Translations under genes and position numbers: made by a program
Notes under the pieces: model-generated
The model's database searches: none
What the model saw: only the letters and a program-made list of their open reading frames with translations
What the model was told of the DNA's origin: nothing
In this document: in pieces, positions 1 through 64,000 of the stretch
Layout: every line of letters begins with the position of its first letter
How positions within the stretch are numbered: position 1 is the stretch's first letter
IMG/VR virus record: IMGVR_UViG_3300032116_000032
Location: 72,113-136,112 of that record
From: a virus
DNA: 64,000 nucleotides
Strand: one strand, 5' to 3'

Positions 1-825
1 GAAATAAAAGTTTTAACACCAAATAACAAAGCTAGAGTGTCAACAAAAGAAGGTAATAGATCGTATACCCTTTCATTTAATTGTGATGTTGATATACAAC
101 CATTGAGAGATAACCAAGGAAGACCCTTAAGTGAATTATTTTTTACGTCAATTTGGAGAGGTTATTTTGGATGGACTAAAGATCTAAAACAAGGGTGGTA
201 CTTTAACACCTTCTTAGAGAATAAAAAACCTCAATCATGGTGGGATGACAATAATGTTAACTCAAATGTTATTGTTAATCAAAATAGTTATGTTTCATTG
301 TTAGGATCAGGACCTTTCTTTTATAATGATTTTTTACAGTCTGGTGACACTATAGATGGTGATTATTGTGAGTGGAATAATTACGAACAATTAGAAAGAG
401 TTATTTCTTTGTATCAACATAAAATAAAATATAACCCATTATGGTTCACACTTTATAATGATTTCTTACCCACAAATCAGCCAGGTTATTTTTATCAACC
501 ACACAGTGCAATACAAATTGCGGCATTTTCAGATTACATTGAAGAGGGTGATTCATCAAATGTTGTTGGTATTCCTGATTATGCTTATTACTCAACTATG
601 GCGGCATTATTTAGATGGAGAGATAAATATCCTTATGGTTTTATTGATACTGACGGTATTGGTGTTGATTATCCGTTCTTAAATAATGCTCATTATCCTT
701 ATAAAAATACAATTTTTAGAATTACTCCTGAATTATATAATATACCAAATGATTATGCAATTTCAGGTTCGGTTCCATTGAACATAACAACAATAGCAGA
801 ACCAACTACAGATGAATGCGAATAG
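1..825 (+). CDS. hypothetical virion structural protein (5'-truncated)
   Basis: Frame 1 is open from base 1 (EIKVLTPNNKARVSTKEG...), so the GTG at 37 is probably internal. It is the first gene of a tightly coupled structural operon. Confidence 0.6.
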   Translation, partial: EIKVLTPNNKARVSTKEGNRSYTLSFNCDVDIQPLRDNQGRPLSELFFTSIWRGYFGWTKDLKQGWYFNTFLENKKPQSWWDDNNVNSNVIVNQNSYVSLLGSGPFFYNDFLQSGDTIDGDYCEWNNYEQLERVISLYQHKIKYNPLWFTLYNDFLPTNQPGYFYQPHSAIQIAAFSDYIEEGDSSNVVGIPDYAYYSTMAALFRWRDKYPYGFIDTDGIGVDYPFLNNAHYPYKNTIFRITPELYNIPNDYAISGSVPLNITTIAEPTTDECE

Positions 826-1615
826 AATAAAAATTTTAAAAACCGAACTTGAACAATTTGTTAATATACCAATTAACATGCAATGGGATTTTATGGGTAA
901 AGATGATGCGATTGATGAATACGAAGTGAGTGTACTTGATCAAGTTATAGGACCTGCGGCGGATTTTGAAATTGCAAGGTTTCCACATAATATATTTCAG
1001 AATCAAGATACAGCAATTAATTATGAATTTTATTTTTATGATGATTCACAACCAATAACAGCAAACACTGTTGGTAACTGGAATATTTCATATTTAAATA
1101 ACGGATTCACCGCGGAAGAAATTTACTACTATTCAAAACCGTTTACTAAATCGTTTTTTAAGTTGGATTTTTATGATACTGCAGATGAAAGAGATCAACA
1201 AATCTATCTATCTGTAATTTTACCTGTTCAACAAGGATTAACACAAACAGTTGTTATATCTCCTTTAGTCCCACCAGTTGAAATTAAAAAACCAAAAATG
1301 GTTTTAGATTATTTAGGTGATAAAGAAGGATTTTTTATTTATTGGTTAAGAAGTAGAGATTTTATAGATGTCGATACTTTTTATGTGACTGCAAAATTTT
1401 TTGATGCTAGGTTAGGTTTTTTTAAACAAATGACCAATACAAGACAAGATTTAATAACACCAACCAAATTTACTTTTAATAATGCAGACTATTTCTATTA
1501 TAGATATAGTTTGAATTACGCAACTAAAACTTACGAGGTATTCTCCACTTCAACAAACTTAAGAGTTGGGGACGGATTATCACCGATAAAATGGTATGAA
1601 TATGTTAATCCATAA
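812..1615 (+). CDS. hypothetical virion/baseplate protein
   Basis: 267-aa ORF, aromatic-rich, overlapping both neighbours in the structural operon. Confidence 0.6.
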   Translation: MNANRIKILKTELEQFVNIPINMQWDFMGKDDAIDEYEVSVLDQVIGPAADFEIARFPHNIFQNQDTAINYEFYFYDDSQPITANTVGNWNISYLNNGFTAEEIYYYSKPFTKSFFKLDFYDTADERDQQIYLSVILPVQQGLTQTVVISPLVPPVEIKKPKMVLDYLGDKEGFFIYWLRSRDFIDVDTFYVTAKFFDARLGFFKQMTNTRQDLITPTKFTFNNADYFYYRYSLNYATKTYEVFSTSTNLRVGDGLSPIKWYEYVNP

Positions 1616-2790
1616 TGGAATTACAACAATATAATTTCATAATTTCTCCTGAAAACATCAAGAGTGATTTAGTATTTGTTCCTTATACAGGGGAGACAGA
1701 TATAACGACAATCATAGACCCTTGTTGTTTAACAGCATTTACATTTAGTGCAGTAACAACAGGGACAACAGGTGTTTATTTACCAATGGAATATGTGTTA
1801 TCAGGAAATACAGGTGGTACATCATTTTTAACGGGATTAACGGTTAATTTAATGTTTACAGAATCTACTGTGGACATTGGGTATTACACGCCAACGGACG
1901 GTTTAATTTTACAACTTGACGTTTTAAATAATTTTATTGTAACAGCAAATACAATAAATCCTTACACTTTCACATTTTATAATACTTCAGATTTAGAGTT
2001 AATAAAATTCTTACAATTAGTTACTTATACTTTAGATTGGGGTGATGGATCAGCACCACAAGCAGTCTTAGGTATTTCACCAATAACACATACATATCCT
2101 GTTAGTCAAACATCTTATACAATAACACTTACGGCAAACTCACCATGGGGTATTTCAAAAGTTCAAAAAGATATTATTGTACCTTACACAAATGCAACAA
2201 TACCAAATCCAAACGGATCAATAACGTTTTATCCTGCGGGAGGTAGTTGGTCGGCAACACCTATAAGTTATGATTATATTTTTACAGGTGACTCAAACAC
2301 AAACATAATTGATTATTATTCCTACAATTATACATCAGTTCCATTTCCAATAACAGGTTTAACCTTATCTTCTGTTAACGACTTAGCACAATTTGGACCT
2401 AAAACAAATTTATATGATGGTAAATTTAAATTAGGAGTTCAGGTTACAGGAACAACAGGGGCTATTGGAACATTTTGGGGACCTGATCCGAGTAATTCTT
2501 ATACAGCATATACCATAAATGGTATGACTTATTTGGACTACGAAGATTATACCATTTATGTTACAGATTCTTATGGTTTAGTTCCTGGTGATATTGTTTT
2601 AACGGCATTAACAAAAAATGAGGCTTTATTAAATGTTATAGATCAACCTGAAATCATTACTAATGTTTTTGTTGAGAGAGGTAAATACACACCATTGGAA
2701 AATATACAAAGAATTGGGGAAGTTGATAATGTAGGAGACTTAGAAAAATACGGATACAAATATTTCAACATTGAAAAAGTATCAACATAA
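1615..2790 (+). CDS. virion protein with PKD/Ig-like motif
   Basis: YTLDWGDGS...THTY...YTITLTA matches the PKD-domain signature; Thr/Gly-rich. Confidence 0.6.
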   Translation: MELQQYNFIISPENIKSDLVFVPYTGETDITTIIDPCCLTAFTFSAVTTGTTGVYLPMEYVLSGNTGGTSFLTGLTVNLMFTESTVDIGYYTPTDGLILQLDVLNNFIVTANTINPYTFTFYNTSDLELIKFLQLVTYTLDWGDGSAPQAVLGISPITHTYPVSQTSYTITLTANSPWGISKVQKDIIVPYTNATIPNPNGSITFYPAGGSWSATPISYDYIFTGDSNTNIIDYYSYNYTSVPFPITGLTLSSVNDLAQFGPKTNLYDGKFKLGVQVTGTTGAIGTFWGPDPSNSYTAYTINGMTYLDYEDYTIYVTDSYGLVPGDIVLTALTKNEALLNVIDQPEIITNVFVERGKYTPLENIQRIGEVDNVGDLEKYGYKYFNIEKVST

Positions 2791-2817
2791 CTATTTATAA
2801 AAAAAAAGAAAAAACAA

Positions 2818-3723
2818 ATGGCTACAGGTAATTACGGAACTATTAGACCAGCGGATGTCAGTCCTGAAGACGTGGAAATCGTTATGGTTTATACACCATC
2901 AAGAGATGACACACAAAACTTCATTTTAACAACATTAAATGCTCAAGATGTCTTAAGACCATACTTCAATAATAATGCAACAGGAGGAAATACTGTTGAA
3001 GTTTTAGGTGGGTTGTATAGTTTAAAACTACCTGCCGATCAGTTCACAAGTTTGGGAATTTATACTTTAATGATTAGACCCGCACAAATTAGAACGACTA
3101 TCACAGATTGTGGTGTTTTATCTGCTCTACCAAATGTTAAAGGAATAGTAATTGATTTGAATAATGTACCAACAGAATATAGAAATAAATTTGTTAATCA
3201 AGGACTTGTAGGATTTAGAGTGGAATATTTGAATCCCGATGGAACAAAAATTCCTAACTTCTTTAGAATAATAACATCTTCATTCTACTGTGAACCAGTC
3301 ATTCAAAACTTAACTAACACAATTCAAAAATCTATTAGATATAGATATGTTGAAGGTGCAACAAATCTTTTATTTTGTACACTTTCACCATCTTCATCAC
3401 CAACAAACAAACCAAGTGCAACTCCGTATATCGGACAACCTAACCAAAGTATTATAATAAGTAATACTTACTTCAATCCAATATCAACAGAGATTGAAAT
3501 AGTAGATCAAGATATTTCAACTTTAGCGATAGCACTTTACGGTAACCAAACTAAATCTATTGAGGACGGTATTTACACTATTTACGACGCTGACAATAAC
3601 ATCTACCAACAATACAACTTGTATGAAATTAAAGATCAGTTTAATACTCTTCTTTATGAAGTTAGACAAAATCGTAATGAAAATATCGATTTCTCTAAAG
3701 CTTTTAATAATATTGTTGCTTAA
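2818..3723 (+). CDS. hypothetical virion/baseplate protein
   Basis: 301-aa ORF translationally coupled (TAATG) to the next gene. Confidence 0.55.
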   Translation: MATGNYGTIRPADVSPEDVEIVMVYTPSRDDTQNFILTTLNAQDVLRPYFNNNATGGNTVEVLGGLYSLKLPADQFTSLGIYTLMIRPAQIRTTITDCGVLSALPNVKGIVIDLNNVPTEYRNKFVNQGLVGFRVEYLNPDGTKIPNFFRIITSSFYCEPVIQNLTNTIQKSIRYRYVEGATNLLFCTLSPSSSPTNKPSATPYIGQPNQSIIISNTYFNPISTEIEIVDQDISTLAIALYGNQTKSIEDGIYTIYDADNNIYQQYNLYEIKDQFNTLLYEVRQNRNENIDFSKAFNNIVA

Positions 3724-6710
3724 TGGCCACACAGAAGTTTACTTGTCCACCTCAAAGTAGTGCCGCCAATGAATTCTCAAATAATTTGGTTGGAGTTCAG
3801 TTAGTCACTGGAGGAGGGTTAACGCAAGCAAATTTTAACTTCACAACAAACATATCCGAAAAACAGAATAGAACGTTTAATATTGGTACGTTTTCAGATC
3901 CAATAAATCTTGAGAGTATAAATATTGATAATAATATTGAAGCCGCTGAGATTTTAGCTAACAACTATAGAGTTTACCCAAATTATGATTTATCTCAAGT
4001 AACAAACTTTACCCAATATGGTTCTTTAGTAAAAAGATTTTCAGTTTCAATAACTAAGATAATCAACTTTTATCCTGCAGGATTAGAGGTTTCACCAAAT
4101 ACAAATAAGTTTATAACTCAAGAAACGGCATTTAATATAACTTACGATGCGGTAGAGGACGACACAACTTTCGAAGTTTCAGTATCATCTATTAGAAATC
4201 CATTTGACATAGATTACACCGTTAATGCTGAAACTAATATGTTGTTTAATGAGATGGAAGTTTCACCTCTGAGGAATATGAAATTGGAGTATAAAAAATA
4301 CGCCTTAGTTGTCAACGGCAATGAATATCCTGTAAATTATTTGTACCCTACGACAAGTAATTCATCTACATTAAAATTAATTGTTGATGGAAACCCATTC
4401 AACGGGAATTCAATATCTTACGATTATATTGTTATAAGACCAAATAACTATGAAGTTAATAAAGTATTTAATCTGAAGTTTGATCCTGTTGAGAATTTTT
4501 TATTAAATAGAAATATTAATCCTCCATATACCGCAACTTTTACAGTACCAAGAGAACAAGAAGATGGAACATTTAAGATAACAACAGAACTTGCCACATT
4601 CCCAAAATCAGGACTTTGGAACTTAGATATTGAATCACAAACATTTGATAACTACCTAACACAAATTAACGATTTTGCAATAAATCTTGATTCATATAAC
4701 ACGAATTTAGTTTCAAGATTTTTAACGACAGGTGCTCTGAAAGAGTTTGATACACCTGATCATAAATTTGAAAAACTTTTACAGATTTATGGTAGAAGTT
4801 TTGACGAAACTAAAGCATTCATTTCGGCGTTAGGTAATATTAATAGTGTTCACTATACTGTTAAAAATGATATACCGTCACAACTTTTGAAAAATTTGGC
4901 ACAAACATTAGGTTGGGTAACAAACTTTTCACCTATATCGAATGAAGAATTGTTACAGGCAGTTTTTACAACACAACCAAATACTTTTCCTGGTTTACAA
5001 ATAGGACCAACGCCTGAGGAAATTAATTATCAATTTTACAGAAACTTAATTATAAATTCTGCGTGGTTATTTAAATCAAAAGGAACAAGAAAATCTATTG
5101 AGTGTCTCTTGAGGATGGTTGGAGCTCCTGAGGCTTTAATTGATTTTAACGAACACATTTATGTTGCTGATCAAAGAATTAACATGAGTGAGTTTAATAA
5201 ACAGTACTTACAATTATCGGGAGGAACTTTCCTACAAGAATATCCTGTATTAGAAACTAACAACACATACTCAATACAAGGTATTCAGTACACTGGTTTT
5301 ACAACAACATTTGCAAATGCAACAGTTTTAACTACAAGAGAAGATTATCCTGTTGATGAATTTGGATGTCCTAAAATGCCAACACCAACGGAGGAATACT
5401 TTTTTCAAATTGGAGGAGGATGGTTCGAATCAACACCTCAACACAGGATGCCAGAATTTGTAATCCCAACAAATCAAGTATTCATAGGCGATAATCCTAA
5501 TTTCCAAACTCAACTTTTACCTTTCAACTATGGAGAGGAATATCTACAACTGTACAGACATTTCCCATATATGAATTTGGGGTATAAGATTAGAAAAGTC
5601 CAAGATAATAAGAAAAGTTGGAGTGATACCTCACCAACACAACGAGTAAGTTCAGATGGTGGATTTAATGCTTATTATGAAGTCGGTGAAGAATGTTTAA
5701 CATTGAATGTAAAAAATGTTGACATTATGATGAATCCCGCACAAGGTTTGGTTTATGATGTTTGGACAATGTCTAGACAATATAATTACCCAATACCTGA
5801 ACAAGGTTTATTCTACACTCCTGACACACCTTGTAGTGTACCAAATCCTTACCCAAGATATGGTGGAATAGATTGGACAACAATTATCCCAAAACCAAAA
5901 CAAAAAACTTTCTTTGAATTTGCTCAAACATTTTGGAGAAATATGGTTAACACTAGAAACCGACAATTTATTACCGATGGTAAAACTGGAGGTTACCCAA
6001 CACTACAATCAATATATTGGAAATACTTAGAATCTCAGACACAAGCAGGAATACCAAATGATAATTTTACATACCAAACTATGATAGATTATATTAATGG
6101 TATGGGTGACTATTGGATTAGAATGGTTGAACAAATGGTCCCTGCAACTACAATATGGAACACAGGAGTTAGATTAGAAAATTCAATATTTCATAGACAA
6201 AAATTTGTATGGAGAAGACAAGAAGGCTGTAAAATCGTTCCTGTTCCTTGTAAACCTTGTTCTTTGGCAACACAATTATTTGTATACGATTGCCCTGTAC
6301 AACAAGTGGTTTGTGGACTTTATCCTTGGAATAGTGACCCTACAATAACATCTATGGGTGCAGTCTTGAATGATACTTTAGATACTTTTTATAGCCAAAA
6401 TTCATTAAACCCAACCGATTGTTTACAGAATTCAATTGTAACAACTTGGAATGTAGATTTGAGGGTAAATGGATTTGTATTGGTAATATCACCTTTCTAC
6501 ACAGGTATTGGACCATTCAATATCCCAACTAATTCAGAATGGGTTGACGCTTTGAGTAGTACATTAAATAATTTACTAACCTCAGGGTATAGTTATAATA
6601 TTGATGAGGATAACGAACAAATAACAGTCTTTAACAATAATTGTCAACCTAATTTTGATGACTTTCAAATAAACATAGGACTTGAGTTCGAAATATATTG
6701 TAACGAATAA
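3723..6710 (+). CDS. baseplate wedge / tail protein (P2 gpI-like segment)
   Basis: DIPSQLLKNLAQTLGW...LFKSKGTRKSIECLLRMVG resembles the Tail_P2_I/baseplate wedge pattern. Confidence 0.6.
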   Translation: MATQKFTCPPQSSAANEFSNNLVGVQLVTGGGLTQANFNFTTNISEKQNRTFNIGTFSDPINLESINIDNNIEAAEILANNYRVYPNYDLSQVTNFTQYGSLVKRFSVSITKIINFYPAGLEVSPNTNKFITQETAFNITYDAVEDDTTFEVSVSSIRNPFDIDYTVNAETNMLFNEMEVSPLRNMKLEYKKYALVVNGNEYPVNYLYPTTSNSSTLKLIVDGNPFNGNSISYDYIVIRPNNYEVNKVFNLKFDPVENFLLNRNINPPYTATFTVPREQEDGTFKITTELATFPKSGLWNLDIESQTFDNYLTQINDFAINLDSYNTNLVSRFLTTGALKEFDTPDHKFEKLLQIYGRSFDETKAFISALGNINSVHYTVKNDIPSQLLKNLAQTLGWVTNFSPISNEELLQAVFTTQPNTFPGLQIGPTPEEINYQFYRNLIINSAWLFKSKGTRKSIECLLRMVGAPEALIDFNEHIYVADQRINMSEFNKQYLQLSGGTFLQEYPVLETNNTYSIQGIQYTGFTTTFANATVLTTREDYPVDEFGCPKMPTPTEEYFFQIGGGWFESTPQHRMPEFVIPTNQVFIGDNPNFQTQLLPFNYGEEYLQLYRHFPYMNLGYKIRKVQDNKKSWSDTSPTQRVSSDGGFNAYYEVGEECLTLNVKNVDIMMNPAQGLVYDVWTMSRQYNYPIPEQGLFYTPDTPCSVPNPYPRYGGIDWTTIIPKPKQKTFFEFAQTFWRNMVNTRNRQFITDGKTGGYPTLQSIYWKYLESQTQAGIPNDNFTYQTMIDYINGMGDYWIRMVEQMVPATTIWNTGVRLENSIFHRQKFVWRRQEGCKIVPVPCKPCSLATQLFVYDCPVQQVVCGLYPWNSDPTITSMGAVLNDTLDTFYSQNSLNPTDCLQNSIVTTWNVDLRVNGFVLVISPFYTGIGPFNIPTNSEWVDALSSTLNNLLTSGYSYNIDEDNEQITVFNNNCQPNFDDFQINIGLEFEIYCNE

Positions 6711-8908
6711 TGAGTATTTTAATTTATAATTATAGTGTAACGGGGGATTGTAGTAATACAGGTAGCGGTGCGGTTTCGTTTGATATAACTGGAAGTACAC
6801 CAACAGTATCTCCTTTTAGTATTTCAGATGCAACAGGTCAAGGATTATTACCACTTTCTGCAGCAACAAATACATACTCAGTAACTGGCCTTACAGGAGG
6901 CACATATTATGCTCAACTTACAGATTCTAGTACAGAAAAAGAAGTTTTAAACATTTATATTTCAACAGGCACTACAGCAACTATTGATTCGTCCAATACC
7001 ACTTGTGGACAGAATAATGGAACCATAACAGGTTTCACGTCTGGCGTCTATGGACTTGTTTCTTTTAATTTATATGATATAAGTAATAATTTAATTTCAG
7101 GTGTAACAACATCTAATTCTTATTATGAATTCACATCTCTTTCGGCCGGTACATATTACATTGTTGCAAACGATGGTGGTGGATGTACAGGAATAACCGC
7201 ATCTGTAATATTAAATCCTTCATCAGGTTTAACATATGGTGCATATGTTGTTGATGATGCTAGTTGTTTAGGTTCAGGTAGTGGTAAAATTTTCTTAACA
7301 GGGTTAACACCACCATTGTCGGCATACACAATAACTTGGAGTCCTAACGCTTTAGGGCAAACAGGATCAACAATAACAGGACTAACATCTGGATCTTATG
7401 TTGCTACTGTTACTAATTCAGTAGGATGTACGTTAAGTCAGTCATTTACTGTAAACACTATTCCGCCATTAACATCAGGTGGTTTTATTGTGGTATCACA
7501 ACCTTCTTGTTTTGCCAATGATGGTGAAGTGGAGTTTATTGTTGTTGGTGGTACTGCACCATATTTTTTTAGTGGATCATCAGGTCAAGTTGAAATAACA
7601 TTTGATACTTCCGTAACTTTTACGGGACTATCTTCAGGATTATACTCATTTTTTGTGACAGATTCAGGTTTATGTACAATTTATGATTCTGTAAGTTTAA
7701 TAACACCAAACTCTTTTAGTACTGTTGCAGTAACAACAACTAACTCAACTTGTTCTGTAAATGATGGTAGTATTAATGTTTTAGTTGATGGAGGACTTAG
7801 TACTGCAACCAACTTACAAATTTCGGTATCTGGAACAACAGGTATAAGTCAAATAGGATTGTTTGGTAGTTCTAATGAAACATTTAATGGTCTCGGAAGT
7901 GGAACATATATAGTAACAGTTGTATCTGCAGGTTGTACCTATACCGCATCAACAGTAATAAATTCTGTTAGTTTATATAGTGCAACTACTGAAGTAACCG
8001 GAACTACATGTGGATTGAATAATGGGATTCTTGTTGTAAGTGCGTCAACAGGAGGAACTTTCCCATACACATATTCATTAACAGGACCAAGTTACAACCC
8101 AAACACTACTACAAGCCAGTTCAACACGTTTACTAATTTAGCTAACGGAAATTACGTGTTAACAATACAAGATACCTCATCACCACCTTGTATACAAACA
8201 TATGCGGTTAATATACCATATAGTCAAAGTGTAAACTTTAATCTATATCCAAACCAACCTGTAAATGGTAATGACGGATCTATAACTGCGTTTATCACAA
8301 GTGGTGAACCACCTTTCACTTTAACTTGGAGTGGAGGAACTATAGGACTTCAAACAGGAAGTACTGTTACAGGTCTTACTTCAGGTCCTTACAGTCTAAC
8401 TGTAACTGATGCTAGTGGTTGTACACTAACAAAATACGCAACATTAACAGGTACTAAAAAATACACTAATTATTTATACTATAATGTTTGTGATAATACA
8501 TTTACAGATAGTGGGTTAGTAACTAAAAGAACTATACGAGCAATGTATTTAGAAGGGTTCAATGACTTAACTAGTGGTGATACAAACTGTATTATAAATT
8601 CTGCAACTTTTACGATTGGTGCTGAAGTTGGTGGACAATCAGCAGAAACTATATTTTATACATCTTCTGGTTCTACAGATTACCCAAATGATATACTATG
8701 GGCAGACGCAATATCGACAATACTTAACGACTTTGTTGGAATATCAGATGTTACTATAGACCTACCTTCAAATAGAATTATCATAAAAACAAACTGCGAA
8801 GAAATCACTAAAAACTGTGGTCCACAAACAATAAATCCATTACAAGATACTGAAATAAAAGTCAACTTATTGATTGACTATGACATATCTTGTGTAAGTT
8901 GTAGTTAA
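6710..8908 (+). CDS. virion adhesin-like protein with SprB-like beta repeats
   Basis: Repeated units C..NDG.I....GG..PY.(F/Y).W...TGLTSG.Y..TVTD..GC resemble the SprB repeat (PF13573). Confidence 0.65.
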   Translation: MSILIYNYSVTGDCSNTGSGAVSFDITGSTPTVSPFSISDATGQGLLPLSAATNTYSVTGLTGGTYYAQLTDSSTEKEVLNIYISTGTTATIDSSNTTCGQNNGTITGFTSGVYGLVSFNLYDISNNLISGVTTSNSYYEFTSLSAGTYYIVANDGGGCTGITASVILNPSSGLTYGAYVVDDASCLGSGSGKIFLTGLTPPLSAYTITWSPNALGQTGSTITGLTSGSYVATVTNSVGCTLSQSFTVNTIPPLTSGGFIVVSQPSCFANDGEVEFIVVGGTAPYFFSGSSGQVEITFDTSVTFTGLSSGLYSFFVTDSGLCTIYDSVSLITPNSFSTVAVTTTNSTCSVNDGSINVLVDGGLSTATNLQISVSGTTGISQIGLFGSSNETFNGLGSGTYIVTVVSAGCTYTASTVINSVSLYSATTEVTGTTCGLNNGILVVSASTGGTFPYTYSLTGPSYNPNTTTSQFNTFTNLANGNYVLTIQDTSSPPCIQTYAVNIPYSQSVNFNLYPNQPVNGNDGSITAFITSGEPPFTLTWSGGTIGLQTGSTVTGLTSGPYSLTVTDASGCTLTKYATLTGTKKYTNYLYYNVCDNTFTDSGLVTKRTIRAMYLEGFNDLTSGDTNCIINSATFTIGAEVGGQSAETIFYTSSGSTDYPNDILWADAISTILNDFVGISDVTIDLPSNRIIIKTNCEEITKNCGPQTINPLQDTEIKVNLLIDYDISCVSCS

Positions 8909-9205
8909 ATGCCCTCACAAGTTACAATAGTATCGGCAATAGGTATTACACCACCATTTAGTGGAACCGCTTGTGATGTCTATGGAAATCAATGTTCATA
9001 TATAGGAAGTGGAACAACTTTTCCAATAACATTTACATTACCATCACAATTCAATACGGCTCCATCATTACAATTAACATTACAAGATTCAATTGGATGT
9101 TTAGTGTCTGAAATAATTTATTGTTCAACCGAAGGATTACCAAAACAATTCCAAAATTTACAATATTACTTTTTTATGGATGGAACTCAGTTTAATTTTC
9201 AGTAA
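8909..9205 (+). CDS. small Cys-containing virion protein (paralog of 19817-20038)
   Basis: Shares MP.Q.TI...PF...CD...C.YI...P..F.LP...DS..CLV.E with the 19817-20038 product. Confidence 0.6.
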   Translation: MPSQVTIVSAIGITPPFSGTACDVYGNQCSYIGSGTTFPITFTLPSQFNTAPSLQLTLQDSIGCLVSEIIYCSTEGLPKQFQNLQYYFFMDGTQFNFQ

Positions 9206-9210
9206 CCAAA

Positions 9211-9218
9211 ATATTTAT
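9211..9218 (+). promoter_or_regulatory. ATATTTAT upstream motif (putative late promoter)
   Basis: Exact motif 8 nt before the fibre ATG; recurs before many genes. Confidence 0.5.
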
Positions 9219-9226
9219 TATACGAT

Positions 9227-12178
9227 ATGGCATTATTAACGGATCAAATACAAGCTACTGGAGTTTCTCTAACAGACTTAATTCACATAGTAATAACTGG
9301 TGATACTTCTCAAAATCCTGCGGGATCATCTTTTAAAGCATCAATTTCTCAACTTGTTAGTTTAATTAGTGGTTCTACAGGAACAAACGGTACATCAGGA
9401 ACTAATGGAAGTAGTGGTACAAATGGAACTAACGGTACATCAGGAACTAATGGGTCTAGCGGTACTAATGGGTCTAGCGGTACTAATGGAACAAACGGTA
9501 CTTCAGGAACAAATGGATCTAGCGGTACTAATGGAACAAACGGTACTTCAGGAACAAATGGATCTAGCGGTACTAATGGAACAAACGGTACTTCAGGAAC
9601 AAATGGATCTAGCGGTACTAATGGAACAAACGGTACTTCAGGAACAAATGGATCTAGCGGTACAAATGGAACAAATGGATCTAGCGGTACAAATGGAACT
9701 AATGGTACAAGCGGTCTAAGTGGTATTGGGTTATTTTTACCATTATCAGGGGGCACGGTTACGGGTAATACAATATTTAATGCCGGTTTAAGTGCGATAA
9801 CAATATCGGCAACAACCTATCAAAACTTACCAAGTGATGTGATAATTATTGACTCAACACAGATTCAATCAGGATTTACAGGTGGAGTCTTGTTCCAAAG
9901 TTCAGCAAGTACGGTAAGTCAAACTACTGGATTTACTTGGGATAATGTAAATAAAAGGTTGGGAATTGGGACTAACACCCCTCTCTATGACTTAGACGTT
10001 TATGGGTCTATCTATCAAAAAACCGGAGAATTATTAATTACATCCACAAGTGGTGTTAATAAAGAAGGTCCATTTATAGCATCAGACGGCGGAACTAACA
10101 GAACCATTCAATTAGGAATTTCAGACAATTCAACTGTACCTGTCGGCATTGATATGTTTGTAACTAACAATACATTCCCGCCAAGTTACATGAACTTTAG
10201 AGTAAACGATGCTGATCTAGTTAGGATGTCTGGTAGTTCTGTTATAATTAGCGGTCTTACATATACAAGTGGTATAACCTCTACATCTAAAATAACATTT
10301 CCACAGCTGACAATTAATAGTTCATACACCATGACTGATAATGATTTTATGATTGATGTTACAGGAGGAACATTCAACGTACAATTACTATCTGCCGTAG
10401 GAAGACAAGGAAGAATAGTTGTTATTAAAAATAATGGTGGAGGTGCAGTTACGGTAGTCCCTTATGGTAGTGAAACTATAGATCTAGCACCATTTGTTAT
10501 TTTAGGTGAAACAAACTCATTACAATTAGTAAGTAATGGTAGTTTTTGGGTTGCAATGTCTTATAATATCTCAACAGTAAACTCATCAACAGGTGTTTTT
10601 GAATTTAGTGGTTTGACAAAGGCAAGTAATACCACATTTAATGTTGCCCCTGTTAAAGGTTGGATAGTTGATGATACAACTAATCCGTTGAGTCCCCAAC
10701 TTTTATTTGTTTATTTTACTGGAGGAACGTATACTGATAGTTTTGTAACAACGGCTTTTGAGACATTTGTTTATTTAACAAGTGGTGCAACAATTGGACA
10801 ACAATCAACACCACTAACTGAACAACAAAGAAGACAAAATATATTTTTAGGTAAAATAGGACACCCTGAAAAAGTTTCAATTAACTTAGTGTTTTCACAA
10901 CCTGATTTTGTTTTATCACCATTATCTCAACTTCGTGATATGTTTGTACCTATTAATTTAATTAATGGGGGTGTATATCCATCAGCCAACGGAGCAAACT
11001 TAAAATTCAACACAAGTGCCGGGTTTATATATGGATTAGGTATTAATTTTGCATCGAATACATTGAACCCAAATGCATTATCGATATCAGGAACAAGCCC
11101 TTGTACATTCCAATATAGAACACAAACAGGAGGAACGGTTACAAATGTTACAGATATTGACCCACTTAACTATGATGTTGGGGGTGTTATAACTCCAATC
11201 ACAGGTACTAAAGCCACAAACCAAAGAATTTACCTATTGCAAAATGGACAATTTAGAATTCAATATGGTCAAACCGAATATAACACTTTAGTACAGGCGA
11301 TAGAAGCATTACAAACAGAAACATTCACAATATTCCCCAATTTTGTAAATAATGCCGTTCTTATTGGTATATTAACGGTGTTAAGTACCGCAACGGATTT
11401 GACCGATACAACTAAAGCAAGATTCTTTTTTGCGTCTAAGTTTGGTGAAACTGTAGGTGCTACGGGGGGTGTGTCAACAACAAACCTACAACAAGCTTAT
11501 AATAACTCAGTACAACCTGAAATAACAACCAACTCAACTTTAGGTGCGTTCTCAATCAAAAATGGTACGGGTAATCCTGATGCCACCACAAATTTATTTG
11601 AAGGAATTAATTCTGCAAATACTTTAACATCGGTAATCACTGCAAGAGGTACTATCACAGGGTCTAGTATTACTACAAATGGTGCTGTGACGGGAGCTAC
11701 CGTAATTGGTGATGTTATATCGGGTAACACAGTGTCGGCCTCAACACTTAACCTTGCAGGATCACAAATAAATACTGCTTGGACATCTTATGTACCTGTT
11801 TTGACCGCAAGTGTAACTAATCCTGTAATTGGTAATGGAACCGTAGAAGGTTGGTATAAAATAGTTGGTAAAACATGTTTTGTGAGAGGAAATATTGTAA
11901 TGGGATCAACAACAACATTTGGTGCAGGAGAATGGTATGTGTCAGTACCATTTACCGCGGCTCATGCTGATGCAATATTATTAAATGCTGACATATTAGA
12001 TAATGGGACCGCTTGGTATAATGCATTTATAGCGGGTGCAAGAGCAGGATTTAATACCAAAGCGGCAATACAATATCAAAATACAGGAGGAACTACAGAT
12101 AGTGTTTCACCAAGTACCCCATTTACTTGGACAACTGGTGATAGATTTTTATGGAATGGAAGTTATGAAATCGCATAG
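9227..12178 (+). CDS. tail fibre protein with collagen-like (G-X-Y) domain
   Basis: 40 uninterrupted G-X-Y triplets, then FLPLSGGTVTG, RLGIGTNTP..LDVYG and a C-terminal WTSYVP...GWYKIVGKTCFV fibre-tip-like domain. Confidence 0.8.
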   Translation: MALLTDQIQATGVSLTDLIHIVITGDTSQNPAGSSFKASISQLVSLISGSTGTNGTSGTNGSSGTNGTNGTSGTNGSSGTNGSSGTNGTNGTSGTNGSSGTNGTNGTSGTNGSSGTNGTNGTSGTNGSSGTNGTNGTSGTNGSSGTNGTNGSSGTNGTNGTSGLSGIGLFLPLSGGTVTGNTIFNAGLSAITISATTYQNLPSDVIIIDSTQIQSGFTGGVLFQSSASTVSQTTGFTWDNVNKRLGIGTNTPLYDLDVYGSIYQKTGELLITSTSGVNKEGPFIASDGGTNRTIQLGISDNSTVPVGIDMFVTNNTFPPSYMNFRVNDADLVRMSGSSVIISGLTYTSGITSTSKITFPQLTINSSYTMTDNDFMIDVTGGTFNVQLLSAVGRQGRIVVIKNNGGGAVTVVPYGSETIDLAPFVILGETNSLQLVSNGSFWVAMSYNISTVNSSTGVFEFSGLTKASNTTFNVAPVKGWIVDDTTNPLSPQLLFVYFTGGTYTDSFVTTAFETFVYLTSGATIGQQSTPLTEQQRRQNIFLGKIGHPEKVSINLVFSQPDFVLSPLSQLRDMFVPINLINGGVYPSANGANLKFNTSAGFIYGLGINFASNTLNPNALSISGTSPCTFQYRTQTGGTVTNVTDIDPLNYDVGGVITPITGTKATNQRIYLLQNGQFRIQYGQTEYNTLVQAIEALQTETFTIFPNFVNNAVLIGILTVLSTATDLTDTTKARFFFASKFGETVGATGGVSTTNLQQAYNNSVQPEITTNSTLGAFSIKNGTGNPDATTNLFEGINSANTLTSVITARGTITGSSITTNGAVTGATVIGDVISGNTVSASTLNLAGSQINTAWTSYVPVLTASVTNPVIGNGTVEGWYKIVGKTCFVRGNIVMGSTTTFGAGEWYVSVPFTAAHADAILLNADILDNGTAWYNAFIAGARAGFNTKAAIQYQNTGGTTDSVSPSTPFTWTTGDRFLWNGSYEIA
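9371..9730 (+). repeat. collagen-coding tandem repeat; four exact 45-bp copies at 9481-9660
   Basis: Unit TACTAATGGAACAAACGGTACTTCAGGAACAAATGGATCTAGCGG starts at 9481, 9526, 9571 and 9616 and encodes TNGTNGTSGTNGSSG. Confidence 0.95.
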
Positions 12179-12232
12179 ACTTTAAAATTCAAAATTAATT
12201 CACTTTACCTTATTTTAATTTAATTTTCCTAT

Positions 12233-13213
12233 ATGGAAAATATGTTATTTGTTTCAGCACAACCCGATGTCCCCTACTTTATATGGCAAATAAAATTGTA
12301 TGTTCATAATTTTATTGAAAAAGGAATCAACCCAAATCAAATACATGTTGTTTTAGGGTTAGTCAATAATGTAAACACACCATCTAAAGAATCAGAACAA
12401 CTTAAAGAGTTAGGGGTTAATGTGCATTACTTTGTTGATCAAAGATCTAAAAAACATTATATACCAAGTATTAAACCATACCTCATCTCAAAGTGGATAC
12501 AGTCAAATCCTGATTATGGAAAATTATTTTTCCTTCATGATGCTGACATTATTTTTAAAGAATTACCGAGTTTTGATCGGTTGTTAAAAGATGAGGTTAG
12601 TTATTTATCTGATACAATAGGATACATTGGATATAACTATATTATGGATTGTTGTGAAAGATATGAACAACAACACCCCAATTCAGATAAAGGACAACTT
12701 ATAAGTGAAATGGCAGATGTAATTGGTGTTGACGTTGAGACAATCAAAATTAATCAAGAAAATTCTGGTGGAGGACAATACCTAATCAAAAATACAAATT
12801 GTGAGTTATGGGATAAAATCTATAGAGACTCAACTACTATGTATGACAAGATGTTGGATTATCAAAAAAGATTCCCGATAAATCCAGGTCAAATACAATT
12901 TTGGACTGCTGAGATGTGGTCATTATTATGGAATTTATGGTTGTATAATATTGAAACTAAAGTTACAGAAGATCTTGATTTTTCTTGGGCAACGGATACC
13001 ATAGAAACTTATGAAAAAAAACCAATACTTCATATGGCTGGTGTGACTGATAACCTAAGAGCTACAAAATTCTACAAAGGTGATTACATTAATATAAACC
13101 CAATTTCTAAGTTGAGAGAAAACCCTAATCATTTTGATTACATAGATAAAGATAGTTCGACAATAAAATATATCGATAATATGAAATCTTATATTCAAAA
13201 ATACAACATATGA
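12233..13213 (+). CDS. GT-A glycosyltransferase, HPAT/SERGT (GT95/GT96)-like
   Basis: N-terminal FVSAQPDVPYFIWQ, DxD motif (FFLHDADIIF), GGGQYLI, and WTAEMWSLL resembling W..EMY of plant peptide O-glycosyltransferases. Confidence 0.65.
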   Translation: MENMLFVSAQPDVPYFIWQIKLYVHNFIEKGINPNQIHVVLGLVNNVNTPSKESEQLKELGVNVHYFVDQRSKKHYIPSIKPYLISKWIQSNPDYGKLFFLHDADIIFKELPSFDRLLKDEVSYLSDTIGYIGYNYIMDCCERYEQQHPNSDKGQLISEMADVIGVDVETIKINQENSGGGQYLIKNTNCELWDKIYRDSTTMYDKMLDYQKRFPINPGQIQFWTAEMWSLLWNLWLYNIETKVTEDLDFSWATDTIETYEKKPILHMAGVTDNLRATKFYKGDYININPISKLRENPNHFDYIDKDSSTIKYIDNMKSYIQKYNI

Positions 13214-13230
13214 TTATTTATTGTTAATAG

Positions 13231-15309
13231 ATGGTAGAAAATTGTTATATATTATATTCTTGCGACGGAAGTTACGAACCGATCATTTCAAACTTTAGTG
13301 GGTTGAGCGCTTATTCGGCATCATACATCTCTGTAAATTCGATAGATTCAGTAACAATAGAGGAGACTTGTTTTTATGTGTTAAGTTTAGGTGTGATAGA
13401 CTGTACCATAACAAACGAAATAACAATTTCAACAGGGATAACATGCAATTGTCAATGTTATTGTTATTTTATAAGATCTGTGGTTCAAACAACTGATGTT
13501 ACATATGTTAATTGTAATGATGAAATTATTGTCGATACTATCCAAGAAGGATTAACTTATAATATTTGTAGTAAAGTTTATCCACAGTTTGATAATCAAG
13601 TACAAATCCCAATTAAATTAACTGACATTTGTGTTGATAACCAATGTCCACCAACAATCCCAACTGTAAAACCAACAAACGAATGTGATGTTATTACTAT
13701 ATTCCCTATGGGAGTTACTTGTATAACACAACAACCTTCATCAGAAAGAAATTTTGACGGGGCGGTTGAATTAGTTGTAACAGGAGGAACGCCACCTTAT
13801 ACTATATTTTGGGAAGTTGGAAGTTTTGCGCCAGCACTTACTAATCTTGGTGTTGGAGAATACTCAGCATCTGTTACGGATTATTATGGTGATTTCTCAG
13901 CATTTACAACTTGTGTTTTAACTGCTGAAACTATAAATTATTCAGGTATGTGTTTTGTATTAACAGGTGTAGTAGAGGATCAGTTAGTATACATTAATTC
14001 AGAAGTAAAAGGGTTTAAAAATACCAAACCATACTTTGAAATACAATATGGTGTAAATCTTTTGGGTTACGTTTTTTGGGACCCAAGTTCGTCGAATAAA
14101 TGGTTTTTTTGTCAAACATTAGATTGTCAATTATCACCATATAATACACTTATATTACCTGATGGATTATATCCTACAGGAACAACAGGTGATTGGCAAG
14201 TTGTTTCAGACACACCGTATTTAATTGTTGAATCAACAATTGGTAATTGTTCGCCACCAACAATACCTAAAGAACAGTTTCCTCTTTGTGCAACAATAGT
14301 TTTAAGATCGACAAAACCTGGTTCTGCAACAATCACATCACAGGTCCAACTTGACCCAAGTGTCGAAATAAATGGAGAACCTAGTTGGTCATCATCAACA
14401 GATCAATATGTTGTATATTGGAATAGCGGATCAACACCTGCTCAGTGGGTTATGACAGGGTTTACTAACCCATCAACATTGGTTTCAAATAATGATCCTT
14501 CATATCCGCCTGTAAGTAATTGGCAGGTTTATGGTTCACCTGAAGTTTATAGTGTTGATATTACACAAGGTGAATGTTCAGAATCATACATTGTATTAGC
14601 GTCTGCAATTGTAAATGATGCTCTATGTGGAGACAATGGTAATATTACCGTAAGTGCTTCGGGAGGAGATGCACCATATCAATATTCAATAGACGGAGGA
14701 ATATCATATCAACCATCACCAATATTTAGTAATGTTTTACCAGGAACTTACAGTGTATTTGTAAAAGACGTAAACACAACAATAGGTTCGTTTGGACCAG
14801 TGGTAGTTAATAACATACCAACCACCATTTATAATGTAACAATGAATGTAAATTACAATAATAATACTTTTACGTTAACCGCACCATCGTTACCTGTTGG
14901 AGCTACCTTAACAGTGGACGTGGTTATGTCATCAGTATTCAATTATTACCCACAAAGTTTAAGTCCAATACCTACATATAATAATTTTACAACTATTAAT
15001 GGTGTAGGTCTTATGACAAACATTAATACGACAGCTAATACATATCCTTTAGGTGGACCTTGTAGTGTTCCTGGACCATTGAATAATACTCAAATTAGTA
15101 ATACGTATTTAAACACAATAACATTAACAAGCGGTCAAGTTGTTACAGGTAGTACTACAAATAGTATTATTAATGCTCCTGTTACATCTTGCTCAAATGC
15201 TTTAGGGTATTATACACTATCCATAGCTAATGCAATGATAAACAACTGTCAATGTTGTGATGCGAATCTAATTAATACGGTTCCACCAGCACCACAATCA
15301 GTTTTATAA
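13231..15309 (+). CDS. Cys-rich virion protein with SprB-like repeats
   Basis: DGAVELVVTGGTPPYTIFW...TNLGVGEYSASVTD and GNITVSASGGDAPYQYSIDGG...VLPGTYSVFVKD; many Cys clusters. Confidence 0.6.
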   Translation: MVENCYILYSCDGSYEPIISNFSGLSAYSASYISVNSIDSVTIEETCFYVLSLGVIDCTITNEITISTGITCNCQCYCYFIRSVVQTTDVTYVNCNDEIIVDTIQEGLTYNICSKVYPQFDNQVQIPIKLTDICVDNQCPPTIPTVKPTNECDVITIFPMGVTCITQQPSSERNFDGAVELVVTGGTPPYTIFWEVGSFAPALTNLGVGEYSASVTDYYGDFSAFTTCVLTAETINYSGMCFVLTGVVEDQLVYINSEVKGFKNTKPYFEIQYGVNLLGYVFWDPSSSNKWFFCQTLDCQLSPYNTLILPDGLYPTGTTGDWQVVSDTPYLIVESTIGNCSPPTIPKEQFPLCATIVLRSTKPGSATITSQVQLDPSVEINGEPSWSSSTDQYVVYWNSGSTPAQWVMTGFTNPSTLVSNNDPSYPPVSNWQVYGSPEVYSVDITQGECSESYIVLASAIVNDALCGDNGNITVSASGGDAPYQYSIDGGISYQPSPIFSNVLPGTYSVFVKDVNTTIGSFGPVVVNNIPTTIYNVTMNVNYNNNTFTLTAPSLPVGATLTVDVVMSSVFNYYPQSLSPIPTYNNFTTINGVGLMTNINTTANTYPLGGPCSVPGPLNNTQISNTYLNTITLTSGQVVTGSTTNSIINAPVTSCSNALGYYTLSIANAMINNCQCCDANLINTVPPAPQSVL

Positions 15310-15335
15310 ATTGAATATAAGAATATTTACAATAA

Positions 15336-17840
15336 ATGGCTTACATAATTAAAAATACATCTGGTTTAGTTAACACTCGTGTAACGGATACAGGTAGACA
15401 AAAAATGTCTGAAGGTAATTTTAATATCTTGTACTTTGCAGTAGGGGATAGTGAAGTTTCATACAATGAATTACCATCAACATACAATCAGGCTAATACT
15501 GTTGTATTAGAGCCACAGTTCAATGCGCAGAATAGTTCAGGTGTTCCTGAGTCAAATAGACAGTACATCAAATATCCATATTTAGTTGATGAGGGACAAA
15601 CAAACATATATGGTATTCCTTTTATGGATTCAGGTATTGAATCTGTTTATAATAGAGCAGCCATGAGAGGATTTTTCACAGGAAATACAACAGCGTCTAC
15701 TATAGATTGGAAAGCATTAGTTAACAACACATATGTTATCACACCAAATTATGTAGTTAATATGTCTACGTTGAACGGAACAAATCAAATAAGTGTACAA
15801 AGAATGGACTGTAACGTTCAAAATAATAATACACCTAATGTTGGAGATTTTATAACAATATATTACGATGGAAGGGCAGAAACTGATTGTTCTTGTACTA
15901 ATTTCCCTACACCAACACCTACACCTTCATTGTATAGTACACCAACACCTACACCAACACCAACAGGTACAAATTCAATACCATGTGCTTCACCAACACC
16001 AACACCTTCACCAACGCATACACCATGTTTAACACCAACACCAAGTGCTCAATGTCCCGTACCACCACCACCTGATTGTTTGAAAGATGTGGTAAGTTGT
16101 TTTTCAATTTTAACTTATAGAATTGTTGAAGTTTGTGGTGATGTTTTAACGTTAGATAGAGAGACACCTGATTTTACAAATTTATCTATTGATTGTTGGG
16201 CGAGAACATTAATTTATCCACCACAGATGGTTCCTTTGTATGATAGTTTTACACCTGAACCACATTGGAGTAAAAGTGTGATTGACTTCGAATCGGTTTG
16301 TGATACTGATCAGTTTGATGTTAAAATATGGAATATGAACATTCCTTGGACTGAGAGTCCTGCTGGTTTAGCGTCGGCTCAATTTCAAGACTATACAAAA
16401 TTTGGTTCTATTAATTATATAGGACAAAAAGAATATTTTGGATACACTTCATCTGATGGTCAAACATCTACGGACGATGTGTATTACTACAATTCTTTTG
16501 GTGAAAAAATTGTAGTTACACCTGAAGAACAAAAAACTATAGCAATTATACACTATACTAACCAAACCATTGATTTCTTCTATGGTGAAAAATTTGCATT
16601 AGAACCATACGACACTCAAAACCCTGAGAACACCCAAGGTCAAGCAAGAAATTTCAAGTTACATATGCCAACAATAATGTGGCATAAAAATCCTGAATGT
16701 TGTTTTGGACAAACGTTTTGGGTTGATCCTCCTGGATTTGACAATCAAAATTTATTTCAAGTTCAATATACTAAATCTAAGATTTCACAACAAATGAATC
16801 AACCTGGACTTAGGTATTATAATCTTTGGGATACATTTGCACAACCTAATGGTCAACCAAGTAGAGTAGGTAAAGTTTACCCCGATTCAAAACTAATTGT
16901 TATTGACGACGAAGAATTGGTGGCCGCTCTATCATATAAATCAAATAGAAACTGGACATTACCGGCACCACAAGTGTCTTTAATAACACCAAACACGTGT
17001 GGAACTTCAAATACTACAGGTGTTTTGACAGGAGGAGGAGAAACACTTTGGGTGACTTATAGATTATCAAATTCAAACACATTTACAAATTCATTACATA
17101 GTAATTACTACACAAGTGTCGTTGGAACTGAAAATGTCTGTTCACCTGAAACACCAAAGAATGTTGCAATTAGATTTGGTGGAGATTTCCCATGTTTAGT
17201 ACAACCTGGATTCTCACCAACAACTACAACCACAACATTTAATCCTGTAACCACATCAACAACTACAATTAATCCACCATATACAACAACTACAACAACT
17301 CAGTGTCCTGTATGTACTGTTCCTGCTGGATTCTACGCACAACAGTTCCAAGTATTGGCTCAAAAAACATTATCGGGAGTAAGACCTGATCCGGCACAAT
17401 GGAGGTTAATTGATTTTACAAGTCAAATTGAACAATACTTCATTAATGGTTATGTAACGCAAGAATCTTTAACTGCAACTACTTTTGTTGTGACTGCAGA
17501 AAATTATGGAAGTGCACCTATATACAATCTAAACAATTACATAAGTTTAGTTCCTAATGGTGCTACAGGACAACAATTAAATTTTGGTGATGAATACTAT
17601 TTCTACGGTAATTTAGAAACCGACATTCAAGCAACATTGTATGAGATGAAATATAAAATTAACTTAAGTGATAATGAATTCTTACTCTCTCAAAACCCAA
17701 CTTGGACCCAAGGAACACCATCTTATGTTACAGAAATCGCTCTTTTAGATGAAAATAAAGATGTTTTAGTTATGTCTAAAATGCAATCACCTATCTTAAG
17801 ACAAGGAATTCAACAGTACGTTATCAAATTAGATTTCTAA
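15336..17840 (+). CDS. tail/baseplate-associated protein with (PT)n and poly-Thr linkers
   Basis: C-terminal VTEIALLDENKDVLVMSK resembles the fibre-baseplate attachment motif; PTPTPTP and TTTTT tracts. Confidence 0.55.
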   Translation: MAYIIKNTSGLVNTRVTDTGRQKMSEGNFNILYFAVGDSEVSYNELPSTYNQANTVVLEPQFNAQNSSGVPESNRQYIKYPYLVDEGQTNIYGIPFMDSGIESVYNRAAMRGFFTGNTTASTIDWKALVNNTYVITPNYVVNMSTLNGTNQISVQRMDCNVQNNNTPNVGDFITIYYDGRAETDCSCTNFPTPTPTPSLYSTPTPTPTPTGTNSIPCASPTPTPSPTHTPCLTPTPSAQCPVPPPPDCLKDVVSCFSILTYRIVEVCGDVLTLDRETPDFTNLSIDCWARTLIYPPQMVPLYDSFTPEPHWSKSVIDFESVCDTDQFDVKIWNMNIPWTESPAGLASAQFQDYTKFGSINYIGQKEYFGYTSSDGQTSTDDVYYYNSFGEKIVVTPEEQKTIAIIHYTNQTIDFFYGEKFALEPYDTQNPENTQGQARNFKLHMPTIMWHKNPECCFGQTFWVDPPGFDNQNLFQVQYTKSKISQQMNQPGLRYYNLWDTFAQPNGQPSRVGKVYPDSKLIVIDDEELVAALSYKSNRNWTLPAPQVSLITPNTCGTSNTTGVLTGGGETLWVTYRLSNSNTFTNSLHSNYYTSVVGTENVCSPETPKNVAIRFGGDFPCLVQPGFSPTTTTTTFNPVTTSTTTINPPYTTTTTTQCPVCTVPAGFYAQQFQVLAQKTLSGVRPDPAQWRLIDFTSQIEQYFINGYVTQESLTATTFVVTAENYGSAPIYNLNNYISLVPNGATGQQLNFGDEYYFYGNLETDIQATLYEMKYKINLSDNEFLLSQNPTWTQGTPSYVTEIALLDENKDVLVMSKMQSPILRQGIQQYVIKLDF

Positions 17841-17894
17841 TAAAACTACAATTTTTATCTTCATAGTTTATAATATAAATAAAATAATAGTTTT

Positions 17895-18503
17895 ATGGCA
17901 AAAAATTTAAAAAACTCCCCCAAAGTTTTGGGTCTTGATATTTCCACAAAAACCATAGGGTGGGCATTGTTTGATATTAAAACACAAGAATTACTTGAAT
18001 TAACTCACATCTCACCAAGACCAAAAATGGAAAAAGATGAGGATGATAAATTAAAAGAATTATTGTTGAAATCAGAAATATTTGCCGAAAAACTTAAACA
18101 ATATAAAGATTTAGGAATTGTTAGAATTATCATAGAAGAACCACTTTTGAATTCTAATAACATTTATACAATACAAACACTATTAAGATTTAATAGTTTT
18201 GTGTTTAAAGAAATCTATAATATAATGGGAATTGTTCCTGAATTTATTTCAACTTACAACTCAAGAAAATTTGCATTCCCAGATTTAGTTCAAGAAAACG
18301 ATAAGAAAAAATTTGTATTATTTGGTGGATTACCAAAAGACGTGGATAAGAAAATGATCATTTGGGAAAAAGTTGCAAAAAGAGAACCCCAAATTACATG
18401 GCATTATACAAAAAACAATACATTAAAGAAAGAAAATTTTGATCAAACAGACGCCTATACTTGTGTTTTAGGATTTATGAGATCAAAAGAAATTTGGAAA
18501 TAA
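17895..18503 (+). CDS. RuvC-like Holliday junction resolvase
   Basis: RNase H-fold acidic motifs VLGLDISTKTIGWALFD, IIIEEP and DQTDA. Confidence 0.8.
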   Translation: MAKNLKNSPKVLGLDISTKTIGWALFDIKTQELLELTHISPRPKMEKDEDDKLKELLLKSEIFAEKLKQYKDLGIVRIIIEEPLLNSNNIYTIQTLLRFNSFVFKEIYNIMGIVPEFISTYNSRKFAFPDLVQENDKKKFVLFGGLPKDVDKKMIIWEKVAKREPQITWHYTKNNTLKKENFDQTDAYTCVLGFMRSKEIWK

Positions 18504-18528
18504 TATCTTTTATATAACCGATAATTTG

Positions 18529-18560
18529 AAATATCGTCTTTTTAGACGATATTTTTTTTT
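18529..18560. terminator. bidirectional intrinsic terminator
   Basis: Perfect 11-bp stem AAATATCGTCT/AGACGATATTT with T-tract, between convergent genes. Confidence 0.8.
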
Positions 18561-18561
18561 A

Positions 18562-19815
18562 TTAACAAATTGCGCCTGTATCTGTAGCGGTAAAGTTAGG
18601 TGAAGTTGACGTTGGAATTGTAATTGAACAAACGTAAACGGATGTATAACCGTTTAATCCACCTGTAGATACTGTTCCATCACACTCGTAGTAGTCATAT
18701 TTAACAAAACTTGGACTATTATTCTCAACGTACCATCTTGTAAGGATACAAGGAGGTAAAGTTGTAGTTGTGGTTGTAGTACTTGTTGATGTTGTGGTCG
18801 TAGTTGGTTGTATATTAGAAAAACAAGCTAAACAAGAACCATCAACTCTTGAACCTATTTCAGTTAATAATACAACTGTGTCAACCCCACTTATGTTTTC
18901 AAACAAACCTTCAAATGTAACACAAGTTTGTTGACCGTTAATTTCTGCAAAATATACGTAATTTTCTAAAGGAGTATTTCCTGAAATTAAAACTAAATCT
19001 GAAGTATAATAATCTACACCATTGAAACAATCACTAAATCTTTTACTATTAGCACATTGAATTACTTCAGTAAACGTATTGAATATAACTTCGCCTGAAA
19101 AATTACAAGGATAGTTAATAGTTGTTGTGGTAGTCGTTGTTGGTGCTATTGTGGTTGTAGTTGTGGTATATGTGACCGCAATAGCCGTAATTGACTTTCC
19201 ACTACAAGGATTAGGAAGTACTGTTGTCGTAGTAGTCGTTGTGGGGGCTGCTGTAGTTGTTGTAGTTGTTGTAGGAACTAAACAATCAAAAATGGCGCTA
19301 AAATCAAATGTAGCACATGGATCCACAGTTGTGGTTGTTGTTACACAAATTCCGGTATACGCTACCGTGTCGTCAAAATCAGGACAATCTGATGTGCTTC
19401 CAAAAGGACCAAACTGATCACATGGGTCACCTAAGTTTTGTGCTAAACACCATCTTGTTTCACCTGTTGAATAAAACATGAAATATCCGGTGGTTTGACC
19501 TGTAAAATAAGATTCACCATCGTAAATTCCTGCTAACTGATAAGTGTCATCATAATTAGTGTCGTTTTCAACACAAAAAAACTGAGGACAAGTACAACCT
19601 GAACTACCAATAATTGTACCTGAACCATCTATATCATATACATCTATACCATCTGAATAGTATGATAGTAATGCTGGACTACTACATATTGAGTCTAAAT
19701 AAACAATGTCACCTACAGTTAAACCACTACCATAAAGAGTAAAACTCAAAGTAGATCCACAGGAACTGTTAGGGTCTGAGGCGGATGAAAATAAACCTAA
19801 ATTATTACAAGACAT
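18562..19815 (-). CDS. Cys-rich virion protein with mucin-like poly-Thr tracts
   Basis: 417-aa ORF with several TTTTT(T) runs separating Cys-rich modules. Confidence 0.6.
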   Translation of the reverse strand: MSCNNLGLFSSASDPNSSCGSTLSFTLYGSGLTVGDIVYLDSICSSPALLSYYSDGIDVYDIDGSGTIIGSSGCTCPQFFCVENDTNYDDTYQLAGIYDGESYFTGQTTGYFMFYSTGETRWCLAQNLGDPCDQFGPFGSTSDCPDFDDTVAYTGICVTTTTTVDPCATFDFSAIFDCLVPTTTTTTTAAPTTTTTTTVLPNPCSGKSITAIAVTYTTTTTTIAPTTTTTTTINYPCNFSGEVIFNTFTEVIQCANSKRFSDCFNGVDYYTSDLVLISGNTPLENYVYFAEINGQQTCVTFEGLFENISGVDTVVLLTEIGSRVDGSCLACFSNIQPTTTTTSTSTTTTTTTLPPCILTRWYVENNSPSFVKYDYYECDGTVSTGGLNGYTSVYVCSITIPTSTSPNFTATDTGAIC

Positions 19816-19816
19816 A

Positions 19817-20038
19817 TTATATCAACAAATTTTCTTCAACCAAACAATTATTACTATCAACTGATTTTACACCTACCGAACCCATACCTTCTAAAATATA
19901 CGGAAGATCAAAAACATATGGGATTTGACCCGATGTTATTGTATCTATGTAAATACAAGTTGTGTAACCTGTATCACATGTGTAAATGTCAAAAGGTGAA
20001 GAACCGCTTAAACCAGTAATTGTAATTTGTGTTGGCAT
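19817..20038 (-). CDS. small Cys-containing virion protein (paralog of 8909-9205)
   Basis: Aligns by eye with the 8909-9205 product; preceded by ATATTTAT. Confidence 0.6.
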   Translation of the reverse strand: MPTQITITGLSGSSPFDIYTCDTGYTTCIYIDTITSGQIPYVFDLPYILEGMGSVGVKSVDSNNCLVEENLLI

Positions 20039-20045
20039 ATCAACA

Positions 20046-20053
20046 ATAAATAT
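20046..20053 (-). promoter_or_regulatory. ATATTTAT upstream motif (putative late promoter)
   Basis: Exact motif on the minus strand 7 nt before the 20038 start. Confidence 0.5.
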
Positions 20054-20113
20054 AAAAGAACATGAAAGTTTGTGTAGTTGATGTATTGAAAGTTTATGAT
20101 TATATTATAGGAG

Positions 20114-21013
20114 ATGGAAGAAAATGAAGCGTTAGTTGAGTTATTGGAGGAAGTTCTTGGTGATCACGGACTTCATTACCCCAATCGGGGACAAATTTCC
20201 TTCAACTGCCCCGTATGTGATGACGGTAGAAATAAACATAATATGGAGGTCAATTACATAGATAATGTCTATAAGTGTTGGTCCTGCGGTGATAGTGAGG
20301 GTACGCACGGAGCATTAGGTAGAATTTTTGATAAATACGGAAATAAAAAACAAAAAAAACTTTATAATGTTCTAAAACCTGAAACCGTTGTAAAGAGAGA
20401 AAAAAAGAAAAAAACGATGAAACTCCCTGAGGGTTTTACGTTGTTCAAAGACTCAAGTCCGGTATATCCTGTGAGAAGACAAGCCATGAATTATCTTAAA
20501 AATCGTGGGATCACAGACGAGATGATAGAAAAGTTTGGTATTGGATTTTGTGATAAAGGGGATCATGCTGGTCGAATTGTAATCCCATCATACAATACAA
20601 AAGGTGAGTTGAATTATTATATTGCGAGAAGTTGGAACCCAATGTCTCGTGCTAAATATAAAAATCCTGAAGCCGAAAAAGACAAAATTATATTTTGGGA
20701 AAATCTAATTGATTGGAACAAAGACATTTATTTGGTGGAAGGTGCGTTCGATGGGTTATTCGTAGATAACCCAATTCCAATGTTAGGTAAACACATGTCA
20801 GAACTTTTGTTTGAGACGATATACAAAAAGGCAAAGGCTGATATAATTATTTGTTTAGATGCTGATGCTTGGGAAAACGCAGTTAAACTATACCACGAAT
20901 TACATGGTGGTGAATTATGGGGTAGAATTAAAATAATAAAACTACCTGACGATAAAGATATTGCCGACCTACGAGGTGAAATAAAAGAAGAATACTATCA
21001 TATTATAAGATAA
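20114..21013 (+). CDS. DNA primase (DnaG-like, Zn-binding + TOPRIM)
   Basis: NCPVCD...YKCWSC zinc site; YLVEGAFD and CLDADA TOPRIM acidic motifs. Confidence 0.9.
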   Translation: MEENEALVELLEEVLGDHGLHYPNRGQISFNCPVCDDGRNKHNMEVNYIDNVYKCWSCGDSEGTHGALGRIFDKYGNKKQKKLYNVLKPETVVKREKKKKTMKLPEGFTLFKDSSPVYPVRRQAMNYLKNRGITDEMIEKFGIGFCDKGDHAGRIVIPSYNTKGELNYYIARSWNPMSRAKYKNPEAEKDKIIFWENLIDWNKDIYLVEGAFDGLFVDNPIPMLGKHMSELLFETIYKKAKADIIICLDADAWENAVKLYHELHGGELWGRIKIIKLPDDKDIADLRGEIKEEYYHIIR

Positions 21014-21876
21014 TGGATTTAAAAAAAATTGCACAAGAAATTAGGGACATCATTTCTGAAAGACAAAAAGAGTTCCAACTTACCTTTGAAGAGGAAAGTC
21101 ACAAATATACAATGTTGGATAAAGATGGAAATTTAAAATCAGATTTTCCATCGGTATCTAAAGTTATGAAAATATTTTATGACGACTTTCCAACGGAACA
21201 AGCGGCGTATAACAAAGCCGGTGGTGATCCTGATGAGGCCGAAAGATTAATGGAAGAGTGGGCGGAAGCCGGTAGAAAATCAACAAACTTGGGATCTCGT
21301 TGTCACTTCTTTTTGGAAGAACATACACTAAAAGAATTTGGAGTTGAGAAAATTGTACGACAACCAATATTTGATTGTGATGCAGAACAGATCATTAAGA
21401 GTGATACTATGATTATGGCTGGTAAGCATTACATAGAACTTCTTAAAGAAAGAGGATGTATATTAATTGATACAGAAATGGTTTTAGGTCATCCTGACTT
21501 AGGTTATACAGGACAACCCGATAAGGTGTGGTTAGTCATTGGAACAAACGGGAATCTTGGTATTTTAATAACGGATTGGAAATCTAACAAACCAAAGAAT
21601 TTTGCGGTTACCCGTTATACTAAAAAAATGAAACAACCATTTGAAGACTTACCTGATAATGCTTTAGGTCACTACAATACCCAGTTACCTTTTTATGGTA
21701 AGTTACTTTTGAAAATGTTAGAAGGAACTAAATATGAAAACATACAACTATTAGGTTGTATTATCGTTTTGATTACTGAAGAAAGAGAGTACCATGAGTA
21801 CCGAGTATCCAAAAAAACGATGAATACTATTTTAGAAATGGACATGAAACAATATTTGACTAAAATTAATAAATAA
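21013..21876 (+). CDS. PD-(D/E)XK exonuclease (RecB/Cas4-like superfamily)
   Basis: SVSKV, LGSRCHFFLE, E-x-L, GQPDKV, ITDWKS and HYNTQLPFY motifs. Confidence 0.8.
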   Translation: MDLKKIAQEIRDIISERQKEFQLTFEEESHKYTMLDKDGNLKSDFPSVSKVMKIFYDDFPTEQAAYNKAGGDPDEAERLMEEWAEAGRKSTNLGSRCHFFLEEHTLKEFGVEKIVRQPIFDCDAEQIIKSDTMIMAGKHYIELLKERGCILIDTEMVLGHPDLGYTGQPDKVWLVIGTNGNLGILITDWKSNKPKNFAVTRYTKKMKQPFEDLPDNALGHYNTQLPFYGKLLLKMLEGTKYENIQLLGCIIVLITEEREYHEYRVSKKTMNTILEMDMKQYLTKINK

Positions 21877-21889
21877 ACTATTATTGAGT

Positions 21890-21982
21890 ATGACACTAAC
21901 AATAACACCTACTTGGGTAACAACAACTAGTTGGGACCAATTATTACCTATTAAAGTAAAAATAAACTATATTATAAAATAA
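21890..21982 (+). CDS. possible 30-aa small protein (not in ORF track)
   Basis: MTLTITPTWVTTTSWDQLLPIKVKINYIIK fills the gap and ends 2 nt before the next ATG. Confidence 0.35.
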   Translation: MTLTITPTWVTTTSWDQLLPIKVKINYIIK

Positions 21983-21984
21983 AA

Positions 21985-22200
21985 ATGGACGATATTATTA
22001 AACCAAAGATTGATCTTAGACAACAACAGACAATCAAATGTGAAAAATGCGAGTCAAAGTTCTTCAAAGAAGTAACAATGCTTAAGAAAGTACCTAAATT
22101 ATTAACAGGAAGTCACGAAGACACAATTGTACCATTCCCAACTTATATGTGTAATGAGTGTGGTCACGTAAACGAAGACTTTGAATTATTCATAGACTAA
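21985..22200 (+). CDS. zinc-ribbon protein
   Basis: CEKC...CNECGH Cys pairs. Confidence 0.7.
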   Translation: MDDIIKPKIDLRQQQTIKCEKCESKFFKEVTMLKKVPKLLTGSHEDTIVPFPTYMCNECGHVNEDFELFID

Positions 22201-22346
22201 TGGAAATAGGTAAAATGACTATCAGTGAAGCAGAACCATACTTAGAAAGTATTGCAATGCTTTATGGATTAAACTTGGGTAAAGTTAAACACTTCAAATT
22301 TGCAAGAATGATTTTGGCAACCCTTTATTGTAGAGAAAACGCATGA
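22200..22346 (+). CDS. 48-aa hypothetical protein (not in ORF track)
   Basis: MEIGKMTISEAEPYLESIAMLYGLNL...RENA; TAATG and ATGA overlaps with both neighbours. Confidence 0.6.
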   Translation: MEIGKMTISEAEPYLESIAMLYGLNLGKVKHFKFARMILATLYCRENA

Positions 22347-22585
22347 CATACAAAGAATTTTACTATTGGTTAGATGGTTATTTGACCAATAAGCTTGAAA
22401 GTGAAAAACTAAATATCGCACCTATAATTGAAAAGATGGGTCAAGTAAAAGAGGAAAGAACTAAAAGCGATTTATTACCTTTCCAACACATACCAGTACC
22501 GATTAATCCATTCCCCGTCCAAGATGATCCCTACAGACCACCATACGAAGTATATTGCGGAGACAAAACACAATTGAATGATTAA
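22343..22585 (+). CDS. hypothetical protein
   Basis: 80-aa ORF coupled in the operon. Confidence 0.6.
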   Translation: MTYKEFYYWLDGYLTNKLESEKLNIAPIIEKMGQVKEERTKSDLLPFQHIPVPINPFPVQDDPYRPPYEVYCGDKTQLND

Positions 22586-23357
22586 GAAACTTATACACTT
22601 TTCAGACTTACATATCCGTCTTTTTAAAGACCACGATTTGTATAAATCAATTTTGGAAACTGCCATTGAACAATGGAAAGAGTTGAAGCCAGAACGCATC
22701 GTGTTCACGGGTGATTTAGTTCATTCTAAAAACCAAATGACACCTGAACTTATTGAGATGGTTAGATGGTTATTAACAGAATGTTCTTCTGTTGCTAAAA
22801 CAATTATTATTCCAGGTAACCACGACTTCTTGGTTAATAACACAGAAAGATTGGATGCTCTTTCACCTATCATTAATTCACTGAATAGTGAAAACATCGT
22901 CTATTACAAAGACAGAGGAGTTTATGAAGACGAAAACATCAGTTGGTGTGTGTATTCACAATATCAAGGTAATATTCCGCCTGAAATTACTGAAGCGAAA
23001 GGTAAAAGAATTGGATTATTTCACGGACCAATTCAGGGAATGAAAACAGATCTTGGGTTTGACTTTGGTGAGGAGGCATATGACGTTGAAAAGTTCGATG
23101 GGTTAGAAACCGTGTTATGTGGAGACATTCACAAAAGACAAGAATTCAAATTCAAAACCGGTAAAGGTTATATGATTGGGAGTCCAATCCAACAAAATAT
23201 TGGTGAGAGTATTGGACGACACGGTTATGGGATCTACAATGTTGAAAGTCAAGAATATTCTTATGTAGATCTACCAAACCCAAAACCATTTCTAAAGTTC
23301 TCCATAAAATCATTTGAAGATATTGAAAATGGAACCGAAAAACTCCAAAATATTTAG
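22578..23357 (+). CDS. Mre11/SbcD (T4 gp47)-like metallophosphoesterase nuclease, C-terminally short
   Basis: HFSDLH, FTGDLVH, IPGNHD, LFHG and LCGDIH motifs; YMIGSPIQQN..E. Confidence 0.88.
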   Translation: MIKKLIHFSDLHIRLFKDHDLYKSILETAIEQWKELKPERIVFTGDLVHSKNQMTPELIEMVRWLLTECSSVAKTIIIPGNHDFLVNNTERLDALSPIINSLNSENIVYYKDRGVYEDENISWCVYSQYQGNIPPEITEAKGKRIGLFHGPIQGMKTDLGFDFGEEAYDVEKFDGLETVLCGDIHKRQEFKFKTGKGYMIGSPIQQNIGESIGRHGYGIYNVESQEYSYVDLPNPKPFLKFSIKSFEDIENGTEKLQNI

Positions 23358-24048
23358 TAAGGAAATGATGCAGGCGGTGTCTGCATTTTGTGAATCCAAA
23401 GAAATTAAGGATGTGGATAATTTCATTTACCTTTGTTTTAAACAAGGATTTGATATCAGAAAATATGGTCTTTTGGAAAAAACACTTAATGAAGGTGAAA
23501 AAGACTTAAAAACGGGTGAAGTTCAGGAAAAACGAGTGGAAATAGAGGTAATAAAAGAAATACGGGTGGAAGTTCCTGTCGAAGTTATTAAAGAAGTTGA
23601 GGTTATTAAAGAGGTTGAAAAGATTGTTGAAATACCTATTGAGGTAATCAAGGAAGTTGAGAAAATAATCCACACCTCTGATGATACTCAAGTAAATGAA
23701 CTGTTGTCAAAAATAGAACAGTTAAACGGAGAAATTTCGATTAAAACTACCGAAATTGGCAGAATTAGAGAAGAATTTTCCATTAAAACGGAAGAAATGG
23801 AAAATATTTTCCAAAATAAAATGTCTGAAAAGGATGAAGATTTAGACGAACTTAGACAAAAGTTAGACATTCTCGTAACAAATGATAAGACAAAAATGTT
23901 ACAAGAAACACTCCAAAACTTAAGAAGTGAGTTACAACAAAAGAACGAACAAATAAGAGAATTGGAAAAAATAAACCGAGAACTTCTTAACGGTAATCAA
24001 AATCAAGCTTACCTTTTGAGGGGATCAAATTTAAATAGACGAGTATGA
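23314..24048 (+). CDS. coiled-coil protein with EVPVEV/EKIVE repeats
   Basis: VEVPVEVIKEVEVIKEVEKIVEIPIEVIKEVEK followed by a long heptad region; the start may be at 23329. Confidence 0.65.
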   Translation: MKILKMEPKNSKIFSKEMMQAVSAFCESKEIKDVDNFIYLCFKQGFDIRKYGLLEKTLNEGEKDLKTGEVQEKRVEIEVIKEIRVEVPVEVIKEVEVIKEVEKIVEIPIEVIKEVEKIIHTSDDTQVNELLSKIEQLNGEISIKTTEIGRIREEFSIKTEEMENIFQNKMSEKDEDLDELRQKLDILVTNDKTKMLQETLQNLRSELQQKNEQIRELEKINRELLNGNQNQAYLLRGSNLNRRV

Positions 24049-24401
24049 TAATTTTAATGTGGATGATTGCGGCCTATGGGATGACCAATATTTTGGTTTA
24101 CGGATCAATCTTCAACGGATTAAGAAATTGGATCCATAATAACGCACAACCTAATGTTGGATTGACTATTTTTAGACCAGTATTTGAATTCATTTCAAAC
24201 TTAATAAAATGTGTACTTTGCACATCAACATGGGTAGGATTCTTTTTATCGTTAACATTGTTTGCACCTTGGCATGAAATAATTGGACTTAATAAATATA
24301 TTTCTATATTTTTTGATGGAATGTTATCGGCAGGTGCCGTATGGGCGATTAATAGTGTAATCGAATGGTTTGAAGAAAATAGACCAAATAATAATAATTA
24401 A
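24045..24401 (+). CDS. membrane protein (CxxC, 2-3 TM; DUF1360-like)
   Basis: Hydrophobic segments flanking LIKCVLCTSTWVG. Confidence 0.6.
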   Translation: MIILMWMIAAYGMTNILVYGSIFNGLRNWIHNNAQPNVGLTIFRPVFEFISNLIKCVLCTSTWVGFFLSLTLFAPWHEIIGLNKYISIFFDGMLSAGAVWAINSVIEWFEENRPNNNN

Positions 24402-24413
24402 CTAAAAGTAAAA

Positions 24414-24731
24414 ATGGGAAAAGCGGCAAAAGAACACAGAAAGAAAGTTGCAAAACGAAATGCAAAAATTAAACAAGAAAAGGCTGGCATGCAAAAAGCT
24501 TTTGATATGTTACTACAACAACAATTGGAAAAATTGAAAAATGATGAAATGACTGCAATGGTGGGAGATCAAGAAGTTAAAATGGAATTAGTTGAAGATA
24601 AAATAGTTGACCATGCATTCAAGTTCACTCCTAATGAAGAGGAGTCTGCAAAAATCAACAAAGAATTTGAACCTGAATATGATAGTGCGGGATATACAAT
24701 CGAAGATAGAGAGTTACCAACAGAAGAATAA
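24414..24731 (+). CDS. hypothetical protein
   Basis: 105-aa ORF with basic N-terminus and acidic C-terminus. Confidence 0.6.
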   Translation: MGKAAKEHRKKVAKRNAKIKQEKAGMQKAFDMLLQQQLEKLKNDEMTAMVGDQEVKMELVEDKIVDHAFKFTPNEEESAKINKEFEPEYDSAGYTIEDRELPTEE

Positions 24732-24733
24732 AA

Positions 24734-27106
24734 ATGGATCTTTTTAATCCGCCAAAATTATTTAACTACAATATTATGATAAAAGACTTGGACTTTTCTA
24801 CGTTTGAAAACCCAATTATACAAGTTGTTTGGGAAGATTTACCAGAAAACTTCACACAGGATAAACTCAAAAGTGTAAAACATTACTTCTCAAAAAAGTA
24901 TAACACAACGAATGTAAATGTGTTAACAAAGGCAAAAAACGTTGAAACCGAAACGATGCAAAGTATTGATGTTTCGGTAAATATTAACGATGCTCAGTAC
25001 CAACTTGAACTAATCACAAACTATCTAAAGTCAAAAGGGCACGAAGATAAAAGTGAGGATATATTAGCTATTAATAGAATGGTTGAGAATAGAATGTCTG
25101 GGGACGAAGAAAACCAAGCTCAATTTAAAAAGTGGTATATTCGAAACATTGAGTTCTCAAACTTTTTATCATATGGAGAAAATCAAAGATTAGACTTTGA
25201 TAAGTTAAATGGGATTGTGGTGGTTGAGTCTGATCCACCAAACTTTGGGGGGAAAACGGTTCTTACCGTTGACCTCCTAATGTTTTTATTCTTTAATGAA
25301 ACGACAAAAACAACCAAAGCCGAGGAGATCTTCAACCGATTTTCAAATAAAGACAAAGTTCACGTTAAAGGTGAAATTACAATTGATGGTGAAGATTATG
25401 TTATTATAAGAAACATTGAAAGAAAGTTATCTAAGAAAGGTGATTGGAACGTTAAAACAGAATTGGACTTCTTCAAAAAATTATCGGACGGTACCTTATT
25501 AAATTTTACTGGTGAACAAAGAAGAGAAACAGAAGCCTTCATTAAGAATTCAATTGGAACCAAAGAGGACTTCTTAATGACAATTCTAACAACAGGATCA
25601 AATCTTGAAGAGTTGTTAGAGTCAAAACCAACGGCAAGAGGCCAGGTTTTGTCACGTTTTATGGGACTTGAGTTTTTGAAAAGAAAAGAAGAAGTTGCAA
25701 AAGAAATCTACTCCGAGTTTTCAAAACAAAAAATTTCCAACATTTATTCATCAGAGCAATTAAAGACTGATATTGAAACGTATCAAAACTCAATTTCTGA
25801 ATTACAAAATCAAATTAAGGAAAGTAAATTAAAATTGGTTGAGACTGATGAAGCGATAACAAAAGGTAAAACATATCGTGATGATATGTTAAAGAAAAAA
25901 CACACAAACATTGATCAAGAATTGAGTTTGTTAAACCCTGAAAAAACCAAAGATGAAATTAAAGAAATTGAACGTGAGAAATCGGGATATCTTGCAAAAA
26001 TATCCGAAATCAAAGTTGTTGAACCTTCTAAATTCTATGAAGAAGAAATCCATGACAAGGTTAAAGAAGAGATCAACATTCTTTACAAAGAGATCGTTAA
26101 AGTTGATACAGAAATTGCGTCAATTAACAAATTAAAATCTTCAGTTGAAGGTGGAATCAAATGTGAACACTGTGGAATTGAGTTGATGAATGCTGCTATT
26201 ACAAATGCCAAAATTGCCGAATTAGATGGATTTATCGTGCAAAAAACCACAAAAACAACACTTATGACGGATTTATCCGACAAAGAAAAAAGTTTTGTAC
26301 AACTCAAAAAAGAGTTTGACGAATATGAAAAAAACAAGTTGGTTAAAGAAAAGTATGAGATTTCTGTTGAAAGTTGTGACCTTAAGATTGGGTCGTTAAG
26401 TGATAAGATCAAAAGATGGGAGGAAATTCAAGATAAAATCCAAGAAAATCAAAAAATCGAAGCTCAGTTAATAAAGGCCGACGTGAGATTAGATGAGTTG
26501 GAAAATCAAAGAAGAACGATTAATAATTCAATCACAACAAACGAGGGATCAATTAAATCTATTGAGGAAAAGATTGATATTAACCAAAAGAAAATTGTTA
26601 CAATTAAAGAGGAAGAAGAAAAAGAAAAGATATATAAGATCTACTTGGAACTTTATGGTAAGAACGGTATATCAAAAATAATTATGAAAACAATGATGCC
26701 ATTAATCAATTCTGAATTACAAAGATTGATGGAAGACTCATGTTATTTCAAATTGGAAATTCGTATTAATGAAAAGAATGAGGTTGAATTTATTATGACT
26801 GATAATGCAACTGGTGTTGAGAAATTAATGACTTCAGGTTCAGGTTTTGAAAAAACAATTTCTTCATTAGCTTTGAGATCAGTTCTTACTAAGATTGCAA
26901 GTTTACCCAAACCAAATCTTGTTGTTCTTGATGAGGTGTTTGGAAAAATTGCTAATGACAACTTAGAGATGGTTTATGAATTCTTCACAAAAATTAAAGA
27001 TTATTTTGAAAAGATCTTTGTAATAAGTCACAACTCAATAGTATCAACTTGGGGTGATCATGTTGTAAAAATTAAGAAAGAAAACAATTTGTCAAAAGTT
27101 TTATAG
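24734..27106 (+). CDS. Rad50/SbcC (T4 gp46)-like SMC ATPase with N-terminal extension
   Basis: IEFSNFLSYG, Walker A NFGGKT, coiled coils with CEHC zinc hook, signature TSGSGFE, Walker B VVLDEVF and H-loop VISH. Confidence 0.92.
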   Translation: MDLFNPPKLFNYNIMIKDLDFSTFENPIIQVVWEDLPENFTQDKLKSVKHYFSKKYNTTNVNVLTKAKNVETETMQSIDVSVNINDAQYQLELITNYLKSKGHEDKSEDILAINRMVENRMSGDEENQAQFKKWYIRNIEFSNFLSYGENQRLDFDKLNGIVVVESDPPNFGGKTVLTVDLLMFLFFNETTKTTKAEEIFNRFSNKDKVHVKGEITIDGEDYVIIRNIERKLSKKGDWNVKTELDFFKKLSDGTLLNFTGEQRRETEAFIKNSIGTKEDFLMTILTTGSNLEELLESKPTARGQVLSRFMGLEFLKRKEEVAKEIYSEFSKQKISNIYSSEQLKTDIETYQNSISELQNQIKESKLKLVETDEAITKGKTYRDDMLKKKHTNIDQELSLLNPEKTKDEIKEIEREKSGYLAKISEIKVVEPSKFYEEEIHDKVKEEINILYKEIVKVDTEIASINKLKSSVEGGIKCEHCGIELMNAAITNAKIAELDGFIVQKTTKTTLMTDLSDKEKSFVQLKKEFDEYEKNKLVKEKYEISVESCDLKIGSLSDKIKRWEEIQDKIQENQKIEAQLIKADVRLDELENQRRTINNSITTNEGSIKSIEEKIDINQKKIVTIKEEEEKEKIYKIYLELYGKNGISKIIMKTMMPLINSELQRLMEDSCYFKLEIRINEKNEVEFIMTDNATGVEKLMTSGSGFEKTISSLALRSVLTKIASLPKPNLVVLDEVFGKIANDNLEMVYEFFTKIKDYFEKIFVISHNSIVSTWGDHVVKIKKENNLSKVL

Positions 27107-27136
27107 AATTTTTAAAACTAATTAGAATTTTATCAG

Positions 27137-27144
27137 TATATTTG
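27137..27144 (+). promoter_or_regulatory. Bacteroidota-type -7 promoter element TAnnTTTG
   Basis: TATATTTG 21 nt before the 27166 start, upstream of the sigma operon. Confidence 0.6.
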
Positions 27145-27165
27145 TAGAACAATTAAAACACACAA

Positions 27166-27690
27166 ATGAACTACTTACTTTTTGTATATTATAATTCTGA
27201 AGTAGAAAATTCAGAAGAAAAAACACAAGAAATCGGAACACAACTTGCAGAACATATGACTAGTGGTCAGGTTAAATTTATGTATGGAGATCGACATGCA
27301 ATCTTCCATTTTGGATGTAAAAGTGATTTTAAAGATGTTGCTGATGTAGTATTCTTTATTTCCGAAGAAATACCGGGATTTGAATATCTTTTAACAAAAA
27401 AAGGTAGAGACCACAGTTCAAACTTTGATGAAGACAACCTTGAGCACTTAATGTCGTTAAAGAACACCACACCGAAGAAACATAAACCAGCGGCACCAAA
27501 ATTAAGAACAAAAAATCTTGGTGATGGTGAAACGTTTTTGGATATTGCAGATCTTATTTTAAATCTAAAAAGAAAAGAAGTTTGTAATATGACTTTGGAC
27601 GAACTATTAGATAAAATTAGTACTCAAGGTATGAATTCATTATCTGAAGTTGAAAAACAAAAGTTAGACGAATACTCAAAATCACTTTAA
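27166..27690 (+). CDS. hypothetical protein with C-terminal DUF6576-like motif
   Basis: TLDELLDKISTQGMNSLSEVEKQKLDEYS resembles the LD.ILDKIS.SG..SLT..EK..L motif on Bacteroidota rhomboids. Confidence 0.55.
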   Translation: MNYLLFVYYNSEVENSEEKTQEIGTQLAEHMTSGQVKFMYGDRHAIFHFGCKSDFKDVADVVFFISEEIPGFEYLLTKKGRDHSSNFDEDNLEHLMSLKNTTPKKHKPAAPKLRTKNLGDGETFLDIADLILNLKRKEVCNMTLDELLDKISTQGMNSLSEVEKQKLDEYSKSL

Positions 27691-27699
27691 CAAACATAT

Positions 27700-28500
27700 A
27701 TGAAAGACAAAAACACAGGGGCACCTATCAATCAGGATGAGATTTATCACTACCTTAAAGATATTAGAAAAATTAAGGTAATGACTGCAGAACGCGAACG
27801 TCATTTAGCCACACGAATGAAGTCGAATGATCTTACCTTGATTGAAAAACAACAAATTGAGGAAGAACTTTTAACAGGAAACCTACGTTTTGTAATAACA
27901 GTTGCAAAACAATATCAAAATCAAGGTTTAGATTTGTCAGATCTTATTGCAGAAGGTAATTTTGGTTTGATGAAAGCAATCAAGAACTTTGATTGGAATA
28001 AAGACTTACGTTTTATATCTTATGCTGTTTGGTGGGTTAAACAATCCATAATCCAATCTTTGAACGATAATTCGAGAACGATCCGTCTACCGGTAAACGT
28101 TGTCCAAGACTTACAAAAGGCTAAAAAGGAATTAGAGCAAACAGGAAAAAAACTTGACGACAAGTTCCAAACTTTACCATCTATCATAGATTTGGATATG
28201 AATATCAATGAAGACGGTGATACTTTGATTGATATGATTGAGAATAAAGACGCTGTAGCACCTGACGCTAGTTTTCACACAAAAGACATATTAAAAGATA
28301 AGTTAATGAGACTTTTAGATGTTTTGGATGAAAGAGAAAAAGTCATTGTAGGTGATTACTTTGGTTTAACAGGAACACCAAGAACATTGGAAGATATTGG
28401 ATCTGACTTTGGTTTAACAAAAGAACGTGTTCGTCAAATTAAAGAAAAAGCTCTTCGTAGACTTAGAAATGATTCTTCCGAATTATTTGATTATTTATAG
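27700..28500 (+). CDS. RNA polymerase sigma-70 factor, Bacteroidota primary-sigma-like (no region 1.1)
   Basis: NLRFVITVAKQYQNQGLDLSDLIAEGNFGLMKA..NFD...FISYAVWWVKQSI (region 2); TLEDIGSDFGLTKERVRQIKEKALRRLR (region 4). Confidence 0.93.
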   Translation: MKDKNTGAPINQDEIYHYLKDIRKIKVMTAERERHLATRMKSNDLTLIEKQQIEEELLTGNLRFVITVAKQYQNQGLDLSDLIAEGNFGLMKAIKNFDWNKDLRFISYAVWWVKQSIIQSLNDNSRTIRLPVNVVQDLQKAKKELEQTGKKLDDKFQTLPSIIDLDMNINEDGDTLIDMIENKDAVAPDASFHTKDILKDKLMRLLDVLDEREKVIVGDYFGLTGTPRTLEDIGSDFGLTKERVRQIKEKALRRLRNDSSELFDYL

Positions 28501-28600
28501 AATGGGTTGAACCGAGATTACCCATACAACTCGGCAGAAGGTGCCTGAAGTCACCAGGGTGAAACTCCCCAATTCTATCTATACGGTAGAATGAAATTAC
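28501..28600 (+). ncRNA. candidate structured RNA (pseudoknot + hairpins), family unknown
   Basis: About 50% GC over 28501-28625 in an AT-rich genome; ATGGGT/ACCCAT crosses CCGAG/CTCGG; further hairpins GGTG/CACC, GGG-TGAAACT-CCC and ATTCTAT/GTAGAAT. Confidence 0.45.
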
Positions 28601-28603
28601 ACT

Positions 28604-28629
28604 CCCCCACTGGTACCGGTGGGGGTTTT
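28604..28629 (+). terminator. intrinsic terminator
   Basis: CCCCCACTG-GTAC-CGGTGGGGG followed by TTTT. Confidence 0.75.
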
Positions 28630-28673
28630 ATTGTTTTATAGGGTTTATAATTATCAATCATTTGATTATTTTG

Positions 28674-28681
28674 ATATTTAT
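28674..28681 (+). promoter_or_regulatory. ATATTTAT upstream motif (putative late promoter)
   Basis: Exact motif 17 nt before the 28699 start. Confidence 0.5.
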
Positions 28682-28698
28682 CAAATAAAACAAATTAA

Positions 28699-29922
28699 AT
28701 GAATAAAAAATTTTTACCCTGGTTTTTATTGTTTTGTGCTTTAGGATTGTCAGGGACTGCCGCTTATTATAGTGTTATAGGTTTATCAATAATTTTCTCA
28801 GCTGTTGCAATTCCTGTTATTATAATGGGATCGTTTTTAGAAATATCTAAACTTGCAATTGCAACCTATCTACACGACAAATGGAAAGAAACTTACGGAG
28901 TTTTGAAGATCTATCTTACAATGGCCCTTGTAGTTCTTTCAATTCTAACTTCTGTTGGTATCTACGGGTTACTTTCAACAGGATTCCAAAAAAATATTGC
29001 GGGTCTTGAAATTAACAATAAAGTAATTGAAAATATTGAAGTTAAAAAAACTCGATTCGAAGAAATCAAAACTGACTATCAAAAAGAGAAAAGTGTTTTG
29101 GACAAAGATATCACCAATTTAAGAAACGCCCTCTCAACTAACACAACTACCCAATCAATAGATAGAACGACGGGACAGGTCATTACAAGAGCAAATGGAG
29201 GTAATAGAAAGGCTTTTGAGACTCAGTTAAAAGTTGCTCAAGAGAATAGAGATGGAATATCAAAGAAAATTGAATCCCTTAATGATAGTATTACTAGATT
29301 AGATTTAGAAATATTAGATCTTGCTTCCACAGAAATTGAATCAGGTGAGTTAGGTGCAATCAAGTATTTAAGTGAGATTACAGGTTGGGATGTTAAAAAA
29401 ACTGCTAACTTTTTTATTCTAACTCTGATATTTGTGTTTGATCCTTTAGCAATTGCTTTAGTTATTTCTACAAACCAAGCATTTAAAATTTATAGAAGAA
29501 AAGATGAGGAAGAAGATAAAGTTGAAGATGAGTATCCTTTTTATGATGAGGTAGAAATACCTGAAAGTTATTTTGCAAATCATACCCCCCAAGTCACCCC
29601 CCAAGTCACCCCCCAAGTCGAACCTGAAATTGTTGAAAGAATTGTTGAAGTTCCTGTTGAAATTATTAAGGAAGTTGAAAAAATTGTTGAGGTTCCTGTG
29701 GAAGTTGTAAGAGAGGTTCCTGTTGATAGATTGGTTGAGGTTGTAAGAGAAGTTCCTGTTGAAGTGGTAAAAGAAATTGAGGTTCCTGTCGAGGTCCCCT
29801 TCAAATATTACGTAAACGATAATGGTCAAATATTTGATGATCAGGGAAATGAAGTTGAAGAAAGATTGTTTAATAAAAAGTTAGAAGAGATTGAGAAGAG
29901 GGTTTTAAAATATCAAAAATAA
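28699..29922 (+). CDS. multi-pass membrane protein with coiled coil and EVPVE repeats
   Basis: Three N-terminal TM segments, long coiled coil, a fourth TM, then TPQVx3 and repeated VEVPVEIIKEVEKIVEVPVE. Confidence 0.7.
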   Translation: MNKKFLPWFLLFCALGLSGTAAYYSVIGLSIIFSAVAIPVIIMGSFLEISKLAIATYLHDKWKETYGVLKIYLTMALVVLSILTSVGIYGLLSTGFQKNIAGLEINNKVIENIEVKKTRFEEIKTDYQKEKSVLDKDITNLRNALSTNTTTQSIDRTTGQVITRANGGNRKAFETQLKVAQENRDGISKKIESLNDSITRLDLEILDLASTEIESGELGAIKYLSEITGWDVKKTANFFILTLIFVFDPLAIALVISTNQAFKIYRRKDEEEDKVEDEYPFYDEVEIPESYFANHTPQVTPQVTPQVEPEIVERIVEVPVEIIKEVEKIVEVPVEVVREVPVDRLVEVVREVPVEVVKEIEVPVEVPFKYYVNDNGQIFDDQGNEVEERLFNKKLEEIEKRVLKYQK

Positions 29923-29925
29923 TAT

Positions 29926-30519
29926 ATGGAAATAATTGAAAATTTAATCCAAACAAACTTTAAAAAAGAAGACAAAAAAAATCAAATAGTTCTTTGTCAC
30001 ACATCAAGAACACTTTTTGATTATATGGTCTCAATAAAATTTAGATTTGGTGGAAAACCTATCAGATTACCTCATTACATTATTAGTAGAGACGGTAGGA
30101 TTTTGCAGTTATTAGATGAAGAATTAAATGGTTATTTTACTAATAATGATCGAATAAATTCCAAATCAATTGTGGTTTGTTTGGAAAACTTAGGATGGTT
30201 AGAAAAAGAACCTTTAAAACACCATCACATTAATTGGATTGGTAATATTTATAAAGAGAAAGTTTTTGATCGTAAGTGGAGAGATTATTTTTTTTGGCAC
30301 CCATACACCGACATACAAGTTGAAAAAACTGCAGAGTTGTGTTTAGAGTTGACAAAAAAACATAAAATTGAAAAAAACTTTATTGGACACAACACAAAGG
30401 TAAAAGGTGTTGAGTCTTTTATGGGTATCATTACGAGATCAAACTTTGATGAATTTGCAACGGATCTAAGTCCGGCATTTGATTTTGAAAAATTTAATAA
30501 ATTGTTGAATGATGAGTAA
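29926..30519 (+). CDS. N-acetylmuramoyl-L-alanine amidase (Amidase_2-like), atypical
   Basis: IVLCHTS, HYIISRDGRILQ, SIVVCLEN, FIGHN and DLSPAFDF follow the Amidase_2 motif order. Confidence 0.65.
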   Translation: MEIIENLIQTNFKKEDKKNQIVLCHTSRTLFDYMVSIKFRFGGKPIRLPHYIISRDGRILQLLDEELNGYFTNNDRINSKSIVVCLENLGWLEKEPLKHHHINWIGNIYKEKVFDRKWRDYFFWHPYTDIQVEKTAELCLELTKKHKIEKNFIGHNTKVKGVESFMGIITRSNFDEFATDLSPAFDFEKFNKLLNDE

Positions 30520-31102
30520 CTACGATGAAATAAAAAATTTGATTAGAGCATCAAGAAATGCCTTTAATACAAATTTAAATGAAGATGCCCAACGTATTAA
30601 AAAACAGTATGGGTTATTAACAGAACAACCTGTTGAGAAGGAAGAAGAAGTTGTTAAAGATGAAAACCAATCTTTCCAAAAAGAAAAAAAGGATTCTGAT
30701 GAAATCGGAACTCAAAGAGATAAACAAAAGGCTTTTAGAATATTGGCCAATATTATCGTTCTTCATGGAAAAACTAAGGCCGATCTACAATTGACTACAG
30801 ATGAAAAAAACGCATTTACCTCAAGTGTTGATGAGTTTAGAACTGATGTTGCCGAATTAGTTGAATTTGGCAGACTTAATGTTTTCCCAAGTAACGTTGA
30901 ATGGTCGGGTAAAATTTTAGAAAATGATATTGAATTTTTCTATACAATAAACGAACCAAATGGTATCTACATTAATGGTCAAATGATAAAAATAGATCAA
31001 GATTATTTGGAAACAATTAATAAGTTACAAGCTTATTATGAGAAATTTAAAAATAAATGGAGTAAAATTGTCGCAACAAGACAAGAAGATGTTGAAAAAT
31101 GA
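30509..31102 (+). CDS. hypothetical protein
   Basis: 197-aa ORF with LNE/LTE motifs near the N-terminus. Confidence 0.6.
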   Translation: MMSNYDEIKNLIRASRNAFNTNLNEDAQRIKKQYGLLTEQPVEKEEEVVKDENQSFQKEKKDSDEIGTQRDKQKAFRILANIIVLHGKTKADLQLTTDEKNAFTSSVDEFRTDVAELVEFGRLNVFPSNVEWSGKILENDIEFFYTINEPNGIYINGQMIKIDQDYLETINKLQAYYEKFKNKWSKIVATRQEDVEK

Positions 31103-31452
31103 AAGAGTTCTTAATTAAAAATTGGAAAAATATTGTTCTTGGTTTATTGGGGGTGATTTTTGTTTATTTGTTGGTTCGAGTTTTTACACCAACTCCTGAT
31201 ATGTCAGAACTTAACAAATATAAGTTAGAACAAATAGACAAACACATCAACGAGATGAAAAACCTCCAAAAAAGTTTGAGTGACTCAATACAATCTTACC
31301 AACACAAAATTGATGAGATTGACGATAAAATTTCACATATAAAAATTGAGAAAAAAGAGGTAAATAATTTTTACACTCAAAAAAGAGAAGAGATAAAAAA
31401 CGCAGACAAGAAACAAATTGATAGTCTGTTAAGAAGTAGATATAATTTTTAA
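31099..31452 (+). CDS. N-terminal TM + coiled-coil protein (i-spanin/Rz-like candidate)
   Basis: IVLGLLGVIFVYLLVRVF anchor followed by a heptad region; downstream of the amidase. Confidence 0.5.
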   Translation: MKEFLIKNWKNIVLGLLGVIFVYLLVRVFTPTPDMSELNKYKLEQIDKHINEMKNLQKSLSDSIQSYQHKIDEIDDKISHIKIEKKEVNNFYTQKREEIKNADKKQIDSLLRSRYNF

Positions 31453-31453
31453 C

Positions 31454-31870
31454 ATGAAAAAACTAATATTTTTAATTTCATTTGTGTTTGTTAGTTTCAT
31501 ATCCGAAGCACAAGTAAAAAAACCTGTCGACACAACCCAAATGTGTATTCCTTACGATGTAGCACAAAAAATGTTATTAGAACTTAATGATTACGACAGA
31601 TTGAAAGAATTATCAAAACTAGATAAAAAAGAAATCACCGAACTTAATAATAAAATAAATCTTTTAGAAAAAACAAATAATACTTGGCAAGTTAAAGATT
31701 CTTTAAGTGGTCAGATAATTTTACAAACAGAAGAAAAGGTAAAAATTTATAAAGAAGAAAATGAGAATTTAAACAAAGAATTGAAGAGACTTAAAACAAA
31801 AAATACACTATTTAATATTATATCAGGAGCTATTATTGCTCCATTAACATATATCGCAGTTTTTAAATAA
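31454..31870 (+). CDS. signal-peptide coiled-coil protein with C-terminal TM (spanin partner candidate)
   Basis: MKKLIFLISFVFVSFISEAQ signal, coiled coil and C-terminal hydrophobic IISGAIIAPLTYIAVF. Confidence 0.5.
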   Translation: MKKLIFLISFVFVSFISEAQVKKPVDTTQMCIPYDVAQKMLLELNDYDRLKELSKLDKKEITELNNKINLLEKTNNTWQVKDSLSGQIILQTEEKVKIYKEENENLNKELKRLKTKNTLFNIISGAIIAPLTYIAVFK

Positions 31871-32115
31871 TGGCCCTTACATCCTCAGATAAAAAAGAAA
31901 TTGAAGTAATGATTAGAAAAGAGATCAAAGATTTCTTCAATTCTAACACTGCTAAACAATTTGAGGATAAGTTGATTGATAAAATCTCCAAAGAAATGCA
32001 AAAAGGAGGTCTTAAAAAAGACGTTAAAGAAATCGTCATAAAATCATTCCAAGAATACTTTCAGACCATGTATCAGCAAAGATATTATTGGGAGTCAAAA
32101 TTTAGAAGTGTGTGA
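31870..32115 (+). CDS. hypothetical protein
   Basis: 81-aa coupled ORF. Confidence 0.6.
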   Translation: MALTSSDKKEIEVMIRKEIKDFFNSNTAKQFEDKLIDKISKEMQKGGLKKDVKEIVIKSFQEYFQTMYQQRYYWESKFRSV

Positions 32116-32885
32116 TGGAAGATATTTTTAACAAAATAAAGGAAAAGGTTAGTTATGGATTGGCAGATAATGCTGATGCAAAATATGATACATTGAAAGC
32201 ATTAAACAAAGCTTCATCAGAATTATCTGAAGAAAAACATTTTACCGATTTTTTGAAAGATAAAGAAGACTTGATGAAAGTTTATTTGTTGGTTAAAAAC
32301 AAAAAATTGTCAAACAATCAAATAAAGAAAAAAATAAAAGAATATTTGAAAGATCCTGAGGAAATAACAAAATTCCTTGAATCGGTTTTAAATTCCAACA
32401 AGTCAAAAAAGAAAGAAGAATCTAAAGAGGCGATGGGAGCGGCATCCGCTGGTGGATACTCAATGCCATTATTCTCAACGACTAAAGGTGATATAGTTAA
32501 AGGTGTTAAGACTGTCAGAGAACAAGCCGAATATGACTTAAGTATTGAGGATGGTGATGGAGAAGTAACGAAAGCCGAAACAAAAGAAGCAACAAGTGTA
32601 TCATCAAGTGGACAATATAATCAACCCTCAATTTGGGCAAAATCCATGAAGAAAAAAGATTTCAGAGGATATTCTAAGTCACAAATTCCTGGAGGAAAGT
32701 TTGTCCAAGTTAAGAAAAAATGTAAAAAATTCCCTTATTGTAATCAGGGGGATATAAAGGCATTGAAAATATTCGAAAACGAATCAGTGCAGAACGCAAT
32801 AGACAGTGTCTCGAGTAGCTACGGGATTGATAAAAACTATATTTCAGAAATTGTCTTTCAGGAAATCAGACAAAGACAAAAGTAA
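32112..32885 (+). CDS. hypothetical protein
   Basis: 257-aa ORF with a CKKFPYCNQG motif. Confidence 0.6.
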   Translation: MMEDIFNKIKEKVSYGLADNADAKYDTLKALNKASSELSEEKHFTDFLKDKEDLMKVYLLVKNKKLSNNQIKKKIKEYLKDPEEITKFLESVLNSNKSKKKEESKEAMGAASAGGYSMPLFSTTKGDIVKGVKTVREQAEYDLSIEDGDGEVTKAETKEATSVSSSGQYNQPSIWAKSMKKKDFRGYSKSQIPGGKFVQVKKKCKKFPYCNQGDIKALKIFENESVQNAIDSVSSSYGIDKNYISEIVFQEIRQRQK

Positions 32886-32887
32886 AG

Positions 32888-32895
32888 ATATTTAT
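32888..32895 (+). promoter_or_regulatory. ATATTTAT upstream motif (putative late promoter)
   Basis: Exact motif 14 nt before the 32910 start. Confidence 0.5.
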
Positions 32896-32909
32896 AAAGA
32901 AAAATAATT

Positions 32910-34469
32910 ATGAACACAAGACAATATATTAACTCAAGATTTGAAAAAATTATATCAGAAAACATTAATGAGAAAGCAGATGCTATCTTACAAAGATTGA
33001 ATTATGATGAGGAGGCACCATTCAATCCTGCTGGTAAATCATTTGACTATGTACAAGAAGGTATGAAAGAAACTTGTGAACAATGTGGGTCTGAAATGAA
33101 TGAAGGTGAATGTTCAGAATGTGGTTACCAAAATGAAGAGATTATGGAACTTGGCGGCATGGATGACGGACACCCGAAATATGGAAAGATGAATTTTTCA
33201 AAACTTTCAAGAAAAGAAATTGAAAAAATTATGAAAGATATGGACAATATGGAAGATGACGATGAAGAAGAATTCGTAGATTATGATGATATAGATTATG
33301 GTGATATGGATGATGATGAAGAAGAATATTATCCTGAACTGAGAATACCTCATGACATGCCATCATACAAAACTAAATATAGACATAGTGATGATGAAGA
33401 CGATGAATGGGAAGAAGTAGATTTAGACACAGAAACTGATTGGGATCAATTAGAAGAAGATGAATGTACTGAGTGTGGTGATATGTATGAAATTGAACTT
33501 GATGAAAAATTATATGGAAACCAAACAAAACTTGACAAAAACAAAAACGGTAGAATAGATAGAGAGGATTTCAAAATGTTAAGAAAACAACAAGATGAGG
33601 AAGAAACTCTTTACGAAGTTGAATTTGAAAAAGATGAGTTTAAAGAAGAAAGTAAACCTGACTTTTTAGATTTAGACAAAGATGGTAATAAAAAAGAATC
33701 TATGAAGTCTGCAGCTAAAAGTAAAAAAATGAAAGGAAAGGTTACTGAGTCTTTAATTTTTACTGAAAATGAGTTGATTTCACTTATTGAAAAAACAGTA
33801 AATGAAGAAAAAAAATTCAAAATGAGCGAGCCTAAAGGTTATCAAGAGTACGAAAAAGCACACAGAAAAGATAAGAAAGAAAATGAAGATTATTTAAAGA
33901 TGGTTGCTAAAAAAATGACTGATTACTTGAAAGGTATGTCTGACAAAGAGTCTAAATACGAAATGAAAGAAACACAAAAATTCCCAACTGAAAATGGTGG
34001 TAAAAGAAAAAAATATACTCCATCTGAAGCTGTTGATGAATACATTGATGCATTCTCTTATCCTGGACAAACTAATTTAGTTTATGATGAGATCAAACCT
34101 AATGATGAAAGAATTGAAAAATATCTGAAAGGTGACAGTACTACAGGAAATGCACAAGTTGATAAAGACGGAAAGGCTTTAGGTAATGTTGTACCAAGTG
34201 AAGTTGGTGAGAAATTCTTCAAAAACTATAAAGATAATCTTTATGGTCAAGAACAACAACAGGCTTCTTATAAGAGACAAACCCAACCTGTTGATCAGGC
34301 TGGTGAGGTAACTGAAAGAGGTTCTTTAAAATCTAAGAAAGGTAAAAAAACCGCACAAAGTGTTTTGAATAAAGTTGAGGAATCTGTTAATCAAAAAGAA
34401 AAACAAAAATTAACAGAAGAATTCCAAAGAATTCAAAATCTAATGGGCTATAACCAAAAGACTCAATAA
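32910..34469 (+). CDS. acidic/charged protein with CxxC pairs and EF-hand-like loops (putative internal head protein)
   Basis: CEQC/CSEC/CTEC; DKNKNGRIDREDF is a canonical EF-hand loop; DLDKDGN; many [LIV]xE sites. Confidence 0.6.
   Translation: MNTRQYINSRFEKIISENINEKADAILQRLNYDEEAPFNPAGKSFDYVQEGMKETCEQCGSEMNEGECSECGYQNEEIMELGGMDDGHPKYGKMNFSKLSRKEIEKIMKDMDNMEDDDEEEFVDYDDIDYGDMDDDEEEYYPELRIPHDMPSYKTKYRHSDDEDDEWEEVDLDTETDWDQLEEDECTECGDMYEIELDEKLYGNQTKLDKNKNGRIDREDFKMLRKQQDEEETLYEVEFEKDEFKEESKPDFLDLDKDGNKKESMKSAAKSKKMKGKVTESLIFTENELISLIEKTVNEEKKFKMSEPKGYQEYEKAHRKDKKENEDYLKMVAKKMTDYLKGMSDKESKYEMKETQKFPTENGGKRKKYTPSEAVDEYIDAFSYPGQTNLVYDEIKPNDERIEKYLKGDSTTGNAQVDKDGKALGNVVPSEVGEKFFKNYKDNLYGQEQQQASYKRQTQPVDQAGEVTERGSLKSKKGKKTAQSVLNKVEESVNQKEKQKLTEEFQRIQNLMGYNQKTQ
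33257..33397 (+). repeat. 141-bp direct repeat, copy 1
   Basis: Identical to 44131-44283 except for a 12-bp insertion in copy 2. Confidence 0.92.
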
Positions 34470-34516
34470 TTTACATTACTTAGTCTTATCCTATAATTTT
34501 TTCATAGTTTTTTACT

Positions 34517-34984
34517 ATGGATAATTTTCTAAATTACATTACAAAAAATCTTGACCCTGAAGAGGTGGACATCTGGTTCAGGGTCAATAATATAATTCCT
34601 GAAAAAATGGAATTGTATTATGACCTGTCTTATAGTCTATTCTTGTTAATCAAAAATACATATCTTGGAGATGAATCTGATAATGGTGAAACCACAGTAA
34701 AGATGAATGACACCGACAACAAAAAACACTTCAACTGGTGTTGGAAAAAAATCATAGATAACTTTGAAAGAGAAAGTATTTCATTTGACATGGAAGGAGA
34801 TCACTACGAGTATTTTTTTACACTATTCAATGAGATATATTACAGACAAAGCAAAGAAGCAATTAGAAATTCAATAGATGTATTTTTCAATGATCTTTTC
34901 AATAGAGAAAAGGCATTCACACAAGTCGATCTTGATTTAATCTTTAATATATACAAAACACTAGATAAAAATCTTAAGGTTTAA
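34517..34984 (+). CDS. hypothetical protein
   Basis: 155-aa ORF. Confidence 0.6.
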   Translation: MDNFLNYITKNLDPEEVDIWFRVNNIIPEKMELYYDLSYSLFLLIKNTYLGDESDNGETTVKMNDTDNKKHFNWCWKKIIDNFERESISFDMEGDHYEYFFTLFNEIYYRQSKEAIRNSIDVFFNDLFNREKAFTQVDLDLIFNIYKTLDKNLKV

Positions 34985-35047
34985 ACTTTACAATAGTTTA
35001 TTTAGAACCTAATTTATGTGTAATAAACAATAATTTTTTAATTTCAA

Positions 35048-35218
35048 ATGGAAACTTTAGAAAAAATTAAAGAGCTTACTGAGCAACTAAGTGTTGACGT
35101 TAACAAATTCTTTAGCGGAAACAAAAGTGCTGGTACAAGAGCTAGAAAAACCTCACAAGATTTAAAGGCACTTTTACAACAATTAAGAGGTGAAATTTTA
35201 GAGGAGAAAAAAAAGTAA
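35048..35218 (+). CDS. histone H1-like protein Hc1 family (not in ORF track)
   Basis: METLEKIKELTEQLSVDVNKFFSGNKSAGTRARKTSQDLKALLQQLRGEILEEKKK carries the GNK.AGTRARK hallmark. Confidence 0.8.
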   Translation: METLEKIKELTEQLSVDVNKFFSGNKSAGTRARKTSQDLKALLQQLRGEILEEKKK

Positions 35219-35219
35219 T

Positions 35220-35414
35220 ATGAGGGAATTGGATATTTTGTGTCTTTTTATTTTTGTATTATCAATAATATTTGTTACTAATCAAATATTTAAGATTTCT
35301 GCTGAAATATTAAGTGAAAATCCTCAGAAGATAATTTATCGAGGATTTGAAAAAATATCCAATTACTTCTTTGTATCCTACTTAATAACTTATATTTTAA
35401 TCAAATTTTTTTAA
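35220..35414 (+). CDS. small membrane protein
   Basis: Two hydrophobic segments in 64 aa. Confidence 0.55.
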   Translation: MRELDILCLFIFVLSIIFVTNQIFKISAEILSENPQKIIYRGFEKISNYFFVSYLITYILIKFF

Positions 35415-35418
35415 AAAA

Positions 35419-35847
35419 ATGTATAACGAATTAAAAGACATATTTCAATTTTTAGTGTCAGTTAGAAAATTGAAAACATACTTGACAATAGATATTGAAT
35501 TTCCTGCTAATTGGAAAATACCTAAAAAATATGTGATAGAAGATAAGATTGTTGAGAACGAAAAATTAAATGATAATTTTAGATTTTTTTCATTTGTTAC
35601 TGAATTTAACGAAGTAGAAATGAACCAAACAGTTTCTAATATAAAGAAAATAATTTCTTACAATAAAGAAATCGAAATGAAAGAGAAATTGTTGAAACAA
35701 AAAATAGACGAATTAAAACGAATTTTTGAAAAAGAAAACTTAGACAATTTACAGTCATTAAAATTTGATATTTTAGAAGAAAAATTAGATGATGGAGAAG
35801 AAATCGTTGACACGAGAGGAACAAATGGTGGATTGGTTGAACAGTGA
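35419..35847 (+). CDS. hypothetical protein
   Basis: 142-aa ORF with C-terminal coiled coil. Confidence 0.6.
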   Translation: MYNELKDIFQFLVSVRKLKTYLTIDIEFPANWKIPKKYVIEDKIVENEKLNDNFRFFSFVTEFNEVEMNQTVSNIKKIISYNKEIEMKEKLLKQKIDELKRIFEKENLDNLQSLKFDILEEKLDDGEEIVDTRGTNGGLVEQ

Positions 35848-35992
35848 AATTGAAAAAGATAAAATCGAATTAGATAAAGAAAAAAAAGATCTAATAAATT
35901 CATTAAAATCAATAAAAAAAGAAGAAGTTTTACCAAAACAAGAAAAACTTAGTTTATGGAAGAAAATAAAGAAAGTGTTATTGGGGTCTTAG
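35789..35992 (+). CDS. hypothetical protein
   Basis: 67-aa Lys/Glu-rich ORF overlapping both neighbours. Confidence 0.5.
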   Translation: MMEKKSLTREEQMVDWLNSEIEKDKIELDKEKKDLINSLKSIKKEEVLPKQEKLSLWKKIKKVLLGS

Positions 35993-36273
35993 AAAAACTG
36001 GCATTAGTCACTGATGGATTGCAAAATATTTTTCCTGATGGTAAAGTCATTTGTGTTTATGAATTAAATGACGAGGACTTCAAACAAGTACAAGAAAATT
36101 TTCGAAAAATAGATCACTCACACAAAAGATTTTCTATTGATATTTCAGGAATTGAACACGTATTTATTCACGAAAATTTTGAAAGATCTGAAATTAAAGA
36201 AGAAGTCAAAATAGAAGAACCAAAAAAACAAAGTTGGATTAGAAAAGTACTATCTAGTTTTAAAAGTAGTTGA
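35956..36273 (+). CDS. hypothetical protein
   Basis: 105-aa ORF. Confidence 0.55.
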   Translation: MEENKESVIGVLEKLALVTDGLQNIFPDGKVICVYELNDEDFKQVQENFRKIDHSHKRFSIDISGIEHVFIHENFERSEIKEEVKIEEPKKQSWIRKVLSSFKSS

Positions 36274-36888
36274 TCTCCTATATAGGGATTGTTTACTAAT
36301 CCCTTTTTCAGATAAAATATCATACAAGTATTTTTTTTGTGCTTTGGAGGATTCAGAAACTATAATACAATCAATTCTTTGTTGAGAAATTAAAAATTCA
36401 TTAAGGTTATCTAAAAATCTTTTTGATTCGTTTTCATCCTTCAATGAAAACAATTTAACATCATCATCATTTTGTAAAACAACCTTATTATTCAATCTTG
36501 AAATTAACTTTATTGAATTTTTTGGTAAGTAGTTTTTGATAAAAACATCCATAGTTATTTTTGTCTTTTTATCAACGTCGTAAATCTTTTCAGGTATTTT
36601 ATATTTTACAACTTTAAGTATCTTATAGTCAGGATCATCCAAATCTACCAAAACCTGCCTACCCATCTCATCCCTAACAAACATCTTATCAAAGTTATTA
36701 TCCTTCTTTTCAAGAATAGACAATTCATAATCACAAGGTTTTGCATTTTCAACCTTAGTTTCAAAAATGACAGATTGATTTTCCTCAATTAATTTATCGA
36801 AGAAAAGATTAGCCCTTTCTTTAGTTTTAAATTTGTTGATTATTTTTTTTCTTTCTTTATTTTTAAAGACAACAACTAAGTAGTTCAT
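36250..36888 (-). CDS. hypothetical protein
   Basis: 212-aa ORF, divergent from dnaJ. Confidence 0.6.
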   Translation of the reverse strand: MNYLVVVFKNKERKKIINKFKTKERANLFFDKLIEENQSVIFETKVENAKPCDYELSILEKKDNNFDKMFVRDEMGRQVLVDLDDPDYKILKVVKYKIPEKIYDVDKKTKITMDVFIKNYLPKNSIKLISRLNNKVVLQNDDDVKLFSLKDENESKRFLDNLNEFLISQQRIDCIIVSESSKAQKKYLYDILSEKGISKQSLYRRSTTFKTR

Positions 36889-36917
36889 AAATTAATAATA
36901 ATATTTTCTTTTTATAA

Positions 36918-37835
36918 ATGAATAATGAAAATTTTTACCAAGTTTTGGGGGTCCAAGAAAATGCGACTCAAGATGAAATAAAGAAGGCATACCGTAATTT
37001 GGCGAAAGAGAATCACCCTGATACAGGTGGTGATGAAGATAAGTTTAAAAAGATTTCGGTTGCTTACGATGTTTTAAGTGATGAATCTAAAAGAAGAGAA
37101 TACGATACCAAAAGAAAAAATCCATTTGGTAATTATGATAACTATGAAGATATGTTCTCTAATATGTTTGGTGGTAGAAAACCAAGACAAACCGTACACA
37201 CTACAAACATTACAGTGAATGTTGGTGTTTTAGATTCATATAGGGCAAATAAACATTCTCTTTCATATAGAAGACAAACAATGTGCGAACCATGTTCAGG
37301 CACTGGCGGCGATAAAAAAACTTGTGGGACTTGTAACGGTTCAGGTGTTGTAGTTAGACAAGTTGGATCAGGATTTTTTGTTCAAGTAGTACAGATGGCT
37401 TGTGATGGATGTGGAGGAATTGGAAGTATAACCATTAACCCATGTTTTATGTGTAGTGGAAGTGGATCAAAACCTGAAATAAAAAACTTGGACATATCTC
37501 TACCTCATGGAATAGATAATGGTCAGTTTTTAAGATTACAAGGAATGGGAGATTTTAAAAATGGAAACTATGGAGATCTTGTTGTTAGAGTTGATTTGAA
37601 ACCACAGGATGGATTTGATAAGGTGGGTAATCATTTGGTATATAATGTTTTTATGACACTTGATGAACTTAAACAAGGAAGTTTTAATGTCCCACATCCC
37701 GATGGTATGATGAATGTTAAGATGCCCAAAAAAGTTGATACATCACTACCATTGAGAGTCAAAGCAAAAGGATTTAGATTAGATACTGTTGGTGATTTGA
37801 TGATCAACCAATATGTGAGATTTGATAGGGATTAA
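36918..37835 (+). CDS. dnaJ: DnaJ/Hsp40 co-chaperone
   Basis: J-domain with HPD (ENHPDTGG), four CxxCxGxG repeats and a C-terminal GDLVVRV...PHPDG domain. Confidence 0.9.
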
Positions 37836-37993
37836 AATAAAGATATAACATCTTTGACAAACGATACGATACCGTATATACCAAAAAAGAAAAATATCCC
37901 ACCACCAATTAGAACAAATCTTTGAGTGTTCTGTACTTGTTTACTTTCTTCACAAGTTCTACATTTTACTTCTGTTGCTTTTTTCTCTTCCAT
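37832..37993 (-). CDS. 53-aa membrane protein with CxxC (not in ORF track)
   Basis: [53 protein letters not shown]. Confidence 0.55.
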
Positions 37994-38000
37994 AAATTAA

Positions 38001-38507
38001 TTATAACACAATGGTTTTAATATGAAAATAGTTTTCCAACATTACTTTCTTTTGTTGGGGTTTGTTTTTGTTGAAGAATCTAAGATAATTACCATCAAAT
38101 GAATAAGTACTTGTTGGAATGACATAAACCCTGTCAGTAGACTTTTCAATTATAAATTCTAAATAATCAAAAACTTCTTCATCTTCATTGTCCTCATCTC
38201 TATAAACAAACTTTAACCTATCACCCAATGAATGATCAGCAAATGATCTAATAATTTTTGGATATTTTAATTCTATAACTTGTGATAAAATGTCGTTAGG
38301 GACCGCAACTCTTTCGTGTGTTGAAGTATCAGAGTCAATAGAATCTAAAATTGATTGTCTTATGAAATCAAAATCTTTATTACCCTTTCTATCTATTGAT
38401 TGATGACTTGAAGCATAGAATGAATTACCTCTTGGACTGATATATAATAAATCTTCCCTGTCGGCTTGCTCGGCAATAATTGATCTTAGAGTTTGAAGCA
38501 TTTTCAT
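38001..38507 (-). CDS. hypothetical protein with IAE leader (start revised from 38714)
   Basis: MKMLQTLRSIIAEQ start has ATATTTAT 6 nt upstream and avoids overlap with the methyltransferase. Confidence 0.6.
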   Translation of the reverse strand: MKMLQTLRSIIAEQADREDLLYISPRGNSFYASSHQSIDRKGNKDFDFIRQSILDSIDSDTSTHERVAVPNDILSQVIELKYPKIIRSFADHSLGDRLKFVYRDEDNEDEEVFDYLEFIIEKSTDRVYVIPTSTYSFDGNYLRFFNKNKPQQKKVMLENYFHIKTIVL

Positions 38508-38513
38508 ACTAGA

Positions 38514-38521
38514 ATAAATAT
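38514..38521 (-). promoter_or_regulatory. ATATTTAT upstream motif (putative late promoter)
   Basis: Exact motif on the minus strand. Confidence 0.5.
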
Positions 38522-38575
38522 TTGAAAAATAAAAATACAATTGATTAGTCATCTTGTTTTTACTATCTTTATTAC

Positions 38576-39415
38576 ATGTTAAGTTATATCGGAGGTAAGA
38601 GTAAAATTGGTAAATGGATTGTTCCATTCTACGACAAAAACATGGAGGTCTATTTAGAGACTTTCGGAGGAATGTTTTGGTGTTTCTATAATATGGATCT
38701 AAAACAATTCCCAAATCTAAATAAAGTTGTTTATAACGACTTTAACCCACTAAATTATAATCTATTCAAATGCGTCCAAAACCCAAACGAGTTGTTAAGG
38801 GCGATAAATTCAATTGATTGTCAAAAACAAGGCGTGGATCTTACACCTGAAATATACAAACAACAATTTATCAGCTTTCAGGCTGAAGTTTTTAATGAAG
38901 GTTTCAGCGTAGAACCTGGCGATTATGAAGTTGCCGCTAAGTATGTCTATATTCTAACACAAGTTTTTAGTGGATCAAAACCTGAGACATCTAACTTCAT
39001 TGACCTTAAAGGGAAATACAAATCAAAATATCTTACATTTAGAGATAAGTTATCTAAACCTGATTGGTTGGATCACTTTTTAAAAATTACTGATGTTGAA
39101 AACATGGATTTCGCAGATGTAATCAATAAGTATGACTCACCATCAACTTACATTTATTTGGACCCACCGTATTGGAAAACGGAAAATTACTACTCCAACC
39201 ACGACTTTGATCGTCAAGATCATGAACGTTTGGCTAATGTTTTACACGGGGTTCAAGGTAAGTTTTCTTTATCTTACTATGACTTTGAATTACTTCACGA
39301 ATGGTTTCCCGAAGACCAATACACTTGGGTTAAAAAAGAGTTTGCTAAAGCTGCGGCTGCTAAGAAAGGTGAGAAACAAAATATGGGGGAAGAATTATTG
39401 ATAATGAATTATTAA
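38576..39415 (+). CDS. DNA adenine methyltransferase (Dam/D12-class), orphan
   Basis: SYIGGKSK, YLETFGG, VYNDFN and IYLDPPY motifs. Confidence 0.9.
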   Translation: MLSYIGGKSKIGKWIVPFYDKNMEVYLETFGGMFWCFYNMDLKQFPNLNKVVYNDFNPLNYNLFKCVQNPNELLRAINSIDCQKQGVDLTPEIYKQQFISFQAEVFNEGFSVEPGDYEVAAKYVYILTQVFSGSKPETSNFIDLKGKYKSKYLTFRDKLSKPDWLDHFLKITDVENMDFADVINKYDSPSTYIYLDPPYWKTENYYSNHDFDRQDHERLANVLHGVQGKFSLSYYDFELLHEWFPEDQYTWVKKEFAKAAAAKKGEKQNMGEELLIMNY

Positions 39416-39432
39416 TTTTTTACTGTTTACAA

Positions 39433-39440
39433 ATATTTAT
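39433..39440 (+). promoter_or_regulatory. ATATTTAT upstream motif (putative late promoter)
   Basis: Exact motif 15 nt before the 39456 start. Confidence 0.5.
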
Positions 39441-39455
39441 TAAATAAAAAATATT

Positions 39456-40838
39456 ATGTCACTTAGGTTCACCAATCTATTAAGAGATCTTATTGTTGAA
39501 AGTTCAAGATTTCAAGTATTATTCGATAAGTTCGTAAAACCAAAAGAAAGAGGTCAAAGAGGTATTATGCCTTTTGAAACTTTATTTGCACTTATCGCCG
39601 CTGACCCAACTACAAAGGTCCCTGACGGTATGGATATCGATAATGTTAAACCTGAACAGATGGAGAAGGTTAAAATTGGGAAATACGCTCAATGGTTACT
39701 AAAAAACTTTGTCACTCCTAAATTACCTGCTGATCACCCTTTAATGGTTTCAGATCCACAATCAGGTCAATATAAAGCGGCTTTAAAGGCATTCCAAGAT
39801 CTTTTTATGGAAGACTTATATAAGGTTACAACAAACCTCCAAAAGTTTGAAAGATTTAAAAATAGATTACCTCAAGAGTATAGAGATATTAACAAACTAA
39901 CTCCTGAGACTTTATTTGATCAAGTTAAAGATTTCAGTTTAGAAAAAACCAAAGCGACTGCCGCTGAGAAAAAAGAAGCATCAACAACATATGCTCACCC
40001 TGGTGCTGACATCGTTTATAGAGGTCAAGATTGGACAGTTGCTAAAATATCAGACAAAGGTCCATTAGGTAAAGAAGCCGCATGTTTCTATGGTGGATCT
40101 CATAATGAAGGTAGAAGAGGAGAAACTACTTGGTGTACATCTTCACCTGGACTTTCTTGGTTTGATCGTTATATTGGTAAAGGACCATTGTATGTTGTAA
40201 TTCCAAACAAACCAACATCATTTAAATCTTACGGTAAAGAAGTTGGAGATGTTTCAGGTTTACCGGCAAACAGATACCAATTCCACTTCCCTGATAATCA
40301 GTATATGGATGCGGATGACAGACCAATCAATTTGATTGAATTCTTAAACACAAATGAAGAAGGACTAAAACAATTCTTCAAACCTGAGTTCATGAAGTCA
40401 TTAGCCGGAGATAAAGGTGAAAAAGTTGTGATTGATTATCCAGGTGATTCGGCATCAAAATTCATTGCACTTTATGGTTTTGACGAATTCTTTGCCACTC
40501 TTCCTCAGTCATTGAAAAGACTTACATTCAAAAACACATCAAGAGACAAAATTTCATTGAATATTCCAAACGACATTGGAAGGTTCAAACAGTTGAACGC
40601 AATCAACTTTGTTGGATGTGTTGCAACTATACCTGAAGCAATTTGTCAATTACAAAATTTACAATATTTATCTTTAGTTAATAACCCAGACCTTCAAAAA
40701 TTACCTGAATGTGTTGGGGATATGCAAAACCTTATGGTACTAAACCTTGGAGGATCCGATCCTAAGAAAGTTCTACCTGAATCTGTATTCAGAAGAGCTG
40801 AAACAGACGAAGACTTCAACTTATTTACACACTCTTAA
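39456..40838 (+). CDS. protein with LIVE leader, central WCT-motif domain and C-terminal leucine-rich repeats
   Basis: IPNDIGRFKQLNAINF, IPEAICQLQNLQYLSL and LPECVGDMQNLMVLNL fit LPxxIxxLxxLxxLxL LRRs. Confidence 0.7.
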   Translation: MSLRFTNLLRDLIVESSRFQVLFDKFVKPKERGQRGIMPFETLFALIAADPTTKVPDGMDIDNVKPEQMEKVKIGKYAQWLLKNFVTPKLPADHPLMVSDPQSGQYKAALKAFQDLFMEDLYKVTTNLQKFERFKNRLPQEYRDINKLTPETLFDQVKDFSLEKTKATAAEKKEASTTYAHPGADIVYRGQDWTVAKISDKGPLGKEAACFYGGSHNEGRRGETTWCTSSPGLSWFDRYIGKGPLYVVIPNKPTSFKSYGKEVGDVSGLPANRYQFHFPDNQYMDADDRPINLIEFLNTNEEGLKQFFKPEFMKSLAGDKGEKVVIDYPGDSASKFIALYGFDEFFATLPQSLKRLTFKNTSRDKISLNIPNDIGRFKQLNAINFVGCVATIPEAICQLQNLQYLSLVNNPDLQKLPECVGDMQNLMVLNLGGSDPKKVLPESVFRRAETDEDFNLFTHS

Positions 40839-40840
40839 AA

Positions 40841-41530
40841 ATGAATAGAAGATTAATAATTAATGAAGAAGAAAAAAGAAGAATTTTAAATCTTCATGAA
40901 AGTAGAAGATCTAAAGAATTAGGTTTTTTATTTGAAGACGATAATGCAAACAATGAAGTACTGCTTCAAGGTACGGATAAGGATTATGATTATAAAAAAG
41001 TGGGAGATAAATATTATTTCAAGTTAAAGGATAACCCTACAAGTGTCGCGGCTAAAGGATACAAAACACAAGGAAAATTTGTAGATTGGACAGAAGCGAC
41101 TAATCAAAAAGCTATAGATAAAATTTCACAACTACCTACATTATCAACAGTAGCACAATTTCAGGGACCTGGTGAAGTTGACGGAAGTGATGAGACATTT
41201 GACGCACCACAAACCGCATCTACAACGGCGCAAACACCTACAGTGGCGTCAACAACATCTACAACCGCAGCAACACCCACAAACGCAACTACAACTACAA
41301 ACGCAACAACACCAGCACCTACGTCAAAAAACCCTGATGTTTTAGCAGACTTAAAAACTGCATCACAAATCAGACAAGAATTTAGACAAGGTAATAGAGA
41401 TAAAAACAAAGCGATGAGACAATACAATCAAATGGTTAATAAATATAACAAATTAAAAAGTAAAATGAGTCCACAAGATAATTCGGCTTATCTACAAGCA
41501 ATTGGCCAATTGAAACAACAAATAGGATAA
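40841..41530 (+). CDS. leader-bearing protein with Thr/Ala-rich linker
   Basis: MNRRLIINEEEKRRILNLH leader; TASTTAQTPTVASTTSTT linker. Confidence 0.6.
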   Translation: MNRRLIINEEEKRRILNLHESRRSKELGFLFEDDNANNEVLLQGTDKDYDYKKVGDKYYFKLKDNPTSVAAKGYKTQGKFVDWTEATNQKAIDKISQLPTLSTVAQFQGPGEVDGSDETFDAPQTASTTAQTPTVASTTSTTAATPTNATTTTNATTPAPTSKNPDVLADLKTASQIRQEFRQGNRDKNKAMRQYNQMVNKYNKLKSKMSPQDNSAYLQAIGQLKQQIG

Positions 41531-41550
41531 TAAATAAATTACATTCTTTT

Positions 41551-41584
41551 AAAACCCCCCCTTCTTTTGATCGGGGGTTTTTTA
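41551..41584 (+). terminator. intrinsic terminator
   Basis: AAAACCCCC...GGGGGTTTT followed by T-tract. Confidence 0.7.
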
Positions 41585-41606
41585 TTTAACAAAGTATTTA
41601 TCTTAT

Positions 41607-41981
41607 ATGAAAATCATCATAACAGAAGAACAGTATAATCTAATCAACGAAACCTATAGAAGAGATCGTTTTGATGCTGAGTACGCTGATGAATATCCAA
41701 AGTATAAGAAGTTGTTTTTAAAGACAATATCTAAAGATGTCAAAGGTTGGGGTGAATGGCCAGGATCAATTTATCTGATGACTGAAAACGGAGACCCTTT
41801 ATTTGTATATAGAATACCATCAAAAACCGTATATTATGATTATTCAATAGATAAAGAGATGGAAGAATATATTCCTTATCACATTGTTTCGAGACACTTG
41901 AAAAACGCAGTTTACGATTACTTCAAAGGACTTTTTCCTGATGTTGAAATAAAAGAGGTAAGTGGGGCTAATATTGTATAG
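41607..41981 (+). CDS. MKIIITE-leader protein 1
   Basis: MKIIITEEQYNLINE; GTATTTAT upstream. Confidence 0.65.
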   Translation: MKIIITEEQYNLINETYRRDRFDAEYADEYPKYKKLFLKTISKDVKGWGEWPGSIYLMTENGDPLFVYRIPSKTVYYDYSIDKEMEEYIPYHIVSRHLKNAVYDYFKGLFPDVEIKEVSGANIV

Positions 41982-41983
41982 TT

Positions 41984-42541
41984 ATGAAAATAATAATATC
42001 TAATAATCAATATAGTCTTTTGAAGGAAGTGCATGTTGCTATTAAAAACATTGAGGGTCTTAAAAAGTATTGGAGAAACCAACAAAAAAAAGGTCAACAA
42101 ATTAGATTTAATAAAGAAGATTTAGATTTTTGGGGTATTACAACTAGACAGGAAAAATATTATGCTCAAACAGCATTTCAAGAATTAGTTGGAGATGAGG
42201 TTTTTACTGAAAAAGTTATTAAAAAGTTAATCGGAAAAACATTTTCAACGAAAGACTTTGATGATAGAATCACTGGTGGATATGATTTCGAGTGGGTGAT
42301 TGATAATATGGAATATAGAGATTATGATTTTTATTTATATGGAAAAACATTACCGGGAGGAACTGTTACTCTTATGGATGGTAGACACATATCTTTAAGT
42401 GAAGGAATAAATCATGAAGATTTAGGTTGGGAAATACAAGAAGAAATTAAAGATGTTGTCCAAGACTGTATGGATGAAATAATTTTACCTGTCACAGGAT
42501 ATGAAGTGATAGTACCATATTTAATTATATCTGAAGAATGA
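41984..42541 (+). CDS. MKIIITE-leader protein 2
   Basis: MKIIISNNQYSLLKE. Confidence 0.65.
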   Translation: MKIIISNNQYSLLKEVHVAIKNIEGLKKYWRNQQKKGQQIRFNKEDLDFWGITTRQEKYYAQTAFQELVGDEVFTEKVIKKLIGKTFSTKDFDDRITGGYDFEWVIDNMEYRDYDFYLYGKTLPGGTVTLMDGRHISLSEGINHEDLGWEIQEEIKDVVQDCMDEIILPVTGYEVIVPYLIISEE

Positions 42542-42864
42542 AAATAATAATTACAGAATCACAGAAAGAAAAACTAATGAATGATTTTATGAAATCACTC
42601 GTAGATGATACCTTAGATGAAAACAAACCTTCTTATGTTGATTATTATATTGTTATTTGGGATAAAACTGCTGTTTGGAACATTGATAACGAGCCGTTTA
42701 TTGAATATGATAAATCTGATGGTAGATTGTGGATATCAAAAAAATATTTAAACAACTTAGAATCTTGGTTCCCAATCAAAAAAGAAAAAGTGTTAGATAT
42801 GATTAAAAACTCTTTTGAAAATAAATTTAATGTTGATGTAAAATATATCAAAGCGGAGTCATGA
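42538..42864 (+). CDS. MKIIITE-leader protein 3
   Basis: MKIIITESQKEKL. Confidence 0.65.
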   Translation: MKIIITESQKEKLMNDFMKSLVDDTLDENKPSYVDYYIVIWDKTAVWNIDNEPFIEYDKSDGRLWISKKYLNNLESWFPIKKEKVLDMIKNSFENKFNVDVKYIKAES

Positions 42865-43448
42865 AAATAATAATTACAGAAAAACAATATAATAAGTTAA
42901 CTGAAGATAAACTTCAGAAACTTTGTTATACAGTATGGAACCAACAAAAAAAGAGAGGTGAAGAACCTTATATTGATGATATAATATACGACATTACAGA
43001 TATTAGAAAAAACACAAATGAAGACTTTCAAATCATTAGACCCATTTGGTATAGATACAACGGTGGATTTAATAACTTATTTGAAAAACTTAAAAATGAA
43101 ATTGACGAAAAAATATTTGACCTTACAAGTGATTGGGGTAATCTTGATACAAGAGTAGAAGTTATTGAAGTAAGTCAGTTTGGTAGATTAGGTGAAGATT
43201 TTGGAGTAGATATATTTGTAAATGTAGATCCAAATGGAACCATGGATTTCCAAATGTATGAAGAAGGAACCGATAACGAAATTCAAGTTAACGATACGAT
43301 TGAGGCGGCTTATTTTGAAGCTCAATCCAATTATGAAGGAAGTGATCTTCTTGGTTATTTAAGAGGGGAAGTTTATGACCTTTTTTATAAAAAGTTAGAA
43401 AAATACGGAATTCCAATTGACGTGGATGTTGATCTAAAAGAATTTTAA
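42861..43448 (+). CDS. MKIIITE-leader protein 4
   Basis: MKIIITEKQYNKLTE. Confidence 0.65.
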   Translation: MKIIITEKQYNKLTEDKLQKLCYTVWNQQKKRGEEPYIDDIIYDITDIRKNTNEDFQIIRPIWYRYNGGFNNLFEKLKNEIDEKIFDLTSDWGNLDTRVEVIEVSQFGRLGEDFGVDIFVNVDPNGTMDFQMYEEGTDNEIQVNDTIEAAYFEAQSNYEGSDLLGYLRGEVYDLFYKKLEKYGIPIDVDVDLKEF

Positions 43449-43452
43449 ATAT

Positions 43453-43460
43453 ATATTTAT
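43453..43460 (+). promoter_or_regulatory. ATATTTAT upstream motif (putative late promoter)
   Basis: Exact motif 7 nt before the 43468 start. Confidence 0.5.
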
Positions 43461-43467
43461 TATCACT

Positions 43468-43704
43468 ATGGGACCAATCGAAAAAAAAATCTTAGAATTA
43501 TCTAAAACAGAAGGACTTTCTGAAGAAACAAAACTTGCTTTGACTATAATTAAAAATCAAGTTAAAGAAGATGAAAAACGAATTGTTAATGAAGCATATC
43601 AAAAAGGTTACCACGATAAAGAAATGAGCCGTAGACCCACTTGGAACTACTTTGAAAGTAAGTACAAATCATTCTTTACAAATTTCAGAGTTGGTGAATT
43701 GTAA
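43468..43704 (+). CDS. hypothetical protein
   Basis: 78-aa ORF. Confidence 0.55.
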   Translation: MGPIEKKILELSKTEGLSEETKLALTIIKNQVKEDEKRIVNEAYQKGYHDKEMSRRPTWNYFESKYKSFFTNFRVGEL

Positions 43705-43713
43705 AATTTTTCG

Positions 43714-43721
43714 TATCTTTG
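43714..43721 (+). promoter_or_regulatory. Bacteroidota-type -7 promoter element TAnnTTTG
   Basis: TATCTTTG with TTG at 43691-43693, 20 nt upstream. Confidence 0.6.
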
Positions 43722-43725
43722 TGGT

Positions 43726-44010
43726 ATGGAAGACTTAAACAAACTCGAATTACCCGAAATCAAAACTCTTTGTAAACAATACGGAATCGGGACCGTAGGT
43801 GATAAAAAAACCCTAATTAAAAAACTCAAATATTTCTTGGACCCTATTGAGGATGTGTTAAATACACACCCTGGTAGAAAACTACCAAAAGATAAAAAAA
43901 TTGTTGGTGCTAAAGTAACCAAACAAGAAGAAATTAATAATGTGTTAAAAAAGAAGGGTCAATTTTTATATTATTCTTTGGGTTATCATTATTATATGGT
44001 GACAGAATAA
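43726..44010 (+). CDS. SAP-like DNA-binding domain protein
   Basis: LNKLELPEIKTLCKQYGIGTVGDKKTLIKKL matches the SAP pattern L..L...ELK..L...GL...G.K..LI.RL. Confidence 0.6.
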   Translation: MEDLNKLELPEIKTLCKQYGIGTVGDKKTLIKKLKYFLDPIEDVLNTHPGRKLPKDKKIVGAKVTKQEEINNVLKKKGQFLYYSLGYHYYMVTE

Positions 44011-44019
44011 AAAAACTAG

Positions 44020-44027
44020 ATATTTAT
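44020..44027 (+). promoter_or_regulatory. ATATTTAT upstream motif (putative late promoter)
   Basis: Exact motif 14 nt before the 44042 start. Confidence 0.5.
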
Positions 44028-44041
44028 TAAATAAAATTGGT

Positions 44042-44500
44042 ATGAAAAAACAAATACTTGAAGAGCTTAATGATATTAAGTATCTTTTTAATTACAATAG
44101 AGGTAAAATTATTTCAGAACAGGAACAATTTGACGATGAAGAAGAATTCGTAGATTATGATGATATAGATTATGGTGATATGGATGATGATATGGATGAT
44201 GATGAAGAAGAATATTATCCTGAACTGAGAATACCTCATGACATGCCATCATACAAAACTAAATATAGACATAGTGATGATGATATGGAATTGGACGAAG
44301 AAATGGATCTTCCTGTAATGTTACCAGGTACAAAAGAAAAAGAAAGAACTAAGGTAACACCTGGAACTAAACCGAGAACAAAACCTAATACTCCATATAG
44401 CCCAAAACCAGGACCAAAACCGGATCCTAAGGCTAGAAATAGAAAAGATGAGATGCCTGATTGGTTAACCTTTGATGAACTTGGAATTGATTTTGAATAA
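44042..44500 (+). CDS. leader-bearing acidic/Pro-rich protein carrying the duplicated segment
   Basis: MKKQILEE...IISEQ leader; acidic block shared with 32910-34469; TPGTKPRTKPNTPYSPKPGPKP. Confidence 0.6.
   Translation: MKKQILEELNDIKYLFNYNRGKIISEQEQFDDEEEFVDYDDIDYGDMDDDMDDDEEEYYPELRIPHDMPSYKTKYRHSDDDMELDEEMDLPVMLPGTKEKERTKVTPGTKPRTKPNTPYSPKPGPKPDPKARNRKDEMPDWLTFDELGIDFE
44131..44283 (+). repeat. 141-bp direct repeat, copy 2 (+12-bp insertion)
   Basis: Matches 33257-33397 with an extra TATGGATGATGA unit. Confidence 0.92.
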
Positions 44501-44501
44501 T

Positions 44502-45737
44502 ATGAAAAATTTAAGAAAAAAATTATACACTGAAGGTTTACCAAAATCTGAATTTGTTAGACTATTGGAAGCCCCAATTGACTATGAAGGTCCTGAAAGA
44601 ATGGCTGGAGATGTTGAGGGAAAAATCACCGGTAAAAAAACCCCCTACCATAATTTTCCTGCTATCCCTAATATGGATAAAGACTTTGTTGAATTAATAT
44701 CTTCCAAGAGATTCAAAGACTCAGTTGACAAAGTTAGAATGGCTATGGGTGATACAAGAATTATACAAGGTCAAAATGCTTTAATGCAGTTAATGGGAAC
44801 TGTTGGTCAAGCGATGCAAAGACTTGTTATGATTCAGTCACAAAACAAAAAACAACTTGAAGATTTGGCTATTGAACTTGTAAAAAAAGAAATGGGTATT
44901 CCTGAAGGGGCAATGCAGTTCAAGGCTGAACTAATGACACAACCTATGGGTGCCGCAGAAGGGATGAAAGATGAAGCCGAAATGCCAAGTGAAGAAGAAA
45001 TTGAAGAGTTTATGGGTGACGTTGAAAACTTCAACTTAGAAAGAGCTAAAAGAAGATTTATTAACTCATTAATTCAAGGAGCGGCTTTCAAAGGAGGTCA
45101 CATGTATAATCTTGTAAGAAATGAAATCAATGATATCAACCCACAATTAATGAACCTTTATGCTGTTACCCAATCTTTGATGGAACATGCTTATTGGATC
45201 TTTCCTGATATGGAAGGAATGGCAGGTGGTGGCGGTGGTCAAATGGGTCAGTCAGAATATGATGATGAGACAGATCCACCAACAGTAAAAGCTAGAGCTG
45301 TTACATTCCCACTTCTTGTACACGAGTTAGTTAAAGGTGTTTATGAGGTATTTGGAACTCATGGTTTACCTGATGACCCAAAACAAAGAGAAATGGTATT
45401 AAATGCTGAAGATTCACTTCCTGCTGAGATTTGGGACTCTCGTTTAGGACCAATTTTTTGGGAGAAGTTCGTTTCAACTTACCCTATGGAATTGTTCGAT
45501 GATGATATGAAACATATCCAACATTATTTATTCATGCGTTTTTCAGCTTTAAACGCAGAAGAATTTATGAGTTTAGCTAAAAAGATCCTAAGTGGGGATC
45601 CAAAAGGACAACAAATAATTCAAAGAATGGTTGATGATATCGTTAAAGATTTAAAAGACAGAGAATATAAAGATGCCATGGGTGATGATGATGACGAAGA
45701 CTACGGCGATGTTGATCTAAGTGATTTGGGACTTTAA
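44502..45737 (+). CDS. hypothetical protein (start revised from 44472)
   Basis: Met/Gln-rich helical ORF starting 1 nt after the previous stop; HELVK segment. Confidence 0.6.
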   Translation: MKNLRKKLYTEGLPKSEFVRLLEAPIDYEGPERMAGDVEGKITGKKTPYHNFPAIPNMDKDFVELISSKRFKDSVDKVRMAMGDTRIIQGQNALMQLMGTVGQAMQRLVMIQSQNKKQLEDLAIELVKKEMGIPEGAMQFKAELMTQPMGAAEGMKDEAEMPSEEEIEEFMGDVENFNLERAKRRFINSLIQGAAFKGGHMYNLVRNEINDINPQLMNLYAVTQSLMEHAYWIFPDMEGMAGGGGGQMGQSEYDDETDPPTVKARAVTFPLLVHELVKGVYEVFGTHGLPDDPKQREMVLNAEDSLPAEIWDSRLGPIFWEKFVSTYPMELFDDDMKHIQHYLFMRFSALNAEEFMSLAKKILSGDPKGQQIIQRMVDDIVKDLKDREYKDAMGDDDDEDYGDVDLSDLGL

Positions 45738-45756
45738 TAAGTCCCATTTCTTTTTT
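45727..45756 (+). terminator. intrinsic terminator
   Basis: TGGGACT-TTAATA-AGTCCCA followed by TTTCTTTTTT. Confidence 0.6.
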
Positions 45757-45787
45757 ATAAGGAATTTTTTTCCTATAATTATTAAAA

Positions 45788-46093
45788 ATGTTAGGTATGA
45801 AAAATATTGATTGTGAGATATACATTAAACAACTAATTTCCTTTTTTGAAAATAATCCTGGTGACTTAATGCAACTTATAGGAAACGTTCAAAAAGAAGA
45901 CTTTTATTTGAAATTAAGAGAAAAATCAGAAAACAATGTTGATGAAGGATTAGATCATGTTTTATCTAGACAACAAATGATTGACATTGTCTTGGAATTA
46001 AAGATTCCTGAACTATTTGAAAAACCAAACCCTAAGGCTGTTGTTGAAGGGTATGTCCAAAAAACAAAGTGGGGAAAAATTATTTTAAATTAA
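45788..46093 (+). CDS. hypothetical protein
   Basis: 101-aa ORF. Confidence 0.55.
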   Translation: MLGMKNIDCEIYIKQLISFFENNPGDLMQLIGNVQKEDFYLKLREKSENNVDEGLDHVLSRQQMIDIVLELKIPELFEKPNPKAVVEGYVQKTKWGKIILN

Positions 46094-46095
46094 AG

Positions 46096-46125
46096 TTGGT
46101 ATTTATTAAAAAATTATTATCTTTG
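46096..46125 (+). promoter_or_regulatory. Bacteroidota-type promoter (-33 TTG / -7 TATCTTTG)
   Basis: TTG at 46096-46098, 19-nt spacer, TATCTTTG at 46118-46125. Confidence 0.65.
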
Positions 46126-46148
46126 TAGAGTGATAAACGAGAAACAAA

Positions 46149-46265
46149 ATGAAAACTATAGAAGTAACGATACAAGAAATCTGGCAGGCAACTAGACCTA
46201 TCGTGCAAAAAAGTAAGAAATCATATACTCGTAAAGTCAAACACAAAAACAAAGAAAATAATTAA
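46149..46265 (+). CDS. 38-aa ArfA-like basic peptide (not in ORF track)
   Basis: MKTIEVTIQEIWQATRPIVQKSKKSYTRKVKHKNKENN; R..V.K.KK...SY.RK.KH.N matches the ArfA core; has its own promoter and is coupled to the next gene. Confidence 0.55.
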   Translation: MKTIEVTIQEIWQATRPIVQKSKKSYTRKVKHKNKENN

Positions 46266-46267
46266 CT

Positions 46268-47026
46268 ATGATATACACACCAGAACTAATCAAATCAATT
46301 GCACCGGCAGTATTCGCCACATCACCATCTTCTAAAATGACGAACAAGTATGAGTTCGTACCAACTAATGAAGTAATGGAGATTTTTGACCGAGAAGGTT
46401 GGAAACTGTCATCTGTAAAACAAACAGGTAGAGGTATCCATTCAATGCACGAATTAAAATACAGAAACAGTGAATTACCAAAAGTTGGTGACACAGTTGT
46501 TGAAGCAATCGTTAGAAACTCTCACGATGGAACTGCAACATTCTCTATGGGAGCAGGACTTTTCCGATTGGTATGTTCAAATGGACTTACAGTTCCTACG
46601 TCAGTAGCGGAGAAATTCTCAATTCGACACAATCACTTTTCATTCGACGATGTTCGAGGTTTAGCTGAGGACTTCTCTAAGAAACTCCCAAGAATCGAAG
46701 AGTCAGTTACTCGAATGATGGAAAAGGAGTTAACTGAAAAAGAAAAACTCCGTTTAATCAAAGAAGCGGTTAAGATCCGTTGGGCGGTTGGAAATGGACC
46801 TGAATCTATTGACATTACAGACATCCTAACACCGTTTCGACCTGAGGATGAGGGAAGTGATCTTTGGACAGTATTTAATGTGATACAAGAGAAAATGACT
46901 CGAGGTGGATTCACTTACAAAAGTCCAAGAGGAAGACAAACAACACTTCGTGGAATCAAAAGCATCCAAGCCACGAATCGTTTAAACACTAAACTTTGGG
47001 AAGCCGCTGAACTATTATTAGTATAA
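46268..47026 (+). CDS. DUF932/DUF945-family protein
   Basis: APAVFA..PS......YEFVPT, RNSHDG, GLFRLVCSNGL and DLWTVFNVIQE motifs. Confidence 0.8.
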   Translation: MIYTPELIKSIAPAVFATSPSSKMTNKYEFVPTNEVMEIFDREGWKLSSVKQTGRGIHSMHELKYRNSELPKVGDTVVEAIVRNSHDGTATFSMGAGLFRLVCSNGLTVPTSVAEKFSIRHNHFSFDDVRGLAEDFSKKLPRIEESVTRMMEKELTEKEKLRLIKEAVKIRWAVGNGPESIDITDILTPFRPEDEGSDLWTVFNVIQEKMTRGGFTYKSPRGRQTTLRGIKSIQATNRLNTKLWEAAELLLV

Positions 47027-47036
47027 AAAAAGAAAA

Positions 47037-47058
47037 GGGGGTCAGTGACCCCCATTTT
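47037..47058 (+). terminator. intrinsic terminator
   Basis: GGGGGTC-AGT-GACCCCC followed by ATTTT. Confidence 0.7.
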
Positions 47059-47063
47059 GTATT

Positions 47064-47408
47064 ATGGAAAAATTCAAACACGAAAAAAGACTTTTAGATT
47101 TCCTCATAGAGGAAAATAAAATATTGTATTCAACAATCCAACTAACGGGTTTTATTGAACTAACACCTGAAAGTTTACTTGAAAAACCAAGATTTGAGAA
47201 TTATTTATTGGACGGTATGCAATATACTGATGGGGTTTCATATTCTGATGGAATATTTATTTATGATAACAATATTTACATATATTTATCTAAAACTGAC
47301 CCATTAGTCTCTTCATTTTCTTGTAAGATATATTATCCTATAAATAGAAAAAAAGACGTTGAGTTCTTTATATTAAACCTAAAAAAATTAAAAAAAGATG
47401 GAAATTAG
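47064..47408 (+). CDS. hypothetical protein
   Basis: 114-aa ORF. Confidence 0.55.
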   Translation: MEKFKHEKRLLDFLIEENKILYSTIQLTGFIELTPESLLEKPRFENYLLDGMQYTDGVSYSDGIFIYDNNIYIYLSKTDPLVSSFSCKIYYPINRKKDVEFFILNLKKLKKDGN

Positions 47409-47712
47409 TAGTGTTGAATTACAACAAAAAATAAATGCTGGTGAAAAACTTGTGGTTGAGTTTTGGGCTGAGTGGTGTGGACCATGTAAAATGATGAAAC
47501 CAATTTTTGAAAGAGTTGCATCTTCAAACGAAAGTGAAGTCCAAATGTATACACTTAATATTGATAATAACAGAGAAGTCGCTTTAAGCCTTGGTATCAG
47601 AAGTATACCAACTGTAAAGATGTTTAATTCTGGTGAAGTGGTTGAGACAAAAGTGGGTATGATGAATGAAGGACAGATAAAAGAAATGGTAAGTGAATTG
47701 ATCAATGGATAA
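47398..47712 (+). CDS. trxA: thioredoxin
   Basis: VVEFWAEWCGPCK active site and IRSIPT cis-Pro loop. Confidence 0.92.
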   Translation: MEISSVELQQKINAGEKLVVEFWAEWCGPCKMMKPIFERVASSNESEVQMYTLNIDNNREVALSLGIRSIPTVKMFNSGEVVETKVGMMNEGQIKEMVSELING

Positions 47713-47992
47713 AATTGCAGTTGTGTTCACAATGAAGAGTTGTCCTCATTGTCACACATTTAAAAAAATGTTAGAAGAGGCTGACATTGACTTTATCGAT
47801 AGAGATATTGATGAATATGAAGAAGAATACGATATGTTTGTTGAAGTTACAGGAAATGATTTTGTACCGGCATTCATGTTAATTGAGAATCCCGAAAGTG
47901 AAACTCCTACATCAAATTTATATGCTCCTGATCGAGATTTTGAGGATATAGATGAAGGACTAAAAATAATTAAAGAATTTTACGAAAGATAA
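47705..47992 (+). CDS. glutaredoxin/NrdH-like protein
   Basis: VFTMKSCPHC..K..L...I.F...DI and FVPAF. Confidence 0.8.
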   Translation: MDKIAVVFTMKSCPHCHTFKKMLEEADIDFIDRDIDEYEEEYDMFVEVTGNDFVPAFMLIENPESETPTSNLYAPDRDFEDIDEGLKIIKEFYER

Positions 47993-47993
47993 A

Positions 47994-48017
47994 AAAACCC
48001 CTCAATCGAGGGGTTTT
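47994..48017. terminator. bidirectional intrinsic terminator
   Basis: AAAACCCCTC-AATC-GAGGGGTTTT between convergent genes. Confidence 0.8.
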
Positions 48018-48020
48018 CTT

Positions 48021-48716
48021 TTATATCAATATTATGTCTTTTAGTCTATCTTGAATCAAGTATGGTTTGTCCAATGTCTGATCAGTGATATCTTTTGTAA
48101 AGTCGTAGTTAGACAGCCTTTCTTTGAATTCAGTAAGATCCATATCAAAACAATCTAAAACAAGACTTTCAATAGTTTTCTTTGGTATTTGAGAATCACA
48201 AATCACTTTAATTCTATAATCTTCATCTTCATTTAAATCACTTGAGTAATGAAAATATAATTTATCAATACCCAACAAAGAATACATTTGATTGAAGATA
48301 TAATGTGAGTAATATAATATTCCTCTACCACAACCTAAACTATGCCCATAAGGAAACTCTGATGAAATGTTTATTTCTGAAATGGGGTCTAATTCCTTAA
48401 CGTACAAAGATTTATTAACTGTGATCCATGCTCTTGGAAAATCTGTGATTTCTTGTTCGTACTTAATGATATCAATAATGTTAAGACTTTCTTTATTGAG
48501 TGATTTAAATAATTCCTTGTTTGATTCTATAAATTCTATTTTAAGTTCGTTAAGGTTTAGAACATTACTACTTATAGTTTGACCGTTAACAACCACAAAG
48601 TTTTCACAATCTGTTACTTGAATTATTGTATTTTCTGATTTGTTGAATTTTGACAGGATGTAGTCTGCAAATAGATTTACAAAATACCGTCTTGTGTTTT
48701 TTTCTAATTTTCTCAT
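48021..48716 (-). CDS. degenerate S-adenosylmethionine synthetase (MetK)-fold protein, N- and C-domains only
   Basis: FADYIL...FVVVNGQT.S...LNLNEL resembles the MetK N-domain; [22 protein letters not shown]...IP...[11 protein letters not shown] resembles the MetK C-domain; catalytic motifs are absent. Confidence 0.55.
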   Translation of the reverse strand: [231 protein letters not shown]

Positions 48717-48766
48717 ATTCTTGGTTTTGTATAATGAATATGAGAATTAAATGAAACTATAAAGAG

Positions 48767-49882
48767 TTAAATATAATCTAAAAACATTTCGTTTATGTTT
48801 CTTCTTGTTCTGTCCCAATCAGGATATTCAGGGATTCTAATATCAATACATTCTACATCATCATTAGAAATCATATTATTTATAAGTTCCGTATATCCAC
48901 CAAAATATTCTAAAAATGAATCACTCCAAGTTCCGCCTTTATTATTTTCTAAAAATGTTGTTATATTTCCAATAAAGTCTCTGATTTTAATATATTGGTC
49001 GTATTTAGTTTTTTCACCGACCTTTCTTGGAATCTCATCAATACGACCCTCGAAGTATTCATTAAGACCATTATAAACAGCTTCATAAACTTCATCTTCA
49101 TATGCTGTATTTTCAGAGCTGTAATAAACACTTCTCAATTCTTGACCAATTTCTTGTAAATCTTTTTTGAAAAGTTCGTTTGATGCGTCACTATCTTTTA
49201 ATAGGTCGTTTAAATCTTCAGGTCTTATTCTAAAATATCCTTCTGTCCCTTGTATTTCAGATAAATGTTCAAAAAAGTCTGAATCATAATCTTCTAATGA
49301 AAGTTCTTGATTTCCAATTTTTTTATAAATAACATCTTTAAGATGTGCTAAATTAGAATCATCTAAAACATCTACTGTATCGTGTGGTGACATACTAGAA
49401 TCATAATACCAATCGTGACCTAAACCTTCTTCACTTAAAATTAGTTTTGCAACATATCTAGGGCCACTATCACTTCTTCTACTACCACTACAAAAATATT
49501 CACTTAACTCTTCACTATCTCTTAATTTTAGATAAAAACCACCATTTCTAATTTCAACATCAGTTATTAGATTGTTAATTATAAAATAAACTGTGTCTTC
49601 GTAGTTGTCTTCTAAACCTTTTAAAAGTAATATATTTTTTAATTCTTCGGGTGCGTCTTCATAACTAAGATTACCTAAAACACCATTTTCATCTAAAAAA
49701 TTAATTAGTTCACTGTCCCAATTACGATAACCTACTTGACCTAAATCTAATTCATCTAAAAGACCGTATTTTTTAACAAACTTAAAGAATGTTATTAAGT
49801 CATTAAAATACGGCTCAATGTCGTCATCAAAATCACCATAATTAAATGAATTAACTAATTGTCTTGCTCTATCTAAACTCAT
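48767..49882 (-). CDS. acidic hypothetical protein
   Basis: 371-aa D/E-rich ORF preceded by ATATTTAT. Confidence 0.65.
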   Translation of the reverse strand: MSLDRARQLVNSFNYGDFDDDIEPYFNDLITFFKFVKKYGLLDELDLGQVGYRNWDSELINFLDENGVLGNLSYEDAPEELKNILLLKGLEDNYEDTVYFIINNLITDVEIRNGGFYLKLRDSEELSEYFCSGSRRSDSGPRYVAKLILSEEGLGHDWYYDSSMSPHDTVDVLDDSNLAHLKDVIYKKIGNQELSLEDYDSDFFEHLSEIQGTEGYFRIRPEDLNDLLKDSDASNELFKKDLQEIGQELRSVYYSSENTAYEDEVYEAVYNGLNEYFEGRIDEIPRKVGEKTKYDQYIKIRDFIGNITTFLENNKGGTWSDSFLEYFGGYTELINNMISNDDVECIDIRIPEYPDWDRTRRNINEMFLDYI

Positions 49883-49887
49883 ATGGT

Positions 49888-49895
49888 ATAAATAT
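49888..49895 (-). promoter_or_regulatory. ATATTTAT upstream motif (putative late promoter)
   Basis: Exact motif on the minus strand 5 nt before the start. Confidence 0.5.
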
Positions 49896-49952
49896 CTTAT
49901 AAATAAAAAAGGTGTCCCAATCGGAACACCTTATCTTGATGATACGCAAATA

Positions 49953-50090
49953 TTATTTTCTGTAATATTTGTTAATGATTTTTTTTACTGACTCTTGAAC
50001 ATTAGTTTTATTTTGAGTCGTATTTGCACCTTGTTGTGTTTGTGTTTGAGGTTGTTGTGCCTGTTGTTTGTTTTTACATCCGCAGCCCAT
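49953..50090 (-). CDS. 45-aa MGCGCK protein (not in ORF track)
   Basis: MGCGCKNKQQAQQPQTQTQQGANTTQNKTNVQESVKKIINKYYRK; ATATTTAG upstream and a hairpin terminator at about 49905-49930 downstream. Confidence 0.6.
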   Translation of the reverse strand: MGCGCKNKQQAQQPQTQTQQGANTTQNKTNVQESVKKIINKYYRK

Positions 50091-50183
50091 AACTAAATAT
50101 TTTTATCGGTTTATTTATCTATAAATAGTATCTAAAACAAGTTTAATTCAGAATAATTAAAAATCAATTATTTTTATTTTGTT

Positions 50184-50191
50184 ATATTTAT
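50184..50191 (+). promoter_or_regulatory. ATATTTAT upstream motif (putative late promoter)
   Basis: Exact motif 5 nt before the 50197 ATG. Confidence 0.5.
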
Positions 50192-50196
50192 CAAGT

Positions 50197-51402
50197 ATGA
50201 GAGACTTCATTAAAAATTTCTTATTAGAACAAGATGAGAATCTTGTTACACTAACTCCTGATCAATATATCGAAACATTAGAAGATGTTGGTGGAATTGC
50301 GGCGAGAGTTTCAAATCTAAAACCTTATCGTGGTAAAGGTATTGTTATTAACGGTGATTTAGATCTTAGAAAATTTAAAACTGTTGGACCACTTACAGGA
50401 ATTGTGAGAGTAATGGGTAGGTTAGATATATCCAATACGAATGTTCCAAATCTTGATGGTGTTACCGTAGATAGATATGTTAGTAATTGGGGATCAACAA
50501 TGCATACAATTAAATTAAAACAAGAAAGAAATAAAAAACTTTCAGAATTGGCCGATTATAGAGAAAATGATGAGTGGAATACAGAAAACAAAGACGATGA
50601 TTCTGAAAGAACTGAAGCTTTATATGAATTTTTGGTTGAAGAAGGTATACCTACTTTATATGAAGACGACAATGGTGAAGAAGTAGAAGAAGACAAATAT
50701 TTTATTTATCCTAATAGCACTGGAACTTACGGTATTGGAAAACAATACGAATGGTTAGGTAGTGATACTTTACAACCTGATACATATGATGTTTATACTC
50801 AAGATGAGTTAGATATTGCCGCTAGAAGATATGTTGAAAATGCTATTGATGACATGGGTTATGAGGCATTTACAAGTTGGGTTTGGGATCAAGCACTTGA
50901 TAGAGGACAGTGGGAAAGTTGGTTAGAAGATTTTTATGAAGATATAATTAGAGATGATCCTGAAAACTATGATATAGGACTTGAATTATCTACAAATCAA
51001 CAACATCAAGTTAATCAATTAAAAAAAACTATAGAAAATCTAAATAATAAATTAAAAAGTGAGGAATTGTCTGACGAAGAATACGAAAACATCGAAAGAA
51101 AAATTGAAGGTTTAGAAGAGACGATAGAAGAAATTATAGAAGATCCACAAGGTGGTTATGATGAAAGTTCCATACAGAATGAAATCAATGATAGAGTTAA
51201 TGAATATGTTGATGATATTGATGATTTTATTAAACACTACGGATATGAAAAAAGTTTTATAATGGATTTTGTTGATTTAGATGAGGTTACGGATATTGTC
51301 GTAAATAGTGATGGATATGGTAATCTATTAAACTCTTATGATGGAGAAATGTTTGAAACACAGGTAAACGGTGACTGGTATTTTGTAATGAGGGCTAGTT
51401 AG
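50197..51402 (+). CDS. very acidic leader-bearing protein with short beta-solenoid-like segment (start revised from 50179)
   Basis: MRDFIKNFLLEQ leader; INGDLDLR...VMGRLDISNTNVPNL; D/E-rich body. Confidence 0.6.
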   Translation: MRDFIKNFLLEQDENLVTLTPDQYIETLEDVGGIAARVSNLKPYRGKGIVINGDLDLRKFKTVGPLTGIVRVMGRLDISNTNVPNLDGVTVDRYVSNWGSTMHTIKLKQERNKKLSELADYRENDEWNTENKDDDSERTEALYEFLVEEGIPTLYEDDNGEEVEEDKYFIYPNSTGTYGIGKQYEWLGSDTLQPDTYDVYTQDELDIAARRYVENAIDDMGYEAFTSWVWDQALDRGQWESWLEDFYEDIIRDDPENYDIGLELSTNQQHQVNQLKKTIENLNNKLKSEELSDEEYENIERKIEGLEETIEEIIEDPQGGYDESSIQNEINDRVNEYVDDIDDFIKHYGYEKSFIMDFVDLDEVTDIVVNSDGYGNLLNSYDGEMFETQVNGDWYFVMRAS

Positions 51403-51442
51403 GTCTTTATTTGTTGAACAATATATCATATTTTTATTATGA

Positions 51443-52210
51443 ATGGCACGAAGAAAAAAAATAGAATTTTTAATGAACACCGATTGGATGTTCGAAAAAC
51501 CTATTGATAGAGAATACAAAGAATACAAACTACTTTCTTATTTCCAAAAGATGGGAGATAAACTCGATAAATTAGAGTTATATCCAGGATTTATTGAATT
51601 ATCATTACACTTAATGAATATACAAGCTCTTATGAGAGATAAGAAAATTGTCTACACGGATAAAAAATTAAATACTGTAGACGATGAGATTATGGTGAAG
51701 GATCTAAAAGTTAAGGACGCCCCAACCATGTCCGATGAAGAAAATGAAGAATTTAGAAAAATCTTATCTTATTCAGCACCAAGAATTATGGAATACTTTA
51801 ATGTTGCAAAGTCTGTTTGGACAATAGTATTTGATTCTTTGGATATGAAAATCAAAAGAAATAAAAAAAATATTTTACACCCGAAAGGGTATTTCTACTA
51901 TACTCAAACCGAAAGTAAAAAAACTTATGTTTGGGAGTATGTAATCAAGAAAGAAACAAAAACCAACCCACAAAGAATGGCGAATATAAATTTAATTTAT
52001 TTCGATGAGATCGGAGATTTGACCATTCCAAAAATAATATCTACATTTTCTACATACGAACCAAAAGACAAGAGAATGGGACCAGTATTTCAAATGTCAT
52101 CAAACGGAATTTTTCCTGTTAATGAAACATTATTACCCCTATTCAAAAGAAGAATTGCGGGACTTATCTCACAAACAAAAAACCTAGAAGAAAAGCAAGA
52201 AACAGAATAA
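51443..52210 (+). CDS. hypothetical protein
   Basis: 255-aa ORF. Confidence 0.6.
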   Translation: MARRKKIEFLMNTDWMFEKPIDREYKEYKLLSYFQKMGDKLDKLELYPGFIELSLHLMNIQALMRDKKIVYTDKKLNTVDDEIMVKDLKVKDAPTMSDEENEEFRKILSYSAPRIMEYFNVAKSVWTIVFDSLDMKIKRNKKNILHPKGYFYYTQTESKKTYVWEYVIKKETKTNPQRMANINLIYFDEIGDLTIPKIISTFSTYEPKDKRMGPVFQMSSNGIFPVNETLLPLFKRRIAGLISQTKNLEEKQETE

Positions 52211-52212
52211 TC

Positions 52213-52395
52213 ATGGGATTTAATAAGAGAATATTAAAGAAAGAAAACATTTTAAATAACCTCCCAAATCTTATGACCTATTTAGATGCCGATGCAATTA
52301 TTTGCACCGACAATTTTTCACGCGAGGTATATGGGTTATTTCGTATAGGATCATCAAAAGAAGAAATAATAAATCTAATAAATAAAATAAAATGA
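52213..52395 (+). CDS. hypothetical protein
   Basis: 60-aa ORF coupled to glutamine synthetase. Confidence 0.5.
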   Translation: MGFNKRILKKENILNNLPNLMTYLDADAIICTDNFSREVYGLFRIGSSKEEIINLINKIK

Positions 52396-53525
52396 AAATT
52401 AAATTGGAATATGTTTGGTTAGACGGATATAAACCTGAACCTAACCTAAGAAGTAAAGTTAAGATTGTTGATTACGAATCTGTTAAGAACGCATTTCTTG
52501 ATGGTAATTTTCCTATGTGGAATTTTGATGGGTCATCAACAAATCAAGCTGACACGGGAAACTCTGATCGTTTGTTAAAACCTGTGAGACATTACGCTCC
52601 GACTAATTTTTTAAAAAATAATAATCCTGTGTATGTTTTGTGTGAGGTATTAAATCCTGATGGAACACCACACCAATCCAATAAAAGATCTGAAATTGGA
52701 GAAAATTTTGAAGATCTTTGGTTTGGTTTTGAGCAAGAATACTTCATTCGTGAAGAAGTGAATGGTAATATTTTGGGACACAAAAGAAATATCCTTAAAG
52801 GTCAAGGTGAGTACTACTGTGGTGTAGGTCATAATGTTGTTGGTCGTCCATTTGTTGAAGAACATTTAAATATGTGTCTTGAATATGGTATTGATATTAC
52901 TGGGACAAATGCTGAGGTTGCTTTGGGTCAATGGGAATACCAAGTATTCTCAAAAGGAAAATTAAAAGGTGGAGATGATCTTTGGATGTCTAGATACTTC
53001 CTATTCAAGATTGCTGAGAACTATGGTTATCACATTGAACTTCACCCAAAACCAATCACACACGGAGAGTGGAATGGTTCAGGACTTCACACAAATTTCT
53101 CAACCGACCAAATGAGATTTGATGGAAACGAAGAATACTTCATGGCATTATTCAATGCATTTGAGTCAAGACATGAAGACCATATCAAAGCATACGGATC
53201 AAACAATCATTTACGATTAACAGGTGAATATGAAACACAAGCAATTGATAAGTTCAGTTGGGGTGTATCTGATCGTGGAGCATCAATTAGAGTTCCTCAG
53301 GACACCGCAAAAGAATGGAAAGGATATGTTGAAGATCGTAGACCTGGATCAAATGCGGACCCATACAAAATCATTCGTGAGATTGTTAACTCATTATATG
53401 TTGCACAACTTCTTTATGACACAAAAACTATGATTAATAAAGACGTTGATTTGAATGGTCTTAGTGAGAAGTATGGAACAATGTCTAACGAGGAGTTATT
53501 AAAAGAATATAGAGAAGAAGAATAA
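52392..53525 (+). CDS. glnII: glutamine synthetase type II
   Basis: EYVWLDG, WNFDGSST.QA, WFGFEQEY, NAEVALGQWEYQ, HPKP, WNGSGLHTNFST, RLTGEYET and RGASIRVP/EDRRP motifs. Confidence 0.93.
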   Translation: MKIKLEYVWLDGYKPEPNLRSKVKIVDYESVKNAFLDGNFPMWNFDGSSTNQADTGNSDRLLKPVRHYAPTNFLKNNNPVYVLCEVLNPDGTPHQSNKRSEIGENFEDLWFGFEQEYFIREEVNGNILGHKRNILKGQGEYYCGVGHNVVGRPFVEEHLNMCLEYGIDITGTNAEVALGQWEYQVFSKGKLKGGDDLWMSRYFLFKIAENYGYHIELHPKPITHGEWNGSGLHTNFSTDQMRFDGNEEYFMALFNAFESRHEDHIKAYGSNNHLRLTGEYETQAIDKFSWGVSDRGASIRVPQDTAKEWKGYVEDRRPGSNADPYKIIREIVNSLYVAQLLYDTKTMINKDVDLNGLSEKYGTMSNEELLKEYREEE

Positions 53526-53794
53526 TGGATAAACAATGTGTTTGTGGTGGAACAGGTCCTTGTCAATGCCCACCACCAAAAGTAGAACAAGTTAATCACC
53601 CACAACATTATGGAGGTGAAAATAATCCTTACGAAGCTATCAAAGTTATTGATGCTTGGGATTTAGGATTTAGTTTAGGAAATACAGTAAAATATATATC
53701 ACGTGCAGGAAAAAAAGGAAAAGATAAAGAACTTGAGGACCTCAGAAAAGCACTCTGGTACCTCCAACACCACATCGAAACACTCGAAAAGTAA
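53525..53794 (+). CDS. DUF3310 family protein
   Basis: VNHPQHY...GFSLGNTVKYISRAGKK...EDLRKALWYL. Confidence 0.85.
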   Translation: MDKQCVCGGTGPCQCPPPKVEQVNHPQHYGGENNPYEAIKVIDAWDLGFSLGNTVKYISRAGKKGKDKELEDLRKALWYLQHHIETLEK

Positions 53795-54098
53795 AACAGG
53801 TTTTGATAAAGAGATCAGTGTTTGGGACGCTCTTACAACACCAAACGAGTTATTAAGAGAAACCCTAATTAACTTTATGTGGGGGTTTTTAGGTAACTCT
53901 ATTGTAGTATTTGCGGCAAAGGAACTGGACTTTTTAGTTCTTATAAATTATATTGTCTATTACATACTAATTTCTTATATTGTGAATAGAAAGAAATATG
54001 AAACTATGTTAGGTAAGTTCATTATTCTTCCTGGATCTGCGGCGGCAGGTGCATTCACAGGATATAAATTGGCTCAAATGATTTCGAATTTTATTTAA
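53703..54098 (+). CDS. membrane protein (start uncertain)
   Basis: Three hydrophobic segments; the listed GTG start overlaps DUF3310 by 92 nt. Confidence 0.55.
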   Translation: MQEKKEKIKNLRTSEKHSGTSNTTSKHSKSKTGFDKEISVWDALTTPNELLRETLINFMWGFLGNSIVVFAAKELDFLVLINYIVYYILISYIVNRKKYETMLGKFIILPGSAAAGAFTGYKLAQMISNFI

Positions 54099-54100
54099 CT

Positions 54101-54250
54101 ATGGAAAAAGATTGGAACCCAAACGACTTTCAAGGAAGGTCAAAAGATCAAGTAGAAAGAAACTATAGAGTTTTTGCTATTTTTTTAATTTTAAGTTGGT
54201 TAATTGGGACAGGTCTTGTTTTATACTCTATAATTGATTACATTTTTTAA
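54101..54250 (+). CDS. 49-aa membrane protein (not in ORF track)
   Basis: MEKDWNPNDFQGRSKDQVERNYRVFAIFLILSWLIGTGLVLYSIIDYIF. Confidence 0.55.
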   Translation: MEKDWNPNDFQGRSKDQVERNYRVFAIFLILSWLIGTGLVLYSIIDYIF

Positions 54251-54261
54251 TCTATAATAAT

Positions 54262-54792
54262 ATGAAATACCACAAAATTACACTTGGGCATCGAGGGGCG
54301 GAAATATATCCGTTTAAATTAAACACAGAACAATACAATACTTTTCAAGAAAAAAGAGTTGAGTTTGATGAAATGGATTATGATCAGATTTGTGAAGTGT
54401 TGGGTGTTGAAAGTTATTTTGATTCTGAGTTAGAAACTTTAATAGGTCCTTATCCTGATACTTTTTATATGAAAGTTGAAGATGAGGATGGTAATTTAGT
54501 TTATGAAACTGAAGAACTTGATCGTGAAAAATGTGATTACGAAGAAAAGTATTGTAGTCAAGATGCTTATCTTATAATAGAAGATTATTGTAAGGGTAAC
54601 ATATTAGTGTATGATATACCATTAGAAGAAGACTTTGATGTAGAAAAAATTAGATTTGAAGTTAAAGATGTTGGTTGTAGAATTGAAATTGTCACAGATA
54701 TGTTCTATGATGATAAAAGATATGAAATTTATAAATCATTTGGGGATATGACATCGAAAGGTTACTATTACCATATAACAGCAGGAATTTAA
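54262..54792 (+). CDS. acidic hypothetical protein
   Basis: 176-aa ORF. Confidence 0.6.
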   Translation: MKYHKITLGHRGAEIYPFKLNTEQYNTFQEKRVEFDEMDYDQICEVLGVESYFDSELETLIGPYPDTFYMKVEDEDGNLVYETEELDREKCDYEEKYCSQDAYLIIEDYCKGNILVYDIPLEEDFDVEKIRFEVKDVGCRIEIVTDMFYDDKRYEIYKSFGDMTSKGYYYHITAGI

Positions 54793-54795
54793 AAA

Positions 54796-55647
54796 ATGAT
54801 AGAAACAGGAAAAATTATTAACGGAGATTGTATTGAGGTAATGAAAACTTTACCTGAAGGATCTGTGGATCTGATAGTTACATCTCCACCTTATGGGGTT
54901 GGTATTGACTATGATGTTCATGAAGATGACACGGAGTTCAACGAGTATGTTGAGTTTGCAAAGTCTTGGTTATCTGAGGCTTATCGACTATTAAAAGATG
55001 ATGGAAGAATAGCTCTGAACATTCCTTACGAAATTAATCGTCAGAAAAAAGGTGGTCGTATTTTCTTTGTGTCAGAGATGTGGCAGATTATGAAAGAAAT
55101 CGGTTTTGGTTTCTTTGGTATTGTGGATTTAGAAGAACAATCACCACATAGAAGTAAAACTACCGCTTGGGGATCTTGGATGAGCCCAAGTTCACCGTAC
55201 ATTTATAACCCAAAAGAATGTGTAATTTTGGCATACAAAAACAAACACATTAAAAAAATCAAAGGTCAACCACAATGGACTGGAGAATTAACTGAAATTG
55301 AAAATGAAGATGGTTCGAAAAGAAATAAAATGGTCTATGATGAGAATGATAAAAAAGAATTTATGGAACTTGTGTTTGGTCAGTGGAATTACTTTGCAGA
55401 TACTAAATCACTCACCAAGGCAACTTTCTCGATGGACATACCAACTAAAGCGATCAAGATATTATCCTACAAGAACGATGTAGTTTTAGATCCGTTTGCA
55501 GGATCAGGAACTAGTTTAGTGGCGGCTGAGATATTAAACAGAAGATGGTTGGGAATAGAATTATCACCAAATTATTGTGATGTTGCTCGAGGAAGAGTCC
55601 AAGCTTTTGTTGATGAAAAAACAAAAGTAAAAATTGAAAGTGAGTGA
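54796..55647 (+). CDS. DNA N4-cytosine/N6-adenine methyltransferase (beta class), orphan
   Basis: IINGDC, LIVTSPPY and VVLDPFAGSGT motifs in beta order. Confidence 0.9.
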   Translation: MIETGKIINGDCIEVMKTLPEGSVDLIVTSPPYGVGIDYDVHEDDTEFNEYVEFAKSWLSEAYRLLKDDGRIALNIPYEINRQKKGGRIFFVSEMWQIMKEIGFGFFGIVDLEEQSPHRSKTTAWGSWMSPSSPYIYNPKECVILAYKNKHIKKIKGQPQWTGELTEIENEDGSKRNKMVYDENDKKEFMELVFGQWNYFADTKSLTKATFSMDIPTKAIKILSYKNDVVLDPFAGSGTSLVAAEILNRRWLGIELSPNYCDVARGRVQAFVDEKTKVKIESE

Positions 55648-55654
55648 TATTTAT
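55647..55654 (+). promoter_or_regulatory. ATATTTAT upstream motif (putative late promoter)
   Basis: Exact motif 5 nt before the 55660 start. Confidence 0.5.
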
Positions 55655-55659
55655 ATGAT

Positions 55660-55848
55660 ATGAAAAACTATTTAATCAACGAGAAACAACTTAAGAGAAT
55701 TCTTGAACAAGTTGAGGATGAAGAAAACAAATCAGAAGATGATCAAACTAATGACGAAACTGTAAGTAGTGGTTTTTTTGACGACATCGTAAAAAAACCT
55801 TTGGACTCTAGTGATCCTTTGAAAATGTTTTTTGATTCCCTAAATTAA
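55660..55848 (+). CDS. small leader-bearing acidic protein
   Basis: MKNYLINEKQLKRILEQ. Confidence 0.55.
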   Translation: MKNYLINEKQLKRILEQVEDEENKSEDDQTNDETVSSGFFDDIVKKPLDSSDPLKMFFDSLN

Positions 55849-56184
55849 TTCAATCAGGTCATCTTCTTTAATATTGTATTTTTTACAAGTATTAGAAGGT
55901 AATTCTAAGATCATATCACCTTCACCGGAAAAGTGTTCACAATCATCAGAGTAACATGGTTTACAATTATGATGTATCTTTGTTATTTTATTACCATTTA
56001 TAAAAAGTATGTCTAAATGAATAATACAATCCTTCATCCAAAAAGAATGAGGTTCATTTTTCATTAAAAACAACATACCATCAAAAGTATCGTCGAATTT
56101 TTTATTCATCATACCTTGTTGAGTATCTTTATCAGTAAAAACAGTTTTTAAGTTAAAAAGATTATTATTTATTTTTGCCTTCAT
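55840..56184 (-). CDS. DUF192 (COG1430) family protein
   Basis: QQGMM...GMLF...FWMKDCIIHLDILFI...ILELPS. Confidence 0.8.
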   Translation of the reverse strand: MKAKINNNLFNLKTVFTDKDTQQGMMNKKFDDTFDGMLFLMKNEPHSFWMKDCIIHLDILFINGNKITKIHHNCKPCYSDDCEHFSGEGDMILELPSNTCKKYNIKEDDLIELI

Positions 56185-56196
56185 ATTTATAAATAT
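56183..56196. promoter_or_regulatory. palindromic double ATATTTAT motif between divergent genes
   Basis: ATATTTATAAATAT is a perfect palindrome presenting the motif on both strands. Confidence 0.5.
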
Positions 56197-56198
56197 CT

Positions 56199-56615
56199 AT
56201 GAAAAAGTTTAGAAAAAGTTCTGGTGTTATTTTAAAACATGGTGATGAAGTTTTACTTTGTAAACGATCACCAAAAGAAACTTTGCCAAATATTTGGTCT
56301 ATACCCGGTGGTGGAATAGAAAATGGTGAAACACCAGGTCAGGCGGCTATCAGAGAATTCCATGAGGAAACAAATATTGAAATAGGGACAGATTTGGATC
56401 TTGTTGGTATGATTGATAACTTCAATGACGACGGTACTAAAAGAGGTATGATGTTTGTTTTTTTACAAAACATTAAAGAAAAAAAAGATCCTGAACTTTC
56501 TAAAGCATCACATGGACATGAACATACGTCTTGTAAATATTTCAAATCAGAAGATATTCCTGAACAGAAAGGAAATGAACAACTTTACAAAATTTTAAAA
56601 AAAGTTTTAAAATAG
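56199..56615 (+). CDS. NUDIX hydrolase
   Basis: Nudix box GGGIENGETPGQAAIREFHEETN. Confidence 0.92.
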   Translation: MKKFRKSSGVILKHGDEVLLCKRSPKETLPNIWSIPGGGIENGETPGQAAIREFHEETNIEIGTDLDLVGMIDNFNDDGTKRGMMFVFLQNIKEKKDPELSKASHGHEHTSCKYFKSEDIPEQKGNEQLYKILKKVLK

Positions 56616-56638
56616 GAGATTAAAACAAAAATTTTTAT

Positions 56639-56646
56639 TATATTTG
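56639..56646 (+). promoter_or_regulatory. Bacteroidota-type -7 promoter element TAnnTTTG
   Basis: TATATTTG 15 nt before the 56662 start. Confidence 0.55.
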
Positions 56647-56661
56647 TAGAAATAATTACAG

Positions 56662-56937
56662 ATGATAAAGACAACCCTAAACCATAACATCAAAATAATG
56701 AATGAAAAATTCGGAACTTTGCTTTCTGAATCATTCGTAGACCCAATCCAATTCAAGATCTTTCTGAAGATGGTAGACGGAGCTTTGAACTTAGGTGAGG
56801 ATTTATCTTACTTTGATGGTAACACTTTTTTGGTACATATTCCAAACAAGATACTTAAAGAATCTGTTATTTTAACAAACGCAACTGAGATTAGTTTGGT
56901 AGAACAAGTTAGAAACAAAATTGAAAGTTTAGTATGA
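56662..56937 (+). CDS. hypothetical protein
   Basis: 91-aa ORF. Confidence 0.55.
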   Translation: MIKTTLNHNIKIMNEKFGTLLSESFVDPIQFKIFLKMVDGALNLGEDLSYFDGNTFLVHIPNKILKESVILTNATEISLVEQVRNKIESLV

Positions 56938-57371
56938 TGAAGTCATTTGTGGTTTTTTTATTAAGTAACATTTTATTAACTTCTTGTATTAAAGAAGATA
57001 TTAAACCTCAACAACCTTTAGGTCCTCAACCTATAATTACTGACACTATATTAGTTGATTCTACACTAACATTGGCCGGACAAACTTGGGTAATCAAAAA
57101 AGTTTTGAATACTGATTTTGATGATGACTTAAGATCTGACACTTTAATTTTTATTGATGTTGATGACTATACTTTTAACGGGTATCCATCTAAATATAGA
57201 TTAACAACAACATCAACTACATACAATTTAACATTATATGATACACCTTGGGGTAGCATTAGTGGAAATTTAATAAACTATAATATTGTTTCAGGTACAA
57301 TAGAAAACAAACCTTTCAATGATATACTCGGTATATACGGAGAGACAAAAATATGGATGTATAGATTATAG
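56934..57371 (+). CDS. lipoprotein (lipocalin-like candidate)
   Basis: Signal II with lipobox LLTSC; LAGQTWVI. Confidence 0.65.
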   Translation: MMKSFVVFLLSNILLTSCIKEDIKPQQPLGPQPIITDTILVDSTLTLAGQTWVIKKVLNTDFDDDLRSDTLIFIDVDDYTFNGYPSKYRLTTTSTTYNLTLYDTPWGSISGNLINYNIVSGTIENKPFNDILGIYGETKIWMYRL

Positions 57372-57432
57372 TTTCCTTGTTTTATAAAAATAAGGTGGTG
57401 GAGAAGCTGGCATTCAATGTCGGCCCTGAAAT

Positions 57433-57460
57433 AAAAGGTGGGATTAACTCACCTTTTTTT
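57433..57460 (+). terminator. intrinsic terminator
   Basis: AAAAGGTGGG-ATTAA-CTCACCTTTT followed by T-tract. Confidence 0.75.
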
Positions 57461-57469
57461 ATTTTTCAT

Positions 57470-57477
57470 ATATTTAT
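57470..57477 (+). promoter_or_regulatory. ATATTTAT upstream motif (putative late promoter)
   Basis: Exact motif 17 nt before the 57495 ATG. Confidence 0.5.
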
Positions 57478-57494
57478 ATAATAAAAAATTCGAT

Positions 57495-58493
57495 ATGAAA
57501 AATAAATTTATTTTAACAGAAGAAGAATCTAAAAGAATTCTTTCTTTACACAAACAAAAAATTCAAGAAGAAAGAAATCAATTTAATGAACAAGAAGAAG
57601 ATCTTGATGAGGGGGATAAAGGACAATCGACTGGTAGAGTTGCCGCAGGTGGTGGTATTGGTGCAACAGCAGGTGCAATTATAGGATGTATTGCTGCCGC
57701 AATCCCAACAGGGGGATTAGCTTGTGCTGGTGGTGCCGCGTTAGGTGCGTCAATTGGTACTGCTGTAGGTGGTTTTGGTGGATGGCTTACAACTGGGGGT
57801 GGTTACTACGATAAAGTATTAAACGCACTAAAATGGTGTAATGCACATCGTGGAAAAATTGGTACCCCTGTAAATAGTGATAGTGTAATTAGGGATATTG
57901 CTGATGACATTGCTGGTGCGGTTGAAGGATTTGCTAGAACTGATGAAACTATGATAGCCAGATCTTTAAGAAAATTAAAAAGTATTCCTGATTTATGTCG
58001 TTTAAATGACATTTACAGAAAAAGAAACACAGAGAGTTTATTAAATGCTATTGATGGTGACATCGATCAAGATGGTGAATGGCGTGATTATGTTTGGAGA
58101 CCAATAGAAGAACTTTTTGAATATAGTAAGAAAAAATCTAATGAAGCATTGAAAGAAAATGCCAAAAAATGTGGTTGGGGTTCTGACTTAGATGGGTATA
58201 AAAATTCAGGATGGCAGTGTCCTAAAGGGGGAAAAAAACCAAACCCAACCCCTAACCCAAACCCAACCCCTAACCCAACCCCTAACCCAATACCAAACCC
58301 AAGAAGAAAAAGATACTACTTCAATTATCAAGATGCGGTAAACGCATTGAATAGAAAAGGATGTCCTACTGGTGCTGGTGGTGAAGAGGGTAAAAAAGAT
58401 GATGGATTTGCCGATGATTGGAGAGTACCGCAACCTGATCAAAAAGTTGATCCTATAGTTTCATCTGACGATTTTTCAAATTGGTCTAAATAA
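57495..58493 (+). CDS. leader-bearing glycine-zipper protein with (PN/PT)n linker (start revised from 57438)
   Basis: MKNKFILTEEESKRILSLH leader; GGGIGATAGAIIGCIAAAIPTGGLACAGGAALGASIGTAVGG; PNPTPNPNPTPNP. Confidence 0.65.
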   Translation: MKNKFILTEEESKRILSLHKQKIQEERNQFNEQEEDLDEGDKGQSTGRVAAGGGIGATAGAIIGCIAAAIPTGGLACAGGAALGASIGTAVGGFGGWLTTGGGYYDKVLNALKWCNAHRGKIGTPVNSDSVIRDIADDIAGAVEGFARTDETMIARSLRKLKSIPDLCRLNDIYRKRNTESLLNAIDGDIDQDGEWRDYVWRPIEELFEYSKKKSNEALKENAKKCGWGSDLDGYKNSGWQCPKGGKKPNPTPNPNPTPNPTPNPIPNPRRKRYYFNYQDAVNALNRKGCPTGAGGEEGKKDDGFADDWRVPQPDQKVDPIVSSDDFSNWSK

Positions 58494-58509
58494 AAAAAAA
58501 CAAATAATT

Positions 58510-58734
58510 ATGAGCAAGATTAAATTAACAGAAAGTCAATACAACAAATTAAAAAATAATATTGTTGAATCCGCATTAATTACTGAGGCATCTAATACGA
58601 GAGAAGAAGTAATAACAATACAAAAAGCATTAAACAAATGTTTTAAAGCTGGTTTAGCTGAAGATGGAATTTGTGGAAAAAATACAAAATCCGCAATTGA
58701 AAGATATATAGGTATTCCGGTGTTTGAAGTTTAA
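58510..58734 (+). CDS. leader + peptidoglycan-binding (PG_binding_1-like) protein
   Basis: MSKIKLTESQYNKL leader; EVITIQKALN.....LAEDGICGKNTKSAI. Confidence 0.65.
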   Translation: MSKIKLTESQYNKLKNNIVESALITEASNTREEVITIQKALNKCFKAGLAEDGICGKNTKSAIERYIGIPVFEV

Positions 58735-58756
58735 GTTTAAAATTCTTAAATTATAC

Positions 58757-58782
58757 AAAAGGGAGTTTAACTCCCTTTTTTT
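58757..58782 (+). terminator. intrinsic terminator
   Basis: GGGAGT-TTA-ACTCCC flanked by A4 and T7. Confidence 0.75.
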
Positions 58783-58809
58783 ATGCAATTTTTTTCATAT
58801 CTTTACACT

Positions 58810-59229
58810 ATGGAAAAAGTATTATATATCGTTAGAGGAATACCGGGTAGTGGTAAATCAACATTTGCAAAAAGATTGGTAGGTGAAGATTTTTTAGTTT
58901 GTGAAGCGGACAAATACTTTATTAATCAAGAAAATGGTAAATACGAATTTGATATTTCTAAAATAAAAGATGCACATAAATGGTGTCAAAATATAGTAGA
59001 AAATTACATGAGAGATAGTATGATTAACGATCAGTATTATCCTGAAATTGCGGTATCAAATACCTTTACTCAAGAATGGGAGATGGAGCCTTACCTTGAG
59101 TTAGCGAAAACCTATGGATATAAAGTATTTTCAATTGTAGTTGAAAACAGACACGGGGGAATAAATCAACATGGAGTTCCTGAAGACAAATTAGAACAAA
59201 TGAAAAACCGTTTTGAAATAAAATTATGA
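58810..59229 (+). CDS. P-loop kinase (AAA_33, polynucleotide-kinase-like; start revised from 58783)
   Basis: YIVRGIPGSGKST, CEADKYF, VSNTF and HGVPED motifs. Confidence 0.8.
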   Translation: MEKVLYIVRGIPGSGKSTFAKRLVGEDFLVCEADKYFINQENGKYEFDISKIKDAHKWCQNIVENYMRDSMINDQYYPEIAVSNTFTQEWEMEPYLELAKTYGYKVFSIVVENRHGGINQHGVPEDKLEQMKNRFEIKL

Positions 59230-59882
59230 CAAAATTTGATAAATTACTAACATCTGGTATTGTTTGGATTACATCTGACACGCACTACCACCATAAAAAT
59301 ATCTGTCGAGGTGTTACCAATTGGAGAACACAAGATGGTAAAATTCCTATTGACCAAACAAGGAATTTTAAAGATTTGGATGAGATGGATTCGGTTATTA
59401 TTAACAATATCAATCAAAAAGTTGGACCAAATGATACTTTAATTCATTTAGGTGATGTTGCTTTTGGTGGATTTGAAAAAATAGGTGAGTTTTTAGATCG
59501 TCTTGTTTGTAAAAATGTCCATCTTGTTTTAGGTAATCACGATCAACACATAACAAAGAATAGAGAAAATATAAGAGACAGGTTTTTATCTGTTTCTAAC
59601 TATTTGGAAGTAAGTATAGATGATGTTAATTTTGTTTTATGTCACTATCCATATGCTAGTTGGAATAAGTTGGGTAAAGGATCAATTCATCTTCACGGAC
59701 ACATTCATTTCTCGGCTAAAGATAAATGGGGTAAAGGAAAACGATTGGATGTTGGTATGGATGGTAATGGATATTTTCCATATAAAATTACTGAGATAGT
59801 TCATATGATGGACCGTCGTCAGATTAGATCTGAAATGGATTTGGATCACCACCTTGATGATTTAGTTGGAGTTGTGGGATAA
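59226..59882 (+). CDS. calcineurin-like metallophosphoesterase
   Basis: ITSDTHYHH, IHLGDV, VLGNHD, LCHYP and HLHGHIH motifs. Confidence 0.88.
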   Translation: MTKFDKLLTSGIVWITSDTHYHHKNICRGVTNWRTQDGKIPIDQTRNFKDLDEMDSVIINNINQKVGPNDTLIHLGDVAFGGFEKIGEFLDRLVCKNVHLVLGNHDQHITKNRENIRDRFLSVSNYLEVSIDDVNFVLCHYPYASWNKLGKGSIHLHGHIHFSAKDKWGKGKRLDVGMDGNGYFPYKITEIVHMMDRRQIRSEMDLDHHLDDLVGVVG

Positions 59883-59896
59883 ACCATGACTCCAAT

Positions 59897-59904
59897 ATAT
59901 TTAT
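59897..59904 (+). promoter_or_regulatory. ATATTTAT upstream motif (putative late promoter)
   Basis: Exact motif 4 nt before the 59909 start. Confidence 0.5.
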
Positions 59905-59908
59905 TATT

Positions 59909-61159
59909 ATGAGAAGTATTATTATCACTGAAAACCAATTTAGATTTATAACTGAAGCTTTGGGGGTTCCTGATAACATTTTGGATGCTGCTAATATGTT
60001 ATATGATATTGTTGAAAAAGACATCAAATCAATAAATAGTATCGAAGATGAATATGAATTTGATGGTGATATCGAATTTGAATTAGGTGGTAAACATAAG
60101 GTAATGATTGACTCATATGAATTAAAAGTTAATATAGAAACTATTGATGGAGAAGAAGGTGTCTTAGACATTATCTCAATGGGAATGGCGGGAGGTTTTG
60201 GATTTAATAGAGATGTCTATATGAAAGAAACTGAACCATCAACAACTTTAGAATTAACAATAACATTTGCTGTTGGTGAAAATTGGGAACCTGAAGGGTT
60301 AATTAGAAAAATGGAGGAAGAAAGGGACGAACACGTCGCATCATTGGCTCATGAGATTAAACACAAATACGACAAACAATCAAAAAAGTTTGGTTTAATT
60401 GGTCCTGATGCTACTTACCAAGCAACGCAAAGAAGAGGTCATTTTGGAATACCTGCGATTGATAGAGTTTTCTTCAGGTTTATGTATTATATCCACGGTA
60501 TTGAAAACCTTGTAAGACCTGTTGAGGTTGCATCTTCAATGAAATCAAAAAATATTACAAAATCAAAGTTCTTAGATTTTTTACAAACCAATAGAGTGTT
60601 CAAAGAATTAGTCGAAATTAAGAATTTCACATTTGAAGATTTCATTAACCAATTAAAAGAAAATGAGGATAGATTAGATGCTCTTCTAAACCACATAGGA
60701 GAAGACCCATCTAATATGAATATTGACCAAAAGATTGACAGAGTGTTGGAAGTTGCTTATATTGATTTAGTGAATAACAGAATGGAAATGTTTGTTCGAA
60801 TGACGGAACATCATATGGATGATATGATAAAATTCGGATCACAACTTGGACTTTTACCATCAAATTTAAAAGATAAGGTTAAACAGTTAGAAAAAACAGA
60901 CGAGATTAGACGAAAGTTTTTATCTCAAACTATGAAATATGAAAAAAACCCAACCAAATTTTTTAAAGATGAAATTGAAAACTTCCAATACGTTGCAAAT
61001 AAAATGTTAAAGAAGATATCAAAACTATACGCCATGGCAAAAGACGACGAACAAGTAAGTGAATCAATTCTAAATTGGGATCTTCACCAACAAATTATGG
61101 AAAAAAAGTATGGTAAAAGAAAAATCGAAACAAAATACAAAAATTGGAATTTTAAATAA
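59909..61159 (+). CDS. leader-bearing protein with HEXXH motif (putative zincin)
   Basis: MRSIIITENQFRFITEA leader; SLAHEIKHKYD. Confidence 0.55.
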   Translation: MRSIIITENQFRFITEALGVPDNILDAANMLYDIVEKDIKSINSIEDEYEFDGDIEFELGGKHKVMIDSYELKVNIETIDGEEGVLDIISMGMAGGFGFNRDVYMKETEPSTTLELTITFAVGENWEPEGLIRKMEEERDEHVASLAHEIKHKYDKQSKKFGLIGPDATYQATQRRGHFGIPAIDRVFFRFMYYIHGIENLVRPVEVASSMKSKNITKSKFLDFLQTNRVFKELVEIKNFTFEDFINQLKENEDRLDALLNHIGEDPSNMNIDQKIDRVLEVAYIDLVNNRMEMFVRMTEHHMDDMIKFGSQLGLLPSNLKDKVKQLEKTDEIRRKFLSQTMKYEKNPTKFFKDEIENFQYVANKMLKKISKLYAMAKDDEQVSESILNWDLHQQIMEKKYGKRKIETKYKNWNFK

Positions 61160-61526
61160 AATAATAGTTTTAATATCACTTATATCTTTATCTTTTATTT
61201 TAACCACCCCTGAATATAAAGGTTTAGCAACTTACTACGGTCAACATTGGACAGGGAGATTGACCTCATCAGGTGAGAGGTTTCATGCGGATAGCCTAAC
61301 CGCAGCTCACAAGTACTTCAAATTTGGGACCGTACTTAAAGTTGTGAATCATCATAACGATTCGGTTTGTTATGTTAAAGTTAATGACCGACTACCCAAA
61401 AGTTCTAAATTCATAATTGATCTTAGTTATGGAACCGCGAAAAAACTTAATTTTCTAAAACGAGGAGTTATAAATGTAACCCTGATTCCCGTAGATACGG
61501 TAGATATAATAAAATCCTCAAAATAA
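61110..61526 (+). CDS. RlpA-like DPBB lytic transglycosylase (start uncertain)
   Basis: GLATYYG, GRLTSSGERF, LTAAH, FGTVLKV, VKVNDR and IIDLSY motifs; N-terminal hydrophobic segment. Confidence 0.85.
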   Translation: MVKEKSKQNTKIGILNKIIVLISLISLSFILTTPEYKGLATYYGQHWTGRLTSSGERFHADSLTAAHKYFKFGTVLKVVNHHNDSVCYVKVNDRLPKSSKFIIDLSYGTAKKLNFLKRGVINVTLIPVDTVDIIKSSK

Positions 61527-61550
61527 TTTCCTATATCTAATTTTATTTCT

Positions 61551-61558
61551 TATCTTTG
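61551..61558 (+). promoter_or_regulatory. Bacteroidota-type -7 promoter element TAnnTTTG
   Basis: TATCTTTG heading a run of small genes. Confidence 0.55.
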
Positions 61559-61562
61559 TTCC

Positions 61563-61790
61563 ATGTGGACAACTAAAGAAACTAAAAGAGAGTATTGTGG
61601 ATTTGAAATCGTCAAGTATGAGGGTTCCAAAATGAAAGATACTTTTAGAAAAAAAGACCCACGAACATTTCAAAGTGGAGATAGTAAGTTCACCAAATGG
61701 CATTCCTACGAAGTAACCATTGATGGTGTTAAATATGATTTTGACAAGTTGAAAGATGTTAAAGAATTTATTGATTCGAAGTTGAAATGA
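61563..61790 (+). CDS. hypothetical protein
   Basis: 75-aa ORF. Confidence 0.55.
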   Translation: MWTTKETKREYCGFEIVKYEGSKMKDTFRKKDPRTFQSGDSKFTKWHSYEVTIDGVKYDFDKLKDVKEFIDSKLK

Positions 61791-61978
61791 AAAAACCTTG
61801 TAAAGAATGCCCACACTTTATAAAAAATCGTCATAATGATATGATTGTTGATTTCGGTCGTAGGACTGGAAAAAGACACAATTGTCATATGACAGAAGGG
61901 GTAAAAGATTTGTGGAATGTTAAAAACGAAAAATTAGAATGTTATGGGTCAAAGAGAGATAATTTACGGAGTGTGTGA
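61787..61978 (+). CDS. small Cys/His-rich (metal-binding) protein
   Basis: PCKECPH...HNCHM...ECYG. Confidence 0.55.
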   Translation: MKKPCKECPHFIKNRHNDMIVDFGRRTGKRHNCHMTEGVKDLWNVKNEKLECYGSKRDNLRSV

Positions 61979-62165
61979 TAAGACAGGAAGTTGTGATTCC
62001 TATTTTGGATTCTTCAAAACAAAAGAAGACGCCGAGCACGAAGTACAAGTTCAAGCTGGTAGACTCAAAGAAGACTTGGGTTGGTTGGATATACAAATAC
62101 AATCTGATAGAGCCATAATGAATGGTAAATTGATGGTAGTAATTCATTCATATGTTCTTCGATGA
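61944..62165 (+). CDS. hypothetical protein
   Basis: 73-aa ORF. Confidence 0.5.
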   Translation: MGQREIIYGVCDKTGSCDSYFGFFKTKEDAEHEVQVQAGRLKEDLGWLDIQIQSDRAIMNGKLMVVIHSYVLR

Positions 62166-62425
62166 TTAAAAGATATTTGATTGTTTTCTTATCGGCACTT
62201 ATACTAGAGATTGGAAGTACATTCTACATTACTGTAGTTGCGGATAAGAACTATCTTGGAATGTTATTTTTTGCATTTATCGGACCATTTTTATCATTAC
62301 CTTTCGTGGGATTTATGGTTGAGTCAAAAACTTGGAAGGAGAGATTGAAATTAGCTTTATGTTCGGGGCTTGGATATTTGTTCGGGTCCGTTGTTGTGAT
62401 AATATTTTTAGAGTTAACTAAATGA
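62162..62425 (+). CDS. small membrane protein
   Basis: Three hydrophobic segments. Confidence 0.6.
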   Translation: MIKRYLIVFLSALILEIGSTFYITVVADKNYLGMLFFAFIGPFLSLPFVGFMVESKTWKERLKLALCSGLGYLFGSVVVIIFLELTK

Positions 62426-62784
62426 AAATAATAGAAACTAAATTCGGAACCTATATGGAAAGAGAAAATGATCCTACAAAATTGACTGGTGATAAGATCA
62501 AGGTTTTTGTAGAAAGATTGAAAAAAATTGGAATCGAGGTAAAACTTAAGGGTAACTACCCATGGGTTTATATTGATGAAATCTGTGGTATCAAAGTAAA
62601 AGAGAGATTTGAAGGAAATCATGGGTTTACTTTGATATTTCTACCTCCTAGACTTGATAGTCCTGTTTCTGAATTTACGGACATTACCGAGATCTTCAAA
62701 CTTATACGAAAGTATAGTAGAAAGGCTTTGTTAATTCAGATGATGAAAGACGATGAAAAAGATGGGATGTATGATGTTGAATGA
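62422..62784 (+). CDS. hypothetical protein
   Basis: 120-aa ORF. Confidence 0.55.
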   Translation: MKIIETKFGTYMERENDPTKLTGDKIKVFVERLKKIGIEVKLKGNYPWVYIDEICGIKVKERFEGNHGFTLIFLPPRLDSPVSEFTDITEIFKLIRKYSRKALLIQMMKDDEKDGMYDVE

Positions 62785-63160
62785 GTTAAGGGTGGGTAGT
62801 ATTGTAACCCACCCACTTTTTGGAACACCTACTAATGTTAAGGCGATTGCGTTTAACGGACTTTATATTGGAACCAAAGATGGTTTACCTCTTCACATCG
62901 ATGACTTCAAACCGGTTGAAATAACTGATGAGGTTTTGGAGTTACTTCATTTTGTTAAGATGAAAGATACTGCAGTCGGTATTGGTGAGTTTGATTGGTG
63001 GGAAACAGATGATATATCACTCACACACATACATAAAGGTTTATATGGTATTGAGGGGTTAAGTGGTATTAAACCGATAAAATATGTTCACGAATTACAA
63101 AATGCATATTTTGTGATAACAGGAAAAGAATTGAATACAGAAAAAATATTATATTTGTAA
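62753..63160 (+). CDS. hypothetical protein
   Basis: ELRVG...IKYVHELQNAYFVITGKEL, a pattern recalled from Bacteroidota phage hypotheticals; the true start is likely slightly downstream. Confidence 0.6.
   Translation: MKKMGCMMLNELRVGSIVTHPLFGTPTNVKAIAFNGLYIGTKDGLPLHIDDFKPVEITDEVLELLHFVKMKDTAVGIGEFDWWETDDISLTHIHKGLYGIEGLSGIKPIKYVHELQNAYFVITGKELNTEKILYL
63150..63157 (+). promoter_or_regulatory. Bacteroidota-type -7 promoter element TAnnTTTG
   Basis: TATATTTG 6 nt before the 63164 start. Confidence 0.45.
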
Positions 63161-63163
63161 AAA

Positions 63164-63601
63164 ATGGAAAAAGCAAGAATTTATTTAGATGATGTCAGAA
63201 CTCCTGTGAGTCCTAATAATGAGCGGGTTGAAGGAATCCCTGAATGGACAGTAGTTCGTTCTTATGACGAGTTTGTGAGTAAAGTAACCGAGATTGGTTT
63301 AGAAAATATTGAACTAATTTCTTTGGACCACGACTTAGGTGATAGTGCAATGAAAGAGTGGTTACACGGTGTTGTAAAAAACTATGAAATCAACTACGAT
63401 AACATAACCGAAAAGACTGGTATGGATTGTACCAAGTGGTTGGTTAATCAGTGGATGGACGGAAAACCTGTTGTTAGAGTTGTTGTTCACTCAGCAAATG
63501 CTGTTGGTGCCGCTAATATGATGGGATATATTAACAATTATCGACACATCAACAGATTACCACAAAATTGTGATAGAATATTTTGGGAACACACAGTATA
63601 A
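63164..63601 (+). CDS. cyclic-phosphate-processing receiver-domain protein
   Basis: IYLDDVR, VRSYDEF, ISLDHDLG, TGMDCTKWL and VHSANAVG motifs. Confidence 0.75.
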   Translation: MEKARIYLDDVRTPVSPNNERVEGIPEWTVVRSYDEFVSKVTEIGLENIELISLDHDLGDSAMKEWLHGVVKNYEINYDNITEKTGMDCTKWLVNQWMDGKPVVRVVVHSANAVGAANMMGYINNYRHINRLPQNCDRIFWEHTV

Positions 63602-63611
63602 AAAAATAGTT

Positions 63612-63872
63612 ATGGAATTAGAAAAATTTGAACAAGCAAAAAAAATTAAAGAAAACCTTGATAGATTGGAAAGACAGAAGTATAAATTAGAATATGCGCT
63701 TAAATCTTGTGGTTTGAGTGTCACGATTGGATTTACACATCCAGGGGGGTTCAACAGAAAAGATGAGGTTAGTGTTTATAACAAAGATGCAATTAAAGAA
63801 CTGATATCTAAAGAACTTGAAAGGTTGAATGGTGAAATAGAATTAGTTAAAGAAGAATTTGAAAAAGTATAA
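63612..63872 (+). CDS. hypothetical protein (start revised from 63570)
   Basis: Coiled-coil ORF between the receiver and ligase genes. Confidence 0.55.
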   Translation: MELEKFEQAKKIKENLDRLERQKYKLEYALKSCGLSVTIGFTHPGGFNRKDEVSVYNKDAIKELISKELERLNGEIELVKEEFEKV

Positions 63873-63875
63873 AAA

Positions 63876-64000
63876 ATGGAAAATTTAAATAGTGTATGTT
63901 ATGTTGGTGTAATCGGTGAGATACGACCAATAGAAGGGGCAGATAACATAGAACTTGCAATGGTTGGTGGTTGGCAAGCAATCACCAAGAAAGGTGAATA
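63876..64000 (+). CDS. RNA ligase, DRB0094/Rnl2-like family, N-terminus (3'-truncated; not in ORF track)
   Basis: MENLNSVCYVGVIGEIRPIEGADNIELAMVGGWQAITKKGE matches the I..I.PI.GAD.IE.A.V.GW....KKG N-terminal OB motif. Confidence 0.75.
   Translation, partial: MENLNSVCYVGVIGEIRPIEGADNIELAMVGGWQAITKKGE

Follow-up and report, generated by a model that had tools for sequence, protein, structure and literature searches.

A putative glycosyltransferase gene, whose product is here called P0001, lies in the fibre module of an aquatic Bacteroidota jumbo myovirus, downstream of the baseplate wedge genes, within the 64,000-nucleotide stretch of DNA analysed (the window). The initial annotation had placed the motifs PYFIWQ, DxD and WTAEMW in an ORF at 12233-13213; the ORF and all three motifs were found there, at residues 13-18, 102-107 (HDADII, D103-x-D105) and 224-229, respectively. 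The features considered are collected in Table 1.

Table 1. Features of the fibre module discussed in this study.
Feature	Coordinates	Strand	Remarks
SprB-repeat protein	6710-8908	+	29% Ser+Thr; fibre module, downstream of baseplate wedge genes
Tail-fibre protein with proline-free collagen-like stalk	9227-12178	+	possible acceptor, not a conserved neighbour
Glycosyltransferase P0001	12233-13213	+	326 aa; phrog_4417; distant HPAT (GT95/GT96-related) homologue
SprB-repeat (Ig-like adhesin repeat) protein	13231-15309	+	conserved +1 neighbour of the P0001 gene
P0003	15336-17840	+	834 aa; conserved +2 neighbour; (PT)n and poly-Thr tracts
P0004, Cys-rich	18562-19815	-	417 aa; four poly-Thr linkers; 29% Ser+Thr; candidate acceptor

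The previously unannotated P0001 matched phrog_4417, a family of unknown function, with an E value of 1.8e-67, residues 4-319 aligning with positions 1-290 of the 293-position profile, and no Pfam family, Glyco_transf_8 included, was matched at E <= 0.1. Among 54 homologues (29-55% identity) residues D105, H267, W229, K282 and Y76 are invariant, and D103, W18, Q19 and M228 are retained in at least 50; since they are kept across these 54 proteins, the motifs are not due to chance. Candidate metal-site residues are D103 (53/54), D105 and H267 (54/54 each). The AF2 model of P0001 (pLDDT 97.7) showed a GT-A fold, and structure comparison placed retaining GT8-like enzymes closest, with Z-scores of 15.6 for glycogenin, 14.6 for the Skp1 alpha-galactosyltransferase (6mw8), 14.1 for UGGT and 13.9 for both LgtC and GlyE. 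Foldseek E values ranged from 1.8e-7 to 1e-5, the fold-level matches including GT8, GT24 and GT6 structures. Against the GT8-type enzymes (glycogenin, LgtC, GlyE, Gat1) and the UGGT catalytic domain (GT24), Z was 13.9-15.6 over 210-243 residues, at a sequence identity of only 7-13%. The metal site of GT8 enzymes consists of DxD and a downstream His, for both of which P0001 has candidate counterparts, the His being invariant; P0001 differs in having extra helical insertions (326 residues versus about 250 in glycogenin). Because strand 1 of the fold is made up of residues 5-11, with no N-terminal hydrophobic segment in sequence or model, the protein has neither a membrane anchor nor a signal peptide. 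P0001 is best read as a soluble, cytoplasmic GT-A glycosyltransferase, predicted to be metal-dependent, and the mechanism is probably retaining because the GT8-like fold suggests so.

Glycogenin, the Skp1-glycan galactosyltransferase, UGGT and GlyE act on proteins or protein-bound glycans. The initial annotation had named LPS/EPS- or DNA-modifying enzymes as the structural hits that would speak against a protein acceptor. The best matches were instead these four, although LgtC (lipo-oligosaccharide) and WbbM (O-antigen) tie with them; therefore, the fold alone cannot decide the acceptor. A non-protein acceptor, that is, a host envelope polysaccharide, LPS, a teichoic-type polymer or phage DNA, with the position in the fibre module being incidental, is nevertheless very improbable. 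The known phage DNA glucosyltransferases have another fold, GT-B, P0001 is not anchored in or directed to a membrane, no DNA-hypermodification or polysaccharide-export genes were found in the window, and the four genomic contexts described below indicate peptides or proteins; these points outweigh the tie with LgtC and WbbM and the well-established occurrence of such roles among phage transferases (review cited in PMC12619734).

The similarity to plant enzymes was examined by profile comparison. The Pfam model HPAT (PF23452; gathering threshold 23.9 bits, not reached by P0001) gave no match to P0001 even at E <= 10, matched just two of the 54 members of its family (E 0.09), and matched none of 84 fused forms at E <= 0.001. 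The alignment by hhalign of the P0001-family profile with a profile of PF23452 members scored 91.2% (E 9.9e-7, 249 columns), rising to 96.1% (E 3.5e-9, 272 columns) with five more HPAT domains, versus 0.8-1.0% for the reversed controls; the HPAT profile was built from bacterial Pfam-HPAT members, and the link to plants runs through these. The elements Y..WQ, DxD, W.[AS][DE]MW, His and K..Y are colinear in this alignment and conserved in both families. Thus, the relationship to GT95/GT96 first proposed from the motifs was upheld, and P0001, falling below the Pfam threshold, is therefore a distant relative of HPAT and not a member. The label "plant-type" is too narrow because bacteria and phages commonly carry genes of both the HPAT and the phrog_4417 families.

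Plant HPAT (GT95) and the peptidyl-serine alpha-galactosyltransferase SGT1/SERGT1 (GT96) act directly on Hyp or Ser of peptides, and the plant enzymes are located in the secretory pathway through a type II membrane anchor. P0001 shares with them a homologous catalytic domain and the colinear motifs, and the two families have the fusion partners PF11397 and O-FucT in common. The HPAT family is additionally fused to a P4H-type oxygenase, and the P0001-type domain frequently shares a polypeptide with another transferase (PF11397, GT2, GT6, GT7C or O-FucT). The soluble P0001 differs from the plant enzymes in lacking their Golgi membrane anchor, and it probably acts on Thr within poly-Thr or PT tracts, in place of the Hyp of the Pro/Ser/Hyp-rich extensin-like tracts modified in plants; a search of the window for a prolyl hydroxylase was negative.

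The Thr-rich sequences noted earlier in the genes starting at 9227, 15336 and 18562 were confirmed. The stalk of the tail-fibre protein consists of about 40 uninterrupted Gly-X-Y triplets (GTN/GTS/GSS, nt ~9368-9727), and the protein matched Pfam Collagen (E 3e-16) and tail-fibre PHROGs. P0003 contains its (PT)n tract at about residues 188-246 (nt ~15897-16073) and its poly-Thr tract at about residues 624-659 (nt ~17205-17312). Their positions are shared by 46 of 47 full-length homologues (50-99% identity), and both tracts are therefore selected features and not compositional noise. In P0004 the poly-Thr tracts separate Cys-containing modules, and Ser/Thr runs of eight or more are present in the homologues of the +1 neighbour in most relatives. 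Neither P0003 nor P0004 gave a PHROG, Pfam or isolate-phage match; their position suggests that both belong to the virion, and P0003 is the best candidate acceptor within the window.

In the window, the P0001 gene does lie directly after the collagen fibre, as described in the initial annotation, but this is not a general rule: synteny with collagen fibres is not conserved, a collagen-like gene being present within 4.5 kb upstream in just 8 of 72 related loci, whereas the transferase and its PT/poly-Thr neighbours are kept in all of them. The conserved partner of the P0001 gene is the PT/poly-Thr protein (46/47), not the collagen fibre. This bears on the proposal that the collagen stalk is the dedicated acceptor, glycosylation of Thr in GTN/GTS stabilising a proline-free triple helix, for which BclA and Riftia cuticle collagen are precedents. 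The pairing of a transferase with a Thr-rich collagen resembles the BclA type, the genome has another collagen-like gene with a transferase (PF11397) directly after it, and PF11397 and P0001-like domains are fused elsewhere. With so few related loci sharing the arrangement, and no collagen repeats in the Bacillota or Bacteroidota contexts, a dedicated role of the stalk is unlikely.

The phrog_4417 family had 839 matches (E <= 0.001) in a set of cluster representatives at 50% identity, and its genomic contexts bear on the acceptor. In Bacillota phages the homologue is found directly after the major tail protein gene. Over 18 phage and prophage loci of Bacillota, 16 have a T5+ tail at the end of the structural gene directly upstream, versus 16/298 other ORFs (Fisher p 2.6e-16, for loci that are not phylogenetically independent). 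The Thr tracts of these phages form C-terminal tails on capsid and tail-tube proteins, and the poly-Thr-tailed upstream genes include the major tail protein genes of Enterococcus phage phiFL1A, where gp50 is the major tail protein and gp51 the homologue, and of Lactococcus phage 1706. Chryseobacterium phage MA9V-3 also encodes a homologue, with neighbours that have no obvious C-terminal Thr tails. On Bacteroidota chromosomes the homologues lie in RiPP clusters (Peptidase_C39 10, LanC 9, redoxins 8 and ABC transporter 7 among 119 neighbouring ORFs at 20 loci), near GG-leader precursors, one of them with a 13-Thr core. The sublancin glycocin system comprises SunS, a GT2 enzyme, the C39-ABC exporter SunT and the Bdb thiol-disulfide oxidoreductases; the Bacteroidota clusters resemble it in their C39-peptidase ABC exporter, thioredoxin/redoxin/VKOR genes and GG-leader precursor peptides. 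They differ in that SunS belongs to another family and that LanC and LanB genes lie nearby, and the likeness concerns the homologues, not the phage gene. At an actinobacterial (Microthrix) locus the P0001-type domain occurs with a prolyl-4-hydroxylase-type oxygenase, a true HPAT member and PF11397. These four independent contexts (Bacillota phages, RiPP clusters, the Microthrix locus and the fusions) favour peptide or protein acceptors.

The same genome encodes a homologue of TibC-type protein heptosyltransferases (E 1.8e-68). All 5 related genomes carry PF11397, and all 3 near-complete ones also carry the TibC-like fusion. P0001 is best read as part of a broader set of glycosylation enzymes kept in this jumbo-phage lineage, together with the TibC-type heptosyltransferase fusion and the PF11397 transferase. 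Since these are candidate initiating enzymes, P0001 could instead extend a glycan begun on protein by one of them. Precedents for extension are Gat1/AgtA of the Skp1 pathway and GlyE acting on serine-rich repeat proteins; the Skp1 enzyme, UGGT and GlyE are among the close structural matches, and fusion to a second transferase is frequent. However, small Bacillota siphophages, phiFL1A among them, have no annotated transferase besides the homologue, whose gene directly follows that of a poly-Thr-tailed protein, the related plant HPAT and SGT1 modify peptides directly, and glycogenin, the top structural match, modifies protein directly. A purely extending role thus has a small share of the probability.

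Relatives of P0001 adjoin poly-Thr tracts in many unrelated phages, and therefore the enzyme most likely sugar-coats proteins of the virus particle: the genomic context makes it probable that P0001 O-glycosylates Thr-rich tracts of virion proteins in the cytoplasm. P0001 would take a nucleotide sugar from the host and, as an initiating enzyme, transfer the sugar to Thr (and Ser) of (PT)n and poly-Thr tracts in fibre and baseplate-associated proteins prior to assembly. P0003 would be the first acceptor, with the +1 SprB-repeat protein, P0004 and the Thr-rich collagen stalk as further possible ones. Virions would thereby carry glycosylated linkers of a mucin-like kind, and these may serve stiffening, protease resistance, shielding or adhesion.

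As far as the literature searched shows, virion glycosylation has been demonstrated experimentally only in mycobacteriophages, where it is O-linked in Che8, Corndog and Myrna (Freeman et al. 2023, Cell Host Microbe 31:1216, as cited in PMC12619734). In that system the transferases are phage-encoded in or beside the structural module, as is the P0001 gene, and the acceptors are surface-exposed, C-terminal tracts of virion proteins; the capsid and tail-tube tails of the Bacillota relatives match these. The present case differs in host phyla (a Bacteroidota jumbo myovirus and Bacillota siphophages) and in its unannotated phrog_4417 enzyme. The Thr-rich tracts of the studied phage are internal linkers in fibre-module proteins, unlike the C-terminal tails of mycobacteriophages and Bacillota phages, and this was counted against the preferred reading. 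In genome size and gene content the phage resembles the "Moraphages", aquatic Bacteroidota jumbo phages with which it shares a genome of ~300 kb, glutamine synthetase, DnaJ and Bacteroidota signals (SprB repeats). Their core genome contains four glycosyltransferase orthogroups, with virion glycosylation mentioned as one possibility (Perez-Hernandez et al. 2025, PMC12619734); the phrog_4417 family, its HPAT relationship and the Thr-rich acceptors were not analysed there.

A broader proposition, on which the evidence is evenly poised, is that phrog_4417 and its bacterial homologues constitute a widespread, unnamed sister family of GT95/GT96 dedicated to O-glycosylating poly-Thr and Pro-Thr tracts, giving mucin-like virion coats in phages of at least two bacterial phyla and glycosylated RiPPs in Bacteroidota. 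If true, a family now labelled "hypothetical" would receive a name, and the plant extensin-glycosylating enzymes would be tied to a large prokaryotic and viral family. The poly-Thr tail and its transferase would provide a simple tag-plus-enzyme pair for glyco-engineering. Sugar-coated virions would be common, occurring in the abundant aquatic Bacteroidota jumbo phages, in phages that infect Enterococcus, Lactococcus, Lactobacillus and Staphylococcus, and in numerous prophages, and the glycan coat would affect immune recognition of therapeutic phages, sticking to mucus or particles, and virion stability.

The motifs, collagen triplets and PT and poly-Thr tracts named in the initial annotation were all found in the window sequence, and their positions are listed below together with related genes of the same genome and of one bacterial locus.

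Features of the transferase locus and of associated glycosylation genes
Feature	Location	Strand	Characteristics
Tail-fibre protein upstream of P0001	window 9227-12178	+	about 40 GTN/GTS/GSS triplets; Pfam Collagen (3e-16); tail-fibre PHROGs
P0001, candidate glycosyltransferase (326 aa)	window 12233-13213	+	motifs PYFIWQ, HDADII and WTAEMW
Second neighbour downstream of P0001 (+2)	window 15336-17840	+	(PT)n and poly-Thr tracts
Cys/poly-Thr protein	window 18562-19815	-	four poly-Thr linkers separating Cys-containing modules
969-aa fusion	upstream of window		centre matches the protein heptosyltransferase TibC (E 1.8e-68)
Second collagen-like gene, directly followed by PF11397 transferase	upstream of window		
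GT9 and HtrL-like genes	upstream of window		
Ca. Microthrix MAG cluster	L011, about 2000-12600		prolyl-4-hydroxylase-type 2OG oxygenase, Pfam-HPAT gene, 1012-aa fusion, sulfotransferase, methyltransferases

The window spans positions 72113-136112 of its source contig. This contig (136 kb, IMG/VR viral) was estimated by CheckV to be 46% complete, which corresponds to a genome of about 300 kb; near-complete relatives measure 274-318 kb. Since sheath, tube and baseplate-wedge PHROGs are present upstream of the window, with the baseplate-wedge homologue 7-8 kb ahead of its start, the phage is a myovirus. Its glutamine synthetase, DnaJ and SprB repeats fit the "moraphages", aquatic phages infecting Bacteroidota (PMC12619734). 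Among related genomes PF11397 was found in 5/5, and the TibC-like fusion in all three that are near-complete. Between the fibre module on one side and the primase/exonuclease block with the minus-strand Cys/poly-Thr gene on the other lies a RuvC-like Holliday-junction resolvase gene (17895-18503; PHROG E 1e-5).

Direct searches of P0001 against Pfam, NCBIfam and PDB sequences gave nothing significant, and the protein matched phrog_4417, of unknown function (E 1.8e-67). An exhaustive search retrieved 839 cluster representatives, 54 of which formed the alignment for an AlphaFold2 model (pLDDT 97.7). By Foldseek and Z-score comparison the predicted fold is GT-A, with best matches to glycogenin (Z 15.6), Skp1 alpha-galactosyltransferase (14.6) and UGGT (14.1), followed by LgtC (13.9), GlyE (13.9) and WbbM (13.7), and the model places P0001 in the retaining GT8-like group. 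Residues D103, D105 and H267 are essentially invariant in the family. Strand 1 is already formed by residues 5-11, so that P0001 carries no signal peptide or anchor and is predicted to be a cytoplasmic enzyme. A protein 67% identical to P0001 is encoded on a 5.3-kb contig binned as Candidatus Woesearchaeota (L006); this contig is most probably a piece of phage DNA that was binned wrongly, and the gene not an archaeal one.

The Pfam HPAT and DUF7164 models gave no match when run against the genome, and the HPAT model touched only 2/54 family members (E 0.09). Some ESM Atlas clusters neighbouring P0001 contained Pfam HPAT in 10% of their members. True Pfam-HPAT members from Actinomycetota genomes (88-101 bits), whose relatives carry the JGI names "peptidyl serine alpha-galactosyltransferase" and "hydroxyproline O-arabinosyltransferase", were used as the reference set. 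Single-sequence hhalign of P0001 against two strong bacterial members was weak (E 0.01), and a profile was therefore required. Profile-profile comparison of the two families gave a match of 91.2% (E ~1e-6, 249 columns), every motif being in register; the value rose to 96.1% (E 3.5e-9, 272 columns) on addition of five divergent HPAT domains; reversed-sequence controls reached at most 1%, so the match indicates distant homology. By sequence comparison P0001 is best described as a distant HPAT/SGT1 homologue lying outside the family by the Pfam threshold, the link running via bacterial HPAT members. The "plant-type" enzyme of the initial annotation thus stands as regards homology, but the label is overstated, because members of both families are common among bacteria and phages alike.

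Domain fusions of the P0001 family involve PF11397, O-FucT, GT2, GT6, GT7C and radical-SAM/SPASM domains, and those of the HPAT family a P4H-type oxygenase, PF11397 and O-FucT. The search for longer HPAT proteins yielded only five fusions, all bacterial. Two metagenomic proteins (P0370 and P0371) combine a P4H-type oxygenase (PF13640), HPAT (PF23452) and a PF11397 GlcNAc-transferase family domain in one polypeptide, and would constitute a one-protein assembly line for hydroxylation and then glycosylation.

Gene contexts were derived from ORFs called on fetched loci and from pooled Pfam tallies. In Bacillota phages and prophages the structural protein gene directly upstream of the P0001 homologue, at -4 to +68 nt, ends in a C-terminal poly-Thr tail. 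Such tails are borne by the major tail proteins gp50 of phiFL1A and orf13 of Lactococcus phage 1706, and the same pairing was found in Staphylococcus phage PT94, Clostridium phage phiCTP1 and Lactobacillus phage Bacchae. The tail was present in 16/18 upstream neighbours versus 16/298 other ORFs (Fisher p 2.6e-16, for loci that are phylogenetically non-independent). It is unlikely that P0001 extends a glycan begun by another enzyme, since in phiFL1A no transferase besides the P0001 homologue is annotated, which favours an initiating role. Literature searches retrieved no paper on the P0001 family or on the pairing of a transferase with poly-Thr tails. In phage Bacchae (L005, 5057-7161) three small genes (169, 116 and 65 aa) flank the homologue, and all their products end in repeated poly-Thr/TTVKP-type tails, so that Herelleviridae of lactobacilli may possess several dedicated decoration proteins with Thr tails.

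In Bacteroidota the chromosomal homologue has two domains and a length of 500-590 aa. Its neighbourhood shows an enrichment of Peptidase_C39, ABC exporter, LanC, LanB, HlyD, redoxin and VKOR genes, with GG-leader precursor peptides close by; this is the gene content of a RiPP cluster. Small ORFs with double-glycine leaders (...VLGG, ...IEGG) were observed at L046:2253-2498 (+) and L024:4182-4376 (+) and in L038, L045, L062 and L079; one core contains 13 consecutive Thr, and another ends in KTTTVPTTPAPTA. Together with the C39-ABC, LanC, LanB and redoxin neighbours, these ORFs suggest that the glycosylated RiPPs encoded here form a class not yet described. In the Microthrix locus the P0001-like domain is fused to F5/8 type C and PF11397 domains in the 1012-aa protein, and this cluster, with its oxygenase and true HPAT gene, has the appearance of a bacterial pathway for glycosylating hydroxyproline.

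The fold by itself does not name the acceptor, because the GT8-like group spans protein-directed and lipo-oligosaccharide/O-antigen enzymes. A non-protein acceptor, to which the LgtC and WbbM matches would be congenial, is nevertheless very improbable, as four independent contexts (Bacillota tails, Bacteroidota RiPP clusters, the Microthrix locus and the fusions) point to peptide acceptors for the family.

The lineage of this phage was compared using 80 related viral loci. The initial annotation had set the enzyme beside a collagen fibre and proposed the phage's own fibres or baseplate as substrates; however, a collagen-like gene lies upstream of the transferase in only 8/72 loci, so that collagen adjacency was rejected as a conserved feature and it is improbable that the collagen stalk is the dedicated acceptor. 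The closest relative (L100, transferase 98% identical) has no collagen repeats upstream, although 8-74 triplets occur in relatives only a little further removed; the absence of repeats in L100 could be due either to their collapsing during assembly or to stalks being rapidly gained and lost. Three proline-free collagen-like proteins are encoded in the genome (window 9368-9727 and, upstream of the window, genome positions 13581-14060 and 1-1131). Each Asn of the GTN/GTS repeats lies within an N-G-T/S sequon, and N-glycosylation of the stalks is thus possible.

The +1 and +2 neighbours of P0001 are kept in the related loci, and PT and poly-Thr tracts occupy fixed positions in 46/47 homologues of the +2 protein; similar tracts occur in other large proteins of the same genome. 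The +2 protein and the Cys/poly-Thr protein are taken as virion proteins from their position only, for the former because its AlphaFold2 model failed (pLDDT only 47). In tblastn searches of isolated phages the +2 protein and the 3723-6710 product had no match. The window contains no transferase besides P0001 and no sugar-nucleotide pathway gene; presumably the host provides the sugar donor. Judged by genomic context, the most likely function of P0001, and a fairly probable one, is the O-glycosylation of Thr-rich tracts of virion proteins.

Follow-up and report, generated by a model that had tools for sequence, protein, structure and literature searches.

A short N-terminal leader shared by otherwise unrelated proteins of uncultured T4-like jumbo phages: a candidate capsid-targeting tag

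What is the function of a peptide that recurs at the start of proteins otherwise unlike one another? The question is raised by a viral contig (IMGVR_UViG_3300032116_000032, here G000), of which a stretch of 64,000 nucleotides, the window, was analysed. A first-pass annotation had listed at least 13 ORFs in the window with related leaders and had read them as an effector arsenal packaged in the capsid.

Nine ORFs of the window share the leader

The leader, whose consensus covers about 15 residues (M-K-I-I-I-T-E-S-Q-Y-x-x-L-x-E), occurs in nine ORFs of the window, each beginning at its first Met (Table 1). Five are of the MKIIITExQ type (41607, 41984, 42538, 42861 and 59909), 57495 and 40841 represent a subtype B (h-I-x-T/N-E-E-E-x-R-I-L-x-L-H), and 58510 and 55660 complete the family. 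An HMM built on the nine leaders scored them at 21.7–28.8 bits when the whole 136-kb contig was translated in six frames (119,487 aa) and searched; the next best segment reached 6.1 bits. When members were left out one at a time, eight of the nine still ranked above all non-family segments, 57495 being marginal (5.5 vs 5.8 bits). An external HMM, for which 94 leaders taken from other contigs (a few of these contigs being close relatives with near-identical orthologues) served as the training set, recovered the identical nine from the contig at 14.4–37.1 bits, the next match reaching 5.9 bits. The two models agree on the nine, with a gap to the following match of at least 8 bits.

The remaining starts on the earlier list did not survive. 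At 38507 there is no ORF start but a TAC codon and then a stop, the real gene beginning at 38576, and 39456, 44042 and 50197 went undetected by both HMMs, having in common only a loose hydrophobic-hydrophobic-x-Glu. Genome-wide, with the strict family removed, that loose pattern occurs in 14% of N-termini vs 6% of internal windows, a mild enrichment from which membership cannot be validated gene by gene. Similarly, the [LIV]-x-E sites that had been pointed out within about 30 residues of each start carry little weight by themselves: a motif of this type holds low information and is common in the acidic, Ile-rich proteome of the contig. The core reads I-T-E, I-N-E or L-T-E in eight of the nine members; the leader of 41984 is without Glu at position 7 and keeps L-K-E at positions 13–15.

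Table 1. Leader genes, non-members and upstream elements in the window
Position	Strand	Feature	HMM (bits)	External HMM (bits)
39433..39440	+	ATATTTAT late-type motif, heads unit 39456-40838, 40841-41530		
39456..40838	+	Non-member: LRR-containing late protein, loose L-I-V-E at residues 12-15 only	no match	no match
40841..41530	+	Leader gene, subtype B (MNRRLIINEEEKRRILNLHES...), 229 aa, low-complexity body rich in Thr	21.7	14.6
41560..41577	+	Terminator-like hairpin and T-run between two transcription units		
41594..41601	+	GTATTTAT motif, 5 nt 5' of ATG 41607, heads four-gene coupled cassette		
41607..41981	+	Leader gene (MKIIITEEQYNLINE...), 124 aa	26.8	37.1
41984..42541	+	Leader gene, degenerate core (MKIIISNNQYSLLKE...), 185 aa	24.9	15.0
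42538..42864	+	Leader gene (MKIIITESQKEKL...), 108 aa	27.2	26.6
42861..43448	+	Leader gene (MKIIITEKQYNKLTE...), 195 aa	28.8	
44042..44500	+	Non-member: acidic late protein	no match	no match
50197..51402	+	Non-member: acidic late protein	no match	no match
55647..55654	+	ATATTTAT motif, 5 nt 5' of ATG 55660		
55660..55848	+	Leader gene, intermediate type (MKNYLINEKQLKRILEQ...), 62 aa, acidic body	24.4	14.4
57470..57477	+	ATATTTAT motif, 17 nt 5' of ATG 57495		
57495..58493	+	Leader gene, subtype B (MKNKFILTEEESKRILSLHKQ...), 332 aa	22.0	15.0
58510..58734	+	Leader gene (MSKIKLTESQYNKL...), 74 aa, weak PG_binding_1 body	24.2	20.2
59897..59904	+	ATATTTAT motif, 4 nt 5' of ATG 59909		
59909..61159	+	Leader gene (MRSIIITENQFRFITE...), 416 aa, HEIKH motif	25.4	16.5

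The bodies of the nine proteins, described earlier as unrelated, proved to be so for the most part. BLASTP found no similarity among them except between 42538 and 42861 (56 aa, E 9e-6) and, weakly, between 41984 and 42861; for most pairs it stayed within the first 15–40 residues. The products of 41984 and 42861 fall into one body cluster as remote paralogues, and the four-gene cassette 41607-43448 is probably an A-B-A-B duplication, which would leave about seven body families among the nine. The HEIKH motif of 59909 was invariant in 22 homologues; the protein is very common in metagenomes, with 1084 homologues, all 'hypothetical'. The matches of 58510 to PG_binding_1 (PF01471, 21.4 bits) and of the non-member 39456 to LRR_14 (27 bits) are weak, both lying under the curated Pfam cut-offs. 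In the body of 57495 there is a hydrophobic segment rich in Gly and Ala, together with a tract of Pro-Asn-Pro-Thr.

AlphaFold2 gave the 42861 product a confident novel alpha/beta fold (pLDDT 87.9), with residues 1–5 below 50 (unstructured) and a helix from residue 7; the predicted model had no fold match in the PDB. Residues 1–22 of the 59909 product also fell below a pLDDT of 50, so the leader is predicted to be exposed in both proteins. A Sec, Tat or lipoprotein signal peptide, which would show a basic N-region, then some 7–15 residues of hydrophobic core and a signal-peptidase site, was rejected, as just three hydrophobic residues precede T-E-S-Q and an amphipathic helix; in N-terminal clustering, the true signal peptides of Flavobacterium phage vB_FspM_immuto formed a separate cluster.

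The leader marks one phage clade and caps many different bodies

In about 1.0 Mb of related IMG/VR loci we found 239 leader matches, 231 of them at a Met and 212 without an upstream in-frame ATG. These loci yielded 208 leader proteins, which grouped into 94 body clusters of differing lengths (29–518 aa), eight of them bearing the subtype B leader. Recognisable Pfam domains begin only past residue ~24–46 and include lysozyme with LysM, SLT, Hydrolase_2, an ECF sigma factor, GDSL lipase, Pterin_4a and LRR. The modular N-terminal tag suggested by the first reading of the window was upheld in this sample and is general: throughout the clade a single peptide heads unrelated bodies of 94 or more families.

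Non-leader homologues of genes from this contig or from G002, a complete 296-kb syntenic relative that matches 90 of the 137 proteins of G000, were present on 111 of 119 leader loci. A search of 596 Gb of prokaryote genomes returned only 15 pattern matches, 8 of them non-coding and 4 on mis-binned phage contigs. The pattern read backwards gave no match. The leader thus identifies a single clade of uncultured, T4-like jumbo phages (~300 kb, 30% GC). We found no cultured member of this clade, the nearest cultured relative being vB_FspM_immuto (41% capsid-protein identity), and the host probably belongs to the Flavobacteriia.

The complete relative has at least 21 leader genes by the strict pattern and up to ~45 by a loose one. 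None of the nine leader genes of our contig had a homologue there, although 90 of the 128 remaining genes did (p = 4e-5). Like the internal proteins of T4, the cargo is thus hypervariable.

Head machinery in relatives is of the T4 type

The tail sheath of this phage is T4-like. Neither the prohead protease, sought here as a gp21-like enzyme, nor the capsid genes lie on the contig, which is 46% complete, and we infer both from relatives: Peptidase_S77 (gp21-type) scored above the Pfam cut-off in all four near-complete leader-bearing genomes. The head module of G002 follows the T4 order: terminase and portal come first, then the protease (Peptidase_S77, 78.9 bits), a scaffold of acidic composition and a capsid protein of the Gp23 type, which scored 213.8 bits.

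In that capsid protein the segment F-L-I-N-E↓A aligns with the known T4 gp23 site F-L-T-E65↓A66, and L-I-N-E↓A is kept in three further relatives, suggesting that this is where the capsid protein of the clade is cut during maturation. The leader cores I-I-T-E, L-I-N-E and I-I-N-E resemble this putative site.

Leader genes lie behind a late-type motif

The motif noted earlier upstream of most leader ORFs, or of the first gene of their run, was confirmed. From ATATTTAT (or GTATTTAT, for 41607) it is 4–17 nt downstream to the starts of 39456, 41607, 55660, 57495 and 59909. The genes 41984, 42538, 42861 and 58510 are coupled downstream ones, so that all nine leader genes fall within units headed by the motif. 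At 57495 the motif falls inside a GTG-extended ORF (57438), which makes 57495 the likely start. In the complete relative, ATATTTAT precedes 14 of 21 leader genes vs 52 of 371 others (p = 2e-7). The motif also stands, in sense and at most 40 nt upstream, before sheath, adaptor, portal, protease and scaffold genes. We regard it as a putative late promoter; since both sets sit behind it, the leader genes appear to be co-expressed with structural genes.

A possible role in capsid targeting, and its alternatives

T4 internal proteins IPI, IPII and IPIII and the Alt propeptide carry a capsid-targeting sequence (CTS) removed by the prohead protease gp21, which cleaves at L/I-x-E; that of IPIII has 10 residues (PMC9026906, PMC3012670). 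In our estimate the ~15-residue leader is somewhat more probably than otherwise (roughly 0.55) the counterpart of the T4 CTS in this clade, serving for head loading and gp21-type cleavage. The analogy is well motivated because the sheath is of the T4 type, as is the head module of the complete relative, the leader core resembles the presumed gp21 site, and leader and structural genes have ATATTTAT in common. Leader genes would be transcribed late, along with head and tail genes. The exposed leader might bind the scaffolding core while the prohead assembles and thereby bring the attached protein inside. A gp21-type protease would then cut after the near-invariant Glu7 of I-T-E, after L-x-E at 13–15, or at both, releasing the cargo within the head, to exit with the DNA at the next infection. 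Glu followed T/S/N in 77 of 81 matches found by the HMM alone, independently of the search pattern, and L/I-x-E is present at residues 13–15 in ~38% of leaders. Several points weigh against this reading: the leader is unlike the T4 CTS in sequence, [LIV]-x-E holds little information, 41984 is without Glu7, the protease and capsid genes were read in relatives, and the complete relative has far more cargo species than the handful in T4. The putative 'effector arsenal' is read from domain types only.

Alternatively, the leader may be a generic N-terminal docking or handling tag with a target other than the prohead core, be it another virion part, a chaperone system or, as a tag for timed degradation or processing, a protease outside the capsid. 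We hold this to be unlikely, even though the leader is modular, exposed (by prediction) and selected as a peptide, as any addressing function needs. Some of the relatives' cargo is not obviously destined for packaging, which counts against capsid targeting: an ECF sigma factor, an HNH/homing-endonuclease-like protein, a pterin dehydratase, and proteins that, like 57495, have hydrophobic segments rich in Gly. Under a generic tag, the sigma factor, the nuclease-like proteins and the metabolic enzymes would not have to belong to the virion. Hsp70-binding segments typically have a hydrophobic core beside a basic residue, a type that K-I-I-I-T fits, and the window encodes a J-domain-like protein (ORF 36918-37835; HPD motif seen by eye). 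Chaperone binding, however, leaves the near-invariant T-E-x-Q...L register unexplained. Nor does it account for the likeness to the capsid-protein maturation site or for the fact that the leader is confined to a clade whose members have gp21-type proteases, and no candidate receptor was identified.

The shared start could also be a nucleic-acid cassette, perhaps a region favourable to translation initiation, a late-promoter-proximal element or a recombination handle, that was spread by recombination with the peptide as a by-product. In many genes the late motif lies just 4–5 nt from the ATG, so that promoter, start and first codons are tightly packed, and the first 21 nt of 42538 and 42861 are identical. 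AT-rich first codons also favour initiation in Shine-Dalgarno-poor Bacteroidota. However, codon usage at the conserved leader positions equals that of the gene bodies (Ser8 is encoded by TCN in 69% and AGY in 31%, Leu13 by both TTR and CTN), and such free synonymous variation indicates selection on the peptide. The upstream 30 nt differ among copies, protein-level conservation reaches residues 13–15 (L/I13 is conserved in 93%, though outside the search pattern), and coupled internal genes that have no motif of their own retain the peptide. The codon analysis largely refutes such a cassette, which we consider very improbable.

That the leader proteins are ordinary diverged paralogues of one ancestral gene, recognisable by the N-terminus alone, is hardly credible: 41984/42861 and probably 41607/42538 are remote paralogues, G002 has ~10 full-length copies of one 149-aa leader protein, and T4 Mob and Seg homing endonucleases also grouped by N-terminus in the unbiased clustering that, as a positive control, recovered T4 IPI, IPII, IPIII and Alt, but the spread of lengths and the 94 body clusters oppose it, as do the different established Pfam domains that begin after the leader and are leader-free elsewhere. 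A full-length paralogue family, such as the T4 homing endonucleases, was rejected on the same diversity of bodies and domains, the similarity not being whole-protein.

Comparison with known systems

Like the T4 CTS, the leader is a short N-terminal peptide on otherwise unrelated, fast-evolving proteins, and it too ends in hydrophobic-x-Glu. Both occur with a T4-type head module and a gp21-family protease (here read in relatives) and with expression alongside head genes, which in our case the common ATATTTAT suggests. One clustering method, applied to N-termini, recovers both sets. The two have no sequence similarity (MKIIITExQYxxLxE vs MKTYQEFIAE), and T4 lacks the strict pattern; they are alike in presumed function and not by homology. 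The leader is longer and offers two candidate cut sites, and the cargo is far larger, with 9 proteins in a half-genome, at least 21 in the complete relative and, for the 1-Mb sample, 94 or more body families, vs ~4–8 in T4, and includes enzymes and a sigma factor. The host, moreover, is probably a member of the Flavobacteriia, and packaging and cleavage are predicted here from sequence.

In the giant phages phiKZ, 201phi2-1 and SPN3US, propeptides are long and are not known to share a short leader, and cuts follow small residue-x-Glu (S/A/G-x-E), whereas here Ile or Leu occupies P3 and Pfam scores over the cut-offs assign the head module to the T4 type. These jumbo phages have many head-internal proteins, including paralogue families, and their diverged gp21 homologues strip head and ejection proteins of N-terminal propeptides by cutting after Glu (PMC9026906). 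Closer to our clade, vB_FspM_immuto has a T4-type head module with an annotated prohead core protease, and unbiased clustering of its N-termini revealed two small families, each spread over different proteins: MKKSQLRQIIKEAL-like (6 proteins) and MENFDLKKFLVENKLT-like (4 proteins), one member lying between the portal and protease genes. Its leader sequences differ, however, the families are small, and the strict MKIIITE pattern is absent.

If the leader is indeed a capsid-targeting tag, with the core binding, cleavage, packaging and injection that we infer for its bearers, its short and self-contained form would let the phages take up new cargo genes or exchange old ones, which would account for their hypervariable islands.

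A Leader Peptide Shared by Nine ORFs

The first-pass annotation had reported at least 13 ORFs with related N-terminal leaders. When we translated each of the 13 coordinates given (ORFs are named by their window start), nine proved to be ORF-initial methionines followed by a related peptide; of the other four, 38507 is a TAC codon with a stop after it, and 39456, 44042 and 50197 are ORFs that begin differently. An HMM built from the nine N-termini scored these at 21.7–28.8 bits and all else at ≤6.1 bits in the unfiltered six-frame translation (119,487 aa) of G000, the whole contig containing the window. Upon leave-one-out, eight of the nine still lay above all non-family segments, 57495 being marginal. 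A second HMM, made from 94 leaders on other contigs, retrieved the same nine at 14.4–37.1 bits (next, 5.9), so the N-terminal HMM search that had been proposed, once run, supported exactly nine members with two models, and the original observation is partly confirmed (9/13).

In an unbiased all-against-all scoring of N-terminal 14-mers, the nine-leader set was the biggest N-terminal cluster in G000, with 19 high-scoring N-terminal pairs versus 1 for internal windows. The loose third leader type described for 39456, 44042 and 50197 was non-significant by both HMMs and was rejected; all that is left of it is that, genome-wide, hydrophobic-hydrophobic-x-Glu is enriched at N-termini.

The protein bodies had been called unrelated, and by BLASTP similarity is indeed confined to the first 15–40 residues, except for 42538/42861 and, weakly, 41984/42861; 41984 and 42861 share one body cluster once relatives are added. 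Because of these similarities, the coupled cassette starting at 41607 probably arose by A-B-A-B duplication, which leaves about seven body families for the nine proteins.

The same region holds two late genes, 11 kb apart, with a common 153-nt stretch (92% identical), and two ORFs that by eye, from N-terminal motifs, resemble DNA methyltransferases. A further ORF has, by eye, a J-domain-like start (YQVLGV...HPD) and is a putative phage DnaJ-like co-chaperone.

Coordinates of the leader ORFs and of other features in the window and in related phages
Genome	Feature	Position	Remark
Window	Leader ORFs (starts)	40841, 41607, 41984, 42538, 42861, 55660, 57495, 58510, 59909	
Window	Coupled cassette	41607-43448	
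Window	Genes with common 153-nt stretch	32910-34469; 44042-44500	Stretch at 33257-33397; 44131-44283
Window	DNA-methyltransferase-like ORFs	38576-39415; 54796-55647	First one lies at the place of claimed start 38507
Window	J-domain-like ORF	36918-37835	
Window	Close ATATTTAT-ATG spacing	59897-59911; 55647-55662; 50184-50199	Also genome-wide in G002
G002	Copies of ~149-aa leader protein	166712, 239203-242671, 78977, 283644, 116814, others	
G002	Second N-terminal family	110251, 110742, 111106, 144682, 246125, 280211, 284354	
immuto	Members of N-terminal families	102294, 102880, 113188, 123355; 1803, 103806, 117631, 118632	

Distribution among Phages

The window (bases 72113–136112) comes from a single linear IMG/VR virus contig of 136,112 bp, with ~31% GC and a completeness of 46% (CheckV), bearing T4-like genes for tail sheath, tube, baseplate hub, helicase, SSB and a UvsX-like recombinase. 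A complete IMG/VR genome of 296,330 bp, G002, is clearly syntenic with it: 90 of 137 crude G000 ORFs were matched, mostly at 50–90% identity, and G000 corresponds roughly to 227–296 kb and then 0–50 kb of G002. By capsid protein, the closest cultured relative is Flavobacterium phage vB_FspM_immuto (41% identity), uncultured huge-phage records ranking similar to or slightly above it. Against 50,697 phage records, a near-identical DNA search with the window region and a tblastn search with 59909 gave zero matches.

For a wider survey, M-K-I-I-I-T-E-x-Q was back-translated into a degenerate DNA pattern and scanned against IMG/VR and prokaryote genomes. At least 119 IMG/VR stretches match, with 25–36% GC in all among the matches listed, and several show 3–4 matches within a few kb. 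In 596 Gb of prokaryote genomes we found 15 matches, of which 8 are non-coding (10–16 codons) and 4 lie on short MAG contigs with homologues of this phage clade, two of these contigs being binned with a Flavobacterium. The reversed pattern had 0 matches in five clade genomes, versus 2–11 for the forward one. With the window-derived HMM (≥12 bits), 239 matches were obtained in 1.0 Mb of IMG/VR loci from the matches listed; 231 lie at a Met and 212 have no in-frame ATG upstream. Since 111 of the 119 listed loci also bear non-leader homologues of G000 or G002 (median identity 61%), the leader marks one phage clade.

G002 itself has at least 21 tagged genes by a strict count, and up to ~45 in a loose cluster that also takes in a MKKIIRLTESDLTRIV-type start. 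We noted in this genome about 10 scattered full-length copies of a ~149-aa leader protein (MKIIITE[SN]QYKLIKEN...KKVGF...), with zero Pfam matches. The majority of copies come with a late motif of their own. One copy is placed between portal gene and protease gene, and five border the homologue of G000 gene 26687–28882; the copies may represent paralogues of a head-internal protein, or else a mobile gene. Another G002 family, also behind the late motif and with differing bodies, begins MKK-I-I-R-L-T-E-S-D-L-T-R-I-V-K-R-V-I-K-E; its L-T-E-S core also occurs in the main leader. On the G000 contig we saw no member of this family. A further relative, G004 (a 268,739-bp IMG/VR record, "100% complete"), carries a pair of differing gp21-type proteases along with a pair of gp23-type capsid genes (78% and 46% identity to that of G002); it is a phage having two head modules or else a chimerically assembled record.

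The Upstream Motif

A motif had been claimed ahead of most of the leader ORFs or of the first gene of their run, and this held: ATATTTAT heads the unit of every window leader gene. It occurs in sense, ≤40 nt upstream, at 21/137 G000 genes and 66/392 G002 genes, including those for sheath, adaptor, portal, protease and scaffold, and its reverse complement occupies the same position at only 3/137. In G002, ATATTTAT precedes 14 of 21 leader genes versus 52 of 371 others (odds ratio 12, p = 2e-7).

The distance from ATATTTAT to the ATG is just 4–5 nt in many genes, where the spacing peaks, with a second broad peak at 12–17 nt. Given the short spacing, late transcripts may be leaderless or nearly so, or ATATTTAT may have a part in initiating translation as well.

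Parallels with T4-Type Head Maturation

The first-pass annotation had likened the leaders to the capsid targeting sequence (CTS) of T4 internal proteins, removed by prohead protease gp21, and had proposed locating a gp21-like protease elsewhere in the genome. On the 46%-complete G000, neither a gp21-type protease nor a gp23-type capsid gene was found; as G000 spans only part of G002, the missing half would hold the head genes. Peptidase_S77 (the gp21 family) was above the Pfam cut-off in all four near-complete (96–100%) leader-bearing genomes. The order in G002 is terminase, portal, two small ORFs (one being leader protein 166712), a 155-aa ORF, protease, a 71-aa ORF, a 508-aa acidic scaffold-like protein and a gp23-type capsid protein, which mirrors T4 genes 20-67-68-21-22-23; the protease gene occupies 167773–168498 and the scaffold-like gene 168922–170448.

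The known cleavage junction of T4 gp23, E65/A66 (the slash marking the junction), aligned with an invariant E-A of the G002 and immuto capsid proteins. G002 reads ...F-L-I-N-E/A, and L-I-N-E/A is kept in the capsid proteins of G001, G003 and G004, further relatives. At the core of the leaders stands I-I-T-E in the main type, L-I-N-E in 55660 and I-I-N-E in 40841. The prohead proteases of the clade start MKILGP...G-I-L-V/I-E, and their invariant Leu-x-Glu at residues 14–16 is reminiscent of an L-I-E close to the T4 gp21 N-terminus, where autocleavage has been proposed to occur (PMC9026906).

N-terminal clustering, applied to T4 as a positive control, recovered IPI, IPII and IPIII with the CTS, and Alt, and also grouped the Mob and Seg homing-endonuclease paralogues. 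In immuto it gave two small families containing hydrophobic-x-Glu, MKKSQLRQIIKEAL-like and MENFDLKKFLVENKLT-like, on different proteins; a 73-aa ORF that lies between portal and protease belongs to one of the two. By sequence, both qualify as candidate CTS-like tags in a phage that can be cultured.

Structure models suggest that the leader stands outside the folded body. In the AlphaFold2 model of 42861 (mean pLDDT 87.9), residues 1–5 are below 50 and a helix runs from residue 7; in that of 59909, residues 1–22 are below 50. Pfam domains start past the leader (sigma-70 region 2 at residue 32, DHH-like at 34, phage lysozyme at 58). A complex prediction for the G002 protease (5-row alignment) and leader-protein residues 1–40, made without control runs, scored 0.00, a value that bears on binding in neither direction.

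The best-supported reading, to which we give a probability of roughly 0.55, is by analogy that the leader is a clade-specific counterpart of the T4 CTS. The first-pass interpretation is partly supported. The exposed N-terminal leader would bind the prohead core, and the gp21-type protease would remove it after Glu. Against this reading, the leader has no sequence homology to the CTS, the cleavage motif is low in information content, 41984 lacks Glu7, and the number of tagged genes in G002 is large (at least 21 strict, up to ~45 loose); moreover, a sigma factor, a nuclease-like protein and hydrophobic Gly-rich proteins are not obviously suited as packaged cargo. That the leader serves another addressing or handling function appears to us unlikely, at a chance of the order of one in a handful.

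Conservation of the Peptide

The consensus of 194 in-register leaders is M-K-I-I-I-T-E-S-Q-Y-k-x-L-x-E. Positions beyond the search pattern are constrained as well (Y/L/F at position 10, 72%; L/I at position 13, 93%), and conservation wanes past about residue 16. Among 87 HMM-only matches, 81 could be placed in register, with Glu after T/S/N in 77.

A start cassette acting at the nucleic-acid level could also underlie a shared gene beginning. Codon usage at the conserved residues is that of the gene bodies, with a Ser8 TCN:AGY ratio of 69:31 and both TTR and CTN codons for Leu13, and the nine window copies vary at synonymous sites and in the upstream 30 nt; selection therefore acts on the peptide rather than on a DNA or RNA element. 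Codon usage thus led us to reject a conserved DNA or RNA element and largely excludes the start cassette, which we consider quite improbable. A signal peptide was rejected by leader composition.

The Cargo Proteins

When the 208 unique leader proteins among the listed loci were trimmed by 22 residues at the N-terminus, they fell into 94 BLASTP body clusters; the E-E-E-x-R-I-L-x-L-H variant was found on 8. Among 96 representative proteins, about three quarters could not be assigned to any Pfam family. Assignments for the others include PG_binding_1 (in three proteins), LysM + Phage_lysozyme, SLT, Hydrolase_2, a GDSL lipase, an ECF sigma factor, Pterin_4a, Phage_L5_gp82 and LRR-like repeats, to which PHROGs adds an "internal virion protein with endolysin domain", endolysins and an HNH or homing-endonuclease-like protein. 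Plain diverged paralogy of the leader genes is excluded by this variety of body domains, and is the least probable explanation of all.

The nine window proteins gave weak matches only against Pfam and PHROGs, all below cut-offs, such as that of 58510 to PG_binding_1. 59909 has an invariant HEIKH motif and 1084 homologues at 90% clustering, all unnamed; an ESM Atlas search returned viral hypothetical clusters only, and its structure model is weak (pLDDT 62). For 42861, a confident fold, Foldseek found no PDB match (best E 0.01, TM ≤0.25). The leader genes are also hypervariable, with a G002 homologue for 0 of 9 versus 90 of 128 other genes (p = 4e-5); PMC3012670 and PMC9026906 describe such hypervariability for T-even internal proteins.

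Significance

The T-even principle, unrelated internal proteins with only the CTS in common, is established (PMC3012670, PMC9026906). What is new by comparison is a different leader in a different, uncultured jumbo clade with Flavobacteriia as its likely host, and a cargo repertoire larger by one to two orders of magnitude. We found no description of the leader motif or of this clade's virion proteome in the literature searched. Should the leader have some other role, a conserved peptide of 15 residues on no fewer than 94 unrelated proteins still defines a sorting signal undescribed there.

Taking the CTS-like reading further, we tentatively envisage, at odds clearly below even, the leader as the address label of a plug-in system, through which at least a tenth of the genes of a ~300-kb phage would have their products packed ready-made into the head and passed on to the next host. 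The cargo would range from cell-wall enzymes and lipases to nuclease-like proteins and even to a sigma factor, new items being gained merely by acquiring ~15 codons, and the outcome would be a polymorphic arsenal of injected proteins on the scale of bacterial polymorphic-toxin systems.

If the leader is a capsid address, an abundant uncultured clade illustrates the extent to which the T4 internal-protein principle can be scaled up: each virion would carry dozens of interchangeable ready-made proteins, whose genes evolve in hypervariable islands, the presumed targets being host defences and envelopes. There would then be a simple sequence rule to predict the injected proteins of metagenomic phages, and a second, independent short tag to load foreign proteins into phage heads. 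The ~75% of cargo families that are function-unknown proteins would be candidates for anti-defence or takeover roles.

Follow-up and report, generated by a model that had tools for sequence, protein, structure and literature searches.

Genes and features at the locus

We analyzed a 64,000-nt stretch of viral DNA, here called the window, which is the final 64 kb of a 136-kb IMG/VR virus record and has a G+C content of 32%. The window encodes a sigma-70-family factor, a thioredoxin, and a glutaredoxin, and a scan of the 136-kb record for tRNA and tmRNA found none. On the plus strand lies an open reading frame (ORF) of 38 codons, which we found as an earlier, sequence-only reading of this DNA had described it: the product ends in ...KHKNKENN, directly followed by TAA, and no hydrophobic tail extends past the Lys-His (KH) pair. 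The ORF and its immediate surroundings comprise the following features.

45727..45746 (+), terminator-like hairpin with a T-run, 3' of a 421-aa ORF; it ends the preceding unit
45788..46093 (+), 101-aa ORF with no function assigned, directly 5' of the 38-aa gene
46096..46125 (+), candidate Bacteroidota-type promoter, TTG-N19-TATCTTTG, 23 nt 5' of the ATG
46149..46265 (+), 38-aa ORF and TAA, ATG start, encoding an ArfA-like basic mini-protein, MKTIEVTIQEIWQATRPIVQKSKKSYTRKVKHKNKENN
46149..46193 (+), residues 1 to 15 (MKTIEVTIQEIWQAT), conserved hydrophobic/amphipathic N-terminal part
46194..46250 (+), residues 16 to 34 (RPIVQKSKKSYTRKVKHKN), basic segment that aligns with ArfA residues 26 to 47, including the mRNA-tunnel segment
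46239..46244 (+), Lys31-His32, the KH motif common to ArfA and BrfA
46268..47026 (+), DUF932 gene (Pfam, 5.9e-32), starting 2 nt past the stop of the small ORF
47037..47053 (no strand assigned), GC-rich hairpin with T-runs on both strands, bidirectional and terminator-like; it ends the small-ORF/DUF932 unit

In the AF2 model of the 38-aa peptide (pLDDT of 84), residues 1 to 7 are extended, residues 8 to 15 form a helix, and the remainder is extended. The gene is present as a single copy in the 136-kb record. Synteny of a related viral locus (L006) with positions 27.7 to 29.9 kb had suggested that the window might contain a second copy; this was tested and rejected.

Conservation and selection

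Chance ORFs are abundant in this region, where 7 kb of sequence contains 72 ORFs of ≥25 aa, and the status of the 38-codon ORF as a gene was therefore argued from conservation. A tblastn search found a 60%-identical homologue in Flavobacterium phage immuto, where it is annotated as a hypothetical protein. With the immuto homologue and alignments as queries, 38 related clusters were found in a collection of 5.8 billion proteins, and 117 related loci were found on IMG/VR viral contigs. We retrieved 80 of these 117 loci (L005 to L084), and the counts of genomic context given below rest on these 80. An exhaustive HMMER search of 1.8 billion representatives yielded 194 clusters at 50% identity (E value ≤ 1e-3).

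Over an ungapped core of 33 codons compared with the window copy, synonymous sites were near saturation (pS of 0.66 to 0.9), with pN at 0.12 to 0.25, and the median dN/dS was 0.17 over the 233 pairs with measurable dS. Among 147 representatives, Y26 was kept in 146, R28 in 143, K24 in 142, and K29 in 140, followed by K31 (134; 91%), E10 (130), T7 (123), and H32 (107; 73%). The sequence-only reading had drawn attention to a motif SY.RK.KH and had named free variation of these residues among homologs as grounds for giving up its proposal. No such free variation was found across the 147 representatives. The Y, the R, and the two lysines of the motif are near-invariant and the H is kept in most representatives, but the S is variable, K being found there in 98 of the 147. 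These results indicate that the 38-codon ORF is a real, conserved gene under purifying selection.

Distribution of the family

The family is carried mainly by phages of Bacteroidota (Flavobacteriia). A pattern-limited scan of 185,579 species genomes, with limited sensitivity, returned 8 loci, mostly in Bacteroidota/Flavobacteriia MAGs (Lacinutrix, Flavobacteriales, and Crocinitomicaceae), with two unlabelled and one labelled Pseudomonas; the only isolate copy among the 8 belongs to Flavobacterium aciduliphilum DSM 25663. This isolate, which was the center of the search, was also the sole strong match among 401 sampled Bacteroidota genomes. Given these two counts, and within the limited sensitivity of the searches, we rejected a host housekeeping origin as unlikely. 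The F. aciduliphilum copy (L095, 2186-4488) is located between SIR2-family and DprA/SLOG-like genes, with a gene for a DUF4116-repeat protein upstream of the latter, and these surroundings look like a defense island or a prophage remnant.

Relationship to DUF7230

The peptide gave a collinear, sub-threshold match to the Pfam family DUF7230 (PF23876; 15.4 bits, E value = 0.021; gathering cutoff, 27 bits) and a match to phrog_6310 in PHROGs (E value = 0.0013). Both profiles are ~42 residues long, and residues 16 to 37 of the peptide match them collinearly, whereas its N-terminal 15 positions are without a match. Weak matches to DUF7230 were found in 107 of the 147 representatives, the best with an E value of 4.2e-6 and all scores seen below 27 bits. 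Judged by these profile matches, the peptide family is related to DUF7230 and stands on the edge of, or outside, the curated family. DUF7230 itself has no assigned function, and a literature search on it found no paper mentioning DUF7230. A protein-atlas feature search, which we use as a lead only, placed DUF7230 and ArfA clusters among the named neighbors.

Similarity to the ribosome-rescue factor ArfA

The sequence-only reading had proposed that the peptide is ArfA-like and had suggested a profile search with ArfA models as a check. That search went against it: the Pfam ArfA family PF03889 matched neither the ORF, at E values of ≤1, nor anything in the whole 136-kb record, at E values of ≤10, and it was not listed among the families shown for 30 and 147 relatives (gathering score, 25.5 bits; E. 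coli arfA, used as a positive control, scored 89.7 bits). Searches with the 38-aa ORF in NCBIfam and, by single-sequence phmmer, in PDB gave no match. One family member carries the JGI name ArfA.

Other comparisons bore the proposal out in part. The E. coli ArfA core given in the sequence-only reading was correct when checked against ArfA of MG1655, and BLASTP of the peptide against that protein gave 10 identities in 18 positions (pairwise E value = 2e-5). In hhalign, the family profile scored 21.2 to 23.5 against ArfA alignments (Prob, 44 to 64%), where the ArfA sets, first enterobacterial and then widened with phage-borne ArfAs, were narrow (Neff of 1.9 to 2.7). Peptide residues 16 to 34 were aligned with ArfA residues 26 to 47 with a 3-residue gap at GKG, which reproduces the alignment without GKG that the reading had put forward. 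As a control for lysine composition, we scored 150 column-permuted family profiles (mean, 8.4; SD, 1.6; maximum, 14.2), and none reached the observed score; the reversed family profile scored 14.8. When the family profile was searched against 177,635 distinct PDB sequences, 8 matches were obtained at E values of ≤10, and 6 of them, including the best (E value = 0.035), were ArfA chains. There were no BrfA chains among these matches, and no sequence similarity to BrfA was detected.

The aligned part of ArfA is functionally defined. ArfA residues 31 to 48 occupy the mRNA tunnel, and truncation at Asn47 is tolerated and gives the shortest functional form, while truncation after Met40 is not tolerated (PMC5378476). 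The Lys-His motif touches 16S rRNA and is the sole sequence feature common to ArfA and BrfA (PMC8012679, PMC6881298). In our alignment, which speaks at the level of sequence only, peptide residues 22 to 34 are paired with ArfA residues 31 to 47, which contain the Lys-His and the tunnel segment; K31-H32 of the peptide is paired with K44-H45 of ArfA, and the aligned ArfA segment ends at Asn47. Among true ArfAs (9 to 21 sequences), P23, L24, F25, E30, K34, G35, K36, G37, S38, Y39, and R41 are invariant. The peptide family retains KK, Y, and R(K) of this hallmark motif, and GKG and PLF are absent.

The peptide and ArfA (YhdL; PF03889; RF2-dependent; Gamma- and Betaproteobacteria) are both small and basic toward the C terminus, the hydrophobic/amphipathic N-terminal part of the peptide may correspond to the hydrophobic N-terminal region of ArfA, and the peptide core R..V.K.KK(...).Y.RK.KH is what aligns to ArfA residues 26 to 47. 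They differ in that residues 1 to 15 of the peptide, although conserved and amphipathic, are ~10 residues shorter than the N-terminal part of ArfA and unrelated to it in sequence (and without similarity to BrfA), and in that the window copy, which ends at a true stop codon, lacks a hydrophobic tail. They also differ in their carriers, since the peptide belongs to phages of Bacteroidota, a phylum within the FCB group (Fibrobacterota/Chlorobiota/Bacteroidota), where a survey found arfA in 0 of 1,956 genomes (PMC11633108). As PLF and GKG are missing and the N-terminal 15 residues are unrelated, we did not file the peptide as a member of the ArfA family. On the evidence of the alignments, the similarity to ArfA is specific yet marginal and is confined to ~20 lysine-rich residues of the basic half. 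The ArfA-like reading is supported by the top PDB match, the hhalign score above its controls, the retained KH, and the in-ORF terminator of a sister clade (see below); the missing PF03889 match and the absence of GKG and PLF limit this support. With only ~20 residues to compare, the likeness may stem from remote shared ancestry or from convergent adaptation to one rRNA pocket.

Comparison with other rescue factors and with phage-borne ArfAs

BrfA (YqkK) of Bacillus subtilis has a rho-independent terminator within its coding sequence and a non-stop mRNA that ends ~12 codons past the Lys-His, and part of the peptide family has the same layout (see below); BrfA, however, is chromosomal and restricted to the Bacillus group, whereas the peptide is phage-borne. 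ArfT of Francisella, of the KGG-repeat stress-protein family, recruits RF1 or RF2 to non-stop ribosomes (PMC6514570). It is short and basic, as the peptide is, but no sequence relationship was found, and the published description of ArfT is of a charged alpha-helix that often occurs as repeats.

Canonical ArfAs also occur in phages (Pseudomonas phage pf16, Salmonella phage Arash, and a few IMG/VR contigs). Like the peptide, they are encoded by small phage genes that are often unannotated or misnamed, but they retain the full PLF...KKGKGSY and their phages infect Proteobacteria. They are rare: canonical ArfA was found on 7 viral-contig loci versus 117 for the peptide family, each scan being bounded by its own search patterns. 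The pf16 ArfA (L085, 1495-1638, plus strand) is an unannotated ORF that overlaps an annotated gene on the opposite strand, and the Arash ArfA (L086, 1417-1641), a neighbor of tRNA genes, carries the label "ribosomal protein L2."

Two gene layouts within the family

The 80 loci split into two types. In the stop-terminated type, to which the window copy belongs ("EIW.ATRP," 36 to 46 aa), a stop codon follows 12 to 42 nt past the KH codons. In the run-through type, to which the immuto homologue belongs ("ERWAAS," 43 to 100 aa), the first 34 residues are conserved and the tails are arbitrary in length and sequence. A per-sequence hairpin scan found an in-ORF GC-rich hairpin with a T-run, beginning 0 to 13 nt past the KH, in 25 of 27 distinct ERWAAS-type genes; across the same loci, the background is 0.95 hairpin plus T-run sites per kb, which corresponds to 0.019 per 20-nt interval. 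In immuto (MW353175), the hairpin is located at ~67.31 to 67.35 kb. The stems vary in sequence and stay complementary (AAGGGCTC/GGGCCCTT, AAGAGTC/GACTCTT, GGGATCT/GGGTCCC, and AGGGCC/GGCCCT). RNAalifold on a MAFFT alignment of these hairpins yielded a weak consensus (-0.94 kcal/mol), since the loops are of unequal length and the stems were misaligned by MAFFT. In the ERWAAS type, >200 nt usually separate the small gene from the next one, as expected for the end of a transcription unit.

A rho-independent terminator lies within the brfA ORF, and in arfA a stem-loop leads to termination or RNase III cleavage, so that synthesis of both factors hinges on the failure of trans-translation (PMC6881298, PMC8012679). 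The predicted layout of the ERWAAS-type genes is this non-stop-mRNA design of arfA and brfA. The window copy differs from its sister clade in this respect: it has a true stop codon 18 nt past the KH, no terminator was found within 130 nt, and its RNA fold is not significant (z = -0.18). With a true stop and no in-ORF hairpin, it would be made independently of tmRNA. The earlier suggestion of a constitutively active factor that is not limited by tmRNA is thus in keeping with the window copy.

Just 3' of the in-ORF terminator, repeated palindrome-like units TTAAAG ... CTTTAAGT are present in immuto (L001, 6140-6215) and in the tails of L016, L023, L027, L039, L076, and L078. These units are conserved across loci at the DNA level and account for the recurrent "...LPKAFL" and "LSKALV" peptide tails; they could serve as a regulator site or form an array of promoters.

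Promoter and neighboring genes

The small gene had been credited with its own promoter, TTG-N19-TATCTTTG. We evaluated this by the criterion for Bacteroidota sigma-A promoters (TTG at -33, a spacer of ~19 nt, and TAnnTTTG at -7). The sequence is present at 46096-46125, but the pattern is not enriched in the window (2 occurrences versus 2.7 expected). TAnnTTTG occurs 108 times in the window versus 91 expected, and a generic sigma-70 promoter scan (22 sites versus 23 expected) was uninformative. The same TTG-N19-TATCTTTG also precedes the mini-gene homologues of L006 and L059, although these have other genomic contexts. A promoter of its own is plausible for the small gene. In six unrelated viral contigs (L010, L031, L040, L045, L058, and L064), a different motif, TTTCGTATATTTAA, is conserved ~15 to 25 nt 5' of the mini-gene, and it may be a phage-specific promoter of a kind other than the TAnnTTTG type of the window.

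Coupling of the small ORF to DUF932 had also been claimed. The 2-nt gap between the two genes in the window agrees with this, but the arrangement is not conserved: searching with an HMM of DUF932, we located DUF932 no more than 3 kb away in just 3 of the 80 loci and adjacent in none, and in phage immuto DUF932 lies 3 kb from the mini-gene. In the closest syntenic relatives (L005, L007, and L008; 79 to 82% identity), DUF932 is absent and a terminator lies 3' of the small gene. Because DUF932 is missing from these relatives and rarely near elsewhere, the coupling is local only, and DUF932 as an obligatory partner was rejected. The 101-aa ORF also precedes the small gene in L005 and L008, and a 114-aa ORF, a thioredoxin, and a glutaredoxin downstream are common to the window, L005, L007, and L008. 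In the window, the thioredoxin (104 aa) and glutaredoxin (95 aa) genes are adjacent at 47398-47992 (plus strand). They are followed at 47994-48017 by a bidirectional terminator-like hairpin with T-runs on both strands, located between the convergent glutaredoxin gene and a 231-aa minus-strand ORF.

Proposed function and alternatives

We give about an even chance to the reading that the gene encodes an ArfA/BrfA-like, release-factor-dependent ribosome-rescue peptide whose window copy is not repressed by tmRNA. The target would be a ribosome that has reached the 3' end of a truncated mRNA and stalled there. The Lys/Arg-rich half of the peptide (residues ~20 to 34, with the near-invariant KK.Y.RK.KH) would enter the empty mRNA entry channel of this ribosome, and the hydrophobic N-terminal 15 residues would lie in the A site and aid a class I release factor in hydrolyzing the peptidyl-tRNA. 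With a normal stop, no internal hairpin, and a candidate host-type promoter, the window copy would be made whatever the tmRNA activity. The immuto-like sister genes extend across their own terminator; their products would be translated from non-stop mRNA and should therefore accumulate only when trans-translation is saturated. The phage would gain by the recycling of ribosomes after mRNA cleavage by host shut-off or RNA-cutting defenses. We infer ribosome binding, release-factor recruitment, and the benefit to the phage, and a role in counter-defense is speculation. A complex prediction with the peptide alignment and RF2 of F. aciduliphilum gave no verdict (score, 0.00) and speaks neither for nor against binding.

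The likeness to ArfA might instead be lysine-rich convergence, with the peptide acting away from the ribosome as a general nucleic-acid-binding basic mini-protein, such as a DNA/RNA chaperone or a small regulator. A similarity that is short and marginal and comes with no ArfA HMM match would be in line with this, as would a nearest Pfam family, DUF7230, that has no known function and a highly varied genomic context that offers no functional clue. We consider such a protein unlikely, given that 0 of 150 permuted profiles of identical composition reached the observed score and that ArfA tops all PDB sequences, before other basic proteins. Moreover, the Y, R, K, and KH are kept at fixed spacing and not as bulk charge, and the in-ORF terminator design suits a rescue factor. 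That same design bears on another reading, in which the peptide binds the mRNA channel as a modulator or inhibitor, filling vacant 30S or 70S channels and thereby favoring phage messages or shutting off the host. The similarity to the ArfA tail and the KH motif would fit this reading equally, the N-terminal part is unlike the release-factor-contacting part of ArfA and BrfA, and the window copy would be constitutive from a candidate host-type promoter. However, it leaves unexplained the non-stop (tmRNA-dependent) control of the sister clade, which has so far been described for rescue factors, and the N-terminal 15 residues match the tail in conservation, which points to a further, specific contact. 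We hold a modulator or inhibitor of this kind to be unlikely as well, slightly more so than the nucleic-acid binder.

The 2-nt gap between the stop of the small ORF and the start of DUF932 raises one further explanation, that the ORF is a leader or coupling ORF that controls DUF932 expression and encodes a peptide with no function of its own. This is very improbable and, given that linkage to DUF932 is not conserved (3 of 80 loci have DUF932 within 3 kb, and the closest syntenic relatives lack it), close to refuted; in addition, purifying selection acts strongly on the peptide across dozens of contexts that are unrelated to one another.

To our knowledge, release-factor-dependent rescue factors are known from few lineages: ArfA from Gamma- and Betaproteobacteria, BrfA from Bacillus, and ArfT from Francisella and its relatives. 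A widespread phage family with an ArfA-like tunnel segment would, if true, extend this type of rescue to the phages of Bacteroidota. The broader form of the rescue reading, to which we give somewhat less than an even chance, is that Bacteroidota phages, whose host phylum has no known ArfA or BrfA, carry their own family of release-factor-dependent rescue peptides, in tmRNA-gated non-stop and constitutive stop-terminated forms, with which the phage would return to use ribosomes left stranded when mRNA is cut during host shut-off or by RNA-cutting defenses. If confirmed, ribosome rescue would be something that phages manipulate, the family would provide a compact natural series of peptides for studying recognition of the empty mRNA channel, and a testable function would be given to the periphery of DUF7230, now listed as function unknown.

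Other features of the window

The sigma-70-family factor gene lies at 27700-28500 (plus strand) and encodes regions 1.2, 2, and 4; in L006, the mini-gene is directly 3' of the homologous sigma gene. At 28699-29922 (plus strand) is a gene for a 407-aa predicted membrane protein with C-terminal short repeats of the PQVT and VEVPVE types, which has no Pfam match and has homologues in L006 and L028. A 152-aa ORF at 44042-44500 (plus strand) encodes a protein with an extremely acidic, D/E/M-rich center followed by a Pro/Lys-rich tail.

Follow-up and report, generated by a model that had tools for sequence, protein, structure and literature searches.

The SAM synthetase MetK (EC 2.5.1.6) consists of three intertwined domains, each beta-alpha-beta-beta-alpha-beta (Pfam N, M and C; PF00438, PF02772 and PF02773), in ~380-420 aa, as in the structures 1xra and 8bb1_A. 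The enzyme forms dimers or tetramers whose active sites lie between the subunits. To our knowledge, the MetK fold as classified in SCOP contains essentially only SAM synthetases, and these always have three domains. Full-length metK genes with intact motifs, GHPDK among them, are also present, as auxiliary metabolic genes, on 126 IMG/VR viral contigs, where the encoded proteins are 46-84% identical to E. coli MetK. A different phage protein, the SAM lyase of T3, cleaves SAM and binds MetK, and the complex of the two has been solved (PDB 8bb1, with the lyase as chain B) (10.1101/2023.02.27.530186).

We analysed a 64,000-nucleotide stretch of viral DNA (the window) that encodes a 231-aa protein of predicted MetK fold, with both retained repeats collinear with those of the canonical enzyme. 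The protein and MetK both have an acidic pI, and the family to which the protein belongs shares with MetK an Asp/Asn in helix 1, a V-G-G-like hairpin Gly, an R..Y helix, and the F-D and P-W motifs. Unlike canonical MetK, however, the protein is ~150 residues shorter, possesses an invariant loop of its own (S-x-F-P-x-G-x-S) and was found only in phages. The original prediction likened it to the T3 SAM lyase; by that analogy alone, the two might have the same pathway target, the supply of SAM. The lyase, in contrast, is an unrelated small protein, an enzyme and the product of an early gene, and it is absent from the structural matches of the 231-aa protein.

The open reading frame had been proposed from the sequence, and its coordinates, strand, ATG start and length all proved exact. 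The gene and the parts of its product are listed here; A1 is an alignment of 52 diverse family members, on which both our family profile and the AlphaFold2 model are based.

48021..48716, minus strand: coding sequence of the MetK-like protein, stop codon included; ATG start, 231 aa, 27 kDa, pI 4.9 (ORF list)
48414..48716, minus strand: first repeat, beta-alpha-beta-beta-alpha-beta(-beta), residues 1-101, approximately S-AdoMet_synt_N without the GHPDK loop (DSSP of the model, profile alignments)
48369..48413, minus strand: short variable linker, residues 102-116, replacing S-AdoMet_synt_M (~100-150 MetK residues) (A1)
48324..48362, minus strand: loop S-x-F-P-x-G-x-S...G-R, residues 119-131, at the position of the MetK phosphate loop (column conservation, MetK alignment)
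48024..48368, minus strand: second repeat, residues 117-231, approximately S-AdoMet_synt_C, holding the F-D and P-W motifs (hhalign, hmmsearch)

As a single query, the protein matched nothing in Pfam (E≤1), PHROG or NCBIfam, and single-protein searches of the PDB (phmmer) and the ESM Atlas returned either no hits or noise. Relatives at E≤0.001 numbered 608 in 90%-identity clusters and 205 in 50%-identity clusters. Nearly all relatives from the 50%-identity library (n = 205) are 205-277 aa long; fused or longer family forms, of 486-2000 aa, were not found, which is weak evidence. Some members carry the JGI label 'predicted regulator of amino acid metabolism with ACT domain', which no Pfam ACT match backs; in our reading the label is spurious and stems from the resemblance of one beta-alpha-beta-beta-alpha-beta unit to another. 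Among nine close orthologous genes (36 pairs), pairwise dN/dS was 0.06-0.2, indicating that the MetK-like gene is under purifying selection, and its reading frame was intact at all 30+ loci retrieved.

Comparison of profiles connected this family to MetK. When the A1 profile was run against 177,635 PDB sequences (hmmsearch), a Ureaplasma methionine adenosyltransferase (MAT) ranked first (E 0.009), matching in two collinear pieces (query 11-64 on MAT 19-75, and query 136-208 on MAT 262-338). For comparison by hhalign we used a MetK alignment of 29 sequences, drawn from E. coli metK and the phage-borne metK genes. Against this alignment the whole protein scored E 9.4e-4, its C half E 2.3e-4 (query 128-202 on MetK 270-346) and its N half alone E 0.072 (query 25-65 on E. 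coli MetK 35-75), with all pieces collinear; the match to the E. coli MetK sequence by itself was weaker (E 0.045). The overall range of profile-profile E-values between the family and MetK was 2e-4 to 1e-3. In an extended hhalign alignment, K-P-W-L of the family lay opposite F-P-W-E of MetK, near the C-terminus. Sequence-profile similarity to the S-adenosylmethionine synthetase fold superfamily is therefore present, and it is collinear with the structural match described below.

These program-made alignments recovered the matches that had first been drawn by eye: the N-terminal helix and hairpin (in the pieces starting at query 11 and query 25 above), an 11-residue helix segment and the next strand against their MetK counterpart, and a 16-residue family segment against MetK VPSEQLTLLVREFFDL (C half, at the E-value given above). 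The pairing of the SEFPYGHS loop with GAFSGKD stood only in part. Lys265, Lys269 and Asp271 are without a counterpart in either register, but the register itself is ambiguous, and hhalign favours a 7-residue gap that places F-P-x-G opposite A-R-H-G.

The predicted structure gave the same answer as the profiles. The AlphaFold2 model built on A1 had a pLDDT of 94.7 and a pTM of 0.90, and Foldseek matched it to at least 130 PDB chains at E≤0.001 (best E 2.6e-6, probability 1.00); among the PDB matches listed, 26/26 were MetK/MAT. VIA-align superimposed 221 of the 231 residues on E. coli MetK (8bb1_A, residues 8..381) with a Z of 17.0 and an rmsd of 3.6 Å. In a search independent of Foldseek, over 48,161 representative chains, only three proteins reached Z≥8, all of them MATs (two bacterial, 16.0 and 14.0, and one archaeal, 9.0); the next best score was 5.3. 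Pfam, PHROG, the ESM Atlas and the 48,161-chain search yielded no match to any family or PDB entry besides MetK. The match to the MetK fold anticipated in the original prediction was thus obtained both with Foldseek and with hhalign and exceeds chance by a wide margin, and a MetK fold and homology to MetK are established for the 231-aa protein as far as prediction allows.

Approximately 150 MetK residues have no counterpart in this protein, whose model comprises the two repeats. The alignments place the deletion between the strand equivalent to M-F-G-Y-A and the strand preceding the phosphate loop, that is, at the Pfam middle domain; the N-terminal MetK segment T-S-E-S-V-S-E-G-H-P-D-K falls in an alignment gap as well. 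We take residues 1-12 and 129-233 of E. coli MetK to form one structural domain, in which case both deleted segments come from that domain. If these limits hold, one whole domain, including its N-terminal strand, would have been excised cleanly. In agreement with the claim that the central domain is missing, none of PF00438, PF02772 and PF02773 scored above its cut-off in the window protein, and the segment with the GAGDQG loop lacks a counterpart. Across the family, 3/52 members touched PF02773 (best E 0.0055) and 1/52 touched PF00438 (E 0.15), all below the cut-offs. The three-domain architecture of MetK is not found in the 231-aa protein.

The catalytic residues have fared no better. At the position of GHPDK, whose His14 and Asp16 are catalytic and Mg ligands of MetK, the family has N-[ST]-[RK]-x-x or a gap, and neither the His nor the Asp is conserved. 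The whole segment that carries the GAGDQG loop and the middle-domain ligands (which we take to be Asp118, Lys165, Phe230, Asp238, Arg244 and Lys245) is absent from the short form. In the GGGAFSGKD loop, Lys265, Lys269 and Asp271 face the invariant G124, the variable position 128 and G130, or else the 7-residue gap, and after the equivalent loop just an Arg and a Tyr are retained. MetK Glu55 stands opposite a variable column, and Glu42 opposite Q/E/S. The earlier reading of HPDK and SGKD as degenerate agrees with these alignments, in which the catalytic motifs have no counterpart, and the wider claim of a catalytically dead homologue with two of the three MetK domains is supported by the profiles, Foldseek and VIA-align. 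As the catalytic motifs and the middle domain are absent, we infer that the 231-aa protein cannot make SAM. Binding of SAM in the manner of MetK also appears unlikely, since most of the MetK ligands for adenine, methionine, triphosphate, Mg and K either belong to the lost domain or have given way to other residues. We also weighed a split MetK, in which a separate gene would supply the missing domain, and rejected it: there was no PF02772 or PF02773 signal in the phage's own record and three related records (one of them a complete genome), and the retained domains are without their own ligands.

What the family has kept is strongly conserved at particular positions. Members share merely 22-40% identity with the window protein, yet polar and Gly/Pro positions are near-invariant. 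Within residues 119-131, S119 and G124 are 100% conserved, P122 98%, F121 92% and S126 87%, and position 131 is R in 83% and K in 17%; the Lys and Asp ligands of the MetK phosphate loop are replaced in this loop. G45 and D188 are likewise 100% conserved across the family, and P122, N14, T47, D82, Y86, S126, S184 and D191 are conserved at 85-98%. One set of positions is conserved as in MetK (N14/D, D18/D, G45/G, F121/F, R131/R, Y135/Y and F190-D191/F-D, where N14 and D18 lie in helix 1, G45 in the hairpin, and R131 and Y135 in the long helix). A second set is near-invariant and family-specific (S119, G124, D188, P122, S184, T47, Y86, D82 and S126). Conserved hydrophobic residues F40, V42 and V43 lie on a sheet strand. 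From this pattern of conservation, we read the S-x-F-P-x-G-x-S...G-R loop as a probable remodelled working surface and not a drifting relic.

An intermediate form is seen in a sister group of ~265-277 aa, which has 40-45 extra columns in A1 at the deletion point. There the model of the long form (pLDDT 90.6) has two helices and a small sheet. On MetK, 265/276 residues of the long form were aligned with a Z of 16.4 and a looser rmsd of 5.0, and hhalign joined long form and MetK in a single collinear alignment of 218 columns (E 1.1e-3), with F-x-F-Y-N-S..R-P-x-Y-H of the long form opposite M-F-G-Y-A..M-P..A-H of MetK, at the start of the lost domain. The long form thus keeps, in its insertion, a remnant of the lost MetK domain. 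A quick maximum-likelihood tree built from 105 members mixed the long, middle and short forms, and its well-supported branches require each length class to have changed at least 5-6 times, with the reservation that some 'short' rows may be fragments. Such interspersion indicates that the remnant is dispensable and has been trimmed repeatedly, and the conserved unit of the family is the two-domain core.

The parent of the window is a 136-kb IMG/VR virus record that is estimated to be 46% complete. Relatives of the gene lie on viral contigs of up to 321 kb, the 321-kb one being a complete genome that ends in direct terminal repeats, and the gene is conserved in single copy across this jumbo-phage lineage. 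No relatives were found in 50,697 GenBank phage records (queried with four different family members) or in 185,579 bacterial and archaeal species genomes (pattern scans), both searches being of limited sensitivity. BFVD contained one viral structural relative, A0A6J5L9B3 from an uncultured Caudovirales phage (Foldseek E 2.6e-12, 25% identity, 208 aa), which belongs to the same family and carries no annotation. Relatives of the phage DNA polymerase in cultured phages (Salinibacter and Nostoc phages) are just 24% identical. The window comes from a lake-type jumbo phage of an uncultured lineage; the family was found only in uncultured phages and is restricted to phages as far as the searches reach.

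We compared this distribution with that of the full-length enzyme in phages. Phage-borne full-length metK is, like the MetK-like gene, a gene of large phages, but it occupies a different locus. One metK-bearing contig, of 245 kb, is distantly related to this phage: several of their proteins are 22-38% identical. The two-domain gene was absent from five large phage records with full metK, and canonical MetK domains were not found in the four records that bear the two-domain gene (the phage's own and three related ones). These small samples are a weak sign that the two genes are alternatives, and they are compatible with descent of the MetK-like gene from a phage-borne metK.

In relatives down to 30% identity, the MetK-like gene always lies on the opposite strand to its neighbours, tail-to-tail with genes for glutaredoxin and thioredoxin; the complete 321-kb genome is one of these relatives. 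DUF932 lies beyond this pair, and a glutamine-synthetase-like gene is also among the neighbours. The following features flank the gene in the window.

47991..48013, no strand assigned: G+C-rich hairpin CCCCTC-GATT-GAGGGG with T-runs on both strands (read from the sequence)
48767..49882, minus strand: upstream co-directional gene, 371 aa, pI 4.2, no known family (ORF list, synteny table)
49888..49905, minus strand: two TATTTAT motifs, 49888-49894 and 49899-49905 (sequence)

The hairpin at 47991-48013 is a bidirectional terminator, common to the MetK-like gene and the convergent glutaredoxin gene. The 371-aa gene occurs solely in close relatives, and its product is acidic, as is the MetK-like protein. 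Only 50 bp, without a terminator, separate the two genes, which are therefore probably on one transcript. The TATTTAT copies start 12 and 23 nt ahead of the 371-aa ATG, just after a terminator hairpin at 49911-49930, and are a putative late-class promoter of this operon.

TATTTAT was found ≤70 nt upstream of 37/135 genes in the record, compared with ~3 expected, with its first base usually 11-26 nt ahead of the ATG. No enrichment upstream of genes was seen for TAnnTTTG, a promoter motif of host type (8 observed, ~8 expected). Among the genes preceded by TATTTAT are those for the tail sheath, two collagen-like tail fibres, a head-tail adaptor-like protein and a virion structural protein. A DnaB-like helicase gene is preceded by it too, so the motif is no proof of late expression. 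Relatives have the motif upstream of either the MetK-like gene or the gene next to it on the same strand; in three long-form relatives it precedes the neighbour and not the MetK-like gene. Since the tail genes and the MetK-like unit have this motif in common, it suggests late-class expression of the MetK-like gene.

Taken as a whole, our preferred reading, at a probability of roughly 55%, is that the protein is a domain-deleted, inactive MetK descendant that would serve late in infection as a dimeric binding module, using MetK's old active-site face. The middle domain has been removed, and the ATP, Mg, K and methionine ligands of the other two domains are replaced. What is left would bind without catalysing a reaction and would most likely associate with itself into a dimer, through the flat beta-sheet face that MetK subunits use for pairing. 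The loop S119-x-F-P-x-G-x-S126...G130-R131, together with D36, T47, D82, Y86, S184 and D188, would probably form its working surface; the sequence alignment and the MetK structure would place these residues at the old active-site face. The protein would act late or be packaged. The mechanistic part by itself, that of a non-catalytic and probably dimeric binding module, is put forward tentatively, and we would sooner doubt than assert it: the invariant Ser, Asp, Tyr and Arg might just as well belong to a site newly evolved for catalysis or for a small molecule, and 'non-enzymatic' would then be wrong.

Such a site is the core of one alternative, in which the protein has acquired a new function as a binder of a small molecule or as a new enzyme (with, for example, a nucleoside, amino acid or SAM-related metabolite as its ligand), and would work as a sponge, sensor or catalyst. 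Inactive scaffolds usually let positions of this kind drift, whereas here S119, G124, D188 and G45 are fully conserved and eight further positions nearly so in spite of the low overall identity, and the conserved loop sits where MetK binds triphosphate. Several of the conserved positions are, however, structural in MetK also (N14, D18, G45, F121, R131, Y135 and F190-D191), no metal-ligand or nucleotide-binding motif is recognisable, and MetK is the sole family or PDB match; we consider a new pocket unlikely, if less so than the other alternatives. That the gene is instead a decaying, functionless remnant of a phage metK would fit the loss of a domain and of all catalytic motifs, but it has next to no probability given the low dN/dS, the frame intact at every locus retrieved, the invariant positions across 205 50%-identity clusters and a fold predicted with high confidence. 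A dead relic is ruled out by these data on selection and conservation.

The original prediction raised two possible roles, association with or modulation of the host enzyme, and binding of SAM. On the first of these, the protein might mimic MetK, pairing with host MetK subunits or capping their oligomers, and would thereby lower or retune SAM synthesis and weaken SAM-dependent defences such as type I R-M and BREX. Two of the three MetK domains are kept, with, by homology, part of the dimerising sheet face, on a strand of which the hydrophobic F40, V42 and V43 are conserved; the complex of MetK with the T3 SAM lyase (8bb1) is a solved precedent; and the failure to find canonical MetK and the MetK-like gene together (4 + 5 records) is a weak sign in the same direction. 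Anti-restriction proteins normally act immediately after entry, though, and the promoter class shared with tail genes fits late timing better, except in the case that virions carry the protein. Because MetK forms stable tetramers, a poison subunit would have access only to enzyme that is newly synthesised, and the family-specific invariant residues differ from the interface and active-site residues of MetK. Co-folding, on A1, with MetK of Flavobacterium johnsoniae (METK_FLAJ1) gave 0.00 against a mark of 0.32; that MetK is a stand-in for the host enzyme, and the result counts neither way. We hold mimicry of MetK to be distinctly unlikely, ranking it after a new pocket. A bolder version, that of a phage-made decoy, is more doubtful again: a domain-deleted pseudo-subunit might attach to host MetK, or to some host factor by which MetK or SAM status is normally read, and the supply of methyl donor would be shut down or redirected late in infection or after delivery with the virion. 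Last before the relic in our ranking, and improbable, is a structural, assembly or virion-packaged protein unrelated to SAM, for which the MetK fold would be reused as a stable scaffold. The TATTTAT-driven unit, as for the tail sheath, fibre and adaptor genes, the single-copy conservation across the jumbo-phage lineage and the acidity in common with the 371-aa neighbour argue for it; the gene is nevertheless not set within a structural gene block but lies among thioredoxin, glutaredoxin, DUF932 and glutamine-synthetase-like neighbours, and no similarity to virion proteins was found in the PHROG and BFVD searches.

The inactive MetK descendant that we favour has consequences for the fold and for the phages. 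The large phage-only family (205 clusters at 50% identity) indicates that the MetK fold survives the clean removal of one domain, and that the two-domain form is kept under strong selection for something besides SAM synthesis. Three domains, two with a remnant, and two make up a natural series that is useful for studying how pseudoenzymes originate. Contact of the protein with host MetK or with SAM-dependent defence, if real, would amount to a new principle of counter-defence; if the protein is a decoy, it would belong to a novel class of pseudoenzymes, common among uncultured jumbo phages, that counter host defence or help to take over the host. Otherwise, the gene is a conserved marker of an uncultured jumbo-phage lineage.

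In every relative examined, the thioredoxin-like/glutaredoxin-like pair is conserved beside the MetK-like gene, with which it has a bidirectional terminator in common. The highest conservation in this neighbourhood belongs to the DUF932 gene, with 51-99% identity across the lineage. A phage-encoded glutamine-synthetase-like gene is truncated or replaced in one close relative (L002), and several relatives keep a small Gln/Thr-rich ORF upstream of the MetK-like unit (the MetK-like gene and its co-directional upstream neighbour). This ORF has its own TATTTAT element and its own terminator, and its product weakly matches an Rz-like spanin (PHROG, E 0.041).

Genes flanking the MetK-like gene (window coordinates)
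46268-47026 (+), DUF932 protein (E 5.9e-32)
47398-47992 (+), thioredoxin-like gene (104 aa) overlapping glutaredoxin-like gene (95 aa)
49953-50090 (-), 45-aa Gln/Thr-rich ORF, N-terminus M-G-C-G-C
52392-53525 (+), glutamine-synthetase-like protein (Pfam Gln-synt_C, E 1e-18; Gln-synt_N, E 6.6e-9)

Across the whole 136-kb source record (G000), TATTTAT lies no more than 70 nt upstream of 37 of the 135 genes, a strong enrichment over the ~3 expected, and mostly starts 11-26 nt ahead of the ATG. Examples in the window lie at 9212, 13215, 28675, 32889, 39434 and 49888-49905; genes for the tail sheath, tail fibre, adaptor and virion protein are preceded by the element, which relatives of the phage also use. 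No extended consensus surrounds it in G000. TATTTAT resembles a phage late promoter of the lone -10 element type.

In IMG/VR, 126 viral contigs (loci L054-L133) code for a full-length MetK whose GHPDK motif is intact; several of these contigs are longer than 100 kb and one reaches 330 kb. The 245-kb contig G004, from a distant relative of the window's phage, carries a full-length metK (L139, G004:C1:74000-93999, about 9332-10459; 54% identity to E. coli MetK) that sits between genes homologous to 17895-18503 and 22578-23357 of the window.

Further genes of the phage (window or G000 coordinates)

Window 24734-27106 (+), SbcC-like nuclease subunit
G000 8146-11055 (-), 969-aa protein with a methyltransferase-like region in its C-terminal part (PHROG 8156, E 3.8e-8)
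G000 22365-25226, family-B DNA polymerase
G000 60666-63095, class I ribonucleotide reductase large subunit

Among cultured phages, those of Salinibacter and Nostoc have the family-B DNA polymerases closest to this one, with 24% identity; the lineage is remote from any cultured phage. The 969-aa protein with the methyltransferase-like region may be a SAM user encoded by this phage.
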